64,000 bases of DNA. Origin: Longimicrobiales bacterium (GTDB lineage Bacteria > Gemmatimonadota > Gemmatimonadetes > Longimicrobiales > Gaopeijiaceae). Below the pieces are notes generated by a model. That model searched no databases and was not told the origin of the DNA. It saw nothing but the letters and a program-made list of their open reading frames with translations. The translations under genes were made by a program, and so were the position numbers. The DNA is taken from NCBI GenBank assembly GCA_963664435.2, contig CAXXKM010000002.1, positions 1,024,001 to 1,088,000 on the forward strand, given 5' to 3'. Of this stretch, positions 1 through 64,000 are shown in pieces. Numbering within the stretch: the stretch's first letter is position 1; each line of letters starts with the position of its first letter.

Positions 1-159
1 GCGGGAATCCTGCGAGCCGTCGGCTACGAGATCAGGCGCTACGCCGAGCGCGCGGAGGGATCGACGGCCGGGCGCGACGCGGCCGAATCCGCTGGCGGGG
101 CCGAATCCGCGGACCGGGCCGGGGCGGCCACTCCGTCACCGGCGGGGCTGGCCGACTGA
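1..159 (+). CDS. 3' end of an unidentified gene (partial)
   Basis: Open frame from base 1 (AGILRAVGYEIRRYAERAEG...GLAD*) ends at TGA 157-159, with GC3-rich codons. Confidence 0.45.
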   Translation, partial: AGILRAVGYEIRRYAERAEGSTAGRDAAESAGGAESADRAGAATPSPAGLAD

Positions 160-233
160 CGGCCGCTCCCCTGGATCGGGACCCCACCGGTCCCAATCTC
201 CCATTCCCGCCCATACGGCCTTGCGATAGCCTC

Positions 234-944
234 ATGGGTCGCCCGTTCGTCCACACTCCGCGCGGGATCACGCTCTTGGCACATCTCTCCGGGCCCGCGG
301 CGTGTTCAGGCGGACGCGCGAAGCAGAAATCGGCCCGGATCCCCCGCCGGAGACGAAGGCCGCGCCCCGGCATCCACTGCCGTTTCGACGCCCGCTACGT
401 CCGGGAGCTGGAGCTGAGGCTGCGCCGGATGGAGCGGATCGCGGAAGTCAATCGGCGCCTGGCGCTTACCGATCCGCTAACCGGTCTCCCGAATCGCCGC
501 CATCTTGAGCTCTACCTGGATCGTCTCCTGGCCGACGGTGGCGGGCATCCGTTCTCACTGGCCGTTTTCGACGTGGACGACTTCAAGGGCTTCAACCACC
601 GGCGGGGCTATGCCGAGGGCGACCGGGTGCTGGCCGCGGTGGGCACAGTGGTGTCGAGGGCGTGCGGGTATTCGCACTTTGCCGCGCGGCTGGGCGGCGA
701 CGAGTTCGTTGTGGTCTTCACGGGCGAGCAACCCGGCCGGGCTCGCGGGACCGCGGACCGCATGGCGCGGTCGGTCGCGCGATATCCGTCGCTCTCCTCC
801 CGGGGAATCACGGTCAGCTTCGGTCTTGCCGCCATGGACGCCGGCGTGTGGCGCTGGCAGGACCTCCTGGCGGCGGCGGATCGGGATCTCCGCCGCCGTC
901 GCTCGGCCGCGCGGCCGCTCCCGGCCGACCGGGGCTTTCGGTAG
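234..944 (+). CDS. GGDEF-domain protein (diguanylate cyclase family); start uncertain
   Basis: TDPLTGLPNRR, DVDDFK and ARLGGDEF motifs, preceded by a short coiled coil. Confidence 0.8.
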   Translation: MGRPFVHTPRGITLLAHLSGPAACSGGRAKQKSARIPRRRRRPRPGIHCRFDARYVRELELRLRRMERIAEVNRRLALTDPLTGLPNRRHLELYLDRLLADGGGHPFSLAVFDVDDFKGFNHRRGYAEGDRVLAAVGTVVSRACGYSHFAARLGGDEFVVVFTGEQPGRARGTADRMARSVARYPSLSSRGITVSFGLAAMDAGVWRWQDLLAAADRDLRRRRSAARPLPADRGFR

Positions 945-1031
945 TATTGGGGCGCGCTTGCACGGCTCGTGCCGGCTTCCTCCCCGTGCGGGGATCGGCC
1001 CCCCCCCCCCCCGCCCCGCCTGACGTCCGCC

Positions 1032-1829
1032 ATGAACGAATCCAATCCGACCGGCACCGAACTCGCTGACCTGGCGCGCACGGCCGAAGAGCTCGCGCGC
1101 GCCGCCGGAGAGGTCGCCCTCGGCTACTTCGGCGCCCGCATCGAGGTCGAAACCAAGGCCGACGACACGCCGGTCACCATCGCCGACCGCGAGACCGAGA
1201 GCCTGCTGTGCGCGGAGATCCAGCGGCGCTATCCAGACCACGGCATCTTCGGCGAAGAGCATGGCGAGGTGCGCCCCGGCGCTCCCGTGCGCTGGATCCT
1301 GGATCCCATCGACGGCACGAAGTCGTTCGTCCACGGGGTGCCGCTGTGGGGGGTACTCATCGGCATCGAGGTGGGAGGCGAGCCCGTGGTGGGGGTGGTT
1401 CATCTGCCGGCGCTCGGAGAGACGGTCACGGCCGCCAGGGGTCTCGGATGCCGCTGGAACGGTGAGCCGTGTTCAGTTTCCGCCGAGAATCGGCTTGAGG
1501 GGAGCCTCGTGCTCACCTCGGATGAGACCGCGTTTCATAGCCACCCCGCCGAAGCCGGTTGGAGAGCCCTCGCCGCCGCCGCCCGCATCACGCGCAGCTG
1601 GGGCGACTGTTACGGCCACGTCCTGGTCGCCACCGGCCGGGCTCAGGTCATGGTCGATCCGGTACTCGCCTCCTGGGACGCCGCCCCCCTGCTGACCATC
1701 CTCACGGAAGCGGGCGGGTGCTTCACGGATGTGTCCGGCGAGCCCACCATCCACGGCCGTTCAGCGGTTTCCAGCACCCACCCTGCGTTGCACGCCCGTG
1801 TGCTGGAGTTGCTGGCTGCGGACCTGTAG
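1032..1829 (+). CDS. Inositol monophosphatase family protein, HisN-like histidinol-phosphatase
   Basis: GEE, WILDPIDGTKSF, WGDCYG and WDAAP motifs. Confidence 0.88.
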   Translation: MNESNPTGTELADLARTAEELARAAGEVALGYFGARIEVETKADDTPVTIADRETESLLCAEIQRRYPDHGIFGEEHGEVRPGAPVRWILDPIDGTKSFVHGVPLWGVLIGIEVGGEPVVGVVHLPALGETVTAARGLGCRWNGEPCSVSAENRLEGSLVLTSDETAFHSHPAEAGWRALAAAARITRSWGDCYGHVLVATGRAQVMVDPVLASWDAAPLLTILTEAGGCFTDVSGEPTIHGRSAVSSTHPALHARVLELLAADL

Positions 1830-2082
1830 CCGCCGGCCGGCGCCGACTGCCGTTCCCGGGGCCCTTCAGAAGCTCCCTTCGTTCACTCGTGCCCGCTGGA
1901 GTTCCAGGATTGCCGCTTGTGCGGCGAGGTGGGGCACGGCGCGCCCGTGCCAAACGGGATGCCATTCATCGAACTTGGAAACCGGGGGGTGACTGCAGGA
2001 GGTCGAAACCGGAGCGTGTCGATAATCGTTGCCTGGTGCGGCCTTCTTCGAACCGAGGCTCGGCGACGGGAATCGGCCCGGC

Positions 2083-3381
2083 CTAGAGGACGCCGGCTTC
2101 CTCCCGCGTCACCTCCAGATCCACCATCTCCAGCTGCTCCGGCGGCTGCCACACCTGCACCACCGGGAAGGTGCTCAGGAACCAGCGCAGGCTCCAGAGC
2201 AGCGGCCCCAGGAACACCAGCGTCACCAGGGCTTCCCAGAGCCCGACGGTCGGTCCCTCGAGCCGCAGCGAGGGCGCGATCAGCAGGTGGTGTTCCAGCC
2301 AGAGCCCCGCCAGGATGACGCAGACAAAGCTACCGAGGATGACCGGGTTCATCTTGGGCCGGCGCCCGATGAGCCCAGCGAAGGGAATCACGAAGCACAT
2401 CAGCACCAGGGCGAGCGAAAACCCTCCCCAGGTTTCGCCGGTCCGGTGGATGATCCACGCCTGTTCCCACGGCAGCTTTCCGTACCAGATGACGATGTAC
2501 TGGGCGAAGACGATGTAGGTCCAGAACACGCAGAAGGCGAAGGTCAGCTTGCCCAGGTCGTGCATCTGCTGGACGCCCATCAGCCCATTCAGATCCGCGT
2601 GCCGGCGCTTCAGCAGAACGACGATCAGCGCGGTGGAGGCGATCCCTCCCCAGAAGCCGCCCATGAAGTACCAGACCCCGAATATGGTGGAGAACCAGTG
2701 GGGCTCGAGCGACATGGCGAAGTCGTAGGCCACCATGCTCATCACGGCGGCGTAGACGAGAATGAAGGCGGGGGCCAGGCGGCCCATCCGACGGGCGCTC
2801 GCGGTCTCCTCGGCTTCCTGTCCCAACCATCCCGCGGTAAGGGTGGCGCGCCAGCGCTTGCGCGCCCCATCACGATCGCCTTCAACCAGCCCCATGTCCG
2901 GACGCACGGCCAGATACGCCATGTACAGGCTCAGCCCGATGAGAAGCAGCAACCCGGCCACATTGCGCGCGATCAGGAACGGGACATTCAGGTACGCGGC
3001 CTTCGCCTGCACGATGGGATCCGACTCCATCGCCTCGATCCACGGGAAGTACGATTCCCGCAGACCCAGCATGGGCAGGAAGAGGATGAACGCGATCGGC
3101 AGGTAGGCTGCGAAGGCGAGGCTCACGCGGCGCACCGGCCAGTTCCATTTGGCCTTCACGATGTTGGTCACCGCGCACAGGAGCATCGCGCCCTCGGCGA
3201 TGGCGAAGAAGAAAAGCCAGTTGGCCGAGTAGGCCTGCTCGGCGCGCGCGGGGTCGGCGGCACGCAGGACGAAGAGCGAGATCACGCCGACGAGGAAGAG
3301 GGCCCCGCACAACATCGAGAACCGGCGGGAGCGCTCCAGGTGGCGCACCGGGATGTCGGCCGGGACGTGGATGTGGGCCAT
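2083..3381 (-). CDS. actF: Alternative complex III membrane subunit ActF
   Basis: Polytopic protein with MSLEPHWFSTIFG, HDLGKLTFAF and QYIVIWYG; last gene of the act operon. Confidence 0.85.
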   Translation of the reverse strand: MAHIHVPADIPVRHLERSRRFSMLCGALFLVGVISLFVLRAADPARAEQAYSANWLFFFAIAEGAMLLCAVTNIVKAKWNWPVRRVSLAFAAYLPIAFILFLPMLGLRESYFPWIEAMESDPIVQAKAAYLNVPFLIARNVAGLLLLIGLSLYMAYLAVRPDMGLVEGDRDGARKRWRATLTAGWLGQEAEETASARRMGRLAPAFILVYAAVMSMVAYDFAMSLEPHWFSTIFGVWYFMGGFWGGIASTALIVVLLKRRHADLNGLMGVQQMHDLGKLTFAFCVFWTYIVFAQYIVIWYGKLPWEQAWIIHRTGETWGGFSLALVLMCFVIPFAGLIGRRPKMNPVILGSFVCVILAGLWLEHHLLIAPSLRLEGPTVGLWEALVTLVFLGPLLWSLRWFLSTFPVVQVWQPPEQLEMVDLEVTREEAGVL

Positions 3382-3385
3382 GCCG

Positions 3386-4021
3386 CTACTCCCCCGGAGC
3401 CGGGTTGCCCGCCTGTTCCTGCAACTGACGGACGTAGTTGACGATGTGCCAGCGGTCGTAGTGCGGAATCTGGTGCCCGTAGGCGGGCATCAGTCCACGT
3501 CCCACGCGAATGACGCCGTACATGTAGCCATCGGGGCGGATCGCGGTGGCCGCGCTCGACAGGTTGAAGGCGGGGAGCATGGGATGCAGCGCCGCGATGG
3601 GAGCATTGGCGCCCACCCCGTCAACGCTGTGGCACGGAGCGCAGAAGCGGTTGTACAGCCTCTCGCCGCGCGCCAGCGACTCGGCAGTGGCTTCCACCGG
3701 GTTGACCATCTCCATGACGACGGGAGCCTCGGTGGCCACCTCGACTTGCGTGAAGAACGGCGGCATCTTGACCGTCGGGTCCGGCTGCCCCACCGAGATC
3801 TGGTCCGGACCGGCGGAGAAGTTGCCCGCCGAGAAGGGGACCGAGCCCTCCGCCGGCAGCAGCGTGTTCTCGTAGGGGTCGAACGAGCGCTGGTCCCGCA
3901 TGCTGCGCCCGAAGATCGCGACCATGAGGTCGTCGAAGGGCGAGCACGCGCTCACGAGTCCGGCCAGCAGGGCCACCGCGACGAAGCGGACGGGAGTGCG
4001 CGGGCGAGGTCGGTCAGCCAT
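3386..4021 (-). CDS. actE: Alternative complex III monoheme cytochrome c lipoprotein ActE
   Basis: Lipobox LVSAC, CAPCH, distal GLMPAY and DRWHIVNYVR. ATG at 4021 overlaps the end of actD. Confidence 0.85.
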   Translation of the reverse strand: MADRPRPRTPVRFVAVALLAGLVSACSPFDDLMVAIFGRSMRDQRSFDPYENTLLPAEGSVPFSAGNFSAGPDQISVGQPDPTVKMPPFFTQVEVATEAPVVMEMVNPVEATAESLARGERLYNRFCAPCHSVDGVGANAPIAALHPMLPAFNLSSAATAIRPDGYMYGVIRVGRGLMPAYGHQIPHYDRWHIVNYVRQLQEQAGNPAPGE

Positions 4022-4534
4022 GGGCCGGGTCGGGTTCTTCCGTGAGTTCGGCCGGACCGCTTCCGTTGAGGATCCGGCGGGCTTCTTCAATGCGGTCTGC
4101 GGGGGCGCTTACGTGGACTCCGAAGCGGCCGCCGCTGAACCCGGGATCGTAGACCACGGGCGGGCGCAGGCGGGGCAGCCGGGCGTTGATGAAGACGCCG
4201 ATGACGGTCGAGAGCGCCCCGAACAGCACGGCCATCTCGAAGGCGATGATGAAGTACGCCGGGATCGACACGATGGGCTTGCCGCCCGTCACCAGCGGCC
4301 AGTCCATCGAGGTCCAGGTGGTGAACGCGAAGCCGGCCGCGGCGCCGGTCAGCCCGCCCACCAGCGCGAAGACGCGCACCGGACTCTGGTCGTACCCCAG
4401 CGCCTCCTCCAGATGATGCTCCGGCAGCGGGGAATAGGCGATGATCTTCCGGAACCCGGACTTGCGCAGCGCCTTCACGGCGTCCACCGCCCCGTCGAGG
4501 TAGTCGAAGGAGGCCAGCAGGCCGGCTTGCGTGC

Positions 4535-4538
<4 letters not shown>
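4014..4538 (-). CDS. actD: Alternative complex III subunit ActD (DUF3341)
   Basis: MSTQAGLL start overlaps the actC stop; YSPLP, DWPLVTGGKP and IAFEMAVLF; two TM helices. Confidence 0.85.
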
Positions 4539-5911
<1,373 letters not shown>

Positions 5912-5963
5912 CCTTCTCCTGGACGCGTCTCCGCCGGCCAGCGGGCCGGAGGGCGCCCTGCTT

Positions 5964-8900
5964 CTAGTGTCCCGCCGCCGCCGGCTCGTGGAACGTCACC
6001 TTCCGCTGATAGGTGACCGCCGGCTGTGTGTTGATCAGATCGTCGAGTACCCGGTACGAACGCTCGTTCGCGGTGACCTGGGCCACGCGCGAGTCGGGAT
6101 CCCGGATATTGCCGAAAACGATGGCCTCGGCCGGGCAGCTCTGCTGGCACGCCGTCACCACCTCGCCCTCGCCGACCGCCCGGCCCTCCAGCACCGCCCG
6201 GTTCTCCGCCTCGCGAATCCGCTGCACGCAGAAGGTGCACTTCTCCATGACGCCCTCACCCCGCACGGTGACGTCGGGGTTGTACTGCCAGTTCAGGGGC
6301 TCGGGCACGTCGGAGTACTCGTACCAGTTGAAGACGCGCACCTTGTAGGGGCAGTTGTTGGCGCAGTAGCGGGTGCCCACGCAGCGGTTGTAGACCTGCG
6401 CGTTCAGCCCGTCGGGCGTGTGATAGGCGGCGAACACCGGGCACACCGGCTCGCACGGTGCGTTGCCGCAATGCTGGCAGAGCATGGGCGTAAAGCGCAC
6501 GTCCACCGGGCCGGCGTGCGAAGCGTCGACCGTCTCGAAGTAGTTCTCGATGCGCATCCACTGGATGTCGCGGCCCATGAGGACCTGCTCCTCGTGGACA
6601 ACGGGGACGTTGTTCTCGGCCTGGCAGGCGGTGACGCAGGCGCTGCATCCGGTGCACTTGTCCAGGTCGATCGCCATCGCCCAGCGGGGCGTGCTCTCCG
6701 GGTCCGCGTATTCTCCGTGCTGGGCGCCGGGGAGGGGGTAGTCCTCCGGGCGGCCCTCGGTGGGCACGGGTATGAACCCACCCACCTCCTGGAGTTCGGC
6801 CAGCGCGTGCTCGTCGTGTTCCTCCTCGGCGTGGCCGATGTCGGCAAGCGCGATGGCGGGGGCGATGTTGCGGTCTTCCTGGGTATGCCCGGAGCCGTGG
6901 ATGCTCGCGAGCTTGCGCCACTCCCCGGTCGCTTCGACCGCAACCCGGGTGGCGAGGTGGACCATCGCCCCGGAGGGCTGTTCGGACTCGGCCGGGAGCA
7001 GCGTCATGGGGTTCACCCCGTTGCCGTCCGCGTAGCGGCCGTAGCCCGTATGCCCCCCGCCCATGGCGATCGCGGCTACGTCCTCCCGTACGCCCGCGTA
7101 GGGCCAGACCGGCAGCTCCACCTGGCCGTGCGGCGAAGTCACGCGCACCACATCGCCCTCGCGGAGCCCGTGCCGCTCCGCCGTGGCCGGGTGCAGTTCC
7201 ACCCAGGAATGCCAGGTGATCTTGCTGACCGGGTCGGGGAGCTCCTGCATCCAGGAGCGGTTGGCCTGGCGTCCGTCCCCGAAGCGGGACGACGGGTACA
7301 CGACCAGGGCCAGTCCGTCCGGGTCGCCGTCCAGGGCGGGCACGTCGAACCCGACCGCCGCATCCGGCGGCAGCAACGTGAGCGGCGCCTCCTCCCCGGG
7401 CGGATCCGACAACACCACTCCCCGGCGCAGAGCCTCGCGCCAGAAGCCGTCGAAGTCGTCGTCTCCCGCGAGCCCCATCTCCTGCCAGCGGGCGCGCACG
7501 TATGCCTGGAAGTCGTCGGCGCCCAGGTTCTGGCCGAGGGCGTTGGCCGTGGACAGGAGCACATCTCCGGTGGCCCGGGCGTCAAACAGGGGAACCGGCC
7601 TCATCACCGGCTGCTGCACCGCGCTCACGCCCGGGCGCGGGTGCGAATCCCCCCATGCCTCGAGCGGATGCGTGTCGGGAAGCACCAGGTCGGCGAGGTG
7701 TGCGGTCTCGTCAAGCGCGGAGGCGAAGGACACCTTGAACGGCACGGCGCCGAACGCGTCCGCGAAACCCGCGGAAGGCGGCAGCGAATAGGCCGGGTTG
7801 GCGCCGTGCACGAGCGCGACCGCGACCTCGCCCGCCCGCATCGAACCCATGGCGGATTCGAGCGACGCGTACGACGAGGACGCGGCTGCCTGGTCCGGCA
7901 CGGCCAGGTGCACGGAGCGGCCGATGTTGCCCGCGACCTGGTTGAGCACCAGCACCGCCAGGTTGGCGCCGGTGGCGCCCCGGTGCTGTCCGCTCACGCC
8001 GGGACCCAGCGCCAGCCCGGGTCCTTCAGCGACGAAGCGCCTTGCCAGGTCCGCGATCTCCTCCTCCGAGAGCCCGGCAGCACCGGCCGCTGCGGCAACA
8101 TCGAAGCTGCCCAGCAATTCCGCGTAGGAGCCCGCGTCAGCCCCGTCGCCCGCGATCACCGCGGCCATGGCGAGCGCGACCCCCGCTTCCGATCCGGCTC
8201 GGATGGGGAACCACTCGTCGGCGTTCTGGCCCGTCAGCGAAAGCCTCGGGGCGAGGAAGACGAAGCGTCCCTTGGAGGCCACCTGGTCGATGGCGCTGGT
8301 GCGCGCGAAGCCCCGCCCGTACTCGGTCGGCGACAGCCAGGTCTCAAGGAAGTCGGCGCCGAAGGAAAGCACGAAGCGGGCCGCCTCGAAGTCATAGGCG
8401 GGAACGACATCGCGCCCGAACGCCAGACGCGCAGCCTCCCGCAACGGGGCTTCCGACAGCGCCTCGTATTCCACGCGCGTACCGCCGGTGGCCTCCGCGA
8501 AGCGATCGAAGAGGTGGCCGAGCGCCCCACCGGCGCTCCCGGTGACGAGCAGCACGTTTCCGCCCGCCGCGCCCAGCCGCTCGGCGAGCTGCGCCTCGGC
8601 GTCCTCCCAGCTGACCGGCGCGAAGCCGTCCCCGTTGCGCATCATCGGGCCCGTGAGGCGATCGGGGTTGTACAGCCCCTGCAGGGCCGAATGCCCGCGC
8701 GCGCACAACGCGCCTCCCGAGACGGGATGTTGCGGGTTGCCCTCGATCTTTACCGCGCGGCCCTCGCGGGTGCGCACCCAGACGCCGCACCCGGCCGGGC
8801 ATTCTCCGCACACGGACGCGTACCAGGTCGCGACCCCCGGCGTGATCTCCTCGGGCGGGACCACGTACGGGATGAGCTTCTCCACGTTGTCCGTGGAGCA

Positions 8901-8972
8901 GCCGAACATGGTGGCCCCGGCCCCGGATGCGCCCACCACCCGCAGGAAATCCCGGCGTTGGATGCCGCTCAT
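5964..8972 (-). CDS. actB: Alternative complex III subunit ActB (molybdopterin-oxidoreductase-like domain plus Fe-S domain)
   Basis: Tat motif RRDFLR then FGC; CGECPAGC; C-terminal CTGCSACVTAC, CQHCGNAPCEPVCP, CVGTRYCANNCP and MEKCTFC. Alternative start at 9047. Confidence 0.92.
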   Translation of the reverse strand: MSGIQRRDFLRVVGASGAGATMFGCSTDNVEKLIPYVVPPEEITPGVATWYASVCGECPAGCGVWVRTREGRAVKIEGNPQHPVSGGALCARGHSALQGLYNPDRLTGPMMRNGDGFAPVSWEDAEAQLAERLGAAGGNVLLVTGSAGGALGHLFDRFAEATGGTRVEYEALSEAPLREAARLAFGRDVVPAYDFEAARFVLSFGADFLETWLSPTEYGRGFARTSAIDQVASKGRFVFLAPRLSLTGQNADEWFPIRAGSEAGVALAMAAVIAGDGADAGSYAELLGSFDVAAAAGAAGLSEEEIADLARRFVAEGPGLALGPGVSGQHRGATGANLAVLVLNQVAGNIGRSVHLAVPDQAAASSSYASLESAMGSMRAGEVAVALVHGANPAYSLPPSAGFADAFGAVPFKVSFASALDETAHLADLVLPDTHPLEAWGDSHPRPGVSAVQQPVMRPVPLFDARATGDVLLSTANALGQNLGADDFQAYVRARWQEMGLAGDDDFDGFWREALRRGVVLSDPPGEEAPLTLLPPDAAVGFDVPALDGDPDGLALVVYPSSRFGDGRQANRSWMQELPDPVSKITWHSWVELHPATAERHGLREGDVVRVTSPHGQVELPVWPYAGVREDVAAIAMGGGHTGYGRYADGNGVNPMTLLPAESEQPSGAMVHLATRVAVEATGEWRKLASIHGSGHTQEDRNIAPAIALADIGHAEEEHDEHALAELQEVGGFIPVPTEGRPEDYPLPGAQHGEYADPESTPRWAMAIDLDKCTGCSACVTACQAENNVPVVHEEQVLMGRDIQWMRIENYFETVDASHAGPVDVRFTPMLCQHCGNAPCEPVCPVFAAYHTPDGLNAQVYNRCVGTRYCANNCPYKVRVFNWYEYSDVPEPLNWQYNPDVTVRGEGVMEKCTFCVQRIREAENRAVLEGRAVGEGEVVTACQQSCPAEAIVFGNIRDPDSRVAQVTANERSYRVLDDLINTQPAVTYQRKVTFHEPAAAGH

Positions 8973-9060
8973 GTGTGCTCGCTTCTCACTGGTTTCCCGC
9001 TCGTGGTCATGGGCTTCGCGTTCTCGCTTCCGGCGGTGGCTGCTCATGACTCCCGCTCGC

Positions 9061-9633
9061 TCAGTAGTGACAGACCGCGCAGTCCCGGGAGACGTCCCGC
9101 TCCACGTGACACTGCACGCACCATCCCATGGAGAGCGGCTGGTTCACGGCCTCGATGACCGCCATCTCCTGTACCGGGCCGTGGCACTCCTGGCACTGGA
9201 CCCGGGGTTCGCCGGACGCGTCCGGCGCCACGTGCCGCATGTGTGGGAAGCGCACGTGGTCCGAGACCTTGTAGATGCGCACCCACGGAATGGCTTCCTC
9301 GCGCAGGGCATAGTCGCGCACCTTGGCCACTTCCTCCGGGTTGTTGCGTCCCTGGACGACCAGGTGGCAGCCCTGGCAGGTGGCCACCGGGGGGATGCCC
9401 GCGTCGACGGACCGCTCGGCGGAGAAGTGGCAATACTGGCAGTCCATGCCGAATTCGCCGGCGTGGATGTCGTGGGGGAATGCGATGGGCTGCGCCAGCG
9501 GATCAGGTTCCACGGCCGCCGTCTCGACGGCGGTGTCCTGGCCCTCCTGGGGGGCGTCGCCCTCCTGCACGAAGGCAAGGGCCCCCAACGTTGCGACGAC
9601 TCCAGCCAGAACGGCAGTCCGCTGTCCCTTCAT
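9061..9633 (-). CDS. actA: Alternative complex III pentaheme cytochrome c ActA
   Basis: Five CxxCH motifs (CQYCH, CQGCH, CQECH, CVQCH, CAVCH), QPIAFPHDIH, LSMGWC and an N-terminal hydrophobic segment. Confidence 0.9.
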   Translation of the reverse strand: MKGQRTAVLAGVVATLGALAFVQEGDAPQEGQDTAVETAAVEPDPLAQPIAFPHDIHAGEFGMDCQYCHFSAERSVDAGIPPVATCQGCHLVVQGRNNPEEVAKVRDYALREEAIPWVRIYKVSDHVRFPHMRHVAPDASGEPRVQCQECHGPVQEMAVIEAVNQPLSMGWCVQCHVERDVSRDCAVCHY

Positions 9634-9732
9634 GAAGCGCGCGGTTCCTTGGCGAGTGGAGGTTGCGGGAATGGTTCGCGCCGTTCGCATCCGGCGGCGA
9701 CGGAAACACGCGGCCCATGTAGTTCGGGCCGC

Positions 9733-9761
9733 AAGTTAGGGGCACCGGTGGCCAGCGTCAA
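9733..9761 (-). promoter_or_regulatory. Putative sigma70 promoter of the act operon
   Basis: Minus strand reads TTGACG-N17-TAACTT, about 100 nt upstream of actA. Confidence 0.5.
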
Positions 9762-10021
9762 CGGAACGGGTCAAGCGGAGCGGTTGGAACCCGGAGACCG
9801 CCGTTCGCGAAAGAAGAGCCATGGAACGGATGCACGAACAACCGCGCGAGGAGGCTGCTGCAGGATGACCGCGTCACGACGGCGGAACACGCGACGAGAC
9901 CGCTGCGGGGGAGCGCCCGCGGTACCCGACCTGCCGGGGTCGGTGCGCTGGATTTCCGGGCCTGCGGATGATAATGTAAGCGACCATGATCGACCCTGCG
10001 GTACCCTCCGACCTGAGGCCC

Positions 10022-10279
10022 ATGCCGGGCCAGCACCTCGCCACCATCACGTACCAGAATCGCATCTGGGACGTCTATCTGGAATTCGAGACCAACCGGT
10101 CCTCGAGCGGGGAACCGTGCCGGGCAAAGCTGGTCTATTCACCGGCCGACGGGGAATCCGGGGACGCGGCGCAGACCGCGGCCATCTTCGTCGAGGAATC
10201 CTACGAGCTGGCGGTGGAAAAGGCGCAGAGCTTCAGGCGGCACCAGCTGGAAGCGCTGCTCCGGTCCATTCTCCCCTGA
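10022..10279 (+). CDS. Hypothetical protein
   Basis: Coding-like composition; GAGG before ATG 10022 (alternative start 9986); stop overlaps the next gene. Confidence 0.7.
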   Translation: MPGQHLATITYQNRIWDVYLEFETNRSSSGEPCRAKLVYSPADGESGDAAQTAAIFVEESYELAVEKAQSFRRHQLEALLRSILP

Positions 10280-12591
10280 CCGCCGCGCGCCGGCCCCTTC
10301 CGGCGACCCCGGGACTTCCGGCGTTGCTGGCATGGGCGCTGATCGTGCCCCTGCCCGCTTCGGCTTCCGCGCTTCCCGTCCAGTCCGCGGCGCCTGCGCT
10401 TCAGGAGCCGAATGTGCAGGCAGCCGCGGTGCCACGCGCCGTGGCCCAGGCCACGAGGCTGCTCGAAGCCGGGGACACGACCGCAGCGCTTGGGCTGCTG
10501 CGCAGGGCGCGTGAGGAAGACGACCGGGATCCGCACATCGCCTTCGCCCTCGGCACGCTGCTGGCCCGCACCGCGTCGCTGGAGGAAACCGACTTCAGGC
10601 AGCGTTTGGAGGCGGAAGCGCTGCTGGACGAGGCCTACGAGGGGCTCCACGAGGACGCGGGCGTGCTGCTGGAGATGGCCCTCCTCAAGCGGCGCCAGTT
10701 CATGCGCGTGGACGCGCGCCGGATTCTCGAACGCACGGTAGGGTCCGAGAGCGGCCGCGCCGTCCAACCAGGGGTCCTGGCCCAGTCGCACTTTGTGCTG
10801 GCGCGCATCCTCACGGAGGAAATGGAGGACTTCGAGCACCTCGTCTTCCTGCCCGCCGGGTGGCGGCGGGACGGATCGCCGGGGACGGACGAGTACGCGG
10901 GATCGACGCGCTGCCCCGCCGGGGTCCAGGCCTTCTGCCTCAACTACACGGAACCCCGCACCTTCAACCGCCAACTGGCGGGCGCCGGCCGCGCCAGCGA
11001 CAGGGACGTGGACTACCCGCCGCGCATCGAAGCCCACTATCGAGCTGCTCTCTCGCATGTGCCCGACCACGCGCTGGCCGCCCGCGGACTGCTTGCGCTG
11101 CTCCACCGCCAGGGTCGCTTCGAGGACATGGCGACCGAAGCTCGGCGCCTGGTCGAGGTGAACCCCGAAGATCCCTACGCGCACATCTTCCTCGGGTTGG
11201 CGTCCTACGAGTCGCTGGACTGGATCGCCGCGCGCGACGCCTTCGACACCGGCCTCGCACTCATGCCCCCGGCGGAGCGGGCGCCCTACGACGACGTTTC
11301 CTACCTGCTTGACGAGGAAGACAGGGGCTCGTATGGAGAGCTCGAAGCGGAGGCAGCGCGGGAATACGAGCGCATCCTGTGGGCCAAGTCCGATCCGCTC
11401 TTCCTGATTCCGGAAAACGAGCGGGCGATGGAGCACGTCGCGCGCGTCACATACGCGGAGCTGGCCTTCGGGGATCCCGAGCGGCGCCTGCCGGGCTGGA
11501 GCAGCGACCGGGGTCAGGTCCTCATCCGCTACGGCCTTCCGGAGAACATCTGGATGCTGCGCCAGGACGGCGCCGGCGCGGGGCTCGGAGGCGCGGCCCA
11601 GCGAGCCGGAGCCAGCACCAACGGACGGTGGATCTTCTGGAACTATCGGCTCGAGGTGCCCAGCTTCGTGTTCCGCCGGGAGCTGGGGTACAACCGGGTG
11701 GACTTCGACTTCAATGCAAACACCGGGCAGTACCTGCGCCAAGTCAGCGAAACCGAGGCCACCACCACCTTCGAGAGCCGCGCGGTCAACCGCTGGACGG
11801 AGATACCCGCGCAGATCGCCCGCTTCCGGGGGGCGGCTCCCGGGCAGGTGGAGGTGCTGGCCTTCCTGCGCGCCGACCCGGACTCCTTCAATCTGTTCGA
11901 GGGCGACTCCGTGCGCGTCGGCATGTTCCTGTTCAACCGCAGCTATGAGGATTCCGCCAGCGTGGGGCACGCGGTCAAGGCCGACGACACGGGCAACGTC
12001 CTGTTCACCTTCGAGTTGCCCCGCGGCACCTTCGAGTACTCGCTCGAGGCGCTGGCGGCGGATTCCCGGGTGGCCGCGCGCAACCGGGGGACGATCACCG
12101 CCATCCCGGTACGGCGCGTGGGCCTGTCCACGTCCGACCTGGTCCTGGCCGGGGGTGTGGTGCCTCGTGTGGATCGCCCCGGCGGATGGCGCGACTTCGC
12201 CATCGGCGCGTCGCGCGACCTGGTCTTCGACGCGCACGACGACATCCACGTGTATCTGGAGATCTACGGTCTGACCACCGACTTCATGGGTTCGTCGGAG
12301 TACACCGTTGAGGTGACGCTGCAGGACGCGGAGCGGCGCAGTGTGGGTGCTCGCCTCCTGCGCTCGCTGGGCAACTTGATAGGTGGCGCGGAGGGGGACC
12401 TCGCCGTCCGTTTCGTGCGCAACGTCGAGCCCGTCGACGGGGTGGTGCCCGAGTACTTCTCCGTCTCCGCCGATGAAGCCGCGGAGGGGGCGCACCGGCT
12501 CATCATCTCCATCACCGACCGGACCACCGGCGCCTCCGTCCGCGTCGAGCGCGAGCTAACCATCCGCAGGCCGGAGGACGACCCCCGATAA
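10276..12591 (+). CDS. Exported GWxTD-domain protein with TPR-like repeats; start uncertain
   Basis: EHVARVTYA...PGWSSDRGQVLIRYGLPE; helical TPR-like N-half; signal-like TAARR...ASASA. The in-frame CTG at 10276 overlaps the upstream stop (TTG 10324 is an alternative). Confidence 0.8.
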   Translation: MTAARRPLPATPGLPALLAWALIVPLPASASALPVQSAAPALQEPNVQAAAVPRAVAQATRLLEAGDTTAALGLLRRAREEDDRDPHIAFALGTLLARTASLEETDFRQRLEAEALLDEAYEGLHEDAGVLLEMALLKRRQFMRVDARRILERTVGSESGRAVQPGVLAQSHFVLARILTEEMEDFEHLVFLPAGWRRDGSPGTDEYAGSTRCPAGVQAFCLNYTEPRTFNRQLAGAGRASDRDVDYPPRIEAHYRAALSHVPDHALAARGLLALLHRQGRFEDMATEARRLVEVNPEDPYAHIFLGLASYESLDWIAARDAFDTGLALMPPAERAPYDDVSYLLDEEDRGSYGELEAEAAREYERILWAKSDPLFLIPENERAMEHVARVTYAELAFGDPERRLPGWSSDRGQVLIRYGLPENIWMLRQDGAGAGLGGAAQRAGASTNGRWIFWNYRLEVPSFVFRRELGYNRVDFDFNANTGQYLRQVSETEATTTFESRAVNRWTEIPAQIARFRGAAPGQVEVLAFLRADPDSFNLFEGDSVRVGMFLFNRSYEDSASVGHAVKADDTGNVLFTFELPRGTFEYSLEALAADSRVAARNRGTITAIPVRRVGLSTSDLVLAGGVVPRVDRPGGWRDFAIGASRDLVFDAHDDIHVYLEIYGLTTDFMGSSEYTVEVTLQDAERRSVGARLLRSLGNLIGGAEGDLAVRFVRNVEPVDGVVPEYFSVSADEAAEGAHRLIISITDRTTGASVRVERELTIRRPEDDPR

Positions 12592-12800
12592 GGCGCCCCG
12601 TCCGGGCTGCCTCCTCCTCCCCCAGGCTTCGGGGGCGGTGCGACGGTAGCCCTGTGCAAAGGTCTTGCGTTCTTTCTAAGTTGGAAGATGGCTTGCGGCA
12701 ACTTCCCGGCCCGGGACGCCGCCTCGTCGGGCCGTGCTCTGTCAGGCCACACTACGGAAACCACTTCCGGTTCTGATTCGATCCAAACACAGGAAAAGCC

Positions 12801-12989
12801 ATGGCCATCTATCGCTCGCTGTACTACGGCGACGTTGTCGTGGGAGTTGGGGGCAGGATTACCATCCCTCAGGAGATGCGCGACTCGCTCGGCATCGTGG
12901 AGGGAGACATGCTGAGGGTGCGGGTGGAGGCTTCGAACGGGTCGCGTCAGCTGGTTGTGTGGCGCTCGGAGGACCAGCCGGAAGGCTGA
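12801..12989 (+). CDS. AbrB/MazE/SpoVT-family DNA-binding protein
   Basis: VGVGGRITIPQEMRDSLGIVEGDML signature; AGGA RBS. Confidence 0.85.
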   Translation: MAIYRSLYYGDVVVGVGGRITIPQEMRDSLGIVEGDMLRVRVEASNGSRQLVVWRSEDQPEG

Positions 12990-13009
12990 CGGGCGGGCAG
13001 CGGGAACGA

Positions 13010-14449
13010 TTACTCCACTTCCCAGTCGACCCAGCGCACGAGCGCCCGCAACGGGTCGTCGCCGTCGTGGTGCCACCAGGCAGGGGGCCACGGCATGCGG
13101 CGTAGCGAGGTGACCCGGCTGACGCCCACCCCTCCCAGCTGTTCGACCAGAGAAGGCGCCCGCCCGCCCGCGCCGCACAGCGCGGCGGTCTGCAGAAACG
13201 GGCGCAGCCCGGCCAGGAGGCCGGCAACCTGCTCCAGGTCGGGGACGGGCTTCACCCATACGAAGCGGCCCAGGCAGGACGGCGAGAAGGCCGGGTCGCG
13301 GTCGTAGACCACCGTCCATTCGAGGCCCGGCGGGCGGAAGACGCTCGCCCCGTCGCCCGCCGCCTGCTTCAGCTCCCAGGTTCCGCGCAGCTGCTGGAGC
13401 TGCGACGCGACCTCCGGCGGGGCGGGGCCGGCGGGGAGGTCCCGTTCGACCTCGGCCATCGCGGCGGCCAGGCGGGCGGCCCACCCGGCGGGGGTGATCT
13501 CGCCGCCTTCCTCCACCCAGAAGAGGTGAGGGGAGACGCAACCCCGCTGGTCGAAGGTGGCTGCGGCGCGCGCGGCATCCAGGGCGGTTCGCTCCGCCCG
13601 CCCGCCGGCGAGCGCCTCGCGGCCGACCAGGGCGACCCCGACCCGGTGGGCGTACGCCACCAGGGGGGTGGTCGCGGGAAGGTTGGCCCGCACGGCCTCC
13701 ACCGTGTCGCCGCCGCCGTACACCACCACCAGGCCGGCGCGGGCAAGCACCTCCGCCTCGACCGCGGCGGCGCCTCCCGGCCAGTAGAGCACGGCCACGG
13801 CGGCCGAGAGTTCCGGGTCGCAGTCGGCCAGGGCGCGGGCGTAGAGCACCGGAAGCACGGCGTCATGAAGGCCGGGTTTGAGCAGCACGGGGGAGCGGGC
13901 GAGGAGTGCCCGTGCCACGCCCCCTACCGACACGCCCGCCACGCTGCCTGCGCTCAGCTGCACGATCAATCGGCGGCCGAACGCCCGCACCCGTGACCCG
14001 CCGGGCCCCGGCCGGAAGCCGTCCAGCACGCCCGGATCGGCAAACTGGGCGCGCACCAGCCGGGTGAGGCGGTCGGCGGTCCAGTCGCGCGCCATTCCGT
14101 CCAGGACCTCCCGGGCCATGGCGGGGGAGAGCCCGGCGGCGGCGGGCAGCAGGTCGAGCGCCGCCTTGCGGAGCGGGTCGGCAGGGTCCAGAAAGCGCGA
14201 CCCGGCGCGACCCAGCGACGCCACCAGCGCGTCGGTGCGGCGCTCACGCAGGCAGGCGCCCGCTTCGGCGAGCCGGTCGCACACGCGGCGCGCGAACGCG
14301 GGGTCGGGGGTGGGGAAACGGAGGCGCAGGCTGTCACCTACGGATACGGTGGAGGTTTGCGCGCGCCCGACCACCGAAAGCGACGCGTCCAGGGACGGGC
14401 CGTCGCCCGGCAGCCCGGGCGGCAGCCACCAGGCCGGGAAGGTCCTCAT
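13010..14449 (-). CDS. Acyl-CoA reductase, LuxC family
   Basis: ALDH-like fold with VLLKPG, VYGGGDTV, DQRGCVSPH (catalytic Cys) and WHHDG. ATG overlaps the stop of the luxE-like gene. Confidence 0.85.
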   Translation of the reverse strand: MRTFPAWWLPPGLPGDGPSLDASLSVVGRAQTSTVSVGDSLRLRFPTPDPAFARRVCDRLAEAGACLRERRTDALVASLGRAGSRFLDPADPLRKAALDLLPAAAGLSPAMAREVLDGMARDWTADRLTRLVRAQFADPGVLDGFRPGPGGSRVRAFGRRLIVQLSAGSVAGVSVGGVARALLARSPVLLKPGLHDAVLPVLYARALADCDPELSAAVAVLYWPGGAAAVEAEVLARAGLVVVYGGGDTVEAVRANLPATTPLVAYAHRVGVALVGREALAGGRAERTALDAARAAATFDQRGCVSPHLFWVEEGGEITPAGWAARLAAAMAEVERDLPAGPAPPEVASQLQQLRGTWELKQAAGDGASVFRPPGLEWTVVYDRDPAFSPSCLGRFVWVKPVPDLEQVAGLLAGLRPFLQTAALCGAGGRAPSLVEQLGGVGVSRVTSLRRMPWPPAWWHHDGDDPLRALVRWVDWEVE

Positions 14450-15552
14450 CGCGCCGGGCCGCGAACGGCGGTCATGAGATCGTCCATTGCCAGCGAACAC
14501 CCGCGCGGTTCCGCTCCGGGATTCCGGCCCAGCACGCGGAAGCCGTTTCCTTCCGCCTCCGGAGGCTCTACGCCCCGGTCCTCGGTGAGCAGGCAGCACA
14601 CCGATCCCGCGTTCGCGAGGTCGAAGTGGCACAGCAGGCCCTCGCGCCCGGGCGGAAGCGCTTCGAGCGTCGCCGGGTCGAGCACGCGCGTGCGCACCCA
14701 CGGCGGCGGACGGTGCAGGCGCGTTCCCTCCGTGAGCACGGGCTCGTAGAACTGTGAGAGCAGTTCCGTCATGCCGTATTCGTTCACGATCCGGCGCGGC
14801 GGAATGCCGAGTCGACCGTGGATGGCCTCGTAGAGTTCCTCACGGGGCACGGCGCGGCTACGTCCCTTGAATCCTCCCGTCTCCATCACCCTCGAGCCGG
14901 CCGGCAGCCGGAAGCTGATCCCGTCCGCGGCCAGGCTGTCAAGCAGGTGTACGAACGCAAAGGCGGTCCCGACCACCAGGACCGGATCACCGGCGTTCTC
15001 CGCGTCGCGAAAAGCGGATCGCAGCCCGCGCTCGTCCATTCTGCCGTCCCCTCCCACGAAATAGCCGGTGTCGGGCGCAAGCTCGTCTTCCACGACGCCG
15101 ATCATGTGGCTGAGCGAAGAATCCGGAACCTCGCGGGGAGGCGGGATGAGCGAGACCATGGGCAGGCGCGCGCCGTCGGGAAGCAGATGCGCCTCGAAGT
15201 TGGGGAGCAGCGAGGCGTGGTAGAGCGACAGGTCGGGGACGCGGTGTTCTCCGCGGACCGTCCCGCCGCCCGTGGTGCCGCTGGTTCGAAAGATCGCCTC
15301 GCAGGGCCCCCGGGAGACGAGGCCGCGCTCCCGGAACGCGCGCGCGGGCACGGGAGGGAGCGCGCGCCACGAAGACCATGAGCCCGGCTGGACTCCGCGC
15401 GCCGCGCAGAAGCGGGCGAATACCGGGTTGGTTTGCCACTGGTGCTCGGAGACCCGGCGCGCGAGATCGTCGAAGCCCGCGTCGGGCAGGGGCGTCGCCA
15501 CCCCCGCTCCCATGACGGCGATCAGGTCATCGCGGAGCCGCTGGTCGTTCAT
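14446..15552 (-). CDS. Acyl-protein synthetase, LuxE family
   Basis: FRTSGTTG, METGGFKGR, NEYGMTELLSQFY, DLAN, LTED and GR..AEPRGCS motifs. Confidence 0.9.
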   Translation of the reverse strand: MNDQRLRDDLIAVMGAGVATPLPDAGFDDLARRVSEHQWQTNPVFARFCAARGVQPGSWSSWRALPPVPARAFRERGLVSRGPCEAIFRTSGTTGGGTVRGEHRVPDLSLYHASLLPNFEAHLLPDGARLPMVSLIPPPREVPDSSLSHMIGVVEDELAPDTGYFVGGDGRMDERGLRSAFRDAENAGDPVLVVGTAFAFVHLLDSLAADGISFRLPAGSRVMETGGFKGRSRAVPREELYEAIHGRLGIPPRRIVNEYGMTELLSQFYEPVLTEGTRLHRPPPWVRTRVLDPATLEALPPGREGLLCHFDLANAGSVCCLLTEDRGVEPPEAEGNGFRVLGRNPGAEPRGCSLAMDDLMTAVRGPAR

Positions 15553-15821
15553 CCATCCCGGGCGGAGGCACGTCGAACCCGTCCGGGCTCAAGCCCTCCC
15601 GCCGCCAGGATCTTGTGCTGGAGCCGGCGGGATTCCTCGTTCACGAATTCCACCACCTGATCGATCCGTCCGCGAGCTTCTCCGTAGGCGTGCGCCGGGA
15701 AGTCGTCACCCTCGACTCCGGCGAGCGCCCCTTCCAGCGCGTCAATCTCCCGGCGCGCCTTCTCCAGCGCCCTGCGCAGTCGATTCGCGGCTCTGCGCGC
15801 CTCGGCTTCGGCCTGTGCCAT
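15549..15821 (-). CDS. Small helical hypothetical protein
   Basis: GGAG RBS before ATG 15821; stop overlaps the luxE-like start (ATGA). Confidence 0.7.
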   Translation of the reverse strand: MAQAEAEARRAANRLRRALEKARREIDALEGALAGVEGDDFPAHAYGEARGRIDQVVEFVNEESRRLQHKILAAGGLEPGRVRRASARDG

Positions 15822-15966
15822 CTTCGACGCTCCCTGAGGATGTGCAAAGTGCTCCAACGGTACGCTCCAGCTGCAGCGGCGTTCCCGCGCCGGGGGTCCA
15901 TCCCCGGGGGTCCGTCCCGAGGGGAGTCGGTTTCGCCTGCGTCCCCGGAATCGGCCGGACGTCCGC

Positions 15967-15988
15967 CTCTGAAGTTATAAGTTCAGAG
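15967..15988. promoter_or_regulatory. 22-bp AT-rich palindrome, putative operator
   Basis: CTCTGAAgTTATAAgTTCAGAG (10 of 11 pairs), in the divergent intergenic region. Confidence 0.55.
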
Positions 15989-16073
15989 CGTAGATGTTTC
16001 CCGGGTCGGCGCCGCATTAACCGACGACGCAAGGAAGATGTCCGATATCAGAGCGCTTTCCGCCGGAGGCGGG

Positions 16074-17075
16074 ATGGCCAGCGAAGGCGAAACCGTCGAC
16101 CTGGCGATAGTGGGTGCGGGCCCCTGTGGCCTGGCGGCGGCAAGCGCGGCCAGGGTCGGAGGGGTTTCGGCGACCGTCTTCGACCGCGGGTTCATCACCG
16201 AATCGATCATCCACTATCCGCCCTACATGACCTTCTTCTCCACGGCGGAGAAGCTGGAGATCGAGGATGTGCCCTTCATTCTGGCGTCCGGCAAGCCGTC
16301 GCGCCGCGATGCGCTCGTCTACTACCGGCGCGTCGTGCGGCATTTCGGGCTGGACGTGCGCCAGCACGAGGAAGTCGTCGCCATCGAGGGCCGCAAGGGT
16401 GACTTCCTGCTGCGCACGCGCCGCCGTGACGGCACCGGCGCATGCCACCGCGCCCGCGCCGTGGTGATCGCCACCGGAAGCTTCCACGAGCCCAACTACC
16501 TGGACGTTCCCGGGGAGGACCTGCCCAAGGTGCACCACTACTACAGGGAGCCCGATCCCTACTACGACCAGGACGTTCTCGTGGTGGGAGGGCGCAACTC
16601 CGCAGTGGAGGCCGCGCTGGAACTCTTCCGGGCCCATGCGCGGGTCACCCTGGTCCACATCTTCGACGGCATCGACGATGGCGTGAAGCCGTGGGTGGTT
16701 CCCGACATCACCAACCGGATCAAGTTCGGGGAGATCGCCACCCACTTCACGACGCGGGTGGCGGAGATCCGGCAACGCAGTGTCGTACTGGAGCATCTGG
16801 AGACGGGCGAGATCACCGAGCTCGCCAACGACTGGGTCTTCGCAATGACCGGCTGGCGGGCTTCACCGCGGCTTCTGGAGAGCGTCGGCGTCGGAATCGA
16901 TGAGGAGACCGGCATTCCCGGCCACGACCGTACCACCATGGAGACGAACACCCCCGGCATCTACATCGCGGGCGTGCTCGCCGCGGGCCACGACGCCAAC
17001 AAGATCTTCATCGAGAACGGGCGCTTCCACGGCGGCCTGATCGTGGAACACTTCAAGGCTTCGCGAGACGGCTGA
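16074..17075 (+). CDS. ypdA: YpdA-family putative bacillithiol disulfide reductase
   Basis: GAGPCG, YPPYMTFFST, GGRNSAVEAA, VKPWV and IFIENGRFH motifs. Confidence 0.85.
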   Translation: MASEGETVDLAIVGAGPCGLAAASAARVGGVSATVFDRGFITESIIHYPPYMTFFSTAEKLEIEDVPFILASGKPSRRDALVYYRRVVRHFGLDVRQHEEVVAIEGRKGDFLLRTRRRDGTGACHRARAVVIATGSFHEPNYLDVPGEDLPKVHHYYREPDPYYDQDVLVVGGRNSAVEAALELFRAHARVTLVHIFDGIDDGVKPWVVPDITNRIKFGEIATHFTTRVAEIRQRSVVLEHLETGEITELANDWVFAMTGWRASPRLLESVGVGIDEETGIPGHDRTTMETNTPGIYIAGVLAAGHDANKIFIENGRFHGGLIVEHFKASRDG

Positions 17076-17096
17076 CCGCTGTCGCGGGACCCGCCC

Positions 17097-18197
17097 TCAG
17101 CTCAGATCGCCCGGCTGAAGCTCCCAGCCGCCTTCCCCGACCACCCGCACCGCCACCGGCGCCCCGTCCGGGGCTCCCAGCCGAAGTTCGGCGGGGGGAT
17201 TGACCTCCCGGCGCACGAACCCCAGCGCGATAGTCTGCCCGAAGGCGGGCGACATGGCGGCGCTGGTGATGTGCCCGACCGGTTTGGCGCGCGCTCCCGT
17301 GTACAGGGGTGTCTCGCGCCCAGGGGTGGCGGCATTGCCGAGCAGCAGGCCGCGCAGGTGTCGGTTGACGTGGCCGCGGTCGCGGATGCGGACGATCACT
17401 TCCTGCCCCGTGTAGCAGCCCTTGCCGTGGTCGATGGCGCGCTCGTCGATGCCCGCTTCGGTGGGGATGGTGCGGTCGTCCATGTCCAGGCCGAACTCGG
17501 GCCGGCCCGCCTCGATGCGCAGCGTCTCGAAGACGCCCATGCCGGTCGGCGCCGCGCCCAGGCGAACCAGCTCCCTGGCCAGCCGTCCGAGCGGGGCGCG
17601 GGCGCCCAGGATGTCGAAGGCGGGCAGCCGGACCTCGCCCGAACGCGCGACCAGGAGGCCGTCCGGAACCGGTCCGGTGAGCAGGCAGCCGTCTTCCTCG
17701 AGGGCGGACAGTGCGTCGGGGACGATCCCGAGGGCGGTCTCGAGCAGGCCGGCCCCGGCCGGGCCGACGACAGTGAGCGTGGCGGTCGCGCCGGTGACGT
17801 CGTCGACGAAGGCGAACCGGGGCGGCAGGAACTTGCGCAGATGGGCGACGAGGGGTGCATGGCCGGCGGCCGGCAGGTGCAGCCAGAGGCCGTGGCGGTC
17901 CTCGCGCGGGCCCCGCCAGGCGACGACCAGGTCCGTGACCATGCGTCCCTTGGGGATGAGCACGGCACTGTAGGACGTACGCCCCGCGAGCAGCCCGGAG
18001 GAGGTCGGCTCGGGGGGTGGCGGGACGCTGGCGGTGATCACTCCGCCGAGCATGCGCACCGGCGCCCGGCCCGAGACCGCCAGCCGGCCGCGGTGCGAGC
18101 GATCGAGGACGGCCGCGGAGCCCACCGCGGCGCGGTACTCCAGGTCGGGCCGTCCGAAGTGACGGGCCGCCGGCCGCCCGTGGTGCCGACCCATCAC
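17097..18197 (-). CDS. ygfZ: Folate-binding YgfZ/GcvT-family protein
   Basis: LRIEAGRP and KGCYTGQE signature. Confidence 0.88.
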
Positions 18198-18229
18198 GGC
18201 GCCGGGCGCGACCTCCAGGGTCTGCGTGG

Positions 18230-20767
18230 TCAGTGCGTCGCGACCTCGGGCGCGGAGGAGGAGCCGCCGGAAGCGAGCAGGGCCATCGGGTCCGCGGTCT
18301 CGACCGGATCCGCTTCGGGCGCCAGCCCGCCCGCGAACGCCACCCGGGCGACGTCGTCGAGACCGGAAACCAGGTGCAGAACCAGGTCGGCGCGCACCTC
18401 GTCGGAGAGGTCTTCGAGGTCGGCATGGTTGTCGGCGGGGAGAACGATCTCCTGGATGCCGGCGCGAACGGCGCCCAGGATTTTCTCCTTAAGGCCGCCG
18501 ATGGGGAGAACCCTTCCCGTCAGCGTCAGCTCGCCGGTCATGGCCACGTCGCGCCTCACCGGACGTCCCGACAGCGCCGAGATCAGGGCGGTCGCCATCG
18601 TGATCCCGGCCGAGGGGCCGTCCTTCGGCACGGCGCCCGCGGGCACGTGGATGTGCACTTCCTTGTCCAGCACATCCTCGACCGCCATACCGAGGCTCTG
18701 GTGATGGCTGCGGGCATAGGTAAGCGCCGCCCGCCCCGATTCCTTCATCACGTCGCCCAGCTGCCCGGTGAGCACCAGCTTCCCGTCCCCTGGCATGACG
18801 CTGGCCTCCACGAACATGATGTCGCCGCCGGTGGGCGTGTAGAACATTCCGGTGGCCACGCCCACCCGGTCCTCCTCCGCCATCACCTCGGGGTGCACCC
18901 TCGGGCGGCCCAGAAGTTCGCGTACAACGTCCTGGTCCACGACCATCTGCTCGCATCCGCCGCCGGCGATCCTGCGCGCGACCTTGCGCGCCAGCTTTCC
19001 GATCTCACGCTCCAGCTGGCGGACGCCCGCCTCGCGCGTGTACTCGCTGATCACGTTCAGGATCGCCTCGTCGCCGAGCTCCATCTCCTCGTCGCGCAGA
19101 CCGTTCTCCTCCAGCTGCCTGGGCAGCAGGTAACGCCTGGCGATCTCCAGCTTTTCCTGCTCGGTGTATCCGCTGAAGTCGACCCGCTCCATGCGGTCGA
19201 GCAGCGGGGGCGGAATGCGGTCCCAGTAGTTCGCGGTCGCGACGAACAGCACCTCCGACAGATCGAAGGGGATCCCCAGGTAATGGTCGGTGAAGGTCCA
19301 GTTCTGGGCCCGGTCCAGCACTTCGAGCAAAGCCGCGCTGGGATCCCCCTGGAAGGAGACCCCGAGCTTGTCGACTTCGTCGAGCAGGAACACGGGGTTC
19401 TTCGACTTCACCTGACGCATTCCCTGGATGATCCGGCCCGGCATGGCGCCCACGTACGTCCGCCGATGGCCCCGGATATCCGCTTCGTCGCGCGCGCCGC
19501 CCAGCGAGATGCGCACATACTTGCGCCCGATCGCGCGGGCGATGGACTGAGCGATGCTGGTCTTGCCGACGCCGGGCGGGCCCACGAAGAGCAGAATGGG
19601 CCCCTGGCCGCTCGCGGGCGGCGACGTGTCGGCGGGCTCGTCCTCCGTCCGGGAGCCGTTCCGGGCGGCGTCGGCTTCCTGCAGAGCGTCCTCCTCCTGA
19701 GCGGCGTCGTCCTCCGCTTCCGCCTCGTCCGGAGCCCGCTCCGCCTGCAGCTTGCGCACGGCGAGGAACTCGAGGATGCGATCCTTTACATCCTCCAGCC
19801 CGTAGTGGTCTTCTGCGAGCACGTCCGCTGCCGCTCCCAGGTCGATCTTGTCCTCGGTGCGATCGTCCCAGGGCAGTTCCGTGATCCACTCGAGGTAGGT
19901 CCGGATGACCTGGTATTCCGCCGACTGGGGATTCGTCCTCCCCAGGCGCTTGAGCTCCCGCTGGACCTCGGCGCGAGCATCGTCGTTGAGCCGCAGCGCC
20001 GCGATTCGCTCGCGCAGATCGTCGACCTCGGCCTTTTCGTCCTCGTCGCCCAGCTCGCGCCGGATCTGCTTCATCTGCTCGCGAAGGAGCATTTCGCGCT
20101 GGCGCTCCCCCAGTTCCTCCTGCACCCGCGCCTGGATTTCCTCCTGCGCGCTTAGCCGCACCAGTTCGCGCTCCACCGCGACAAGCGCCTGGCGCATGCG
20201 GTCCTCGTCGTCGAGCACCTCCAGCAGCCGCTGCTTCTCCGCGGTCTGCAGGTCCAGGTAGAAGGCCACCAGATCCGCGAACGCGCCCGGTTCGTCCACG
20301 CCCTGGATGAGCTGATTGAGGGACTCGGCCGGGACGCCGCGCCGGGTTCCCAGCCCGGCAGCACGGTCGCGCAGTTCGCGGTCCAGGGCCCGGAAGGCCG
20401 GGTCCTTCTCGCTGCGCGGCGGGATTCTCTCCAGGTCCATGACGACGGCGGCGAGCATCGTCTTGCCGCGCTTCTCGTAGGAGAGCACCTGCGCGCGCCT
20501 TTCCCCCTGCACGAGCAGCTGGATCCCGGCCCGCACGCGGTGGGTCTGAATGACGCGCACCACCGTCCCCATTTCGTACAGCCCCTCGGAGGTCGGCTTG
20601 TCCACGTTCTCCCGCTGGGCCACCGCAAGCAGCTTGCGGTCTCCCTCGAGGGCGGCCTGCACGGCCTCTATGGTGCCGGGTCGACCGGCCGAGATGGGCA
20701 CCGCCACGCCCGGGTACACCACCGTGTCCCGCAGCGGAAGGACGGGTAGCCTGTAACGTTCGCCCAC
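18230..20767 (-). CDS. lon: ATP-dependent Lon protease
   Basis: LPVLPLRD N-domain, [22 protein letters not shown] (Ser) and GGLKEK (Lys). Confidence 0.97.
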
Positions 20768-20855
20768 GGATCCGACTCCTTATCGTTTACCTGTCGAGAC
20801 GGGGTCGTCTGCCCCGCGAAGCCGGCCGTACGGGCGACCCGCGACGCGAATGTCC

Positions 20856-20996
20856 TGTCAGAAAGGCAGATCGCCCCGACTTCCAGGCGGTTTGCTCGCC
20901 TGCCATGTCAGACGAAATGCACGGTGTCGGGCCCAGATGCACGAATCGGGCCTGACATAATGGCCGACTCCGCGTGCCGAGACTGCCATTTTGGCA
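20856..20996. promoter_or_regulatory. Three TGNCA-N3-(T)GGC(A) palindromic boxes and a sigma54-like -24/-12 element upstream of lon
   Basis: TGTCAgaaAGGCA 20856-20868, TGACAtaaTGGCC 20953-20965 and TGCCAtttTGGCA 20984-20996. Minus strand AGGCCCGATTCGTGCA (GG-N10-GC) at 20953-20938. Confidence 0.45.
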
Positions 20997-21127
20997 GACC
21001 GGGCCGCCGGGGGGAGGCTGGCAGGCTCCGTTCGCTCCCTCTAGCTTGGCGCGGCACGCGCGTTTGCGCCAGCCGAACCACGCCCGGGAGCGCCCATGCG
21101 CCCACATTCAAACCGGAACGGGCGGCC

Positions 21128-22702
21128 GTGACCGGCCGATCCGCCGTCTACGCGCCCAGAAGCGCCGCCGCCACCAGCCAGCCGCTCGCCAGCTGGGCGG
21201 CGCTCTCGGTGATGGAACGGGGCGGGAACGCGGTCGATGCGGCCGTCGCCGCCGCGGCCATGCTGAACGTGGTCGAGCCGCACATGACCGGGATGGGCGG
21301 CGACATGTTCGCGCTGCTGTGGTCGGCAGAGGAGGGCCGGCTGGTCGGGCTCGACTCGAGCGGGCGGTCGGGCTCGGGCATGTCGCGCGAGGCGATCGCG
21401 GCCGCGGGGCTGGACGACGTGCCCGCGAGCGGGCCGGGATCGGTGACGGTGCCGGGGGCGGTCGCGGGATGGGCGGCCCTGCTGGACCGGTTCGGCGCCA
21501 TGACCTTCCCGGAAGTGCTCGCGCCGGCCATCCGCGTTGCGGAGGAGGGCTTTCCGGTCACGCCCATCATCGCGGGCCAGTGGGCCGCCGCGGCCGACAG
21601 GCTGCGCGCCGACCGCGGGGCGGCCGCGACCTGCCTGGTCGGTGGGCGGCGCGCCCCGCGCGCCGGGGAGTGGTTCCGGTCGCCGGAGCTGGCCGCGAGC
21701 TTCCGCCTGGTCGCGGGCGGGGGGGCGGGGGCCTTCTACACGGGCGCGCTCGGCCGGCGGCTGGTGGAGGGACTGGAGGGGTTGGGCGGTTTCCTGACCC
21801 GCGAGGACCTCGCCGGCCATGAGCCGCGCTGGGTGACCCCGCTCTCCACCGACTTCGCGGGACATACGCTGTGGGAACTCCCCCCGGCCGGGCAGGGGAT
21901 CGCCGCACTCGAGATGCTCCGCATCCTTGACGGGTTCGATCTCGGCATCATGGGTCACAACAGCCCTGCCTACCTGCATCACCTGATCGAGGCCAAGAAG
22001 CTGGCCTTCGCCGACCTCGCGGGCCATGTGGGCGACCCGGACCACATGAGCATCCTGGCTCAGGCGCTGCTTGCCGATGACCACGTGAACTCCCGCCGCG
22101 CGCTGCTGAACCCGCGTGAGGCCGCCGGCCGCGTGGACCCGGGCGCCGCGGTTCCGGAGAGCGAGACCATCTACCTGTGCACGGCGGACGAGCACGGCAA
22201 CATGGTGTCGTTCATCAACAGCCTCTACGAGGGCTTCGGCTCGGGCGTGGTGATCCCGGGAACCGGGTTTGCGCTCCAGAACCGCGGCGCCTGCTTCACC
22301 TTCGAGGAAGGACACCCGAACCAGGTCGCGCCCCGCAAGAAGCCCTTGCACACCATCATCCCGGCGTTCGTGACCCGCGGCGGGGAACCATGGCTGGCGT
22401 TCGGCGTCATGGGCGGTTCCATGCAACCCCAGGGGCACGTTCAGGTGCTGCTCAACCTCCTCGTCTTCGGGATGGACCTGCAGGCCGCCATCGAAGCGCC
22501 CCGATTTCGCCACACCACCGGACGGGACGTGGCGGTCGAGGGGATCAGCCGCACGGCAGGCGTCGCGCTCGCGCTCATGGGGCATCATGTGATCGATCCG
22601 TCGCTCACTTCCTTCGGGGGAGGGCAGGGGGTGATGCGCCTGGAACGGGGATGGGCGGCGGGGTCGGATCCGCGCAAGGACGGAATGGCGGTCGGGCGCT
22701 GA
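21128..22702 (+). CDS. ggt: Gamma-glutamyltransferase family protein
   Basis: GGNAVDAAVA, VEPHMTGMGGD, nucleophile SETIY, LQNRG, GVMGGSMQPQGH and DPRKDG. GTG start is approximate. Confidence 0.92.
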   Translation: MTGRSAVYAPRSAAATSQPLASWAALSVMERGGNAVDAAVAAAAMLNVVEPHMTGMGGDMFALLWSAEEGRLVGLDSSGRSGSGMSREAIAAAGLDDVPASGPGSVTVPGAVAGWAALLDRFGAMTFPEVLAPAIRVAEEGFPVTPIIAGQWAAAADRLRADRGAAATCLVGGRRAPRAGEWFRSPELAASFRLVAGGGAGAFYTGALGRRLVEGLEGLGGFLTREDLAGHEPRWVTPLSTDFAGHTLWELPPAGQGIAALEMLRILDGFDLGIMGHNSPAYLHHLIEAKKLAFADLAGHVGDPDHMSILAQALLADDHVNSRRALLNPREAAGRVDPGAAVPESETIYLCTADEHGNMVSFINSLYEGFGSGVVIPGTGFALQNRGACFTFEEGHPNQVAPRKKPLHTIIPAFVTRGGEPWLAFGVMGGSMQPQGHVQVLLNLLVFGMDLQAAIEAPRFRHTTGRDVAVEGISRTAGVALALMGHHVIDPSLTSFGGGQGVMRLERGWAAGSDPRKDGMAVGR

Positions 22703-23502
22703 TGGATCGGTTTGAACGCCTTCCGCCCTCCGGCGTGGCGCCTCGGCCCGCGGCGACCGTCGTTCTACTGCGGGCGCGGCCGCCGGACTTCCAGCTCCTG
22801 TTGATGAGGCGCAACCGCTCTGCGGGATTCGTGCCGGGCGCCTACGTCTTTCCCGGGGGGCGGGTGGATGCTCAGGACGCCGATCCGGCCCTGGTCTCGC
22901 GCCTCGAGCGGCTCACGCCGGCGGAGGCGGCCGACCGCCTCACCCTTCCCGATGGGGATCCGCCCGCCATCGCGTACTACCTGGCCGCGGCGCGCGAGGC
23001 GTTCGAGGAGGCCGCCGTGTTGGTCGCCCGGCCCGGCGGACGCTTCCTGCCAGGCACGGGCGCGGGCCGCGCACACTTGCTTCGCCTGCGCGCACACCTG
23101 CTGGCCGGCACCCTGGGCTTCACCGAAGTCCTCGACGATCTGGGGGTGGGCATCGACGGAGCCGCCCTCGAGTACATCGCCCACTGGATCACCCCCGAGG
23201 CCGAGTCCCGGCGCTACGACACCCGCTTCTTCGCGGCGCTGGCGCCCGCGGGGTCGCGGTCCACCCCCGACCCCCGCGAGATGACCGATTCGCTCTGGCT
23301 CTCGCCCGGGGAAGCCTTCGACCGGCACCGTGCGGGACGCCTTCCGATGATCTTTCCGACCATCCGCACGCTGGAGCAGTTCAGCGCCTTCTCGACGGCG
23401 GACGCCGTGCTGGCCCACTACCGGACGCGCGACATCCCGGTCATCATGCCCGCCCTGGTGCGAACCGAGGCCGGGGTGAAGGTGAGTATCCTGGACGAAT
23501 AG
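22702..23502 (+). CDS. NUDIX hydrolase (Nudt19-like)
   Basis: PRPAATVVLLR, VFPGGRVD, REAFEEA and HWITP..RRYDTRFF; TGATG coupling to ggt. Confidence 0.88.
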   Translation: MDRFERLPPSGVAPRPAATVVLLRARPPDFQLLLMRRNRSAGFVPGAYVFPGGRVDAQDADPALVSRLERLTPAEAADRLTLPDGDPPAIAYYLAAAREAFEEAAVLVARPGGRFLPGTGAGRAHLLRLRAHLLAGTLGFTEVLDDLGVGIDGAALEYIAHWITPEAESRRYDTRFFAALAPAGSRSTPDPREMTDSLWLSPGEAFDRHRAGRLPMIFPTIRTLEQFSAFSTADAVLAHYRTRDIPVIMPALVRTEAGVKVSILDE

Positions 23503-23503
23503 A

Positions 23504-24697
23504 TCAGCGTGGGTCCGTCGCCAGGCGATGCACGCTGACGTGTTCCACGCCGAGCTCATCCCGGTATACCCCCGCCACAAGCCCGTCACGAATGCCGGTC
23601 ACGGTCATGCCACTCGGGGTCGCCACCACGCCCAGCCAGGCGCCCGCGGAGTCGAACAGGTCCCACGACGGTGGCTCGCGCGACAGCGGGTCGGCCGTGA
23701 ATCGCCGTGCCCACAGGTTGCCGCCGCCGTCCGCCAGCAGCCGGTCGAATGCCGGCTCGTGCGACGGAACCTCCATCTCGTCACGCCATTGGCGCCAGAC
23801 CGGCGCGGAACCCTGACCCAGTTCCACCAGGCTCTCGATCACCTGCGCCACATCCGATTCCGTCACCGGCTCGCGTTCGCGCGCGATCCGATATCGGGCC
23901 GCCAGCGAGCCGTCCGGATCGTGGACCGAAACCTCCGGTACCGACCCGCTGGCCACGGCGACCCGATTGCCCACGATCGCTCGCAGCGGCCGCGGACTGA
24001 ACGGCACCGGCAGCATGGACTGGCCGGTCCACAGCCAGCGCTGGCCGAGAACCGCCGTCAGCCGAACCAGGCCATCAAGGGCCGGATCGTAGCGCGCGAG
24101 TTCAACCGAGTCGGTCCAGGTGATGCCGGGCTCAGGCGCCTGTATCACGACCGGAAGGGCGACCAGCCAGTAACCGTCGTCGAAGAGGCCGAAAGCCACC
24201 AGGGGGGATCCGTCCGGACCGGACCGGCGCTCGGTGCCGAGCAGCTCTCCGCTCGGTCCCATGGTGGACACGCGCGAGAGCGCTCGGTCCCAGATCAGGA
24301 ACGCGCCGTCCTCTCGCAGCCCCAGATAGCGCGGGCTGCGGAATTCTCCCGGTCCCTCGCCGCGTCCCCCGGTGCTCCACAGGTGGCCGCCCCCGGCGTC
24401 GTAGCGACGCACCTCGGCGGTCCCGCCGTCCACGACGATGACCTCGCCTCCGGCGAGCAGCGCGACATCGAGGATCCGGAAAAAGCTGGAGGAGGATTCG
24501 GCCTCGGCGCCACCCAGCCTGAAGACGGGCTCGGGATTCACGCGCCACTCTGTCCCGGGCGGCCATGCCGGGGCTCGGCTCTCCACGACCCGGACGCCGG
24601 CGCTGTCGCGCTCGATGACGGCCCCCGGTTCCCGTTCGGCGCACCCCGTGGCGGCAACCAGCGCGAGCGCCGGCACGAGCGCGAGGCGGGAGCGCAA
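23504..24697 (-). CDS. 6-bladed beta-propeller lipoprotein
   Basis: Lipobox ATGC, RDSAGVRVVE, GGRGEGPGEF, WDLFDSAGAWLG and RDELGVEHV. Confidence 0.8.
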   Translation of the reverse strand: MRSRLALVPALALVAATGCAEREPGAVIERDSAGVRVVESRAPAWPPGTEWRVNPEPVFRLGGAEAESSSSFFRILDVALLAGGEVIVVDGGTAEVRRYDAGGGHLWSTGGRGEGPGEFRSPRYLGLREDGAFLIWDRALSRVSTMGPSGELLGTERRSGPDGSPLVAFGLFDDGYWLVALPVVIQAPEPGITWTDSVELARYDPALDGLVRLTAVLGQRWLWTGQSMLPVPFSPRPLRAIVGNRVAVASGSVPEVSVHDPDGSLAARYRIAREREPVTESDVAQVIESLVELGQGSAPVWRQWRDEMEVPSHEPAFDRLLADGGGNLWARRFTADPLSREPPSWDLFDSAGAWLGVVATPSGMTVTGIRDGLVAGVYRDELGVEHVSVHRLATDPR

Positions 24698-24700
24698 GAC

Positions 24701-26362
24701 CTACATCCTCCGGTAGGCCGGCCCGCTGCCGCCTTCCCGCGGCGTCCAGCGCGGCCCCAGCACGTCGGTCGCCTTGCAGTCCACGCAGTTGGGGGCGTTC
24801 ACGACCAGCTCGCCGTCTTCACCCTCCTCGTACACGCCGGCCGGGCACATGCGGGCGTAGAACGCGGCTCCCTCGGGAGGCACTGCGTCGCCCGTGAGCA
24901 CATGGCCGGGGATGTCGTCGCGCGTCTGGTTCCCGGACTTGTACACCGCGTCGACCTTTGAGAATGTGAGCTCTCCATCGGGCTTGAAGTCCGAGGGTGC
25001 GCCGTGGCGTCGCGCCTCCTCGGCGTCTTCCGATACCGGGATGCGGGCACCGGGAAAGGCTCCGCCCGTCAACGTCATCAGGCCCGCCCGGATCCCGCCC
25101 GCCCAGAAGCCTTTCTTGAAGGCCAGCCGCAGATTGCGGGTGCGGCGCAGGTCCTTCATCACATACGAGTCGTCCAGGGTTCGGCTGAATCCCGCCAGAC
25201 CGTCGCCCTCGCCCTTGAGTTCGGCGAAGATGGCGTGGGCCGCGTAGATGCCCGACTGCATCGCGTAGTGGATCCCCTTGAGAGAGGGAACGTCCACGAG
25301 GCCGGCCGCGTCGCCGCAAACCAGCGCGCCCTCCCCGTGGCGGCGCTCCGGAATCGAGTAGTAGCCGCCTTCGGGGATCGTCTTTGCGCCCCATTCCAGC
25401 ATCTCGCCGCCCTCGAGCGTCGGGCGAAAGAGCGGGTGCAGCTTCATCCTCTGGAGAAGCTCGTGGACGTCGAGCGAGGCATCCCGGTAATCCAGCCCCA
25501 CGACCAGCCCCAGCGCGACCAGGTCGTCGGCGAGCGGATACATGAAGCTGCCTCCGAAGGCATCGCGCGGGAGGGGCCACCCGAGGGTGTGCACGACGCG
25601 GTCCAGGGGCCGGGGGGTGCGCCAGAGCTCCTTCACGCCGAGGGCGTAGATCTGGGGGTTGGGCGACCCGATGCCCTCCCGCTCCAGCCAGGCCTGGGTG
25701 AGCGGGCCGCGGGTGCCCTCGGCGAGCACGGTGACCGTGGCCGAAATGTCCATGGGCGGCTGGTAGCCCGCTCCCGGCGCGCCCTGCCGGTCGAGCCCGC
25801 CGGGCGTCGTGCGCACGCCCGTGACACGTCTTCCTTCAACCAGGAGCGAGTCGACCGGGAACCCCGGGAAGATGTTCACGCCCAGCTCCTCGGCCCGCTC
25901 GCCCAGCCAGCGCACCATCTCGCAGATCGAGCCCACGAAGTTGCCGTGATTCCGCATCGTGGGCGGCGTCGGCAGCCGGAACGCGTGCGCGCCGGTCAGG
26001 AGATACACCGCTTCACGGGAAACCGGGCGCGTGAAGGGAAAGTCGTCATCGGCAAGCTCGGGGAAGAGCTCCCGGAAAGCGCGCGGGTTGACCACGGCCC
26101 CGGAAAGGCTGTGCTCGCCGAGCTCGCCGGCCTTCTCGAGCACGCCGATCTCGAGTTCGCCCAGATTGCCCCCGGCCTCGCCATCGGCCTGCGCCAGCTT
26201 CGCGAGCTGTATGGCGCCCGCGAGCCCCGCCGGGCCGCCCCCCACGAAGACCACGTCGAGCGGGACGGCTTCAGCGTCCGGAGGTTCCTCGACGATGAAG
26301 CGATCGCCGGGCAGGGCCGGCTGCCAGACGGCGGGCCGCGCGGACGGCGGAGGTTGCGACAT
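24701..26362 (-). CDS. Electron transfer flavoprotein:quinone oxidoreductase
   Basis: GGGPAGL, HSLSGAV, AEGTRG, YALGVKE, KTIPEGG, KGIHYAM and a C-terminal ferredoxin part CPAGVYE...NCVDC. Confidence 0.93.
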   Translation of the reverse strand: MSQPPPSARPAVWQPALPGDRFIVEEPPDAEAVPLDVVFVGGGPAGLAGAIQLAKLAQADGEAGGNLGELEIGVLEKAGELGEHSLSGAVVNPRAFRELFPELADDDFPFTRPVSREAVYLLTGAHAFRLPTPPTMRNHGNFVGSICEMVRWLGERAEELGVNIFPGFPVDSLLVEGRRVTGVRTTPGGLDRQGAPGAGYQPPMDISATVTVLAEGTRGPLTQAWLEREGIGSPNPQIYALGVKELWRTPRPLDRVVHTLGWPLPRDAFGGSFMYPLADDLVALGLVVGLDYRDASLDVHELLQRMKLHPLFRPTLEGGEMLEWGAKTIPEGGYYSIPERRHGEGALVCGDAAGLVDVPSLKGIHYAMQSGIYAAHAIFAELKGEGDGLAGFSRTLDDSYVMKDLRRTRNLRLAFKKGFWAGGIRAGLMTLTGGAFPGARIPVSEDAEEARRHGAPSDFKPDGELTFSKVDAVYKSGNQTRDDIPGHVLTGDAVPPEGAAFYARMCPAGVYEEGEDGELVVNAPNCVDCKATDVLGPRWTPREGGSGPAYRRM

Positions 26363-26580
26363 GCGGACTCCTGAACGGGCTTCCGGTCACCGCGGCCTGT
26401 TTGCGCCGTGGGTCGAGCCGGCGCGTGGCGGGCAGGATCCGGGCCCGGAAAGCGGGGTAGTCTGTCGAGGCCGCAGCGCCGCCCGACCCCGGGCAGCCGG
26501 CCTCCCGAAGTGCTACATCCTAGCCAATCCCGCGCCGGTCGTCACGGCGTCCTTCCAACCCCCGCTCCCCGACGACGAAC

Positions 26581-28050
26581 ATGACCCATCGCCGACCCGC
26601 CACGGTTCGGGAGTTGCGCGAATCCGGCTATCGCCCCCGCAGCGTCAAGGACGAACTGAGGGCCAACCTGGTCCGCAAGCTCCACGACGGGGAGGAGCTC
26701 TTCCCTGGCATCCTGGGCTACGACGACAGCGTGGTTCCGCAGATCGTGAACGGGATTCTGGCGCGGCACGACTTCATCCTGCTCGGACTTCGGGGCCAGG
26801 CCAAGAGCAGAATCCTGCGCCAGCTGGTGGAGTTCCTGGACGAGGAAATCCCGATTCTCGCGGGCAGCGAGATCAACGACGAGCCCTTCCACCCGGTGTC
26901 GCGCTACGGGCGGCTGCTGATCGAGGAGCACGGCGAGGACGCGCCGGTGGCGTGGGTGCCGCGGGAAAGCCGCTACGTGGAGAAGCTCGCGACCCCGGAC
27001 GTGAGCATCGCGGACATGATCGGGGATGTGGACCCCATCAAGGCGGCCCGGGGCGGACACATCCTGGCGGACGAGCTCACGGTCCACTACGGGCTGCTGC
27101 CCCGGGCCAACCGCGGCGTTTTCGCGATCAACGAGCTTCCGGATCTCGCCGGCAAGATCCAGGTCGGGCTCTTCAACATCCTCCAGGAGGGGGATGTGCA
27201 GATCAAGGGCTATCCCATCCGCCTTCAGCTGGATGTCATGCTGGCGTTTACGGCCAATCCCGAAGACTATACCGCGCGCGGCAAGATCATCACGCCGCTG
27301 AAGGACCGCATCGGCACCGAGGTACGCACCCACTATCCGGCAACGCTTGCCGTGGGGCGGGCGATCACGGCACAGGAGGCGTGGGTCGAGCGGGGGGATC
27401 TTCCGGTGGAGATTCCCGACTTCATCGGTGAGATCGTGGAGTCGGTCGCATTTCTGGCCCGTGTCGACAAGCGGGTGGATCAGCGCTCGGGCGTGAGTCA
27501 GCGCATGCCCATCTCGGTGCTGGAGATCGCCGTGGCCAGCGCGGAACGGCGCGCGCTGCGCCTGGGGGAGAAGACCGTCGTGCCCCGCGTGAGCGACATC
27601 TACGCGGCCCGGCCGGCGATCACCGGCAAGATGGAGCTGGAGTACGAAGGCGAGCTGCACGGACCCGACCGCATCGCCTGCGAACTGATCGCCCGGGCCG
27701 CGGGACAGGTCTTCGAGACGTACGCGGGCGGCGCCGACGTGGAACCGATTGTAGAGTACTTCGAGGAAGGCGGCGCGCTGCAGGTCTCCAACGACGCCGG
27801 AGCGAAGGCGTGCGTGAAGGGATTCGACAACGTGCCGGGACTGCTGGAGCTGCTCTCCAATGTCGGGCTGGCCGCGAAGAGCGCCGGCGCCGGCCACCGG
27901 GCGTCCGCCTGTGAGTTCGTGCTCGAGGCGCTGGTCGACGCCAAGCGCATCAGCCGCACCGACGGCGGAGGTTATGGGCGCGCGCGCCACGACGCGCCCG
28001 CGCAGGGACAGGGATTCAAGGGATCAGGGCCGTTTCCGGCCCAGAGCTGA
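26581..28050 (+). CDS. Magnesium-chelatase-like/MoxR-related AAA+ ATPase
   Basis: Walker A GLRGQAKS, EKLATPD, INELPDL and TANPEDYT.RGKIITPLKDR. Confidence 0.85.
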   Translation: MTHRRPATVRELRESGYRPRSVKDELRANLVRKLHDGEELFPGILGYDDSVVPQIVNGILARHDFILLGLRGQAKSRILRQLVEFLDEEIPILAGSEINDEPFHPVSRYGRLLIEEHGEDAPVAWVPRESRYVEKLATPDVSIADMIGDVDPIKAARGGHILADELTVHYGLLPRANRGVFAINELPDLAGKIQVGLFNILQEGDVQIKGYPIRLQLDVMLAFTANPEDYTARGKIITPLKDRIGTEVRTHYPATLAVGRAITAQEAWVERGDLPVEIPDFIGEIVESVAFLARVDKRVDQRSGVSQRMPISVLEIAVASAERRALRLGEKTVVPRVSDIYAARPAITGKMELEYEGELHGPDRIACELIARAAGQVFETYAGGADVEPIVEYFEEGGALQVSNDAGAKACVKGFDNVPGLLELLSNVGLAAKSAGAGHRASACEFVLEALVDAKRISRTDGGGYGRARHDAPAQGQGFKGSGPFPAQS

Positions 28051-28069
28051 GCCAATCAGGAGAAGAACC

Positions 28070-28669
28070 ATGCGTTGTTCCACTCGTGTGTCCGTTTCCG
28101 CGCGGCCGATCGCCGCAACGAGTCGCCGGGGGCGGATGCTGGTCGCCCACGCCATGTTCACCTTCGCGGCCATGGCGGTCCTGGCCGTTCCCGCGCGCGC
28201 CCAAGGCACCTCCGGCTTCGGCGAGGAGCTGCGCGGCCAGTTCGATGGGTCGGCGGAAAAGCTGGTGGCGCTGGCCGGGGCGATGCCGGCGGAGTCGTAC
28301 TCGTGGCAGCCGATGGAGGGGGTGTACACCGTGGCCGCCGCGTACATGCATGTCGCCCGCTACAACTACATGTATCCCGACATGTCCCTGGGGGTCGACG
28401 CGCCCGCCGGGGTGGAGTACGGCTCGCTGGAGGAACGGGTGACCACCAAGGATGAGGCCGTGCGCATCCTCGCCGCCTCCATGGACCACGTTCGGGCCAT
28501 CATGGACTCGATGTCCGACGCTGATTTGGCGAAGCGGACCGAGCTGTACGGGCGGGAAGTGGAGAGCTGGGCGGTGCTGCTGCAGCTGGTTACCCACATG
28601 AACGAGCACCTGGGCCAGGCGATCGCCTATGCCCGCATGAACAAGGTCGTGCCGCCCTGGTCGCGGTGA
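28070..28669 (+). CDS. Exported DinB-family protein
   Basis: Signal ending ARA-Q; AMPAESYSWQP; His triad YMHVA and THMNEHLGQ. Confidence 0.85.
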   Translation: MRCSTRVSVSARPIAATSRRGRMLVAHAMFTFAAMAVLAVPARAQGTSGFGEELRGQFDGSAEKLVALAGAMPAESYSWQPMEGVYTVAAAYMHVARYNYMYPDMSLGVDAPAGVEYGSLEERVTTKDEAVRILAASMDHVRAIMDSMSDADLAKRTELYGREVESWAVLLQLVTHMNEHLGQAIAYARMNKVVPPWSR

Positions 28670-28802
28670 CCGCCGCACCTCCGAGACGGGGCCGCCCGTG
28701 CACGGGCGGAGCGTGAGGCGGGGGCGCGGCGGCCCGCACCGTGCGCCCGCGTCGGAGTCGCGCCGCTCGCCAGGGGCGGGGCCGCCCGCAGCCGTGTGAA
28801 GG

Positions 28803-29954
28803 TCAGAAGCCCGCTGCCCGGGCGATGCGCTGCTGGGCGACCGGAAGGGGCAGGTCGGCCAGCTCGGAGGGGGTGACCCAGCGGCCCGCCTCCTCTTCCC
28901 ACTCTCCCCCCACCTCGACCCGACAGGGCCGGTACACCGCCGTGAAATGCGAGAACCGGTGGGTGACCGCGGGCAACTCCACCACCGCGGCCGCGTCGGG
29001 CTCGGCGAGCCGCGCTGGTCGTGCGTCCGCCACCCGCCCCGCCGTCGACGGCGTGGAACTCCCCCTCACCGGTGGCCCGACCGGGGTGCCCGTGGCGTCT
29101 GCCGCCACTCCCGCCGCCCGGGCAGCGGGTGGTCTGATCAGCCGCGCCACCGCGCCCGGCCCGTCCTCCTCCCCGTCCACCTCCACCGCCGGGAACTCCC
29201 ACATCCCCCCAAGCAGTCCCTCCGGCGGCCGCCGCACCACCAGCGTCCTGCCCCGCGGCGAGACCGCGACCAGCACGCCCCAGGTGCGGGTCGGCACGGC
29301 CTGCCGCCTCCTTCGCAGCGGCCGCTCCGCCACCGTGCCGGCCGCGCGCGCCCGGCAGCCCGTGGCCAGCGGGCATGCCCCACACGACGGCGCCCGCGGG
29401 GTGCACACGGTGGCGCCCAGCTCCATCATCGCCTCGTTGAAGTCGCCGGGGCGGGCCGTGTCCATCAGGCCGGCCGCGATGTCGCGCACCTCCGCGAGCG
29501 ATGGGTCGGGGAGGTCGCACAGCCGCGCGACCACCCGGCGCACGTTGCCGTCCACGGCCGGGACCGCCTCCCCGAATGCAATGCTCGCCACTGCGGCGGC
29601 GGTGTAAGGCCCGACTCCCGGTAGGGACCTCAACTCCGCCGACGACGAGGGAAGATGCCCGCCGCAGCGCTCCCGCATCCGGCGCGCACACCGGTGCGCA
29701 TTGCGTGCGCGGGCATAGTACCCCAGCCCCTGCCACAGCCGCAGCACTTCTTCCAGGTCGGCGTCCGCGAGCGCCCCGACATCCGGGAACCGCTCCATCC
29801 AGCGCCGGTAGTAGGGGACCACGGAGCCGGCTCGCGTCTGCTGCAGCATGACCTCCGAGATCCACACCGCGTAGGGGTCGCCGACGCCGCGCCAGGGAAG
29901 GTCCCGCTTGTGCGCGTCGAACCACGCGAGCAGTCTTTCGTGGATGGCTTCCAT
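28803..29954 (-). CDS. mutY: A/G-specific adenine glycosylase
   Basis: SEVMLQQT, WQGLGYYARARN, HhH LPGVGPYTA, VDGNV, CX6CX2CX5C and GMWEFP. Confidence 0.95.
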   Translation of the reverse strand: MEAIHERLLAWFDAHKRDLPWRGVGDPYAVWISEVMLQQTRAGSVVPYYRRWMERFPDVGALADADLEEVLRLWQGLGYYARARNAHRCARRMRERCGGHLPSSSAELRSLPGVGPYTAAAVASIAFGEAVPAVDGNVRRVVARLCDLPDPSLAEVRDIAAGLMDTARPGDFNEAMMELGATVCTPRAPSCGACPLATGCRARAAGTVAERPLRRRRQAVPTRTWGVLVAVSPRGRTLVVRRPPEGLLGGMWEFPAVEVDGEEDGPGAVARLIRPPAARAAGVAADATGTPVGPPVRGSSTPSTAGRVADARPARLAEPDAAAVVELPAVTHRFSHFTAVYRPCRVEVGGEWEEEAGRWVTPSELADLPLPVAQQRIARAAGF

Positions 29955-30044
29955 TCTCCTGTGGATGGCCGGCCACGCCTTCCGTCGTTCGGGATGATCG
30001 ACCGGCGGGCGCGGGCGGGACGTTCACTCCGGGGGGGCAGGGCA

Positions 30045-31334
30045 ATGCGCTTCACGACCTACACAAAGTATCGGCCCGGCCTGCTCGACGCCCTGAACCT
30101 TGAGGCCCTGCTCGAGCACCTCACCGACTTCCTGATGGACGGCGGCTTTGCCGGCGGTCCGCACTTCCATCCCTACTGGGGATGGTCCGGGACCGAGGAT
30201 ACGAGCTCCTACGACGCCCTCCAGAGGGCGATTCTCGACGCCCTCATCGAGAGCGGACAGTTCACCCCGGAGATGTTGGACGAGCTCCGCGGCGAAGGCG
30301 AAGGCGACGAGGAGGTTCAGCGGCGGATCGCGCAACTCATCGACGACATCGTCCAGAAGCTCGTGGAAGAGGGATACCTGACCCTGGAGGGCGGCGAAGC
30401 CATGCCGGGGCCCACGCAGGAGATGACGGGCCAGGGGCACGTCGACGAGGCCAGGGACGCCGCCCGCAGCGTGAACTTCGGGCTCACCCGCAAGGGCGTG
30501 GATTTCCTGGGGTATCGCGCTCTGCGCAATCTGCTCTCCGCCAGCGGCACGTCCAGCTTCGGCTCCCACGAAACACCGAAGCTGGCGACCGGCGTGGAGG
30601 CCGACGCGGCGAGCCGTCCCTACGAGTACGGCGACGTCCTCAACCTCGACATTCCCGCAACCCTCCGGAGCGCGATCGAGAGGGAGGGGCTGTCCATCCC
30701 CATCGAGCTCGACTACAAGGACCTGATGGTGCATCAGACCGAGTACCGGTCCTCCTGCGCGACGGTGCTCATGCTCGACGTGTCGCACTCGATGATCCTC
30801 TACGGCGAGGATCGCTTCGGTCCCGCCAAGCGGGTCGCCCTGGCGCTGACCCACCTGATCCGCACGCAGTTTCCGGGCGATGTCCTCAAGGTCGTGACGT
30901 TCGGCGACCGTGCCACCGAGATCCCGCTTTCGCAGCTGGCGCGGGCGCAGGTGGGACCGTTCCACACGAATACCGCGGAAGGCCTCCTGATCGCGCGCCG
31001 CCTGCTCAAGGCGCAGAAGAAGGACATGATGCAGATCATCATGATCACCGACGGCAAACCCTCCGCGGTGACCCTTCCCAACGGGCGCATCTACAAGAAC
31101 TCGGGCGCGCCCGACGGCCTGATTCTGCGGAGGACGTTCCGGGAAGTGGCGGCGTGCCGGAACGCGGGCATCCATATCAACACCTTCATGCTCGCCCGCG
31201 ACCCCTACCTGGTGCGCTTCGTGCGCGAAGTGGCCGAGATCTCGCGCGGAAAGGCCTACTTCACGAGTTCGCTCACCCTGGGGCAGTACATCATGATGGA
31301 CTTCCTCAGGCGCAAGCAGCGCCGGATCGCCTGA
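30045..31334 (+). CDS. vWA-domain protein
   Basis: MIDAS DVSHS, HTNT and IMITDGKPS motifs. Confidence 0.88.
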
Positions 31335-31445
31335 TCAGGAGCCGGAGGCCCGGCGACCAGGCCTTCACCGCCATCGCGCTGTCGTGCACGCCTTGTTTCG
31401 GCCGGGCGGAACCGTGACAAACTAATCGAACTTAGTCCATTTAGT

Positions 31446-31835
31446 TCATCCAGAGTTCCGGGTGCGGCTCAGCCTGCCCGCGGGCCTCGGCACCAGCGCG
31501 GCGAGCACTTCGGCCAGTTCCCGCGTGCCGGCCGCGGCCTTCTCGCGATCCCCGCCCCCGGCCGCAAGCGCCGCCCGGGCGCAGGCCTCCAGGCTCTCGA
31601 CCGTCGCCCAGTCGACGTCCAGGGCCCCCGCAAGGGTGGTGAGCAGCTCGTCGGCGTAGTTCAGGCGCGTGGCCCGGCGGCCGGCGTTCAGGTCGTCCCA
31701 CGAGGACTGGCGCCTGCTCCGGGTCGGATCGCGGGCCTTCTCGCGCTCGTAGATGCCCCGCGCCAGTCGCTCCCGGAGCGCTCGGCGCAACTCCCGGCTG
31801 CGGTCCCCCGTGTCCCGGGCCGGGGCGCGTGTCAT
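31446..31835 (-). CDS. Hypothetical protein
   Basis: ATG overlaps the stop of the hmuY-like gene (ATGA); helical composition. Confidence 0.6.
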   Translation of the reverse strand: MTRAPARDTGDRSRELRRALRERLARGIYEREKARDPTRSRRQSSWDDLNAGRRATRLNYADELLTTLAGALDVDWATVESLEACARAALAAGGGDREKAAAGTRELAEVLAALVPRPAGRLSRTRNSG

Positions 31836-32521
31836 CGTTCGGCCGCGGACGGGGATGGGTCCCGGGGGTCCGGCTCGCGATTCACGACCGTGCCGGTTTC
31901 CCCGGGCGTCCCAAGCGCGCGTCCGCCGGCGCCCTGGTAGACGTAGCGGAAGGTCAGGCATCCGGGCTGGGCGCCCGGGCAGTAGTACGCCAGCAGCTGC
32001 ACCTTGGCGTAGCGCCCGTCCGCGGTCCTGACCCCATACACGGTGGGGTGGGGCGTCAACAGGTGGCTGGTCCAGCCGTAGGCATACCAGCGCTCGATGG
32101 CGGCGTTGACGGAATCGCGACGGACCCTGGTCTCCACGTAGGCCGCGTCGGGCAGCTCCGAAACCGCGTCGAAGTCGGCGCCCTCCAGGGGGATGACCCC
32201 GCCGTCCCCGGAAAAGCCGGGGCCGCCGTTGGCGATGATGTGGAAGCGCCGGAAGGCCAGGTCCCAGTCGCGGGCCCCGGGGTCTCCCACCACCGACCCG
32301 CGCGAGAAGTCGAAGAACTGCCATGCGTCGGTTGAGGTGGCGTCCACGGTGTACACGATGGGACCGACCAGCGTCTCGCCGACCTCGGAGGGGTTGGGGG
32401 GCGTCGGGACGTGCGCCTCGATCCCGGGCCGGCCGAACGACATGGTCACCAGCGCGACGGCCAGAACCACGATGATGCCCACCAGCGCGGCCGGCACCCG
32501 GTTCTCCGGGCGGATCCTCAA
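31832..32521 (-). CDS. HmuY-family heme-binding protein, membrane anchored
   Basis: VDATSTDAWQFFDF, WDLAFRR, ANGG, WYAY and VRTADGRYAKVQLLAYY. TTG start overlaps the hemB stop; N-terminal TM. Confidence 0.85.
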   Translation of the reverse strand: MRIRPENRVPAALVGIIVVLAVALVTMSFGRPGIEAHVPTPPNPSEVGETLVGPIVYTVDATSTDAWQFFDFSRGSVVGDPGARDWDLAFRRFHIIANGGPGFSGDGGVIPLEGADFDAVSELPDAAYVETRVRRDSVNAAIERWYAYGWTSHLLTPHPTVYGVRTADGRYAKVQLLAYYCPGAQPGCLTFRYVYQGAGGRALGTPGETGTVVNREPDPRDPSPSAAER

Positions 32522-33501
32522 CCGTCCTCGCGCAGCCAGCGTGCGGCCTCCACGGCGTAGTAGGTGACGATGATGTCCGCGCCGGCCCGCCGGATCGCGC
32601 CCAGGCTCTCGAGCGCCACCGCCTTCTCGTCGATCCAGCCGCGTTCGCCCGCGGCGCGCAGCATGCTGAATTCGCCGGAGACCTGGTACGCCGCGGTGGG
32701 CGCGCGGAAGGTATCCTTGACCCGCCGGATCACGTCCAGGCACGGGCCTGCCGGCTTCACCATCACAACGTCCGCGCCCTCCTCCAGGTCGGCCCGCACC
32801 TCGCGCAGCGCTTCGTCGCTGTTGGCGGGGTCCATCTGGTGGGTGCGGCGGTCGCCGTGCGACGGAGCCGAGTGGGCGGCGTCGCGGAAGGGACCATAGA
32901 AGGCGGACGCGTACTTGGCGGCGTACGACACGATGGGGGTTGAGCCGTGACCCGCCGCGTCCAGGGCCGCGCGGATCACGCCCACGCGCCCGTCAAGCAT
33001 GTCGCTCGGGGCCACCGCGTCCGCTCCCGCGCGAGCGTGCGCGACGGCCGCCCGCGCGAGCAGAGGAAGCGTGGCCTCCTCGTCCAGGGCGCCATCCGGC
33101 GTCAGCACGGCGCAGTGGCCGTGGTCGGTGTACTGGCAGAGACACACGTCGGTCCAGACCGGAAGGTCGGGATGATGCGCCTTGAGTGCGCGCACCGCCC
33201 GGGGTACGAGGCCGTCGTCCGCGCAGGCTTCGGAGCCGAGCGCGTCCTTGCGGTCGGGCACTCCGAAGAGGAGCACCGCGCCCACGCCCGCGTCCACGGC
33301 CGCTGCGGCCTCCTCCACCAGCAGTTCGCGGGAAAGGCGGTGTACGCCGGGCATGCTGGGCACGGGCTCGCGCCGTTTTTCGCCCGGCACCACGAAGAGC
33401 GGATACACGAGATCGCGCGCCCGGAGCACGCTCTCGCGTACCAGGCGACGCCAGGCCGGCGACTGCCGGAGGCGGCGGAGACGGTGCTGCGGATAGGCCA
33501 T
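32518..33501 (-). CDS. hemB: Porphobilinogen synthase
   Basis: RLRRLR, DVCLCQYTDHGHC (Zn), YAAKYASAFYGPFRDA, MVKPA and YQVSGEF. Confidence 0.97.
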   Translation of the reverse strand: MAYPQHRLRRLRQSPAWRRLVRESVLRARDLVYPLFVVPGEKRREPVPSMPGVHRLSRELLVEEAAAAVDAGVGAVLLFGVPDRKDALGSEACADDGLVPRAVRALKAHHPDLPVWTDVCLCQYTDHGHCAVLTPDGALDEEATLPLLARAAVAHARAGADAVAPSDMLDGRVGVIRAALDAAGHGSTPIVSYAAKYASAFYGPFRDAAHSAPSHGDRRTHQMDPANSDEALREVRADLEEGADVVMVKPAGPCLDVIRRVKDTFRAPTAAYQVSGEFSMLRAAGERGWIDEKAVALESLGAIRRAGADIIVTYYAVEAARWLREDG

Positions 33502-33547
33502 GCGTCGGGATGCCGCCGGTTTGCGGGAGGGCCGTCCGTCGCGGCGC

Positions 33548-34879
33548 TCAGCCGGCGCCGCTGCGCGCGCGGTCGCCGTTGGACTCGGCCGGCTCGTCCG
33601 GCGTCAACTGGAAGATTTCCTTGACCGCGGCCAGGCTGGAGACCCCCTCGGAAGTCTCCAGGTCGAGCTCGCGCAGGTGGCAGGTGGGCTGGTGCAGCAG
33701 CCGGGCCACCAGCGAGCGGGTGTAGCGTTCCAGGCGGTCGCGGCTCGACTCGTCGAAACCGGGCAGGTGCCGGCGCACTTCCTCTTCGGCGATCCGGTAG
33801 AAGCTCTCGCGCAGCGACCGGAGCACGGGGACCACCTGCAGCGTTTCGAACCAGTCGACGAAGTTCTGGAGTTCTTCGTCGACGATGCGCTCGACGTGGG
33901 GAATCTGCTTGCTGCGGCGGATCAGGTTCTCCTGCACGATGTCGCCCAGGCTGTCCAGGTCGCGCAGGAAGACGTTGGGAATGCGGCCGGCTCCGGATTC
34001 GACATCCCTGGGATTGGCGATGTCGATGATCACCAGCGGCCTTCCACCCCGCTCGCGTATTATGGCGCAAAGCGTCGCGGCGGTGATGACCGGGTTCGGG
34101 GCGGAGGTCGCGGTCACCACGACGCTTGCCGTCCTGAGCGCGGCGTGGAGTTCGCCGAAGGGCCGCGCGGCCCCGCCGAACTCGTCCGCCAGCGCCCGCG
34201 CGCGTCCGGCGGTGCGGTTGACGATGGTCAGGCTGAGGGGCTTCTTCGCGGCGAAGTTGCGTGCCGCCTGAGCGCCGGTGCGTCCCGCGCCCACCACCAG
34301 CACGGCCTGCTCGGAAAGGTCGGAAAGGATGTTGGTGGCCAGTCGCACCGCGGCGAACGCCACCGACGCCGATCCCTTGCCGATATCCGTTTCCGCGCGC
34401 GCTCGCTTTCCCGTGCGCACGGCGGACTGGAAGAGGCGGGTGAGGTACGGCCCGCAGGTTCCCTCTTCCGCCGCCAGCGCATAGGCCTGGCGTACCTGTC
34501 CCAGCACCTGCGGCTCCCCGATCATGAGCGAATCGAGCCCGGCGGCCACGCGGAAGAGATGATGAGCCCCCTCGCGTCCGCTCAGGGAGAACGTGTGACG
34601 TTCGGTGGATACGGCGTCGTTTTCCTTGATGTCGCGCAGCTTGTGGCGCACCAGTTCGATGGCCCGTGCGGGCTCCCGCGTCCAGGCGAAGATCTCGGTC
34701 CTGGTGCATGTGGAAAGGACCACGCTTTCGCGAATCAGGCGGTCGCCGTGGGCGCCGTCGCCATGCATGTCGACGAGCGTTCCGAGCAGCTTGCGCGTTT
34801 CCTCCCCGGAAAGCGCCAGCCGGTCCCGGGCCGCGGCCGGGGCGACCCTGTGGTTGGTTCCGAATACGAGGAGTTCCAC
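33548..34879 (-). CDS. hemA: Glutamyl-tRNA reductase
   Basis: GTNHRVAP, LSTCTRTE, GLDSLMIGEPQVLGQV, GAG and DIANPRDV; GTG start with GGAG RBS. Confidence 0.95.
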   Translation of the reverse strand: MELLVFGTNHRVAPAAARDRLALSGEETRKLLGTLVDMHGDGAHGDRLIRESVVLSTCTRTEIFAWTREPARAIELVRHKLRDIKENDAVSTERHTFSLSGREGAHHLFRVAAGLDSLMIGEPQVLGQVRQAYALAAEEGTCGPYLTRLFQSAVRTGKRARAETDIGKGSASVAFAAVRLATNILSDLSEQAVLVVGAGRTGAQAARNFAAKKPLSLTIVNRTAGRARALADEFGGAARPFGELHAALRTASVVVTATSAPNPVITAATLCAIIRERGGRPLVIIDIANPRDVESGAGRIPNVFLRDLDSLGDIVQENLIRRSKQIPHVERIVDEELQNFVDWFETLQVVPVLRSLRESFYRIAEEEVRRHLPGFDESSRDRLERYTRSLVARLLHQPTCHLRELDLETSEGVSSLAAVKEIFQLTPDEPAESNGDRARSGAG

Positions 34880-34964
34880 CGTCTCCCTGGATTGAAGCGA
34901 TGTGCTCGGCCCGATCCGTTCCGGGCGAGTCCCGAACCTTTCGGGAAAGCGGGCAGGCAGAAGA

Positions 34965-34979
34965 TGATAATAATTGTCG
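34965..34979. promoter_or_regulatory. Fur-box-like site
   Basis: TGATAATaATTGTCG versus the 7-1-7 consensus TGATAATnATTATCA (2 mismatches), between divergent hemA and ferredoxin. Confidence 0.55.
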
Positions 34980-35079
34980 GTACGGCACGCCTTCAACCTT
35001 GCCCGGTTTCGCGGTCCTGAAGAAGTTGAGCGGTCCGAGTCGGCACCGGCGAGGACTTTACTCCAGCGACGGGATCCCG

Positions 35080-35325
35080 GTGAGCGACATTCAGGAGCGA
35101 CGCGTCGGAGACCTTCTGATCCAGATCGACCGAAACCTTTGCGTGGGATTCGGCGACTGCATCGAGGCCGCGGAAGCCGCCTTCGAGCTGGACGACGAGG
35201 GGGTCGCGGTGTTCAGGGAAAGCATCGACGGGGTGGACCGCGAGACCCTGCTGGCCGCCTGCGACGAGTGTCCCGTGGACGCCATTGCCGTAATCGATTC
35301 CGACGGAAGGCAGCTCCTGCCCTGA
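35080..35325 (+). CDS. Small ferredoxin, probably [3Fe-4S]
   Basis: IDRNLCVGFGDC...CDECPVDAI; the second Cys of CxxCxxC is replaced by Phe. Confidence 0.88.
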   Translation: MSDIQERRVGDLLIQIDRNLCVGFGDCIEAAEAAFELDDEGVAVFRESIDGVDRETLLAACDECPVDAIAVIDSDGRQLLP

Positions 35326-35347
35326 CCCGCCGCCCGGGCCCGCGACC

Positions 35348-36256
35348 ATGAGGAAGATCCGCACCTACCACGAGGTGGAGTCGCAGACGGGCGACCTGCT
35401 CGTGGATCAGATCAGGGGCCAGCGCCAGCGACTCGAGAGCCGGCTGGCCGGGATTCGCAGCCTGATCGCCGTCGGGAGCGGCAAGGGGGGGGTCGGCAAG
35501 AGCCTGGTGACGGCCAACCTGGCTGCCGCCCTCGCCGGAGAGGGCTGCTCGGTGGGCGCGCTGGACGCGGATCTGAACGGCCCGTCCCTGGCCCGCATGC
35601 TGGGCGCGTCCGGGGAGCGGCTGGTGGATGGGGCCGAGGGCGTGGTTCCGGCGCCGGCCGCCTGCGGTGTCCGTGTCATGTCGATGGAGTTGCTGCAGAA
35701 CGACGCCGACGCTCCCCTGCGCTGGCGCGCGCCCTCCGGCGACGGCTTCCTGTGGCAGAGCTCGATCGAGACCGGAGCCGTGCGGGAGTTTCTGTCGGAT
35801 GTGGCGTGGGGCGAGCTCGACTTCCTTCTGATGGACCTGCCGCCGGGCACCGACAAGATGGATCGCATCTTCCAGCTGCTGCCGGGGCTCGGGACCCTGC
35901 TTCTGGTGACGACTCCGTCCGAGATGTCGCGCCGGGTCGTGGCCCGGGCGGCGTGCCTGGCGCGCGAGCAGGGAATCCCGCAGGTGGGGCTGGTGGCGAA
36001 CATGACCGAATACGTCTGTCCGTGTTGCGGTCACTCGGATCCCCTCTTTCCCGGGGACGGCGTCACGCGCCTGGCGGGAGCCACCGGTCTGGAGATCTGG
36101 AGCCGGATCCCCTTCGATCCCCGTCTGGGCGAGGGATCCGACCGCGGGGTCCCCGCCGTGATCGCCGGAGGGGATTCGCCGGGCGCGCGCGCCTTCCGGG
36201 CGCTGGCGGGGAGGCTCGCCGATCTCGGGCGGACCGGGAAGGAGGATGGCCGATGA
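35348..36256 (+). CDS. Mrp/NBP35/ApbC Fe-S carrier ATPase
   Basis: SGKGGVGKS, LDADLNGPS, WGELDFLLMDLPPG and NM...CPCC. Confidence 0.9.
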   Translation: MRKIRTYHEVESQTGDLLVDQIRGQRQRLESRLAGIRSLIAVGSGKGGVGKSLVTANLAAALAGEGCSVGALDADLNGPSLARMLGASGERLVDGAEGVVPAPAACGVRVMSMELLQNDADAPLRWRAPSGDGFLWQSSIETGAVREFLSDVAWGELDFLLMDLPPGTDKMDRIFQLLPGLGTLLLVTTPSEMSRRVVARAACLAREQGIPQVGLVANMTEYVCPCCGHSDPLFPGDGVTRLAGATGLEIWSRIPFDPRLGEGSDRGVPAVIAGGDSPGARAFRALAGRLADLGRTGKEDGR

Positions 36257-36705
36257 AATTTCTCTGCATCCAGTGCGATCACATCATGGCCTTCGCGGAA
36301 CGCCAGCTGCCCGGGGACGGCACCCTGGCGGCGGTGTTCGAGTGCTCGGCGTGCGGGCGCGACATCGCCATGCTCACCAACCCCATGGAGACCCAGCTGG
36401 TGAGCAGCATGGGCATCGAAATCGGGGGCCGGACGGTGCCCGAGCAGCCCATGGAACTGGTGCGGGGCAACCTTGCGGGGGGGCGGCAGGACGCGTTTGT
36501 GGAGGAGGAGCCCCCCGCTCCCGCCCGTCCCGGCCGGGTCGAGTGGACCCCGGATGCGGTGGACCGGCTCGGCCGGGTGCCGTCCTTCGTGCGCGGCATG
36601 GTCAAGCGCATCTATACCGACTACGCCCGCGAACGAGGCATCGACCGCATGACCCCGGAGGTCATGGACACGGCACGCTCGGATCTGGGGCTGGAGGGAA
36701 TGTGA
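36253..36705 (+). CDS. Zn-ribbon (CxxC...CxxC) plus C-terminal PCP_red-like domain protein
   Basis: MKFLCIQC...FECSAC...LTNPMETQ; C-terminal WTPDAVDRLGRVPSFVRGMVK. ATGA overlap and GGAGG RBS. Confidence 0.85.
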   Translation: MKFLCIQCDHIMAFAERQLPGDGTLAAVFECSACGRDIAMLTNPMETQLVSSMGIEIGGRTVPEQPMELVRGNLAGGRQDAFVEEEPPAPARPGRVEWTPDAVDRLGRVPSFVRGMVKRIYTDYARERGIDRMTPEVMDTARSDLGLEGM

Positions 36706-37154
36706 CCGATTCGAGCCGGGACCTCGCCCCGCGGCAGGCGCGGCCCGCCGGGCGGGAGCAGGACCGGGGGCCCGCCCCGGGACACGGCGATGCGCGCGCC
36801 CGCAAATTCCGGCAGGCCGCCTTCTGGTATCTGCACGTCGGGCTGCTCTACGAGGCGGCAGTGGTCGCCATGTGGCGCAACGGGCTCGTCAACCCGATCC
36901 GCGGGCCCATCGTGCTCTGGCTCCTGCTTGGAGCTGCGATCGTGGCGCTGGTCTTCTGGGGCCTCTGGTTCCGGCGGAGCGTGTGGCTGGCCCGCGGGAT
37001 CTGGGGGCTGCACGCGCTGCGCCTGCCGAGCATGATCGAAGGCGCGTTCCTGCCCGGACCCGATGCAGCGCTGCCCGCAGCCTTCTACCTGACGGCCATC
37101 GTCGTCATCGTCATCAACCTGTGGCTGCTGGCGCGCGCCGGATGGGATCTCTGA
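36702..37154 (+). CDS. Small membrane protein (about 4 TM)
   Basis: GTGA overlap with the upstream stop; hydrophobic segments; ends ARAGWDL. Confidence 0.75.
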   Translation: MTDSSRDLAPRQARPAGREQDRGPAPGHGDARARKFRQAAFWYLHVGLLYEAAVVAMWRNGLVNPIRGPIVLWLLLGAAIVALVFWGLWFRRSVWLARGIWGLHALRLPSMIEGAFLPGPDAALPAAFYLTAIVVIVINLWLLARAGWDL

Positions 37155-37224
37155 CCCGGGGCGGGGCGATTTCCCGGAGTGGATCCGGGCCTTCACGCGC
37201 CGTCCCCGCACACCTCCGGGACGT

Positions 37225-37254
37225 TTGACATCGATCAGCGATTTCCGGTATAAT
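37225..37254 (+). promoter_or_regulatory. Consensus sigma70 promoter with an overlapping FNR/CRP-like box
   Basis: TTGACA-N18-TATAAT; TTGAC-atcg-ATCAG (37225-37238) versus TTGAT-N4-ATCAA. Confidence 0.7.
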
Positions 37255-37496
37255 CTGCCCGGCTCCGCAAGGGCCGACACATGGGATCTGAACGAGCGGG
37301 CCCGGGCGCCCGCTCATGTTATGTACGCCGACCTATCGGCGACCGCCTTCGGGGACTTGGCCCTGCCTGACTTGCCGAACCAAGTGGACTGTCTCGTGCT
37401 CTCTTCTTGCCTTGGCGGACATGCGTTCGCCGCTCGCGAGTTGCATGGCTGAACCACACGCGCCAGGTCCCTCGAAAACCCCCAATCGAGGCAGCC

Positions 37497-39614
37497 ATGT
37501 ACCGTGAGATCTTTGTTCCAGTGGATAACTCGCCCTGGTCGGACTGGGCGGTGGATCGCGCCATCGAACTTGCTTCGCGCTCCGACGGAAGCGTCACCGG
37601 AAACCACGTGTACGCCGCGCGCCTGCACGACATCCGCTTCCGCCAGCTCGAGACGGGCCTTCCCGCCCAGTTTCAGACCGAGGCCGAGATCAAGCGGCAG
37701 CGCAAGATCCACGACAAGCTGATCGAGAAGGGGCTGCAGCTCATCTCCGATTCGTTCCTGGACCAGGTCGACCGCCGCTGCCAGGATGCCGGCGTGCCTC
37801 TGACGCGCCAGCTGCTGGAAGGCATCAACTACGAAGAGATCGTGAGCGAGGTGAACTCGGGCGAGGGCCACCTGCCGAGCCTCATCGGCTTCGATCCCAA
37901 CATCGCCTCGAGCTACGACGGGGGCGACAAGGTGCGCAGCGACGTGCGCCTGGGCGCGGACGGCCGCATCGTCGCGGAGGACGAGGAGCACGACGAGAAG
38001 CTGGCCGGATCGAGCGGCCGCGACTACGACCTGATGGTCATCGGGGCGCACGGCATCGGCCATCAGCCCTTCTCCCAGCTCGGCGGCGTGGTGGCGCGCG
38101 TGCTTCAGAAGGTGGACAAGGACGCCTTGGTGGTGCGGAACGAGCGGCCGCTCGCCGGGGGCAGCTTCATGGTGTGCGTGGACGGCTCCGCGTACAGCTA
38201 CAAGGCCATGCGCCTCGCCCTGGAGATGGCCTCGGAGTACGGGGCGAAGCTCTACGTGGGCTCATCCTTCGATGTCGAGTACCATCACGCGGTCTTCGGC
38301 AACATCAAGGACGTGCTCTCGGTGCAGGCCTCGAAGATCTTCAAGTTCGAGGAGCAGGAAGAGCTTCACAACAACATCATCGACAAGGGACTGCTGAAGC
38401 TCGCCCAGGCCAACGTGAAGCGGGCGCGCATCATGGCGGAGGAGTATCCGGAGGTCGAAGTCGAGACCCAGGTGCTCATCGGCAAGCCCTTCCAGGTCAT
38501 CCTGCAGTGGGCCGAGGAAGTCGACCCCGGCCTGCTCATCCTCGCGCGCCACGGCGCGCACCGCATCGACGGCACGGACCTGGGGTCCCAGGCGCACAAT
38601 CTGCTGCGGCAGTCGGACGCGAACATCCTCCTCATCGGCACCACCGACGTTCGTCCGGAGGAGATTCCCTGGATCGAGGAAGACGGCGAGATGGGGCTCG
38701 AGTGGGCTCCGGAGGCGGAGGTCCGCATCCTGCGCGTCCCGCCCTTCGCTCTCGGCATCGCCCGCAAGGCGGTGGAGGAATACGTGCTGGAGAACTGGCG
38801 CCCGCGGGAGGAGGCGTCCGAGCCGTCCGCCAACGGATCCGGCGCCGGCGGAGCGCGCGCAAATGGTGCCTCGGGCGCGCACGCGAACGGGTCCGACGGA
38901 GCCGAACCGCCGCTCCTGGAGCCCGGGCGCGACACCGGCGCCACCCTGCCCATGGTGACGAGCGAGTGGCTGGACGAGGCGATCGCCAAACTGCTTCCCA
39001 CCCACATGCAGCTCATCATGGGGATCGGCACGGCCGAGGAGCTCGCGCTCGCCGAAGTGAAGGCGGGGGAGGCCATGAAGCGCACGGTGGTCGAGGGCAA
39101 CGACGCCGACCCCGTGCCTGCCAGCCCGACCATCGAAACGACGTGCCCTTATACCGGGCACGTGCATGAACGGGTGCGCACGGCGGCCGACCCGGTGGTG
39201 TGGACCGAAGAGGCCTTCGACCGCCTGGGCGCGGTGCCGCTCATCGCCCGCCCCCTGGCGCGCAACACGGTGGAGCGCTTCGCCCGCGACCACGATTTCT
39301 GGCGCATCACCACGCGGGTCATGGACGAGAACAAGCAGGCCATGATGGAGGCGGACACCTTCGACACCGACACCATGCTGGTGATGTTCCGGGAGCTGCA
39401 GACCAAGCAGCTCAAGGCCGCGGCCGAAGGCGTCGACGGGCTGACCCCGGAAATGCGCAAGTTCATCGAGGAGGCCAAGGCTTCGGGCGTGACCCGCTGC
39501 CCGATCCGCGACGTGGCCGAGCAGGCCGACGACTGCCCGGTCGACTTCAAGACCGTCAGCCCCGCCGACGCGAAGGCCGCCGTCGAGCAGTTCATGCGCC
39601 GGGAAGAGGCCTGA
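37497..39614 (+). CDS. Tandem universal stress protein with two PCP_red-like domains and Cys-Pro motifs
   Basis: IFVPVDNS...DLMVIGAHG; MVCVDGS...LLILARHG..LGS; WAPEAEVRILRVPPF and WTEEAFDRLGAVPL; CPY, CPI and CPV. Confidence 0.88.
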   Translation: MYREIFVPVDNSPWSDWAVDRAIELASRSDGSVTGNHVYAARLHDIRFRQLETGLPAQFQTEAEIKRQRKIHDKLIEKGLQLISDSFLDQVDRRCQDAGVPLTRQLLEGINYEEIVSEVNSGEGHLPSLIGFDPNIASSYDGGDKVRSDVRLGADGRIVAEDEEHDEKLAGSSGRDYDLMVIGAHGIGHQPFSQLGGVVARVLQKVDKDALVVRNERPLAGGSFMVCVDGSAYSYKAMRLALEMASEYGAKLYVGSSFDVEYHHAVFGNIKDVLSVQASKIFKFEEQEELHNNIIDKGLLKLAQANVKRARIMAEEYPEVEVETQVLIGKPFQVILQWAEEVDPGLLILARHGAHRIDGTDLGSQAHNLLRQSDANILLIGTTDVRPEEIPWIEEDGEMGLEWAPEAEVRILRVPPFALGIARKAVEEYVLENWRPREEASEPSANGSGAGGARANGASGAHANGSDGAEPPLLEPGRDTGATLPMVTSEWLDEAIAKLLPTHMQLIMGIGTAEELALAEVKAGEAMKRTVVEGNDADPVPASPTIETTCPYTGHVHERVRTAADPVVWTEEAFDRLGAVPLIARPLARNTVERFARDHDFWRITTRVMDENKQAMMEADTFDTDTMLVMFRELQTKQLKAAAEGVDGLTPEMRKFIEEAKASGVTRCPIRDVAEQADDCPVDFKTVSPADAKAAVEQFMRREEA

Positions 39615-41062
39615 TGGCCGATTCGCCCACCGCCGTTCTCCCCACTCTGGGGCGCGACGGCTTCTCCGAACCCTCGGCCACCCCCTCCCTCCGCTGGGTC
39701 GCGGAAGGGGTGTCGGCGGATTCGGGGGCGGCGCCGGGGCTCCCGCACATCATCGCGTGGAACCTCACCCGGCGCTGCAATCTGGAGTGCGCGCACTGCT
39801 ACATCTCCGCGGGATCCTGGCACCTGGCCGACACCGAGCTCTCCACCGCGGAGTGCCATCGCGTGCTCGATCAGGTTCTGGAGGTCAACCCGAACCCGGT
39901 GCTCATCCTCTCGGGTGGGGAACCGCTTCTGCGCGACGACCTGGAGGAGATCGCCGCCAGGGCGAGCGCCGGCGGGGCCACGGTGGTGGTGGGCACCAAC
40001 GGCACCCGCCTCAGCGACGCGCGCATCGAGTCGCTCATGGAAGCGGGGGTGAAGGGGGTCGCGGTGAGCGTGGACTCGCTGGTCGACAGCTACCACGACC
40101 GCTTCCGCCACGGGTCGGGGGCGCTCTCCGACACCCTGGACGCGGTGGACCGGCTGGCCGCGCACCGCCTGGACTTCATCGTCCAGACCAGCGTCACCCG
40201 GGGCAACCGGGGGGAAGTGGCGGATATCGCGGCCTGGGCGGAGAGCCGGGGCGCGGTTTCGTTCAACCTGTACTTTCTGGTGCCCACCGGGCGCGGGGAG
40301 CGCATGCAGGGCCTCGCCCCGGAAGAGAACGAGGCCGTGCTTGCCGAACTCGTGGAGCTCGAGCGCGAGTACCGGGGCCGAATGATGGTTCGCTCCAAGT
40401 GCCAGCCGCAGATCATGCGCCACGTGATCGAGGGCGGGGAGGAGTCGCCGCTGCTGAACTACGGCACCCGCTGTCCGTGCGGCGTCCACTACTGCCGCAT
40501 CACCCCGGAGGGCAAGGTCACCCCCTGTCCCTACACGCCGGTGGTCGCGGGCGACCTCACCACCACCCCGTTCCGCCAGGTCTGGGAGTCGTCCCCGGTC
40601 TTCACCCGGTTGCGCCGGGGCGATCTGGGCGGGCGCTGCGGGCGCTGCGAGTACCGCGCCGTGTGCGGGGGCTGCCGCGCGCGCGCCCACGCCCTTACCG
40701 GCGACCTGCTCGGGCCGGACGACTCCTGCGCGTACGATCCGGCCGGCGACCGGGAGGTCATCGAACCGCGGCGCCAGGTCGTGTACGGCGACGACACCGT
40801 CCCCGGCCTCCCCTGGACCGAAGAGGCGCGCGCGCGCCTCTCAGTCGTGCCCAGCTTCGTGCGCGGAGTGGTGTCGAATCGCGTCGAGTCGTTCGCGCGC
40901 AAGCGAGGGTACACGATGGTGACCGCCAGGGTCATGGCGGAGGTGCGCCGCGGCATGCCGGTTGATTTCTCCAGGCGACTCCCTTTCTTCCTACGCAACC
41001 AGATGTCCGCGGCCGCATCGCGCGACGGAATTCCGGAGGAGGACGATGCTCCCCGGAGTTGA
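39614..41062 (+). CDS. Radical SAM/SPASM enzyme (AhbC/AhbD/NirJ-like) with C-terminal PCP_red-like domain
   Basis: WNLTRRCNLECAHC, SGGEPLLR, CPCG...PCPY, CGRCEYRAVCGGCRARA...DDSC and WTEEARARLSVVPSFVR; TGATG coupling. Confidence 0.9.
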   Translation: MADSPTAVLPTLGRDGFSEPSATPSLRWVAEGVSADSGAAPGLPHIIAWNLTRRCNLECAHCYISAGSWHLADTELSTAECHRVLDQVLEVNPNPVLILSGGEPLLRDDLEEIAARASAGGATVVVGTNGTRLSDARIESLMEAGVKGVAVSVDSLVDSYHDRFRHGSGALSDTLDAVDRLAAHRLDFIVQTSVTRGNRGEVADIAAWAESRGAVSFNLYFLVPTGRGERMQGLAPEENEAVLAELVELEREYRGRMMVRSKCQPQIMRHVIEGGEESPLLNYGTRCPCGVHYCRITPEGKVTPCPYTPVVAGDLTTTPFRQVWESSPVFTRLRRGDLGGRCGRCEYRAVCGGCRARAHALTGDLLGPDDSCAYDPAGDREVIEPRRQVVYGDDTVPGLPWTEEARARLSVVPSFVRGVVSNRVESFARKRGYTMVTARVMAEVRRGMPVDFSRRLPFFLRNQMSAAASRDGIPEEDDAPRS

Positions 41063-42938
41063 CCAGACCTCGGAGGGAAATGTGCCCAGCAGTCCGTGGA
41101 TGAATCCGCCCGTGCATCGAGAGCGAGGAGGCGCCGCCAGACCCGGCCTGACCTGGTGCGCGCGCGTCGGTCCACTTCTCCTGGTTGCGGCGCTCGCCCT
41201 TTTGGTGATGGCCGAGCCCGCATTCGCCCAGGTTCCCGCCGGCCGCGACTACGGCGACTTCCCGATCATCGGCGGGCGGGCGGCGGTGTGGATCGCGGCC
41301 CAGGTGCACCTGCTCTTCGCCGCGTTCGTGCTGGGCGTGCCCATGTTCGCGGTGGTCACCGAGGCCATCGGCATGTTCGGCGGCGACGACCGCTACGACA
41401 AGCTGTCCAAGGAGTTCACCCGGCTCCTTCTGGTCGCATACTCCGCGACCGCCATCTGGGGCGGCATCCTGCTCTTCCTGCTGATCACCATCTACCCCAC
41501 GCTCTTCAGCTATCTCGCGCAGATCTTCAACCTGTCGATGTGGATCTACGTGGGGCTCTTCTTCTTCGAGTCCTTCACGCTGTACCTGTACTACTACGGC
41601 TGGGACCGCTGGAAGAAGGGGCGCGCCAAGTGGTTCCACTGGGGCCTGGGCATCGCCCTGAACGTGTGGGGCACGATCGTCATGTTCATCGCCAACGGCT
41701 GGCTGACCTACATGATGAGCCCGCCGGCCGAGGTCACGGTCGACACGGCCCCCCAGATGGTGAATCTGTGGATGGCGCTCACCAACGCGACCTGGATGCC
41801 CATCAACATCCACCGGCTGATCGCCAACGTCGTGTTCGGGGGGGCGGTGGTCGGCGCCTACGCCGCCTACCGCTTCCTGGCGGCAAAGAGCGACGAGGAG
41901 CGGGCCCACTACGACTGGATGGGCTACGTGGGCAACATGATCGCCATCGGCGCGCTCATCATCCTGCCCTTCGCGGGCTACTGGCTGGGCCGGGAGATCT
42001 ACGAGTTCAACCAGCAGATGGGCATCACCATGATGGGCGGGTTCATGAGCTGGCTGTGGATCATCCAGGCCTTCCTGATCGGGGTGCTGTTCCTGGCGGG
42101 CAACTATTACCTGTGGGTGGGGATGGGCCGGATACCCGGGGCGGAGCGCTTCATGCCCTACACGAAGTACATGCTGGCGGTGCTCATCGTGGGCGTGATC
42201 GTGTGGGCGACGCCCAACACCATGATCGCCAGCCGCGAGGAGTTCGCGGCGATGGGCGGCACGCACCATCCCTTCCTGAGCGTCCTCGGGCTGATGAGCG
42301 GCAAGAACACTGCGGTCAACTTCATGATCCTGACCACCTTCCTGTCGTTCCTGCTCTACCGGCGCGCCAACAAGGAACCGGTGGTGCCCTGGGCGCGCAC
42401 GGGCACGATCGTGCAGGGGGCGATCTTCATCGTGGCCTCCGCGATCGTGCTGTTCTACGGGATCTACGGCTACATGGTGCCGACCCTCGTGCGCATCGGC
42501 TTCTCGGTGTACCAGGTACTTACGGTGCTCGCGTGCATCATCGGCGTGATCACCATCGACATGCTGATGTTGCGCGGCGCCACCTCCAGAGGCGAGATCC
42601 AGTGGGGCCGCATGCCGGCTCGGTCCCAGTACGCGCTCTTCATCCTGGCGGTGACGTTTACCTGGCTGATGGGCCTCATGGGCTTCGCCCGCAGCGGCAT
42701 CCGCCAGCACTGGCACGTCTTCGAGGTCATTCGCGACACCAGCCCCTGGGCGGCCACCCCCGCGCTGGGATATTCGTCGGTGGTCATCTCCGCCTGCGTG
42801 CTCATCTTCTTCGGGCTGGTGGCCTTCATCTTCTGGCTCGGCTCGCTGGCCGAGCAACCCGTGATTTCGTCGGTTGGGCAGGCCGCGGCCCCCGGCGGGA
42901 TGCAGAGCGAACTTCAGCCGGCACCCAGCGAGGGATAG
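41046..42938 (+). CDS. Cytochrome bd subunit I (CydA)-like membrane protein lacking the Q-loop
   Basis: QVHLLFAAFVLG, FFFESFTLYLYYYGW, FIANGWLTYMMSP, NIHRLIAN and GFARSGIRQHW; GGAGGAGG RBS. Confidence 0.85.
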   Translation: MLPGVDQTSEGNVPSSPWMNPPVHRERGGAARPGLTWCARVGPLLLVAALALLVMAEPAFAQVPAGRDYGDFPIIGGRAAVWIAAQVHLLFAAFVLGVPMFAVVTEAIGMFGGDDRYDKLSKEFTRLLLVAYSATAIWGGILLFLLITIYPTLFSYLAQIFNLSMWIYVGLFFFESFTLYLYYYGWDRWKKGRAKWFHWGLGIALNVWGTIVMFIANGWLTYMMSPPAEVTVDTAPQMVNLWMALTNATWMPINIHRLIANVVFGGAVVGAYAAYRFLAAKSDEERAHYDWMGYVGNMIAIGALIILPFAGYWLGREIYEFNQQMGITMMGGFMSWLWIIQAFLIGVLFLAGNYYLWVGMGRIPGAERFMPYTKYMLAVLIVGVIVWATPNTMIASREEFAAMGGTHHPFLSVLGLMSGKNTAVNFMILTTFLSFLLYRRANKEPVVPWARTGTIVQGAIFIVASAIVLFYGIYGYMVPTLVRIGFSVYQVLTVLACIIGVITIDMLMLRGATSRGEIQWGRMPARSQYALFILAVTFTWLMGLMGFARSGIRQHWHVFEVIRDTSPWAATPALGYSSVVISACVLIFFGLVAFIFWLGSLAEQPVISSVGQAAAPGGMQSELQPAPSEG

Positions 42939-42947
42939 GGAAGGCAG

Positions 42948-43748
42948 ATGCTAAAGACCAACCTGAGTATCCTGGCGGTGGTGATCGGCTGCCTGGGCGT
43001 GTTCACCTGGGTCGCCAACGCCATTCCGCAGATTCAGTCGGACGTACCGGAGGATCTGGTGTTGTCGGACGACGTCAGCCCCGAGGAGCTCATTGCGGCG
43101 GGCGAGGAACTGTATAACGGCGGAGGCGGCTGCACGGCCTGCCACGGTCTGGGCGAGCGCGCCCCGAACCTGCTCACGGACCACGCCGGAACCGGGCTCA
43201 TCGGCGAGCGCTGCGCGAACCGCGTGGCGGGGCAGGACTGCAAGCAGTACCTGCATACCTCGCTGGTCGACCCCAACGCCTACCTGGTGGAAGGGTTCGC
43301 GCCGATCATGCTGGATGCGAGCCGCACCCTCTCCTCCGTGCAGATCTGGGCGCTGGTGGCCTACCTGGAGTCCCTGGGAGGGGATGTCACGGTTACGGGA
43401 GCGGATTTCGCGGATGGCGGCGACGCGGCGCCCGCCGGCGGCGCGATGGCGACTGCGGCCGCCGCTCCGGCGCTGGGTCCGACCGGGGACCTCGACCCCG
43501 AAGCGCTTCTGACCCAGTACACCTGCAGCACCTGCCACACGCTCACCGGGCCCTCGCCGCTCGGGCCGTCCTTCGAGGGCATGGGTGCTCGCCTGACCGC
43601 CGATGAAATCCGGACGGCCATCCTCGATCCCACTGCGTCTGCGGCCGAGGATTTCGAGGCGATGCTCGGGATTATGCCCCCGATCTTCGGGAACATCCCG
43701 GGGGCCCAGCTCGAGGCGATCGTGCAGTTCCTCGCATCGCAGAGATAG
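42948..43748 (+). CDS. Membrane-anchored diheme cytochrome c
   Basis: N-terminal TM; CTACH...PIM and CSTCH...GIMP. Confidence 0.9.
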   Translation: MLKTNLSILAVVIGCLGVFTWVANAIPQIQSDVPEDLVLSDDVSPEELIAAGEELYNGGGGCTACHGLGERAPNLLTDHAGTGLIGERCANRVAGQDCKQYLHTSLVDPNAYLVEGFAPIMLDASRTLSSVQIWALVAYLESLGGDVTVTGADFADGGDAAPAGGAMATAAAAPALGPTGDLDPEALLTQYTCSTCHTLTGPSPLGPSFEGMGARLTADEIRTAILDPTASAAEDFEAMLGIMPPIFGNIPGAQLEAIVQFLASQR

Positions 43749-43776
43749 GAGACGCGCCGGTGAGGGAGGAGAATCG

Positions 43777-44580
43777 ATGAACACCAAGCCCTGGAAGCAT
43801 CCGCTGGGCCAGGCGGCCATCGTCGTGTTTCTGGCGTACCTCGTGTTCGAATGGGGGATCTGGCTCCTGCCGCCCCTCTTCGGGGTCGCCAGCGCCCCGG
43901 TCCCCGCCACCGTGGTTCTGCAATACATGGGAACCGTCGTGGTGGGCGTGCTGATCTGGGTCAGCGACTCGGAGGAGCGCTGGAAACAGTTCAAGGCGCC
44001 GATCCACCGGGTCATGGTGGATCCGCGCCAGAAGGTCCTGCGCACGGCGCTCATGGTCACCATTCCCCTGCTGGTCGCCTTCATGACCTTCGACCGGGTG
44101 CGCCCCACGGTCTCGGCGCCGGCGGCGCTGCGTTCGGTACACCCGGCGCCTCCCGGACAGATCGACTTCCGGGGGGAGACCATGGTCCTCAACGGGCTCG
44201 AGAACCCGCTCCGGCACGAGGGCGACTTCAACGAGCACTACGAGGAAGGCAAGAGGGTCTACGTCCAGAACTGCATGCCCTGTCACGGCGACGCGCTGGA
44301 CGGGCAGGGCCACTTTGCGAGCGCCTTCAACCCCGCGCCCCTCAGTTTCCAGGATCCCGGGACCATCGTACAGCTGACGGAGAGCTTCGTCTTCTGGCGC
44401 ATCGCCAAGGGCGGTCCCGGGCTCCCGCGCGAAGCGACGCCGTGGGACTCCGCGATGCCCGCATGGGAGGATTCGCTGACGGCCGAGGAAATCTGGCAGG
44501 TGATCATCTACCTCTACGAACAGACCGGCTGGGAGCCGCGCACCTGGGAGGAAGAGGGCGCCGAAGGGGAGGAGCACTGA
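43777..44580 (+). CDS. Membrane-bound monoheme cytochrome c (about 3 N-terminal TM)
   Basis: CMPCH, FWRIAKGGPGLP and WDSAMPAW; GGAGGAG RBS. Confidence 0.9.
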   Translation: MNTKPWKHPLGQAAIVVFLAYLVFEWGIWLLPPLFGVASAPVPATVVLQYMGTVVVGVLIWVSDSEERWKQFKAPIHRVMVDPRQKVLRTALMVTIPLLVAFMTFDRVRPTVSAPAALRSVHPAPPGQIDFRGETMVLNGLENPLRHEGDFNEHYEEGKRVYVQNCMPCHGDALDGQGHFASAFNPAPLSFQDPGTIVQLTESFVFWRIAKGGPGLPREATPWDSAMPAWEDSLTAEEIWQVIIYLYEQTGWEPRTWEEEGAEGEEH

Positions 44581-46184
44581 TGCGGGCGCGAGCGAGCAGT
44601 CCACGGGCTGCCATGATACCCGGTTTCGTATTCGCAGCGGCAATGGCGTGCGCCGGCTCGGCGCCCCTGACCGCCCAGGAAGAGAACGCGCTCGGGCGCG
44701 ACGTCTACGACCGCTGGTGCGCGTCCTGCCACGGATACGAAGGTCTCGGCGACGGCTACGCGGCGGAGTACATGCTCCCGCGGCCGCGCGACTTCACCCA
44801 GGCGCTCTACCAGATCCGCACCACCCCGAGCGGGCAGCTGCCGACCGACGACGACATCATGCGGGTCATCAACGAGGGCATGCCGGGCACGACCATGCCC
44901 GGATGGGAGGAAGAGCTCAGCCTCGAAGAGCGGCTGGCGCTCGTCGACTACCTGAAGAGTTTGTCCCGGTTCTTCGCCACTGGCGAGGCCCCCGAGCCCA
45001 TGACCTTCAGCAGCCCGACCCGGGCGACCGAGGAAGCCCTGGCCGACGGACGGGAGGTCTACGAGCTCATCGAGTGCAATCGCTGCCACGGCGCCGACGG
45101 CCGGGGCGACGGCACCTCCTCCCCGACGCTGGTGGACGACACCGGCATGCCCATCTACTCGGTGGACCTGACCGAGAACTGGTACTTCAACGGCGGCGGC
45201 ACGGTGGAGGACATCTACCGGCGGCTGCGCACCGGCCTGGACGGAACGCCGATGCCGTCGTTCACCGACCTCATCGACGCGGGCGTCATCACCGACGAAC
45301 AGCTGTGGAACCTCTCCCACTACGTGCGCAGCTTCGCTCCCGAGGACCCGCCGGGCATCACCGAGGTGATCCGGGCCGGCCTGGTGGAGGATGCGCCCCT
45401 GCCGCAGGGCGTCGACGACCCGATGTGGGAGTCGGCGGAGGCGTTCTACATTCCGATGGGCGGGCAGATCATCCAGAGCCCGCGCTGGTTCGTCCCGCAG
45501 GTGGCCGGGCTGTGGGTGCGCGCGCTGCACGACGGCGGCGAGCTCGCGGTGCACGTCTCCTGGAGCGACCACTCCGAGAGTCCCGATACCGCGTGGGCCG
45601 ACTTCCAGGCCCGGGTCCTGTCGGCGGTGGGACCCGACGAGGGCGACATGGAACCGGGTCCGCGACCCGACGGCCTGTACGTCCAGTTCCCCATGGAAAT
45701 CCCCGAGGGAATGGACAAGCCCTACTTCCTCCTGGGAGATCCCCTGGAGCCCGTGTACCTGTGGCACTGGGAGAGCACGGCCGGCGCAGCGCACGAGGCG
45801 GACGCCCGCGGACTGGGCACCACGGCCCCTCAGGGCGACGCGAGCCAGTCGCTTGCGTCGGAGGCGGCGTTTTCGGCGGGGCGCTGGGCTGTTATGTTCC
45901 GCCGCGCTCTCGAGACAGAGGATCCGGGGGACCTGCAGTTCCGCGTCGGCGAGCCGGTGCCGGTTGGCTTTGCCGCCTGGGACGGTGACAACGGAGAATC
46001 GGGGTCCCGGGGCTCGATCAGCTCATGGCATTACATTTTCCTGCAGGAACCGACGCCAGCCACCGTGGTGGTCGCGCCGCTCATCGCGACGCTGCTCACC
46101 GCCGGGCTGGGCGTCCTGGTTGTGGCCCGGGCCCAGAGGCGCGTGCGGGAAGGCGCCGAAGGCGCGGATGAAGGAAACGCGTAG
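44580..46184 (+). CDS. Diheme cytochrome c fused to an ethylbenzene-dehydrogenase-gamma-like (DOMON) domain
   Basis: Signal peptide; CASCH..PRPRDFT..TMPGW; CNRCH..TPMPSF; WSD, QFP, FRRAL and FAAWDGDNGE; C-terminal TM. Confidence 0.88.
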   Translation: MRARASSPRAAMIPGFVFAAAMACAGSAPLTAQEENALGRDVYDRWCASCHGYEGLGDGYAAEYMLPRPRDFTQALYQIRTTPSGQLPTDDDIMRVINEGMPGTTMPGWEEELSLEERLALVDYLKSLSRFFATGEAPEPMTFSSPTRATEEALADGREVYELIECNRCHGADGRGDGTSSPTLVDDTGMPIYSVDLTENWYFNGGGTVEDIYRRLRTGLDGTPMPSFTDLIDAGVITDEQLWNLSHYVRSFAPEDPPGITEVIRAGLVEDAPLPQGVDDPMWESAEAFYIPMGGQIIQSPRWFVPQVAGLWVRALHDGGELAVHVSWSDHSESPDTAWADFQARVLSAVGPDEGDMEPGPRPDGLYVQFPMEIPEGMDKPYFLLGDPLEPVYLWHWESTAGAAHEADARGLGTTAPQGDASQSLASEAAFSAGRWAVMFRRALETEDPGDLQFRVGEPVPVGFAAWDGDNGESGSRGSISSWHYIFLQEPTPATVVVAPLIATLLTAGLGVLVVARAQRRVREGAEGADEGNA

Positions 46185-46218
46185 ACATCGAAGTTCAAAT
46201 AGCACCACGGAGGAAGGA

Positions 46219-47097
46219 ATGAGAGACCTGTTCGGAGGCGGCCGGGCCACGGTGATGGCGACGGCGGCGATGTTCGCGATCGCGTGCGGTGGCGGCGGTG
46301 GAAGCGAGGCCGGCGGCGGCATGGAGGAAGAGGCCGCTGGCGAGGAGATGGCCTCTCCCGTCGACATGGCCACCGCGGGCGGCATCAACGCGATGGTGAT
46401 GTTCGAGGGCATGGCGCCCGAAATGGATGTGATCGACATGGCGTCCGAGCCCGATTGCGCGGCCCGGTACACCGACACCCCGATGTCCGAGGAAGTCGTG
46501 GTGGGTGACGGTGGCGGACTCGCCAACGTCTTCGTCTACGTGAGGGAAGGCGTCGACGCGGGCATGAACTTCCCCACGCCCGGCGGCGCGGTGGTGATGG
46601 ACCAGATCGGCTGCCGCTACGTCCCCCGGGTCGTGGGCGTGCAGTCGGGGCAGGACCTCACCTTCCGCAACTCGGACGGCCTGCCGCACAACATCAACGC
46701 CTCCCCCAGCACCAACCGCGGCTTCAACGTCAGCCAGCCGGTGAACATGGACACCAACCGCAGCTTCCCCATGGCCGAGGTGATGGTCCCGGTGCGCTGC
46801 GACGTGCACGGCTGGATGAGCGCCTACGTGGGCGTGCTGGATCACCCCTTCCACGGGGTCACGGACATGGCGGGAGGCGCCGACCTGGGCATGCTCCCGC
46901 CCGGTGAGTACGTGGTCGAGGCCTGGCACGAGCGCTATGGAACGCAGACCGCCAGCGTCACCGTCACCACCGCCGAGACGGCGATGGTGAGCTTCTCCTT
47001 CTCGGAGGCGATGGCGGCCAACGCCGTGGTGCCGATGGGCGAGCCGATCGATCCCCACGGTCCCGGAGCCCACGCTCTCGCTCCCGAGACCCATTAG
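46219..47097 (+). CDS. Met-rich cupredoxin-like lipoprotein with a carboxypeptidase-regulatory-like domain
   Basis: Lipobox AIAC; DQIGCRYVP, NSDGLPHN, CDVHGWM and PPGEYVVEAWHE. Confidence 0.82.
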   Translation: MRDLFGGGRATVMATAAMFAIACGGGGGSEAGGGMEEEAAGEEMASPVDMATAGGINAMVMFEGMAPEMDVIDMASEPDCAARYTDTPMSEEVVVGDGGGLANVFVYVREGVDAGMNFPTPGGAVVMDQIGCRYVPRVVGVQSGQDLTFRNSDGLPHNINASPSTNRGFNVSQPVNMDTNRSFPMAEVMVPVRCDVHGWMSAYVGVLDHPFHGVTDMAGGADLGMLPPGEYVVEAWHERYGTQTASVTVTTAETAMVSFSFSEAMAANAVVPMGEPIDPHGPGAHALAPETH

Positions 47098-47211
47098 ACA
47101 CGAGCCGCCGAGGACGGGCGGGCGTCTCCCCGCGGGGGCGCCGGCCCGGCACGCGACCGGGTACACAGCCCGGCCGGCATCACTACCGGCAGCGAGCAGG
47201 AGAACACCGAC

Positions 47212-47913
47212 ATGAGCTGGATGCTCCCCGAAAGCTTTTCCACCTTTGGGCCGGACGTCGACTTTCTGTACTACGCGATCCTCGTGGTAACGGGAGTGGT
47301 CTTCGTGATCACCGAGGCGCTCCTGGTCTATTTCGTCATCCGCTACCGGCGCCGAGACGGACAGAAGGCCACCTACATCCACGGGTCGACGAAGGCGGAG
47401 ATCATCTGGACTACCGTCCCCTTCATCGCCGTGCTGGGGCTGGCGTTCATCAGCATTCCTTCGTGGAACATGATGAAGAACCCGGACAGCGTGCCCGCCG
47501 ACGCCCTCGACTACATCGTCAACGCGAAGCAGTTCGAATGGGAGATCACCTACGCCGGCGCGGACGGGGTCACCGGCACCGCCGACGACATCTCGACGAT
47601 CAACATCATGCACGTCCCGGTGAACCAGGCCGTCAACATCACCCTCCGGTCCGAGGACGTGCTTCACTCCTTCTTCCTGCCCGAGATGCGGGTGAAGCAG
47701 GACGCCGTGCCCGGGATGGACATCACCGTCTGGTTCGAGGCGACGGCCGCGGGCGCGTATCCCATCGGTTGCGCCGAACTCTGCGGCAATCTGCATACGA
47801 CCATGGGCGGGACCCTCAACGTATACGAGGCGGCCGACTTCGAAGCGTGGGTCGCGTCCCAGAGCGCGGACGCCGACGACGCCGACGACGCTGACGATCA
47901 GGAGGACCAGTAG
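47212..47913 (+). CDS. coxB: Cytochrome c oxidase subunit II
   Basis: Two TM, EIIWT, QFEW, DVLHSF, KQDAVPG and CuA motif CAELCGNLHTTM; no fused cytochrome c. Confidence 0.95.
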   Translation: MSWMLPESFSTFGPDVDFLYYAILVVTGVVFVITEALLVYFVIRYRRRDGQKATYIHGSTKAEIIWTTVPFIAVLGLAFISIPSWNMMKNPDSVPADALDYIVNAKQFEWEITYAGADGVTGTADDISTINIMHVPVNQAVNITLRSEDVLHSFFLPEMRVKQDAVPGMDITVWFEATAAGAYPIGCAELCGNLHTTMGGTLNVYEAADFEAWVASQSADADDADDADDQEDQ

Positions 47914-49674
47914 ATGGACGCGCACGCGCACGCCCACGAGATGCCGTGGATTCGGCGCTACATCTTCTCGACCGACCACAAGACCATCGCCATCCAGTTC
48001 CTCCTGATGAGCCTGTTCTTCCTGGTCGTGGGGGGATTGCTGGCGATGATGATCCGGTGGCAGCTGGGCTTCCCGAGCGAGCCCATGCCCGGAGGCATGC
48101 TCCTGCCCGACGAGATGATGGCGCCCACGCCCGACGGGGCCATCATGCTGCCCGAGTTCTACAACTCGCTGGTCACCATGCACGGCACCATCATGATCTT
48201 CTTCGCGATCATGCCGCTGCTGGTGGGGGTCTTCGGCAACCTGCTGATCCCGCTTCAGATCGGTGCCGACGACATGGCCTTCCCGCGCCTCAACATGGCG
48301 TCATTCTGGATGGCGTTCCCGGCGGGGCTGCTGATGCTCGCGAGCTTCGCGGTCGAAGGGGGCGCGGCCGGCGCGGGCTGGACGTCCTACGCCCCGCTCA
48401 GCGCGAGCGGTGAGTACACCGGCGTCTACCTGGGGCAGCAGCTCTGGCTGATCAGCCTCACCATCCTGGGCTTCGCGTCGCTGGCGGGCGCGGTCAACTA
48501 CATCACGACCATCATCAACATGCGCGCGCCGGGGATGACCTGGTTCCGGTTGCCGCTGGCCACCTGGGCGCTCTTCATCACCGCGATCCTGATCCTGCTG
48601 GCGATTCCGATCCTGGCGGGCGCGCTGATCATGCTGCTCTTCGACCAGACCATCGGGACCGGGTTCTTTCTGCCGGCCAGCGACGGCGAGCCGCTCCTCT
48701 GGCAGCACCTGTTCTGGTTCTTCGGACACCCGGAGGTCTACATCCTCATCCTGCCCGCCATGGGCATCACCTCCGACGTCCTGGCCAACGGCGCGCGCAA
48801 GCCCGTCTTCGGCTACCACGCCATGGTGCTGGCGATCGTCTCCATCGCCTTCCTGTCCTGGATCGTGTGGGGGCACCACATGTTCCAGAGCGGGATGAAC
48901 CCGATGCTCGGCACCACCTTCATGATCACGACCATGGTCATTGCGGTGCCGTCGGCCATCAAGGTGTTCAACTGGCTGGGGACCATCTACAAGGGGAATA
49001 TTCACCTGCACACCCCCATGCTGCACGCCCTGGGCTTCGTGTCGATGTTCATCATCGGCGGGCTCTCCGGCGTGTTCATGGCCTCGACCCCGGTCGACGT
49101 CTACATCCACGACACCTACTTCATCGTGGCGCACATCCACTACGTGCTCTTCGGCGGCAGCCTGTTCGCGATCTTCGCCGGCGTCACGTTCTGGTACCCG
49201 AAGATGTTCGGCCGCCTCATGAACGAGAAGTGGGGCAGGATTCACTTCGTGCTCACCCTGATCCTGTACAACCTCGTGTTCTGGCCCATGCACTCGATCG
49301 GGATCCAGGGACACATGCGGCGCATCTACGATCCCACGCAGTACGAGTTCCTGCAGCCCCTGCAGCCCATCAACCAGTTCATCACGGTGGCCGTCTTCGC
49401 ACTGGTGGCGGTTCAGGCGATCTACGCCCTCAACTTCATCATCAGCATCTGGAAGGGGAAAAAGGCCGGCAACAACCCGTGGAAGGCCAACTCCCTGGAG
49501 TGGACGGTGCCGTCGCCGCCGCCGCACGGAAACTTCGAAATGGTGCCCATCGTGTACCGCGGGCCCTACGAGTACTCCGCGCCGGATGTGGAAGAGGACT
49601 ACTGGTTGCAGGATGCGCCCCCGCCCAGCGAGACGGTCGCGCCTGTTCCCGAACCCCAGCCCGTGGCGGACTAA
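47914..49674 (+). CDS. coxA: Cytochrome c oxidase subunit I, A1 type
   Basis: TDHK, TMHG, DMAFPRLN, WFFGHPEVY, WGHHMF, PSAIK, HDTY, VAHIHY and MRR motifs. Confidence 0.97.
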   Translation: MDAHAHAHEMPWIRRYIFSTDHKTIAIQFLLMSLFFLVVGGLLAMMIRWQLGFPSEPMPGGMLLPDEMMAPTPDGAIMLPEFYNSLVTMHGTIMIFFAIMPLLVGVFGNLLIPLQIGADDMAFPRLNMASFWMAFPAGLLMLASFAVEGGAAGAGWTSYAPLSASGEYTGVYLGQQLWLISLTILGFASLAGAVNYITTIINMRAPGMTWFRLPLATWALFITAILILLAIPILAGALIMLLFDQTIGTGFFLPASDGEPLLWQHLFWFFGHPEVYILILPAMGITSDVLANGARKPVFGYHAMVLAIVSIAFLSWIVWGHHMFQSGMNPMLGTTFMITTMVIAVPSAIKVFNWLGTIYKGNIHLHTPMLHALGFVSMFIIGGLSGVFMASTPVDVYIHDTYFIVAHIHYVLFGGSLFAIFAGVTFWYPKMFGRLMNEKWGRIHFVLTLILYNLVFWPMHSIGIQGHMRRIYDPTQYEFLQPLQPINQFITVAVFALVAVQAIYALNFIISIWKGKKAGNNPWKANSLEWTVPSPPPHGNFEMVPIVYRGPYEYSAPDVEEDYWLQDAPPPSETVAPVPEPQPVAD

Positions 49675-49750
49675 CCCGATGCCCGTCTTCGTTTCGTCGG
49701 CGGAGCCGCATTCTCTCCAGTGACCTGGAACTTCAGGAGATAGCTGACGC

Positions 49751-50386
49751 ATGAGCCAAGCAGCCGCATCGACAGCCGACCGGCACCCCATGCCGGGGAT
49801 GATGGTCTACAACGTCAAGCTGGGAATGTGGATCTTCCTGCTGTCGGAAGTGATGTTCTTCACGGCCCTGATCGGGTCGTACATCATCCTGCGATTCGCC
49901 CACCCGGATCATTTCGCCGAGCCCGGAGCGGTGTTGAACGTGCCGCTCACGGCCTTCAACACCTTCGTCCTGATCTGTTCGAGCGTGTCGATGGTCAAGG
50001 CTTACGCCGCGATCACGCAGGGCGATCAGAAGGGGCTCAAGTTCTGGCTCCTGATAACGATTCTCCTCGGCACCTTCTTTGTCGGGGTTCAGGTGGTCGA
50101 GTACATCCTGTTGGCCCAGGAGGGATTCGTTCCCGTCGCGGAGCTGTACGGCGTCGCGCACGAGATCGAGGGAGCCGCCCTGTACGGCGCCACCTTCTAT
50201 ACGATGACGGGATTCCACGGCACCCACGTCACGATCGGAATCCTGTGCATGTGGTTCGTGCTGTACCGGGCGTGGCAGGGCAAGTACTCGGCTGACAACT
50301 ACGGAGCGGTGGAGATCGTGGGTCTCTACTGGCACTTCGTCGACCTGGTCTGGATCCTTCTGTTCACCATCGTATACCTGATCTGA
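49751..50386 (+). CDS. coxC: Cytochrome c oxidase subunit III
   Basis: GMWIFLLSEVMFF, TGFHGTHV and LYWHFVDLVW. Confidence 0.95.
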   Translation: MSQAAASTADRHPMPGMMVYNVKLGMWIFLLSEVMFFTALIGSYIILRFAHPDHFAEPGAVLNVPLTAFNTFVLICSSVSMVKAYAAITQGDQKGLKFWLLITILLGTFFVGVQVVEYILLAQEGFVPVAELYGVAHEIEGAALYGATFYTMTGFHGTHVTIGILCMWFVLYRAWQGKYSADNYGAVEIVGLYWHFVDLVWILLFTIVYLI

Positions 50387-50429
50387 TCATCGGGGCGGGC
50401 CGCCGCTCGAAACCCAAGGAGATACCCGG

Positions 50430-50696
50430 ATGGCAGGCAACGGAGAACAACCCAGATATTTCCTGATCTGGTTCGTACTGTTCGTTCTGACGATGGCGGA
50501 GGTGGGATACGCATTCCTCGCCCTGCCCCAGTGGCTGCTCGCCACAGGCTTGATCCTGATGGCGGTTTGGAAGGCTCTGCTGGTGGCGCTCTACTACATG
50601 CACCTGAAATACGAGCCCAAGCGACTCTGGCTTCTGGCCGCCAGCCCGTTGCCGCTGGCGGTGATTCTGGTGATCGCCGTTCTGACGGAGTTCTGA
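50430..50696 (+). CDS. coxD: Cytochrome c oxidase subunit IV family protein
   Basis: LTMAEV and KALLVALYYMHLKYE; three TM. Confidence 0.9.
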   Translation: MAGNGEQPRYFLIWFVLFVLTMAEVGYAFLALPQWLLATGLILMAVWKALLVALYYMHLKYEPKRLWLLAASPLPLAVILVIAVLTEF

Positions 50697-50758
50697 TCGG
50701 CTGACGGCGAGGAGGGCCGCCGGCCGAGCGAGCCGCGCCGCTCTTCCAACAGCCACGC

Positions 50759-50800
50759 AAAGCCCTGACCGTGCCCGGTGCGGCGCGGTCAGGGCTTTCT
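50759..50800 (+). terminator. Intrinsic terminator ending the oxidase cluster
   Basis: 17-bp stem AAAGCCCTGACCGTGCC / GGCGCGGTCAGGGCTTT (one G-U pair), 6-nt loop, ending TTTCT. Confidence 0.75.
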
Positions 50801-50924
50801 GGTGGGTGGATCCGCCCACTCTTGCGGCACCGGGGCCTCCGGGCCCAACCTCACTGATAGCCATGGGCCATGTCGCGCGTTCGGGGACGCTGGTCTACGC
50901 CGGTCCAACTGAAGGAGGCAGTCC

Positions 50925-51881
50925 ATGTTCATGAAGCGGTTCTTCTATCCGGGAGCCCTGTCGGGCATGCTCGGCGCCGTTGCGATGGCGCTGTGGTTTC
51001 TGGCCATCGACGCCTCACAGGGGCAGCCCTTCCGCACCCCGGCGTTCCTGGAAGCCGCCCTCCTGGGTCGTGACACGGTCGCCGTGGCTCCGGGCAACGT
51101 CGTGCTCTACTCCGTGATCCACCTGGCGCTCTTCGCGCTGGCCGGTGTGGCGGTCGCCTGGCTGCTGGGCAGGATCAAGGCGGTGCCCGGCGTGCTTGCG
51201 GGGCTGATCGTCGGATTCGTGCTGTACGAGCTGGTGTTCTTTGCGAGCGTAGCGGTGACCGGGGTGGACATCGTCGAGAACCTGGGCTGGCTGGAGTATC
51301 TGACCGGCAACCTGATCGCGGGCGTAACGCTGGTCGGCTACCTGCACATGATGGGGGCGGCCCCGGAGGTTCACTGGTGGTCGATCATGCGCCGCCAGCA
51401 CATCCTGACGGAGGGGATCGTCGCGGGCCTGATCGGCGCGGCCGTGGTGGCCGTCTGGTTCCTGATCTTCGACGCGGTTTCGGGTCAGCCCTTCTTCACG
51501 CCGAGCGCCCTCGGCTCGGCCCTGTTCTTCGGGGTCACCGACCTCGACGCCGTCTCGATCCACATGGGGGCGGTGGTGGGCTATTCCGCCGTGCACCTTG
51601 GCGCGTTCGCGGTGATGGGGGTGGTCGCGTCGGCCGTCCTTACGCAGGCGGAGGAAGTTCCACCACTCCTGCTCGGCGCCGTGCTCCTGTTCGTCGCCTT
51701 CGAGGCCGCCTTCATGGGCTTCATCGCGCTCGGCGCCGAGTTCCTGCTGGGTCCCCTGGCCTGGACCTCGATCGCCTTCGCGAACGTGCTGGCCGCGGGC
51801 GGGATGGGCTACTATCTGTGGCGCAAGCACCCGAAGCTGCGCGCCGCCTTTGCCGCGAATCCGCTCGACAGGACAGCCTGA
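50925..51881 (+). CDS. Internally duplicated polytopic membrane protein
   Basis: Two repeats of G..GA..A.WFL..D...GQPF.TP..L..AL followed by YS..HL..F; AAGGAGG RBS. Confidence 0.85.
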   Translation: MFMKRFFYPGALSGMLGAVAMALWFLAIDASQGQPFRTPAFLEAALLGRDTVAVAPGNVVLYSVIHLALFALAGVAVAWLLGRIKAVPGVLAGLIVGFVLYELVFFASVAVTGVDIVENLGWLEYLTGNLIAGVTLVGYLHMMGAAPEVHWWSIMRRQHILTEGIVAGLIGAAVVAVWFLIFDAVSGQPFFTPSALGSALFFGVTDLDAVSIHMGAVVGYSAVHLGAFAVMGVVASAVLTQAEEVPPLLLGAVLLFVAFEAAFMGFIALGAEFLLGPLAWTSIAFANVLAAGGMGYYLWRKHPKLRAAFAANPLDRTA

Positions 51882-51994
51882 GGGGGACGCCGGCGCCAGG
51901 CGCCCGGGCTGGATGAGCGGCGCGAACCCCTGCCGGGAGTCGGCGGGCCCGGAGCGCGGCCCTGGCGAGCGGCCTGCGAACCGACCGCGTTTTC

Positions 51995-53749
51995 CTACCG
52001 CCCGCGCACCTCGTGCCGCCGCAGCACCCGCCCCGGGAGGGCGCCGGTAAGCTCGCCTCCGTCGACCACGGCCTCGCCGTTCACGAACACGTACTCGATC
52101 CCCTCGTTTCCGCCGCCCGGATTGAGGATCGTCGCGTGGTCCTGCACCCGGGGATAGTCGAAGGCGACCAGGTCGGCCTTCTGTCCCGGACGGATGTACC
52201 CGCGGTCGGGAAGCCCGATGATCTGCGCGGGCAGGCCGGTCGAGGAGCGCACGAAGAACGGCAGCGTGATCGTGCCCTTGTCGCGGACGTAGGTCGCGAT
52301 CTTGTGCGGGTAGGTGCCGTAGTAGCGGGGATGCTGTCCGGGAGCCGGGTTCGGGACGATCCCCCCATCCGTGCCGGTCGCCGTGAAGTCCTGGCGCATG
52401 TAGCGCTCGACATCCTCCGGGCTTCCCGCCAGGGGACGGAAGCGAACGCCCGAGCGAAGCGAGGGTTCGCTGTCGAGCGCGAAGTGGATGACCTGCTCCA
52501 CCGGCGTCAGCCCGTTGGCCTTGGCAACCTCCGCCAGGGTGCGGCCGACGAGTGACTCGTCCTGCGGCGAGATGACGATGATGTGCCGGTCCGCGCCGCC
52601 CTGGAGGTCGAGGATGTACTCGATGTCCGTGACCATTTCACGGTGGAGGTCGGGGTCTTCCATATGGGCGCGCAGGTTCTCCTTGTAGTTCCCGAAGAGG
52701 TCGTCGTCGCCGCCCCGCCACCTGGGATCGTCGAGCCCGCCCTCCCGGCTCTCGCCCGGGGGCGCGTAGTACCATGCGGGGATGACCACGGCCGAGCCGC
52801 CCCCGAAGGTCTCGTAGGGATACTGGTCCAGGTAGACCTGGACGCCTTCCGCGCGGGCTCGCCGGATCGCGGCCACGTCGGTCGCCGACTGGCCCCAGGT
52901 GGTCGGGCCCTTCGCCTTGATGTGGGTGCCGACCACGCGGATGCCGGTCTCGCGCCCGATGCGGATGGTTTCGTGCATGCCGTCGGTGGCCGTGAGTCTC
53001 CAGCCCGGCGGCCAGGTCGGGGGCGGCGTGTACTCGTCCACGATGCTCGGGGTGAGCCACAGCGGAAGCGGGGACTGGCTGCGCTGGTGGGAGTAGTAGA
53101 AGCCGTCGTAGTCGGCCACCACGTGTGCGAGAGCGATGATCTCCCCGGTCGTGGAGAAGCGTCCGGGCCGGTACTCGGGTCCCGCGCCCAGCCCCCAGGC
53201 TCCGGCTTCCATCCCCTTGCGGACCTCGGCGACCATCACCGCGATCTCGTCCGGGGTCGCGTGGCGCTCGTAGTCGTCACCCATCGCGACGGTCCGAACC
53301 GTGGCGTGGCCGACCATCGGAATCACGTTCAGCGCCGTGCCCCCGTTCTCGTATCCGGCGATCTCATCTTCCAGGGGCCAGGCGGGATTTCGCCCGTCCG
53401 GCCCGAACACGACGGTCGTGATCCCCTGGGCGACCAGGTTGGATGCCCGCCGGATCTCGATGTCCCCGTTGAACAGGCTGCGGTCGGCATGCGAATGCAT
53501 GTCGATGAAGCCGGGCGTGACGTGGAGGCCGGTGGCGTCGATCTCGCGCGCCGCGCTCGCCCCGGCCAGGTCGCCCACCGCAACGATTTCGCCTCCGGCA
53601 ATGCCGACATCCGCCACGAAAGCCGGATTGCCGGTCCCGTCCATCACCCGTCCGCCCCGTATCAGCAGGTCGAAGGACTGGGCATGGCCAGCGAGGGGAT
53701 TGCCGGCGATGGCGAGCAGGACGGCGAGCGAAAACGTGATGCGGCGCAT
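51995..53749 (-). CDS. Exported N-acyl-D-amino-acid deacylase-family amidohydrolase
   Basis: Signal peptide; FDLLIRGGRVMDGTG, PGFIDMHSH, GTDG, HPRYYGTYP and ADLVAFD. Confidence 0.88.
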   Translation of the reverse strand: MRRITFSLAVLLAIAGNPLAGHAQSFDLLIRGGRVMDGTGNPAFVADVGIAGGEIVAVGDLAGASAAREIDATGLHVTPGFIDMHSHADRSLFNGDIEIRRASNLVAQGITTVVFGPDGRNPAWPLEDEIAGYENGGTALNVIPMVGHATVRTVAMGDDYERHATPDEIAVMVAEVRKGMEAGAWGLGAGPEYRPGRFSTTGEIIALAHVVADYDGFYYSHQRSQSPLPLWLTPSIVDEYTPPPTWPPGWRLTATDGMHETIRIGRETGIRVVGTHIKAKGPTTWGQSATDVAAIRRARAEGVQVYLDQYPYETFGGGSAVVIPAWYYAPPGESREGGLDDPRWRGGDDDLFGNYKENLRAHMEDPDLHREMVTDIEYILDLQGGADRHIIVISPQDESLVGRTLAEVAKANGLTPVEQVIHFALDSEPSLRSGVRFRPLAGSPEDVERYMRQDFTATGTDGGIVPNPAPGQHPRYYGTYPHKIATYVRDKGTITLPFFVRSSTGLPAQIIGLPDRGYIRPGQKADLVAFDYPRVQDHATILNPGGGNEGIEYVFVNGEAVVDGGELTGALPGRVLRRHEVRGR

Positions 53750-53922
53750 GAATCGTTCCTCCCCTGGATTCCCTGACGTGGCCAGAACGGCAGCGGCCTG
53801 ACCGACCTCTCTAACAGAGTACGCGGGCGACAGGGCTCCGGCGAGACGGAGGAAGTGAGCCGGCAAGGGCCGGTGGAAGGAATCCCGCCCGCGAGGTCTC
53901 TTCGCCGGGACGGGTGGCGGGG

Positions 53923-54126
53923 CTACCGCCTCCTGCCCGCGAGAAAGTCTGCCAGCCGGGACAGGTAGTACGCGAGCAGGATGCCCAGCGTCAGGAAGAC
54001 GATCCCCAGAAGGAGATCGCCGAGCGAGGACGAGCGCGAGTACTGGACGAACTCGTAGGCCGCGAATGCGAGGCAGAACGTGATGCCCGAGTAGATGAGA
54101 AAGCGGTGGAAGCCGATCAGGGACAT
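53923..54126 (-). CDS. Small 2-TM membrane protein
   Basis: MSLIGFHRFLI, two hydrophobic helices. Confidence 0.7.
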   Translation of the reverse strand: MSLIGFHRFLIYSGITFCLAFAAYEFVQYSRSSSLGDLLLGIVFLTLGILLAYYLSRLADFLAGRRR

Positions 54127-54204
54127 GAGGTAGTGTGGTTTCCCCCAGGCGCGACGTTACGCAGCCGGGCGCCTTCGAGTGATGGCGGAATTTCGTCCGA
54201 TGCG

Positions 54205-54459
54205 TCAGAGGTTGTCGACGGCAATGGCTTCGTCGATGAGCATGATGGGAATTCCGTCCCGTATCGGGTACAGGACGGCGCCGTCCTCCCGGACCAGGCC
54301 CGCCTTCACCGGATCGGTCAGGAGTTCGCCGCGCCGGTTCCGTACCGCACCCCCTTCGACGGCCCGATTGAGGGCGCTCAACAGATCGTCGTCGGCCACG
54401 CGCAGCGGGGTGCGCGTTTCGGGGCAGACGAGGATGTCGAGGAGTTCGGGGTCGAGCAT
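54205..54459 (-). CDS. Trm112-family protein
   Basis: MLDPELLDILVCPE...YPIRDGIPIMLIDEA. Confidence 0.9.
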   Translation of the reverse strand: MLDPELLDILVCPETRTPLRVADDDLLSALNRAVEGGAVRNRRGELLTDPVKAGLVREDGAVLYPIRDGIPIMLIDEAIAVDNL

Positions 54460-54685
54460 GCGGGTTCCCGTACCTGGGTGATCGGTCTGCTCGGAGCGGG
54501 CCTGCGGAGACCGACCTGCCGATTCGCGGGCCTTGTCGTCCGTGTGCGCCCTTCCGCAAAGACATCCATAAGTTATCATTGCTGTCGAATCGATGGAAAC
54601 GTCGTGTCCGTCCGCTGCGCCGGACGGCGTCGACGCCCGATCGGCATCCGGATACGACGATCCACCCACCCTCGGCAGGCAATCG

Positions 54686-55255
54686 ATGTTCTCCCAATCC
54701 GCGCGTCATAAGTCTCGCGACCGGAACCGGCCACGGTCCCCGCACTTCCTTCTGTTTCCGGAGACCCGCCGTCCGCTTCTCGTTCTGTTGCTGTTGGCGC
54801 TGCCGCTGCTGGGCTGTCGCTCGAACGGGTCCGAGGGCGATGCGCAGTCCGGGTCCGAGGCGTCCGAAGCGGTCATGCCGGCGGGCCCCGGCCGCGACCT
54901 TGCCTGGGTGATCATCGGCGCGGATACGGTGGTGGTCGAGGTCGCGCGCACGCCGGATCAACGCAGCCAGGGGCTCAAAGACCGCGACTTTCTCGCGCCC
55001 GGCGCCGGAATGATCTTCGTGTTCGATGACGAGGAAGTCCGGTCCTTCTGGATGCAGGACACCTACATCCCGCTCGACATCGCCTATCTGGACGCGAACG
55101 CCCGCATCATCGACATCCAGCAGATGGAGCCCGAGAGCACGCGCCTCTACACTTCCTCCGGCCCGGCAATGTTCGCGCTGGAGGTGCCGCAGGGCTGGTT
55201 CTCGCAGATGGAGATCGAGGTCGGGGCCCAGGCGGAGATCGTGTTCGGGACCTAG
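54686..55255 (+). CDS. DUF192-family lipoprotein; start uncertain
   Basis: Lipobox LLGC; VEVARTPDQRSQGL, GMIFVF, FWMQDTYIPLDIAY and ALEV. Confidence 0.88.
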   Translation: MFSQSARHKSRDRNRPRSPHFLLFPETRRPLLVLLLLALPLLGCRSNGSEGDAQSGSEASEAVMPAGPGRDLAWVIIGADTVVVEVARTPDQRSQGLKDRDFLAPGAGMIFVFDDEEVRSFWMQDTYIPLDIAYLDANARIIDIQQMEPESTRLYTSSGPAMFALEVPQGWFSQMEIEVGAQAEIVFGT

Positions 55256-55337
55256 TCTCGCTCGATGATGGCCTCGTACACGAGCGGTCTCGGAAGGCGA
55301 TCGAGCGGTGCCCCGCCCTACAGCCCGGTGCGCCCGC

Positions 55338-55757
55338 TCAGCTCCCGGCCCCGCCCATGCGGTGGTCGAGGGTCATGTGGTCCTCATCCATCGTGCCCCA
55401 CAGCACGGCGGCGCCCGCCGCGATGATGATCGACGGATAGAAGAGCACGTTCGCGCCCTCGATGAACCAGCCCCAGGGGTCGAGCACCGATCGCCACACG
55501 GCTACGGCGGTGACGCCCAGGATGAGGAACATCACCGGGTAGGCGCGCCTGCGCCAAAGCCCGAGCACGACCAGCACGCCGAGCAGCGCCTCCGCCACGC
55601 CGAACACGTTGAGGAAGATCGGGCTGCTGCCGATCCCGCCGTAGAACGAGTCGGCAACCGCGACGCCGTGGTCGACGTTGACGAGTTTGTCGAGCCCCCA
55701 CATTACCAGCAGGTATCCCGTGCTGACTCTCAGTACCAGCAGTCCCCAACGTTTCAT
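55338..55757 (-). CDS. DoxX-family membrane protein
   Basis: LLVLRV...WGLDKL...GVAEALLG. Confidence 0.8.
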   Translation of the reverse strand: MKRWGLLVLRVSTGYLLVMWGLDKLVNVDHGVAVADSFYGGIGSSPIFLNVFGVAEALLGVLVVLGLWRRRAYPVMFLILGVTAVAVWRSVLDPWGWFIEGANVLFYPSIIIAAGAAVLWGTMDEDHMTLDHRMGGAGS

Positions 55758-55799
55758 GTCGGCCTCCTGTAGTGAGCGGGTCGTGCCCGGGTGCCGGGA

Positions 55800-56291
55800 T
55801 CAGAAGCCCTCGTCCGCCGACGGCCCGTACATTCCCGGCACCGCGACATCGCACTCGCGCAGGTAGATGGCGAGCTGGGCGCGGTGGTGCACGATGTGGT
55901 TCATGACGAAGAAACGGAATACCAGGCCCTTGGGCATGGTGAAGTGGACGGTGTCGCCGGAGCGAAGGGTCCACATCTCCTGAAAGGTCTCCGCCGAGGC
56001 CGCTTCCAGGGCTTCGCGCGCGTCGGCAATGGTCGCGTCGAAGGCGGCGACGATCTCGGCCGAGTTTGCGAACTGCTGAGGCTCCCAGGGCTGGGACAGG
56101 TCGATCTCGTCCTGCTCGAAGGTCGGCCGGGTCCAGCCTCCCACGGTCGCGACGTGGGTGGCGAGCTCCCGCATGGTCCACGACTTCTCGTGGGGCCTGT
56201 AGTCGAGGTGCTCGTCGGGGATGGCATCGAGCATCCGGCGGGTGTTCGCGTTCTCGTGGTCGAACTCGGGAAGAAGCATGGCTCCTTGCAT
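55800..56291 (-). CDS. DinB-family protein
   Basis: YRPHEKS, LATH, NHIVHHRAQL and VPGMYGPSADE. Confidence 0.88.
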   Translation of the reverse strand: MQGAMLLPEFDHENANTRRMLDAIPDEHLDYRPHEKSWTMRELATHVATVGGWTRPTFEQDEIDLSQPWEPQQFANSAEIVAAFDATIADAREALEAASAETFQEMWTLRSGDTVHFTMPKGLVFRFFVMNHIVHHRAQLAIYLRECDVAVPGMYGPSADEGF

Positions 56292-56425
56292 GTCGGCGTG
56301 TCCTGTGCGAGGGTGCGGGAAGGGCGCGAAAGGCAGGGAACCAATCTAGCGAGCGCGGATCGACTGTGGGAAGCCATCGACCAACCGAACCTCCCGGACG
56401 GGAACAGGGGAGCGACGGGAACGGC

Positions 56426-56857
56426 ATGTCGTCGAATCAGACGGGGGGCGCCGCCGCCCGCCCGCCGGTGGTGGCGGACGCGATGACGATCACGGTTCGT
56501 CCCGAGTACGCGACCCGATACTCCGATCCCCGCGTCTCCCAGTTCGTTTTCACCTACGACGTCACGATCGAGAACGTGGGCGACGAGGTGGCGCAGCTCC
56601 TCTGGCGCCACTGGCTGATCCATGATCCCGTGGCGGGCGATCATGAAGTCGAAGGGGAGGGCGTCGTGGGCGAGTTCCCGATCCTGCGGCCGGGCGAAGC
56701 GCACCGCTACCAGAGTTTCTGCGTACTCCGCGGTCCGAATGGTCACATGGAAGGGTTCTACCACTTCCGGCGGCGGGACGGCTCCGTCTTCCGCGCTCCG
56801 GTCCCGCGCTTTCACTTCCATGCCCCGCCCGAGGCGGCGGGCACCCTTTTGAACTAG
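56426..56857 (+). CDS. apaG: ApaG protein
   Basis: FTYDVTIEN, QLLWRHWLI, GEGVVGEFP and GHMEGFY. Confidence 0.92.
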   Translation: MSSNQTGGAAARPPVVADAMTITVRPEYATRYSDPRVSQFVFTYDVTIENVGDEVAQLLWRHWLIHDPVAGDHEVEGEGVVGEFPILRPGEAHRYQSFCVLRGPNGHMEGFYHFRRRDGSVFRAPVPRFHFHAPPEAAGTLLN

Positions 56858-58089
56858 CGGTCCACGGGCTGCCGGGACGGCAGCACCGACCGCAGCGCAT
56901 CCCACAGCGCCGTCATATCCGCCTGGTCGTTGTAGGCGTGGGGCGAGATGCGGAGCGCCGTGCCGCGCAACGACACATGGACGTTGCGGGCGGCCAGAGC
57001 TTCGCTCACAGCCCTCGGGTCCAGGCCGGAAGGGGCGTGGAGTCCGAAGAGATGGGAGGCGCGCCAGGGTCCGTCCTCGACCCCGAATCCGGCTTCGTGC
57101 GCCCGCTCGACCAGCTCCGCCGTGAGGTTGCGACAGTACTCGGCGATGCGTGAGGGCGTCCACCCGAGTACGAGCTCGAGCGCGGCGTTCATCATCGGAA
57201 CCAGGATGAAGTTGCTGCGCTCGCCGACGTCGAAGCGGGTCGCACCGGGTTCGTAGCCGTCGGGGTAGTTGCCCGCGAGGCCGGCGAAGTCGCGGCTGCC
57301 CTCGCGGCCGATCCACGTCTCCTCCAGCGGGACGCCGTCCAGAAGGCGCGGTCCGAAGTAGGCCAGGCCGATGGAGTAGGGCCCCATCAGCCACTTGTAG
57401 CCGGAGCAGATGAGCGCGTCGGGCCGGATGCGGGCCACGTCGAAGTCCATGGCCCCGACCGACTGGGTGCCGTCGATGATGAGGTACGCCCCGACTTCCC
57501 GGGCGCGCGCGGCGATCGCATCGATGTCGAAGACGGTGCCGTCGGTCCAGTGGACGGCGCCCATGGTCACGACCGCGGTGTCGGCGTCGATGGCCTCGAG
57601 GATGCGGGTGCTCCACCGCTCGCCGCAGCCGGGACCAGGACGCGCATCGACAACCCGCAACGCCGCCCCACGCTCACGGGCGAGCCGTCGCCAGCTGTGG
57701 ACGTTTCCGGGGAACTGCCGCGCGGTGAGCACGATGTTGGCGCCGCGGCGCGCGTCGATGTTGCGGGCGCAGGTCGCCACCCCGTACGAAGCCGCGGGAA
57801 TGATGGCGATGTGGTCGGCGGGAGCGTTGACCAGGCGGCCGAAACGGCGGCGCAGCTCGTCGCAGGGGTCGAAGAAATCCGCGGGCGTGATCCCGCTGGG
57901 CGCGCACTTGGCGCGAATGCCCCGGATGCCGGCTTCCTCGACCGCGCGCGCGAGGGGACTCAGGTACGCGCAGTTGATGTAGTGGATGCCCGGGTCGAGG
58001 GAGAAGGCGGACTTCTGGCAGGCGAGTGGGGTCATGGGGCGTGTGATTGGGTCACCGGGGGTTCCGCGCATTGGCTGACCGGATGACAT
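56854..58089 (-). CDS. Class V PLP-dependent aminotransferase
   Basis: YINCAYLSP, DGTQSVG, SGYKWLMGP and LRISPHAYN; start may be 58035. Confidence 0.9.
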   Translation of the reverse strand: MSSGQPMRGTPGDPITRPMTPLACQKSAFSLDPGIHYINCAYLSPLARAVEEAGIRGIRAKCAPSGITPADFFDPCDELRRRFGRLVNAPADHIAIIPAASYGVATCARNIDARRGANIVLTARQFPGNVHSWRRLARERGAALRVVDARPGPGCGERWSTRILEAIDADTAVVTMGAVHWTDGTVFDIDAIAARAREVGAYLIIDGTQSVGAMDFDVARIRPDALICSGYKWLMGPYSIGLAYFGPRLLDGVPLEETWIGREGSRDFAGLAGNYPDGYEPGATRFDVGERSNFILVPMMNAALELVLGWTPSRIAEYCRNLTAELVERAHEAGFGVEDGPWRASHLFGLHAPSGLDPRAVSEALAARNVHVSLRGTALRISPHAYNDQADMTALWDALRSVLPSRQPVDR

Positions 58090-58330
58090 GTGTGCCGTTC
58101 AGGGCCACCAATTGTAAGGCACCCCGGTCGGTTGGCATACGCCCGGCCGTTGAAGCTTCGACAGCCCGTGGGAAGGAACCTCCTGCGTTCCCCTGACGGC
58201 CCGGGTCGCGACCCGGTTCGGCATCCGGTATTGTGACCGGGCGTTCCCGGGCCGCTGCCCGGCCGGTCCGCCCTGGCCGGGACACGTCACGCGCCCATCA
58301 CACGTCGCCCATCGGCAGAGGCTCCCCTCC

Positions 58331-60004
58331 ATGGACATCGCGCGCGCTCCCCTGGCCCTTCTCTCCCTCTTCCTTCTGACGACCAGCCCGCTGCGGGTGT
58401 CGGCCCAGACCGACCCGGGTCCCTACGACATCCTGATCACGGGGGGACGCATCGTGGACGGCACCGGCAACCCGTGGTTCTCGGGAGACGTGGCCATCCG
58501 CGACGACCGCATCGTGGCGGTGGGGCACCTTGCCGATGCGGACGCAAACAGGGTCATCGACGCGACCGGACTCGTCGTCGCGCCCGGGTTCATTGACCTG
58601 CACACCCATTCGGACGGACGGCTGCTGGATGACGGCACGGCGCAGAGCAAGGTGCGTCAGGGGGTGACGCTGGATGTGGCCGGGGAGTCGAGCAGCCAGG
58701 CGCCACGCGATGGGCTGGACGCTGCAGGCGGCGGAGGCTGGACCACCTTCACCGGGTATTTCGAGCGACTCGAGGAAGGCGGCATCTCGATGAACCTCAT
58801 TTCCCACGTCTCCTACCATCAGATACGCCGCGTGGTGAAGGGCTTCGACGAGAGCCCGGCGACCCCCGCCGAGCTGGAGCGCATGAAGGAGCTGACCGCC
58901 CGGTCGATGGAGGAAGGGGCCTGGGGCCTCGTGACCCGCTTCGGAAGCGGCGGTCCCCGTCATCCCGACGAGGTGCTGGAGGTGGCCCGGATCGTGGCCT
59001 CGTACGGGGGCAACTATACGTCGCATCACGGCAGCGAGGGCTACCAGCAGGAGCAGGAGATCGATTTCGCCATCCGCGTGGCCGAGGAAGTCGGCATCCC
59101 GGTCCATCTGTTCCACTTCAAGATCCGGGCGCGGAACAACTGGGGCACCATCGATCGCTACATCGATCAGATCGCCCGGGCTCGCGCCCGGGGTCTCGAC
59201 ATCACGGCGAACCAGTACCCGTACACGGCCATGTTCCACGGGTGGAGTTCCTTCTTTCCGCTCTGGGTCCGGGAGGGCGGGCCCGACGCGTTCGCCCGCC
59301 GCCTCCGCGACGAGTCACTCAGGGAGCGGATCAAGAACGACGCCGACTTCATCGCCTGGGCCGAAGAGCACGGCTGGTGGGAGGGCATCGTGCTCGCCCG
59401 GGCGAGCCTGCCCGAGGTTCGCCGCTACGAGGGCATGCGCGTGGCCGAGATCGCCGAGTCGCTGGGCGTGGACGACCCCGCCGACCTGGTGATCGACCTG
59501 ATGGCGGCCGAGGGCGGCAGCATCAGCGGCGTCTTCCACACCATGTCGGAGGAGGATGTGCGCCAGATCATGCGGCAGCCCTGGGTGGCCCACGCCAGTG
59601 ATGGATCGGCCATCAACCTGGACGCCCCCGGCATCCCCCATCCACGCAACTACGGAACGGTCCCGCGGGTGCTCGGCCACTACGTTCGCGACGAGGGCGT
59701 GCTCGATCTGGAAGATGCCGTCCGCAAGATGACCTCGCTGCCGGCGCAGATCCTGGGGATTGCCGACCGCGGCCAGGTGCGGACGGGCTTCGTCGCCGAT
59801 GTCACCCTGTTCGACCCGGACGGGATCGCCGAGACGAACTCGTTCGAGAACCCCAAGTCCTATCCGGTGGGGATTCCCTACGTGATCGTCAACGGGACCC
59901 TGGTGATCGACGGGGGCGAGCACACGGGAGCGCGGCCGGGAAGGGCTCTTCGCGGGAGGGGCTTTCGGCCGGGAGGACCTGTGAGCGATGGGGCGGGGGG
60001 GTGA
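58331..60004 (+). CDS. Exported D-aminoacylase-family amidohydrolase
   Basis: Signal peptide; YDILITGGRIVDGTG, PGFIDLHTH, ASDG, HPRNYGT and AVRKMTSLPA. Confidence 0.9.
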   Translation: MDIARAPLALLSLFLLTTSPLRVSAQTDPGPYDILITGGRIVDGTGNPWFSGDVAIRDDRIVAVGHLADADANRVIDATGLVVAPGFIDLHTHSDGRLLDDGTAQSKVRQGVTLDVAGESSSQAPRDGLDAAGGGGWTTFTGYFERLEEGGISMNLISHVSYHQIRRVVKGFDESPATPAELERMKELTARSMEEGAWGLVTRFGSGGPRHPDEVLEVARIVASYGGNYTSHHGSEGYQQEQEIDFAIRVAEEVGIPVHLFHFKIRARNNWGTIDRYIDQIARARARGLDITANQYPYTAMFHGWSSFFPLWVREGGPDAFARRLRDESLRERIKNDADFIAWAEEHGWWEGIVLARASLPEVRRYEGMRVAEIAESLGVDDPADLVIDLMAAEGGSISGVFHTMSEEDVRQIMRQPWVAHASDGSAINLDAPGIPHPRNYGTVPRVLGHYVRDEGVLDLEDAVRKMTSLPAQILGIADRGQVRTGFVADVTLFDPDGIAETNSFENPKSYPVGIPYVIVNGTLVIDGGEHTGARPGRALRGRGFRPGGPVSDGAGG

Positions 60005-60080
60005 TGAGAGGGGTCGGTACGGCGCGGGGCTGTTGACGGCTGTTGACGATCTCCAGCCGTGACATCCCCTCAAATGCGAA

Positions 60081-60119
60081 GTGTAGTTGTCATTTGGTCG
60101 GACCAGATGTAAACTACAC
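60081..60119. promoter_or_regulatory. 39-bp imperfect palindrome abutting the ATPase start codon
   Basis: GTGTAGTTGTCATTTGGTC-G-GACCAGATGTAAACTACAC; 16 of 19 positions complementary. Confidence 0.65.
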
Positions 60120-60121
60120 CT

Positions 60122-61327
60122 ATGATTGGGCGTCGCCTGTGGCTTGCGAGAATCCGAGAGGCATGGTCGGAGAGACCTGTCGTCTGGCTGTCCGGTGTGA
60201 GGCGGGTCGGCAAGACCTCGCTTGTCCGGATGGTGCCGGACGTGGTCTACCTGAACTGCGACCTGCCTTCCACCAGGCGTGCTCTGGATGACCCCGAACT
60301 CTTCCTTGAGGGCCAGAAGCCGGGTACGTCGCTTGCGTTCGATGAAGTACACCGCATTGCCGATCCCAGCCTGCTGCTCAAGATCGCCGCCGACGAGTAC
60401 CCGGAGCTTCGAATCCTGGCGACCGGCTCGTCCACGCTTGCCGCGACGGGGAAGTTCCGGGACTCGCTGACCGGACGCAAGCGGGCCATCTACTTGTGTC
60501 CAGTGCTGTGGGAGGAGTGCGAAGAGCCGTTTGGAATCGCGGACCTTGACCGTCGGCTGCTGCACGGTGGACTGCCGGAGTCACTTCTGCGGCGAAGAAA
60601 ATCCCCGCACGCGTTCGCCGAATGGATCGACAGTTTCTACGCCAGGGACATTCTCGAGCTGTTTTCGGTCCGCAATCGCCAGGGCTTTCTCTCGCTGTTC
60701 CGCCTGCTGCTGAGATGGAGTGCCGGGCAGGTCGACTACAGCCGGCTGTCGCGGCTGACGGAGCTGAGTCGACCGACAGTTAAGTCGTACATCGAAGCTC
60801 TTGAGATCGCGCACGCCATTCATCTTCTGCGTCCGTTCCGGGGTGGAGGGGGTGGCGAGATCGTAAGCCGTCCCAAGTGCTACGCATTCGACACGGGTTT
60901 CGTGACCTTCGAGAAGGGTTGGACCCGCGTCCGCGAAGACGACCGCGGCCTGCTGTGGGAGCACCTGGTGCTCGATTCCCTTCGGTTTCGCCACCTGGGC
61001 GAAAACATCTTCTACTGGCGTGACAAGGCGGGACGCGAGGTCGATTTCGTGGTGCGCCGGCAGGAGGGACGCCTGGATACGTTCGAGTGCAAGATCGATC
61101 CGGATGAGGTCGATCCACGCGCGGTCACTGCGTTTCGGCGGCGGTATCCGGAGGGGAGGGACTACGTCGTGGTTCCGGTTGTGAAGCGGCCTTACCGGAT
61201 CCGGCGGGGTGGTCGGGAGTTCGCGGTGTGCGGGACGGGCGGGTTGCCTGGCGGTGGGGTTGGGGACGGTTCCACCGACAGCCTCGACCAAGGAAGGGAG
61301 GCTCTCGGCGACGACCTCAAGTCGTGA
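60122..61327 (+). CDS. AAA_14 ATPase with C-terminal DUF4143 domain
   Basis: GVRRVGKT, AFDEVH, ATGSS, LTGR, HGGLP, HTH-like SRPTVKSY, KCYAFDTG and EVDFV...ECK. Confidence 0.9.
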   Translation: MIGRRLWLARIREAWSERPVVWLSGVRRVGKTSLVRMVPDVVYLNCDLPSTRRALDDPELFLEGQKPGTSLAFDEVHRIADPSLLLKIAADEYPELRILATGSSTLAATGKFRDSLTGRKRAIYLCPVLWEECEEPFGIADLDRRLLHGGLPESLLRRRKSPHAFAEWIDSFYARDILELFSVRNRQGFLSLFRLLLRWSAGQVDYSRLSRLTELSRPTVKSYIEALEIAHAIHLLRPFRGGGGGEIVSRPKCYAFDTGFVTFEKGWTRVREDDRGLLWEHLVLDSLRFRHLGENIFYWRDKAGREVDFVVRRQEGRLDTFECKIDPDEVDPRAVTAFRRRYPEGRDYVVVPVVKRPYRIRRGGREFAVCGTGGLPGGGVGDGSTDSLDQGREALGDDLKS

Positions 61328-61394
61328 TCCAGTTCGGGACCGCTATCGGCTCTCGTTCGGATGGCTTGGCTCGATTGTTCCGGTCGCTGCGGGT

Positions 61395-61580
61395 CTATCT
61401 CCGGTCGTTAGCGGTATCCGATGCGCGACGACGAATAACCTTCAATTCCTTTGCCACCCTTTCGATGATCGCCTTGGCGCGGTCGCTTCCCAGGAGTTCT
61501 CGGGCATCGACTGAGTGACCTCCACCGGGCGTGTGGCGGACCGTCCGTCGTTCGGTCTCTCTCGTGTCGGCGTGGGTCAT
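61395..61580 (-). CDS. Small hypothetical protein downstream of the PIN gene
   Basis: Strong GAGGAGG RBS 6 nt before ATG; 61 aa. Confidence 0.6.
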   Translation of the reverse strand: MTHADTRETERRTVRHTPGGGHSVDARELLGSDRAKAIIERVAKELKVIRRRASDTANDRR

Positions 61581-61608
61581 CGAGTGCCTCCTCGGTTGGC
61601 GCTCAGCT

Positions 61609-62076
61609 TTAGCGAGGCTGTTGGTCGACGTATTCGTATCTCAACCACACGCCGTCCAAGTGCCCAAAATCTCTGTCGGTCGACAGGAGAATCGCACCGG
61701 TGACGTGAGCGGTAGCAGCAATCCACAGGTCGTTCTTCGACATTCGAACCGCTGGTCTCGGAGGAGCTGCTCCCCCCGGGGCGACTACCGGGATTCCGCG
61801 GCTCCACGCGTCAACTTGGGCGTATGCTCTAAGAATGTCAGGATCCTTGATCGGGAGATCGGGGAGTTCCGCGAGTGTCCTTTCAAGGTTGGTTCTCTTC
61901 TTCGGTCCCCAGCCGTTCCGTTCTGCGATGGAGAAGATCTCACCTATGCACACCACGGACGTGAAGGAGATGACCGCGGGATCGCCCAAACTGAACTGGT
62001 CGTATACGCGACGGGCCCAGGAAGCTCCTCGTGCAAGTCCTAGCAGGATATTCGTATCCAGCAGGAAGCGCCGTAT
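61609..62076 (-). CDS. PIN-domain (VapC-like) ribonuclease with non-canonical ATA start, or a start-codon pseudogene
   Basis: Frame reads (I)RRFLLDTNILL...CIGEI...SKNDLWIAATA...LSTDRDF. There is no ATG/GTG/TTG between the in-frame TAG (62091-62089) and the DTN motif. Confidence 0.8.
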   Translation of the reverse strand: MRRFLLDTNILLGLARGASWARRVYDQFSLGDPAVISFTSVVCIGEIFSIAERNGWGPKKRTNLERTLAELPDLPIKDPDILRAYAQVDAWSRGIPVVAPGGAAPPRPAVRMSKNDLWIAATAHVTGAILLSTDRDFGHLDGVWLRYEYVDQQPR

Positions 62077-62127
62077 CGTGGCTGGAGACTAATCCAGTTG
62101 GGCCAGCGGATTTGAGGCAGCCAGAAT

Positions 62128-62185
62128 CACGGCAGAAAATCGTCTAACTGTATACAGGACTGCACGATCTGCGTTTTCTGCCGTG
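62128..62185. repeat. Nested inverted repeat upstream of the PIN gene
   Basis: CACGGCAGAAAA / TTTTCTGCCGTG (12 bp perfect) encloses the palindrome CTGTATACAG. Confidence 0.65.
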
Positions 62186-62385
62186 GTACTGGACATTGCT
62201 GGACCGAGCCGCGAGAGCGGGAAAAGCGGACCTGAATGGCGGGATTCCCGCGCCCGGCCGCCCCTTCGCCGAAGGTACCGGAGAGCCCACCTTGCGCATG
62301 TCTCTATCGGTCGCGTCGTCCAAGATCCGACGCTCCGACCTGCCCGGGTGCTGGCGTGGGAGACCGCAGGACGCACGGCGATTAC

Positions 62386-62417
62386 GGCGATCCCCACCCC
62401 CCGGAGTGGGGATCGCC
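62386..62417 (-). terminator. Hairpin downstream of the porin gene
   Basis: GGCGATCCCCAC / GTGGGGATCGCC perfect 12-bp stem; no U-tract. Confidence 0.45.
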
Positions 62418-62445
62418 TTCATGCCCACCAGCCGTGCAAGGTCGT

Positions 62446-63063
62446 TCAGCCGATGGGTATGACCAAGCCGGCCTGAACGGTCAGGTTCCGGGTCTTGCTA
62501 TCGTCGTCGTCCACCGAGGCGATCCCGAGCGAGTAGAGCGCATCGAGTCCCAGCCGTAGGCTGCCGGACAGAGGCAACTCGATTCCCGCGCCGACGGCCA
62601 GCCCGAAGTCCAGGGTCTTGATGTCGAAGTCCGAGAAGTTGCGATCGTCGCATGGCGCGACGGCGCTCATCCCTTCGAGAGTGCCCTCCACCTCGCATGA
62701 GCGCTTGTAGGCGGCCCAGGGGCCAGCCATCAGGCCGACCGAGACTCCATCGCCGGGCGTGGCGACTCGCGCCAGGGCGGAGAACTGGAGGTAGTCGATG
62801 TTGAGCGTCACGGTGCCGCCTCCGATGGTGCCCCGGCCGCCCTTCTGAGCATACGAGCCGCCGAACCTCAGGCTGAACGCGCCGGAGACGGGAACACCGA
62901 GTTCCACGCCCGCGGCGATACCGGATACGGACTCCTCCTCGACCCCCGCCTCCTCGATGGAGACGGTGGCGAAGCCGACCCCGCCCTTCAGGCCCAGAGT
63001 GGTTTGAGCGGTCGCCGGGGCGGCGATCAGCGTGAAGGCGACCAGAATAAAGATCTTGCGCAT
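62446..63063 (-). CDS. Outer-membrane beta-barrel (porin family) protein
   Basis: Signal ATA-Q; GLKGG, YAQKG, LNIDYLQ, DFGLAVGAG, YSLG and a terminal beta strand. Confidence 0.85.
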   Translation of the reverse strand: MRKIFILVAFTLIAAPATAQTTLGLKGGVGFATVSIEEAGVEEESVSGIAAGVELGVPVSGAFSLRFGGSYAQKGGRGTIGGGTVTLNIDYLQFSALARVATPGDGVSVGLMAGPWAAYKRSCEVEGTLEGMSAVAPCDDRNFSDFDIKTLDFGLAVGAGIELPLSGSLRLGLDALYSLGIASVDDDDSKTRNLTVQAGLVIPIG

Positions 63064-63286
63064 GGCGGTATTCTCCATTGGTTGAGTGTAATGGGTGCCC
63101 GAGGGACCGTAGCGGGTTCCCGCGGATCACCTCTCAACGTAACGTCACCGCCTCGTGGCTGTTGTCGGAACGGAGAAGTTGTCCTTGAGGGTGTTTGGAA
63201 CGGTTCCGCTAGATTACCGGGCCGCCGAGGTCCGGCGGTCCGAGTGACGACACGCGGCCCTACACCTTGCCTGCTTGGAGAACCCG

Positions 63287-64000
63287 ATGTCCCGTCGGAC
63301 ACTTGAGGACATTCCGACGCTTCGCGGGCGCACGGTCGTCGTGACCGGCGGCAACACGGGACTTGGCTTCAGATCCGTCCGCGAGCTGGCCCGGAGGGGC
63401 GCGCGGGTCTTCTTTTCCAGCCGCAGCGCGGCCAAGGCGCAGGCCGCCGCCGGGGTGATTCTGCCCGACCTGCCCGGCGCGAGGGTCGAGGGCTTCGCGA
63501 TGGACCTCACCGATCCGGCCAGCGTCGAGCGTTTCGCCGGACGCGTCGCCTCCCGAACGGACCGCCTCGACATTCTTCTCAACAACGCGGGCGTGGTGAA
63601 TCTCGCCGAACTTGAGCGCACCCCGCTCGGGCACGAAATGCACATGGCCACGAACCACTACGGCCACTTCCTGCTCACGGGACATCTGTTCGGGCTGCTG
63701 GCCGCGACATCGGGCGCGCGGGTGGTCACGGTGACCAGCGGCGCGTACCGGGCGGGCGTCATCGACTTCGACGATCTGGATTGGAGCAGGCGTCCCTACA
63801 GCCGCTCGAAGGCGTACGGCGACAGCAAGCTGGCCAACCTGTTGTTCGCGCGGGAGCTTCAGAGACGGTTCGACGCCGCGGGCGCGGCGGCGCTGTCGCT
63901 CGCGGCCCATCCGGGCCTGACCGGGACGGAGCGCCAGCAGTCGGTCGGCATCGGCGGACGGCTCGCCCGCCTGCTGGCCGCCCCGATCCACGTCGGAGTG
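63287..64000 (+). CDS. Short-chain dehydrogenase/reductase (retinol-DH-like), 3' truncated by the window edge
   Basis: MSRRTLEDIP..VVVTGGNTGLG, LLNNAGV, TNHYGHF, YGDSK (YxxxK) and AHPG; GGAG RBS. Confidence 0.9.
   Translation, partial: MSRRTLEDIPTLRGRTVVVTGGNTGLGFRSVRELARRGARVFFSSRSAAKAQAAAGVILPDLPGARVEGFAMDLTDPASVERFAGRVASRTDRLDILLNNAGVVNLAELERTPLGHEMHMATNHYGHFLLTGHLFGLLAATSGARVVTVTSGAYRAGVIDFDDLDWSRRPYSRSKAYGDSKLANLLFARELQRRFDAAGAAALSLAAHPGLTGTERQQSVGIGGRLARLLAAPIHVGV

What the first reader, a model, noticed from the sequence alone, without database searches (positions are those of the whole stretch)
35080..50800. Hybrid bd-like/heme-copper oxidase gene cluster with its own putative cofactor-maturation module
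Seen: 15 same-strand genes, many with overlapping or abutting stop/start codons, closed by a terminator at 50759-50800. The order is ferredoxin, Mrp, Zn-ribbon/PCP_red, membrane protein, USP2/PCP_red2, rSAM/PCP_red, CydA-like, three cytochromes c (5 CxxCH in total), cupredoxin lipoprotein, coxBACD. The cluster is divergent from hemA-hemB-hmuY. No cydB, ctaA/ctaB or sco gene is in the window. Known: CydA-like proteins without quinol-site residues occur with cytochromes c in Nitrospirota and relatives (OR-N/OR-C type families) and are essentially uncharacterised. Inference: the CydA-like protein plus cytochromes c form a membrane redox module wired to the A1 oxidase, either as an electron donor or as a second O2/NO-reducing site, and the upstream genes make or insert a special heme or Fe-S cofactor for it.
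Basis: partly seen in the sequence, partly recalled or inferred. Interest (0 to 1): 0.9.

Follow-up and report, generated by a model that had tools for sequence, protein, structure and literature searches.

The report
bd-like oxidase joined to aa3 oxidase
This is a real gene cluster, conserved across many Gemmatimonadota, that joins a known but never-assayed "cytochrome bd-like" membrane protein and three c-type cytochromes to an ordinary aa3 oxidase and to a radical-SAM helper cassette; the bd-like unit likely reduces oxygen with electrons from cytochrome c, and the cassette probably prepares its haem.

Summary
All 15 genes, 5 CxxCH motifs and the terminator hairpin are there. The host is a Gemmatimonadota (Longimicrobiales) bacterium. 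The CydA-like protein belongs to the published OR-N1/N2 "bd-like" family: 39% identical over 582 aa to a Nitrospira/Manganitrophaceae protein, 14 helices, no CydB in the genome. The linkage is conserved. The usp–rSAM–cydA–3 cyt c–lipoprotein–coxBACD order is complete in 48 of 57 loci; the other 9 end at contig edges. The rSAM ortholog occurs in exactly the 59 of 201 genomes that carry the CydA-like ortholog. A predicted CydA–cytochrome c2 complex passed (0.73 against 0.00 for controls).

Corrections: ctaA, ctaB, sco, chdC and hemH lie elsewhere in the genome; a full ACIII operon lies in the window (2083-9690); a conserved promoter at 37225 probably splits the cluster; cytochrome c3 lacks the EbdC haem-b ligands.

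In 21 mostly acidobacterial loci, actABE precede cydA, and actCDF sit with cox (10 of 10 checked). Best reading: a cytochrome-c-fed oxygen reductase working beside aa3, both supplied by ACIII, with a haem-tailoring cassette. The function is untested. This scan reported the system before in at least 12 findings on other genomes.

The parts
35080..35325 (+). Single-cluster ferredoxin, 81 aa; likely electron donor to the rSAM (inferred)
   Evidence: Fer4_15 E 3e-9; in 51 of 57 ortholog loci
35348..36256 (+). Mrp/ApbC-like Fe-S carrier ATPase, 302 aa
   Evidence: PF10609 E 1e-64; below the MrpORP and ApbC cut-offs; 51 of 57 loci
36253..36705 (+). Zn-ribbon (2 CxxC) + PCP_red protein, 150 aa
   Evidence: PF08369 E 3e-14; cysteines conserved; 51 of 57 loci
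36702..37154 (+). Small membrane protein, 150 aa, no Pfam family; not always present
   Evidence: No Pfam or NCBIfam hit; 26 of 57 loci
37225..37254 (+). Internal sigma-70-type promoter consensus TTGACA-18-TATAAT
   Evidence: 12/12 match; consensus kept in 8 of 8 same-genus loci and in 5 of 44 other loci examined
37497..39614 (+). Tandem USP + two PCP_red domains, 705 aa
   Evidence: present in 59 of 201 phylum genomes, 58 shared with the CydA-like ortholog; related clusters in Nitrospirota and Pseudomonadota
39614..41062 (+). AhbD/NirJ2-like radical SAM/SPASM enzyme with C-terminal PCP_red, 482 aa; probable haem-tailoring enzyme (inferred)
   Evidence: TIGR04055 and TIGR04545 267 bits, cut-off 500; ortholog in 59 of 59 module genomes
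41046..42938 (+). CydA-like OR-N1/N2 'bd-like' membrane haem protein, 630 aa (612 aa from the ATG at 41100); 14 long helices in the model
   Evidence: PF01654; AF2 pLDDT 89.8; 39% over 582 aa to a Nitrospira/Manganitrophaceae protein
42948..43748 (+). Membrane-anchored dihaem cytochrome c (c1)
   Evidence: 2 CxxCH; fused to CydA-like in 4 of 150 representatives
43777..44580 (+). Monohaem cytochrome c with N-terminal membrane helices (c2); predicted to dock on CydA-like
   Evidence: 1 CxxCH; complex score 0.73 against best control 0.00
44580..46184 (+). Dihaem cytochrome c + EbdC/NxrC-like DOMON domain + C-terminal anchor (c3, alt_NxrC type); the domain's haem-b ligand positions are Leu and Gly here
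   Evidence: EB_dh E 3e-17; alignments to 2ivf_C and 7b04_C; tally
46219..47097 (+). Lipoprotein with a type-1-copper-like motif and a carboxypeptidase-regulatory-like domain; travels with the cox genes
   Evidence: directly before coxA in 10 of 10 acidobacterial-type regions
47212..47913 (+). CoxB with CuA motif, no fused cytochrome c
   Evidence: TIGR02866 above cut-off; H...C-E-C-H-M motif
47914..49674 (+). CoxA, A1-type haem-copper oxidase subunit I
   Evidence: COX1 E 4e-151; GHPEVY, WGHHM, AHIHY and D/K-channel motifs
49751..50386 (+). CoxC
   Evidence: COX3
50430..50696 (+). CoxD
   Evidence: COX4_pro; TIGR02229 above cut-off
50759..50800 (+). Terminator-like hairpin
   Evidence: -36 kcal/mol for 50756-50805
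2083..9690 (-). Alternative complex III operon actA-B-C-D-E-F; likely electron source for both oxidases (inferred)
   Evidence: NrfD hit; ActA with 5 CxxCH, ActE with 1; coordinates
31832..34879 (-). Divergent hemA-hemB-hmuY; hemA/hemB linkage is lineage-limited
   Evidence: hemA 9, hemB 8, hmuY 27 of 60 loci

Best explanation
The CydA-like protein and its three membrane-bound c-type cytochromes likely form a CydB-less, cytochrome-c-fed oxygen reductase of the OR-N family that works beside the co-encoded A1 aa3 oxidase, both probably supplied by alternative complex III, while the upstream rSAM/USP/Mrp/ferredoxin cassette probably tailors or inserts the bd-like protein's haem. Shown: gene content, conserved linkage, family membership, invariant residues, no cydB, and ACIII/ctaA/ctaB/sco/chdC in the genome. 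Predicted: cytochrome c2 packs by a membrane helix against CydA helices 314-369, the extra helices that replace the quinol-binding Q-loop. Inferred path: menaquinol -> ACIII (ActA/ActE) -> cytochromes c3/c1/c2 -> His238/Met399 haem (b558-like) -> His70 haem, where O2 would be reduced; the copper lipoprotein would carry electrons to CoxB. Inferred for the cassette: Mrp loads Fe-S clusters on the rSAM, the ferredoxin reduces it, and the shared PCP_red domains would dock the partners.
For: Residue numbers count from the ATG at 41100. H70 (His19/21 equivalent), E157 (Glu107/108 equivalent), H238 (His186 equivalent), M399 and R535 are invariant in 69 of 69 Gemmatimonadota rows and in 74-76 of 74-77 rows from other phyla. 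Sequence similarity to solved bd oxidases covers only the first ~250-300 residues, and the model has extra helices where the Q-loop would be. cydA-c1-c2-c3 is intact in 32 of 32 long non-Gemmatimonadota loci. CydA-c1 fusions occur in 4 of 150 representatives. CydA-c2 complex: score 0.73, best control 0.00, contact agreement >= 54%, partner pLDDT >= 76; the mark was reached by 116 of 157 solved and 2 of 215 mismatched pairs, and these counts hold only roughly because my own alignments were used. In 21 of 71 non-Gemmatimonadota loci actE lies directly before cydA, with actB before it in 20 and actA in 15 (others cut by contig ends or undetected), and no actC/D/F lies in these loci. All 21 genomes have ActC elsewhere, and 10 of 10 regions fetched read actC-D-F-lipoprotein-coxA-C-(D)-B. 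The rSAM ortholog is present in 59 of 59 module genomes; among the other 142 there is one partial 66%-identical hit (G178, which also has the USP) and otherwise only 33-48% homologues. ChdC is present in 54 of 59 and AhbA/B in 1 of 59, weakly, so the rSAM is unlikely to be the housekeeping haem b synthase.
Against: The first proton-channel glutamate (Glu99/101) is Tyr150 in 145 of 146 rows, and the Glu445-equivalent haem ligand is Ser or Ala; that second equivalence rests on a weak alignment, since no fold search ran. The family also occurs in strictly anaerobic anammox bacteria (PMC3578206, passages). The genome already has a B-family oxidase (C3:1756447), so a further high-affinity oxidase is not obviously needed. 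The cassette is not universal: the rSAM lies within +/-10 kb in only 16 of 32 long loci from other phyla and in none of the 3 paralogue loci; whether it lies elsewhere in those genomes was not tested. No OR-N enzyme has been assayed in the papers read.
Confidence: 0.45

Rival explanations
1. The module is an electron relay or quinol:cytochrome c oxidoreductase upstream of the aa3 oxidase (a second, complex-III-like entry), not an O2 reductase.
For: It lies in one gene run with coxBACD in 48 of 57 Gemmatimonadota loci and next to cox genes in Methylomirabilota/Rokubacteria, Rhodothermales/Bacteroidetes and single gammaproteobacterial and Dehalococcoidia records. The Glu99/101 and Glu445 positions are lost. 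In 21 loci it sits where ActC/D/F would follow ActAB(E). An ACIII-like or reverse-flow role was suggested for the Nitrospina and Nitrospira homologues (PMC3578206, PMC6606698, passages).
Against: ActC is present in 190 of 201 phylum genomes and in 58 of 59 module genomes. All 21 actABE-cydA genomes have actC elsewhere. The Q-loop region is replaced, and its place is predicted to be taken by cytochrome c2.
Confidence: 0.25
2. The bd-like unit removes NO or peroxide, protecting the aa3 oxidase and Fe-S enzymes, rather than conserving energy.
For: The active-site His and one glutamate are kept but the proton channel is altered. Canonical bd oxidases detoxify NO and O2 (PMC10839748, passages). Homologues occur in anammox bacteria.
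Against: No direct evidence was found. The genome has no Nar/Nxr-type alpha subunit above the cut-off (best 109 of 985 bits). A five-haem wire and ACIII linkage suggest a main-flux role.
Confidence: 0.12
3. The three blocks are only co-regulated neighbours: the rSAM/USP/Mrp cassette is a general haem or Fe-S supply unit, and bd-like and aa3 do not interact.
For: Block order is freely rearranged between phyla, and coxA lies within +/-10 kb in only 11 of 32 long loci. An internal promoter is conserved in this genus. hemA/hemB/hmuY, chdC (16 loci), hemH (5) and hemY (6) are recurrent neighbours.
Against: The rSAM and USP profiles match the CydA-like gene almost exactly (59/59 and 58/59), whereas ACIII (190/201) and ChdC (88/201) do not. 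Kin are not independent, so this match overstates the support.
Confidence: 0.15

Closest known systems
OR-N1/OR-N2 subfamilies of the cytochrome bd superfamily (Murali, Gennis & Hemp; bioRxiv 10.1101/2021.01.16.426971)
   Same: 14 membrane helices, His19 kept, no quinol site, no CydB; OR-N2 is often the only cydA-like gene in its operon, as here.
   Different: Here it is encoded with coxBACD and an rSAM/USP/Mrp cassette in a bacterium without Nar/Nxr. N1 versus N2 could not be scored because the authors' HMMs are in supplements I could not open.
TO_1 of Ca. Manganitrophus; bd-like oxidase + 2 cytochromes c + alt_NxrC cluster of Nitrospira, Nitrospina and Kuenenia (10.1101/2021.11.15.468770; PMC3578206; PMC6606698)
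   Same: Same four-gene core. A Nitrospira/Manganitrophaceae protein aligns over 582 aa at 39% and shares H70, Y150, E157, H180, H238, H390, M399, M524, M527 and H539.
   Different: There it is tied to nitrite or Mn oxidation. Here there is no NXR, the EbdC-like domain lacks the Met/Lys haem-b pair, and an A1 oxidase is adjacent.
AhbD (haem b synthase, TIGR04545) / NirJ2 (TIGR04055)
   Same: Radical SAM + SPASM architecture; best NCBIfam hits (267 bits).
   Different: Far below the cut-off of 500, has an extra PCP_red domain, host lacks AhbA/B and has ChdC + HemH; the AhbD-like genes of AhbA/B-bearing Gemmatimonadota are only 34-37% identical.
ACIII-aa3 respiratory operons (PMC12342949, passages: an oxygen reductase often lies downstream of act genes; OR-N5 in Nitrospirales)
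   Same: ACIII and an oxygen reductase are encoded together.
   Different: In the acidobacterial-type loci one ACIII set is split: actABE go with the bd-like module and actCDF with cox. In this window ACIII is a separate operon 25 kb away.

Membership tests
OR-N1/N2 bd-like | CydA homology with His19 in the N-terminal helices | tested here: met
   PF01654; H70 aligns with the His of 5doq_A
OR-N1/N2 bd-like | About 14 transmembrane helices | tested here: met
   14 long helices in the AF2 model, counting the N-terminal one; simple hydropathy found 11
OR-N1/N2 bd-like | No quinol-binding Q-loop, no CydB, no CxxCH in subunit I | tested here: met
OR-N1/N2 bd-like | Full-length homology to Nitrospirota bd-like proteins | tested here: met
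   39% over 582 aa, E 2e-141
OR-N2 specifically | Score against the authors' subfamily HMMs, or clade in their tree | not testable with these tools
   bioRxiv supplements closed; journal version not held; no tree was built
OR-N (as an oxygen reductase) | O2 reduction activity | not testable with these tools
   No assay; the papers read call the function unconfirmed
Canonical quinol-oxidising cytochrome bd (qOR) | CydB partner, Q-loop, both proton-channel glutamates | tested here: not met
   No cydB; Glu101 position is Tyr
A1 haem-copper oxidase | GHPEVY motif, six His ligands, D- and K-channel residues, CuA in subunit II | tested here: met
   Motifs found; TIGR02891 634 bits, slightly under its cut-off of 671
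AhbD haem b synthase | TIGR04545 above cut-off, and a role as last step where ChdC is absent or AhbA/B are present | tested here: not met
   267 of 500 bits; ChdC in 54 of 59 and AhbA/B in 1 of 59 module genomes
EbdC/NxrC haem-b subunit | Met/Lys haem-b ligand pair (ligand identity recalled) | tested here: not met
   Leu/Gly in this protein; in-register Met+Lys in 0 of 124 homologues, Met with Lys one residue earlier in 8, Met/Met in 27
Type-1 copper (cupredoxin) lipoprotein | His...Cys-x2-His-x2-Met ligand set and fold | tested here: inconclusive
   Motif conserved; PDB hits only at E >= 0.06; not folded

The most novel reading that the evidence does not exclude
The cluster encodes part of an ACIII / bd-like / aa3 super-system with two different O2-reducing ends. 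The bd-like subunit carries an undescribed active site (Tyr150 in place of the channel glutamate, plus invariant His180, His390, His539, Met524, Met527 and Lys402 forming an extra metal or haem site), loaded with a haem that a dedicated PCP_red-tagged radical-SAM machine modifies. That would be a new respiratory cofactor pathway, and would also apply to the presumed terminal oxidase of Nitrospira.
Probability: 0.2. Interest if true: 0.85.

Novelty: new variant of a known kind. Interest (0 to 1): 0.6.

Why it matters
OR-N bd-like proteins are the presumed terminal oxidases of Nitrospira, Nitrospinota and Mn-oxidisers, yet none has been assayed. This compact cluster, in a host without NXR, supplies a candidate subunit set, a predicted docking partner, a list of invariant residues to mutate and a candidate maturation cassette, which may be needed for heterologous expression to work. 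It also matters for annotation: these proteins are labelled 'cytochrome bd quinol oxidase subunit I' in databases, so counts of bd oxidases in Gemmatimonadota may include them. ActC was found in 190 of 201 genomes, against 'fewer than 10%' by KEGG annotation in PMC9426454 (passages).

Tried and rejected
(1) 'The module replaces a missing complex III': bc1 cytochrome b was not found in this genome, but ACIII is in the window and in 58 of 59 module genomes. Rejected.
(2) 'CydA-like replaces ActC in the acidobacterial loci': all 21 genomes have actC elsewhere, grouped with cox in 10 of 10 regions checked. Weakened; kept only within rival 1.
(3) 'The cassette replaces CtaA/CtaB/Sco': all are present elsewhere. 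Rejected.
(4) 'The rSAM is the housekeeping AhbD': ChdC, HemH and a HemY-like gene are at C1:489-496 kb, and AhbA/B were not found. Rejected.
(5) An FNR-like box overlapping the internal promoter occurs only in this window, in 0 of 52 other loci. Rejected.
(6) An NXR anchor role: no type II DMSO-reductase alpha subunit above cut-off.
(7) RNA evidence is weak. Contigs of relatives (the long pieces mostly 88-97% alike) in 4 sponge/coral metatranscriptomes from 3 studies touch 30 of 30 bins of 32500-52000 and bridge several junctions. The neighbouring control stretch is touched in 20, 28, 24 and 17 of 30 smaller bins. Contigs cannot show single transcripts, DNA may be present, and conservation differs between the stretches. 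One contig (37053-37732) crosses the internal promoter, which argues for some read-through or for DNA.
(8) No structural superposition on solved bd oxidases was obtained, so the Met393 and Glu445 equivalences and the geometry of the extra His/Met residues stay open.
(9) Lücker 2010 and the ISME J version of Murali 2021 were not held; what is said of the former is second-hand.
(10) No phylogenetic tree was built.


Full report
Observation. The 15 genes are present in the stated order on the + strand from 35080 to 50696, with 5 CxxCH motifs and 6 of 14 junctions overlapping or abutting. The closing hairpin is strong. Two features were missed. One is a perfect sigma-70 consensus at 37225-37254, in the 342-nt gap before the USP gene. 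That scan found 2 promoter-like sites against 1.5 expected at its loose threshold, but this one matches 12 of 12 and is kept in 8 of 8 same-genus loci and 5 of 44 others. The other is an actABCDEF operon at 2083-9690 on the - strand. Named homologues are Longimicrobiales or Gemmatimonadota; the best 120 hits are 75-94% identical.

Genome context. The 96%-complete genome has one CydA homologue, no cydB and no bc1 cytochrome b. It has two haem-copper oxidases: this A1 enzyme and a B-family one on C3. It also has ctaA, ctaB and sco, ferrochelatase and ChdC, and no Nar/Nxr alpha subunit above cut-off. All 4 PCP_red hits in the genome lie in this cluster.

Conservation in the phylum. In one sample of 201 genomes (own included), the CydA-like ortholog (>= 71% identity) occurs in 59. 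The USP-PCP_red protein occurs in 59, 58 of them shared, and the rSAM ortholog in the same 59 as CydA-like. I fetched 57 of the 58 foreign ortholog loci and 3 paralogue loci. Of the 57, 48 show the full order usp-rSAM-cydA-c1-c2-c3-lipoprotein-coxBACD, and the other 9 stop at contig ends. mrp, Zn-PCP and fdx are in 51, the membrane protein in 26 and hmuY in 27. ctaB lies inside 31 of the 57 loci. ActC is in 190 of 201 genomes and 58 of the 59. ChdC is in 88 of 201 and 54 of the 59. AhbA/B is in 25 of 201 and 1 of the 59, weakly. These genomes are kin, so the matches overstate independence. One genome in the denominator (G155) is flagged unpublished; no claim depends on it beyond these tallies.

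Other phyla. In the 32 of these with long flanks on both sides, c1, c2 and c3 are present in 32, USP in 21, rSAM 16, Mrp 16, lipoprotein 14 and coxA 11. In 21 of the 71 (17 titled Acidobacteriota lineages), actE lies directly before cydA, with actB before it in 20 and actA in 15, and actC/D/F were found in none of these loci. All 21 genomes have ActC elsewhere. I fetched 10 such regions; all 10 read actC-actD-actF-lipoprotein-coxA-coxC-(coxD)-coxB, and 6 run head-on into the rSAM end of the bd-like operon. One ACIII gene set is thus divided between the bd-like and cox operons. I infer that the three units act as one system.

The CydA-like protein. It aligns over 582 aa at 39% with a protein from a cluster named Nitrospira sp. 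/ Ca. Manganitrophaceae. The AF2 model (57 sequences, pLDDT 89.8, pTM 0.87) has 14 long helices, as reported for OR-N1/N2 (bioRxiv 10.1101/2021.01.16.426971; parts 1-4 of 6 of the text read; supplements closed). Counting from the ATG at 41100, H70, E157, H238, M399 and R535 are invariant or nearly so, as are the family-specific H180, H390, K402, M524, M527, H539, E88 and E299. Tyr150 replaces the first proton-channel glutamate, and Ser/Ala532 stands at the Glu445-like position. The E. coli numbers 186, 393 and 445 are recalled, and the last two equivalences rest on helix order and a weak alignment. Four of 150 representatives are CydA-c1 fusions. The CydA(45-595) + c2(1-258) prediction scored 0.73 against a best control of 0.00, with contact agreement >= 54% and partner pLDDT >= 76; 116 of 157 solved and 2 of 215 mismatched pairs reached the mark in calibration, which applies only roughly here. 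The interface joins c2 residues 28-69 to CydA residues 321-393, the stretch that replaces the Q-loop. This supports binding but does not show it. The EbdC-like domain of c3 has Leu and Gly at the Met and Lys positions of EbdC and NxrC (ligand roles recalled), and 0 of 124 homologues have the pair in register, so a haem b there is doubtful.

The cassette. The rSAM scores 267 bits against AhbD and NirJ2 (cut-off 500) and is 34-37% identical to the AhbD-like genes of AhbA/B-bearing relatives. With ChdC present and AhbA/B absent, a housekeeping role is unlikely. Its match to the CydA-like profile points to a dedicated task, most simply haem tailoring or insertion; this is inference. USP-PCP_red clusters also exist in Nitrospirota and Pseudomonadota. 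Against a strict requirement, the rSAM is missing from half of the long non-Gemmatimonadota loci and from the 3 paralogue loci.

Mechanism. Most likely (0.45): ACIII feeds a cytochrome c/cupredoxin pool that serves both a bd-like oxygen reductase and the aa3 oxidase. Rivals: relay or quinol oxidoreductase upstream of aa3 (0.25), co-regulated neighbours only (0.15), NO/peroxide removal (0.12).

Literature. The four-gene core is described as TO_1 (10.1101/2021.11.15.468770, passages) and as the bd-like + alt_NxrC cluster (PMC3578206; PMC6606698; passages). OR-N function is called unconfirmed in PMC10839748 and PMC12342949 (passages). The passages of PMC9426454 on Gemmatimonadota oxidases do not mention this cluster. 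Seven searches (listings only, apart from the papers named) showed no paper on the rSAM/USP/PCP_red cassette or on the split ACIII; the library lacks most subscription journals, and unseen supplements of Murali et al. may show these operon contexts. This scan's own notes report the same module and cassette in 12 listed findings on other genomes; they are not independent evidence.

Verdict. Real and conserved; a new variant of a known but unassayed kind. Interest 0.6.

Noticed in passing
window 2083-9690 (-): Complete alternative complex III operon actABCDEF; ActC is found in 190 of 201 Gemmatimonadota genomes, far more than a KEGG-based survey reported.
   Followed up: yes
L078, L079, L141-L150: Split ACIII in Acidobacteriota-type genomes: actABE with the bd-like module, actCDF with the cox operon, often convergent.
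   Followed up: yes
window 50925-51881 (+): A 318-aa membrane protein with an internal repeat and no Pfam or NCBIfam hit recurs on either side of the cluster in 26 of 60 Gemmatimonadota loci.
   Followed up: partly
L052, L053, L054: Three Gemmatimonadota genomes have a second, 51%-identical bd-like gene with its own three cytochromes (two preceded by twin cupredoxin-like genes) and no rSAM or cox genes nearby.
   Followed up: partly
L023, L027, L028, L030, L032, L041, L042, L044, L047, L048, L051, L057: chdC lies within about 11 kb of the cydA-like gene, after the cox genes and ctaB, in many relatives; hemH or hemY lie upstream in several acidobacterial loci.
   Followed up: partly
L024, L029, L033, L035, L113, L126: A second cox operon lies just upstream of the cluster in some relatives.
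   Followed up: no
L061, L064, L065, L067 (about -8 to +6 kb from the match): Loci with two bd-like genes and reshuffled cytochrome, USP and cupredoxin genes, possibly OR-N1/N2 pairs.
   Followed up: no
G000 C3:1124000-1137000 and C3:1787000-1794204; C2:4147 and C2:63421: Identical inverted duplications at a contig end, and two identical sco hits, suggest repeats or assembly overlap.
   Followed up: no
window 24701-26362 (+), 18230-20767 (-), 26581-31334 (+): By sequence appearance (recalled, not searched): an ETF:quinone oxidoreductase-like flavoprotein, a Lon protease, and a MoxR/chelatase-like AAA ATPase with a VWA partner.
   Followed up: no
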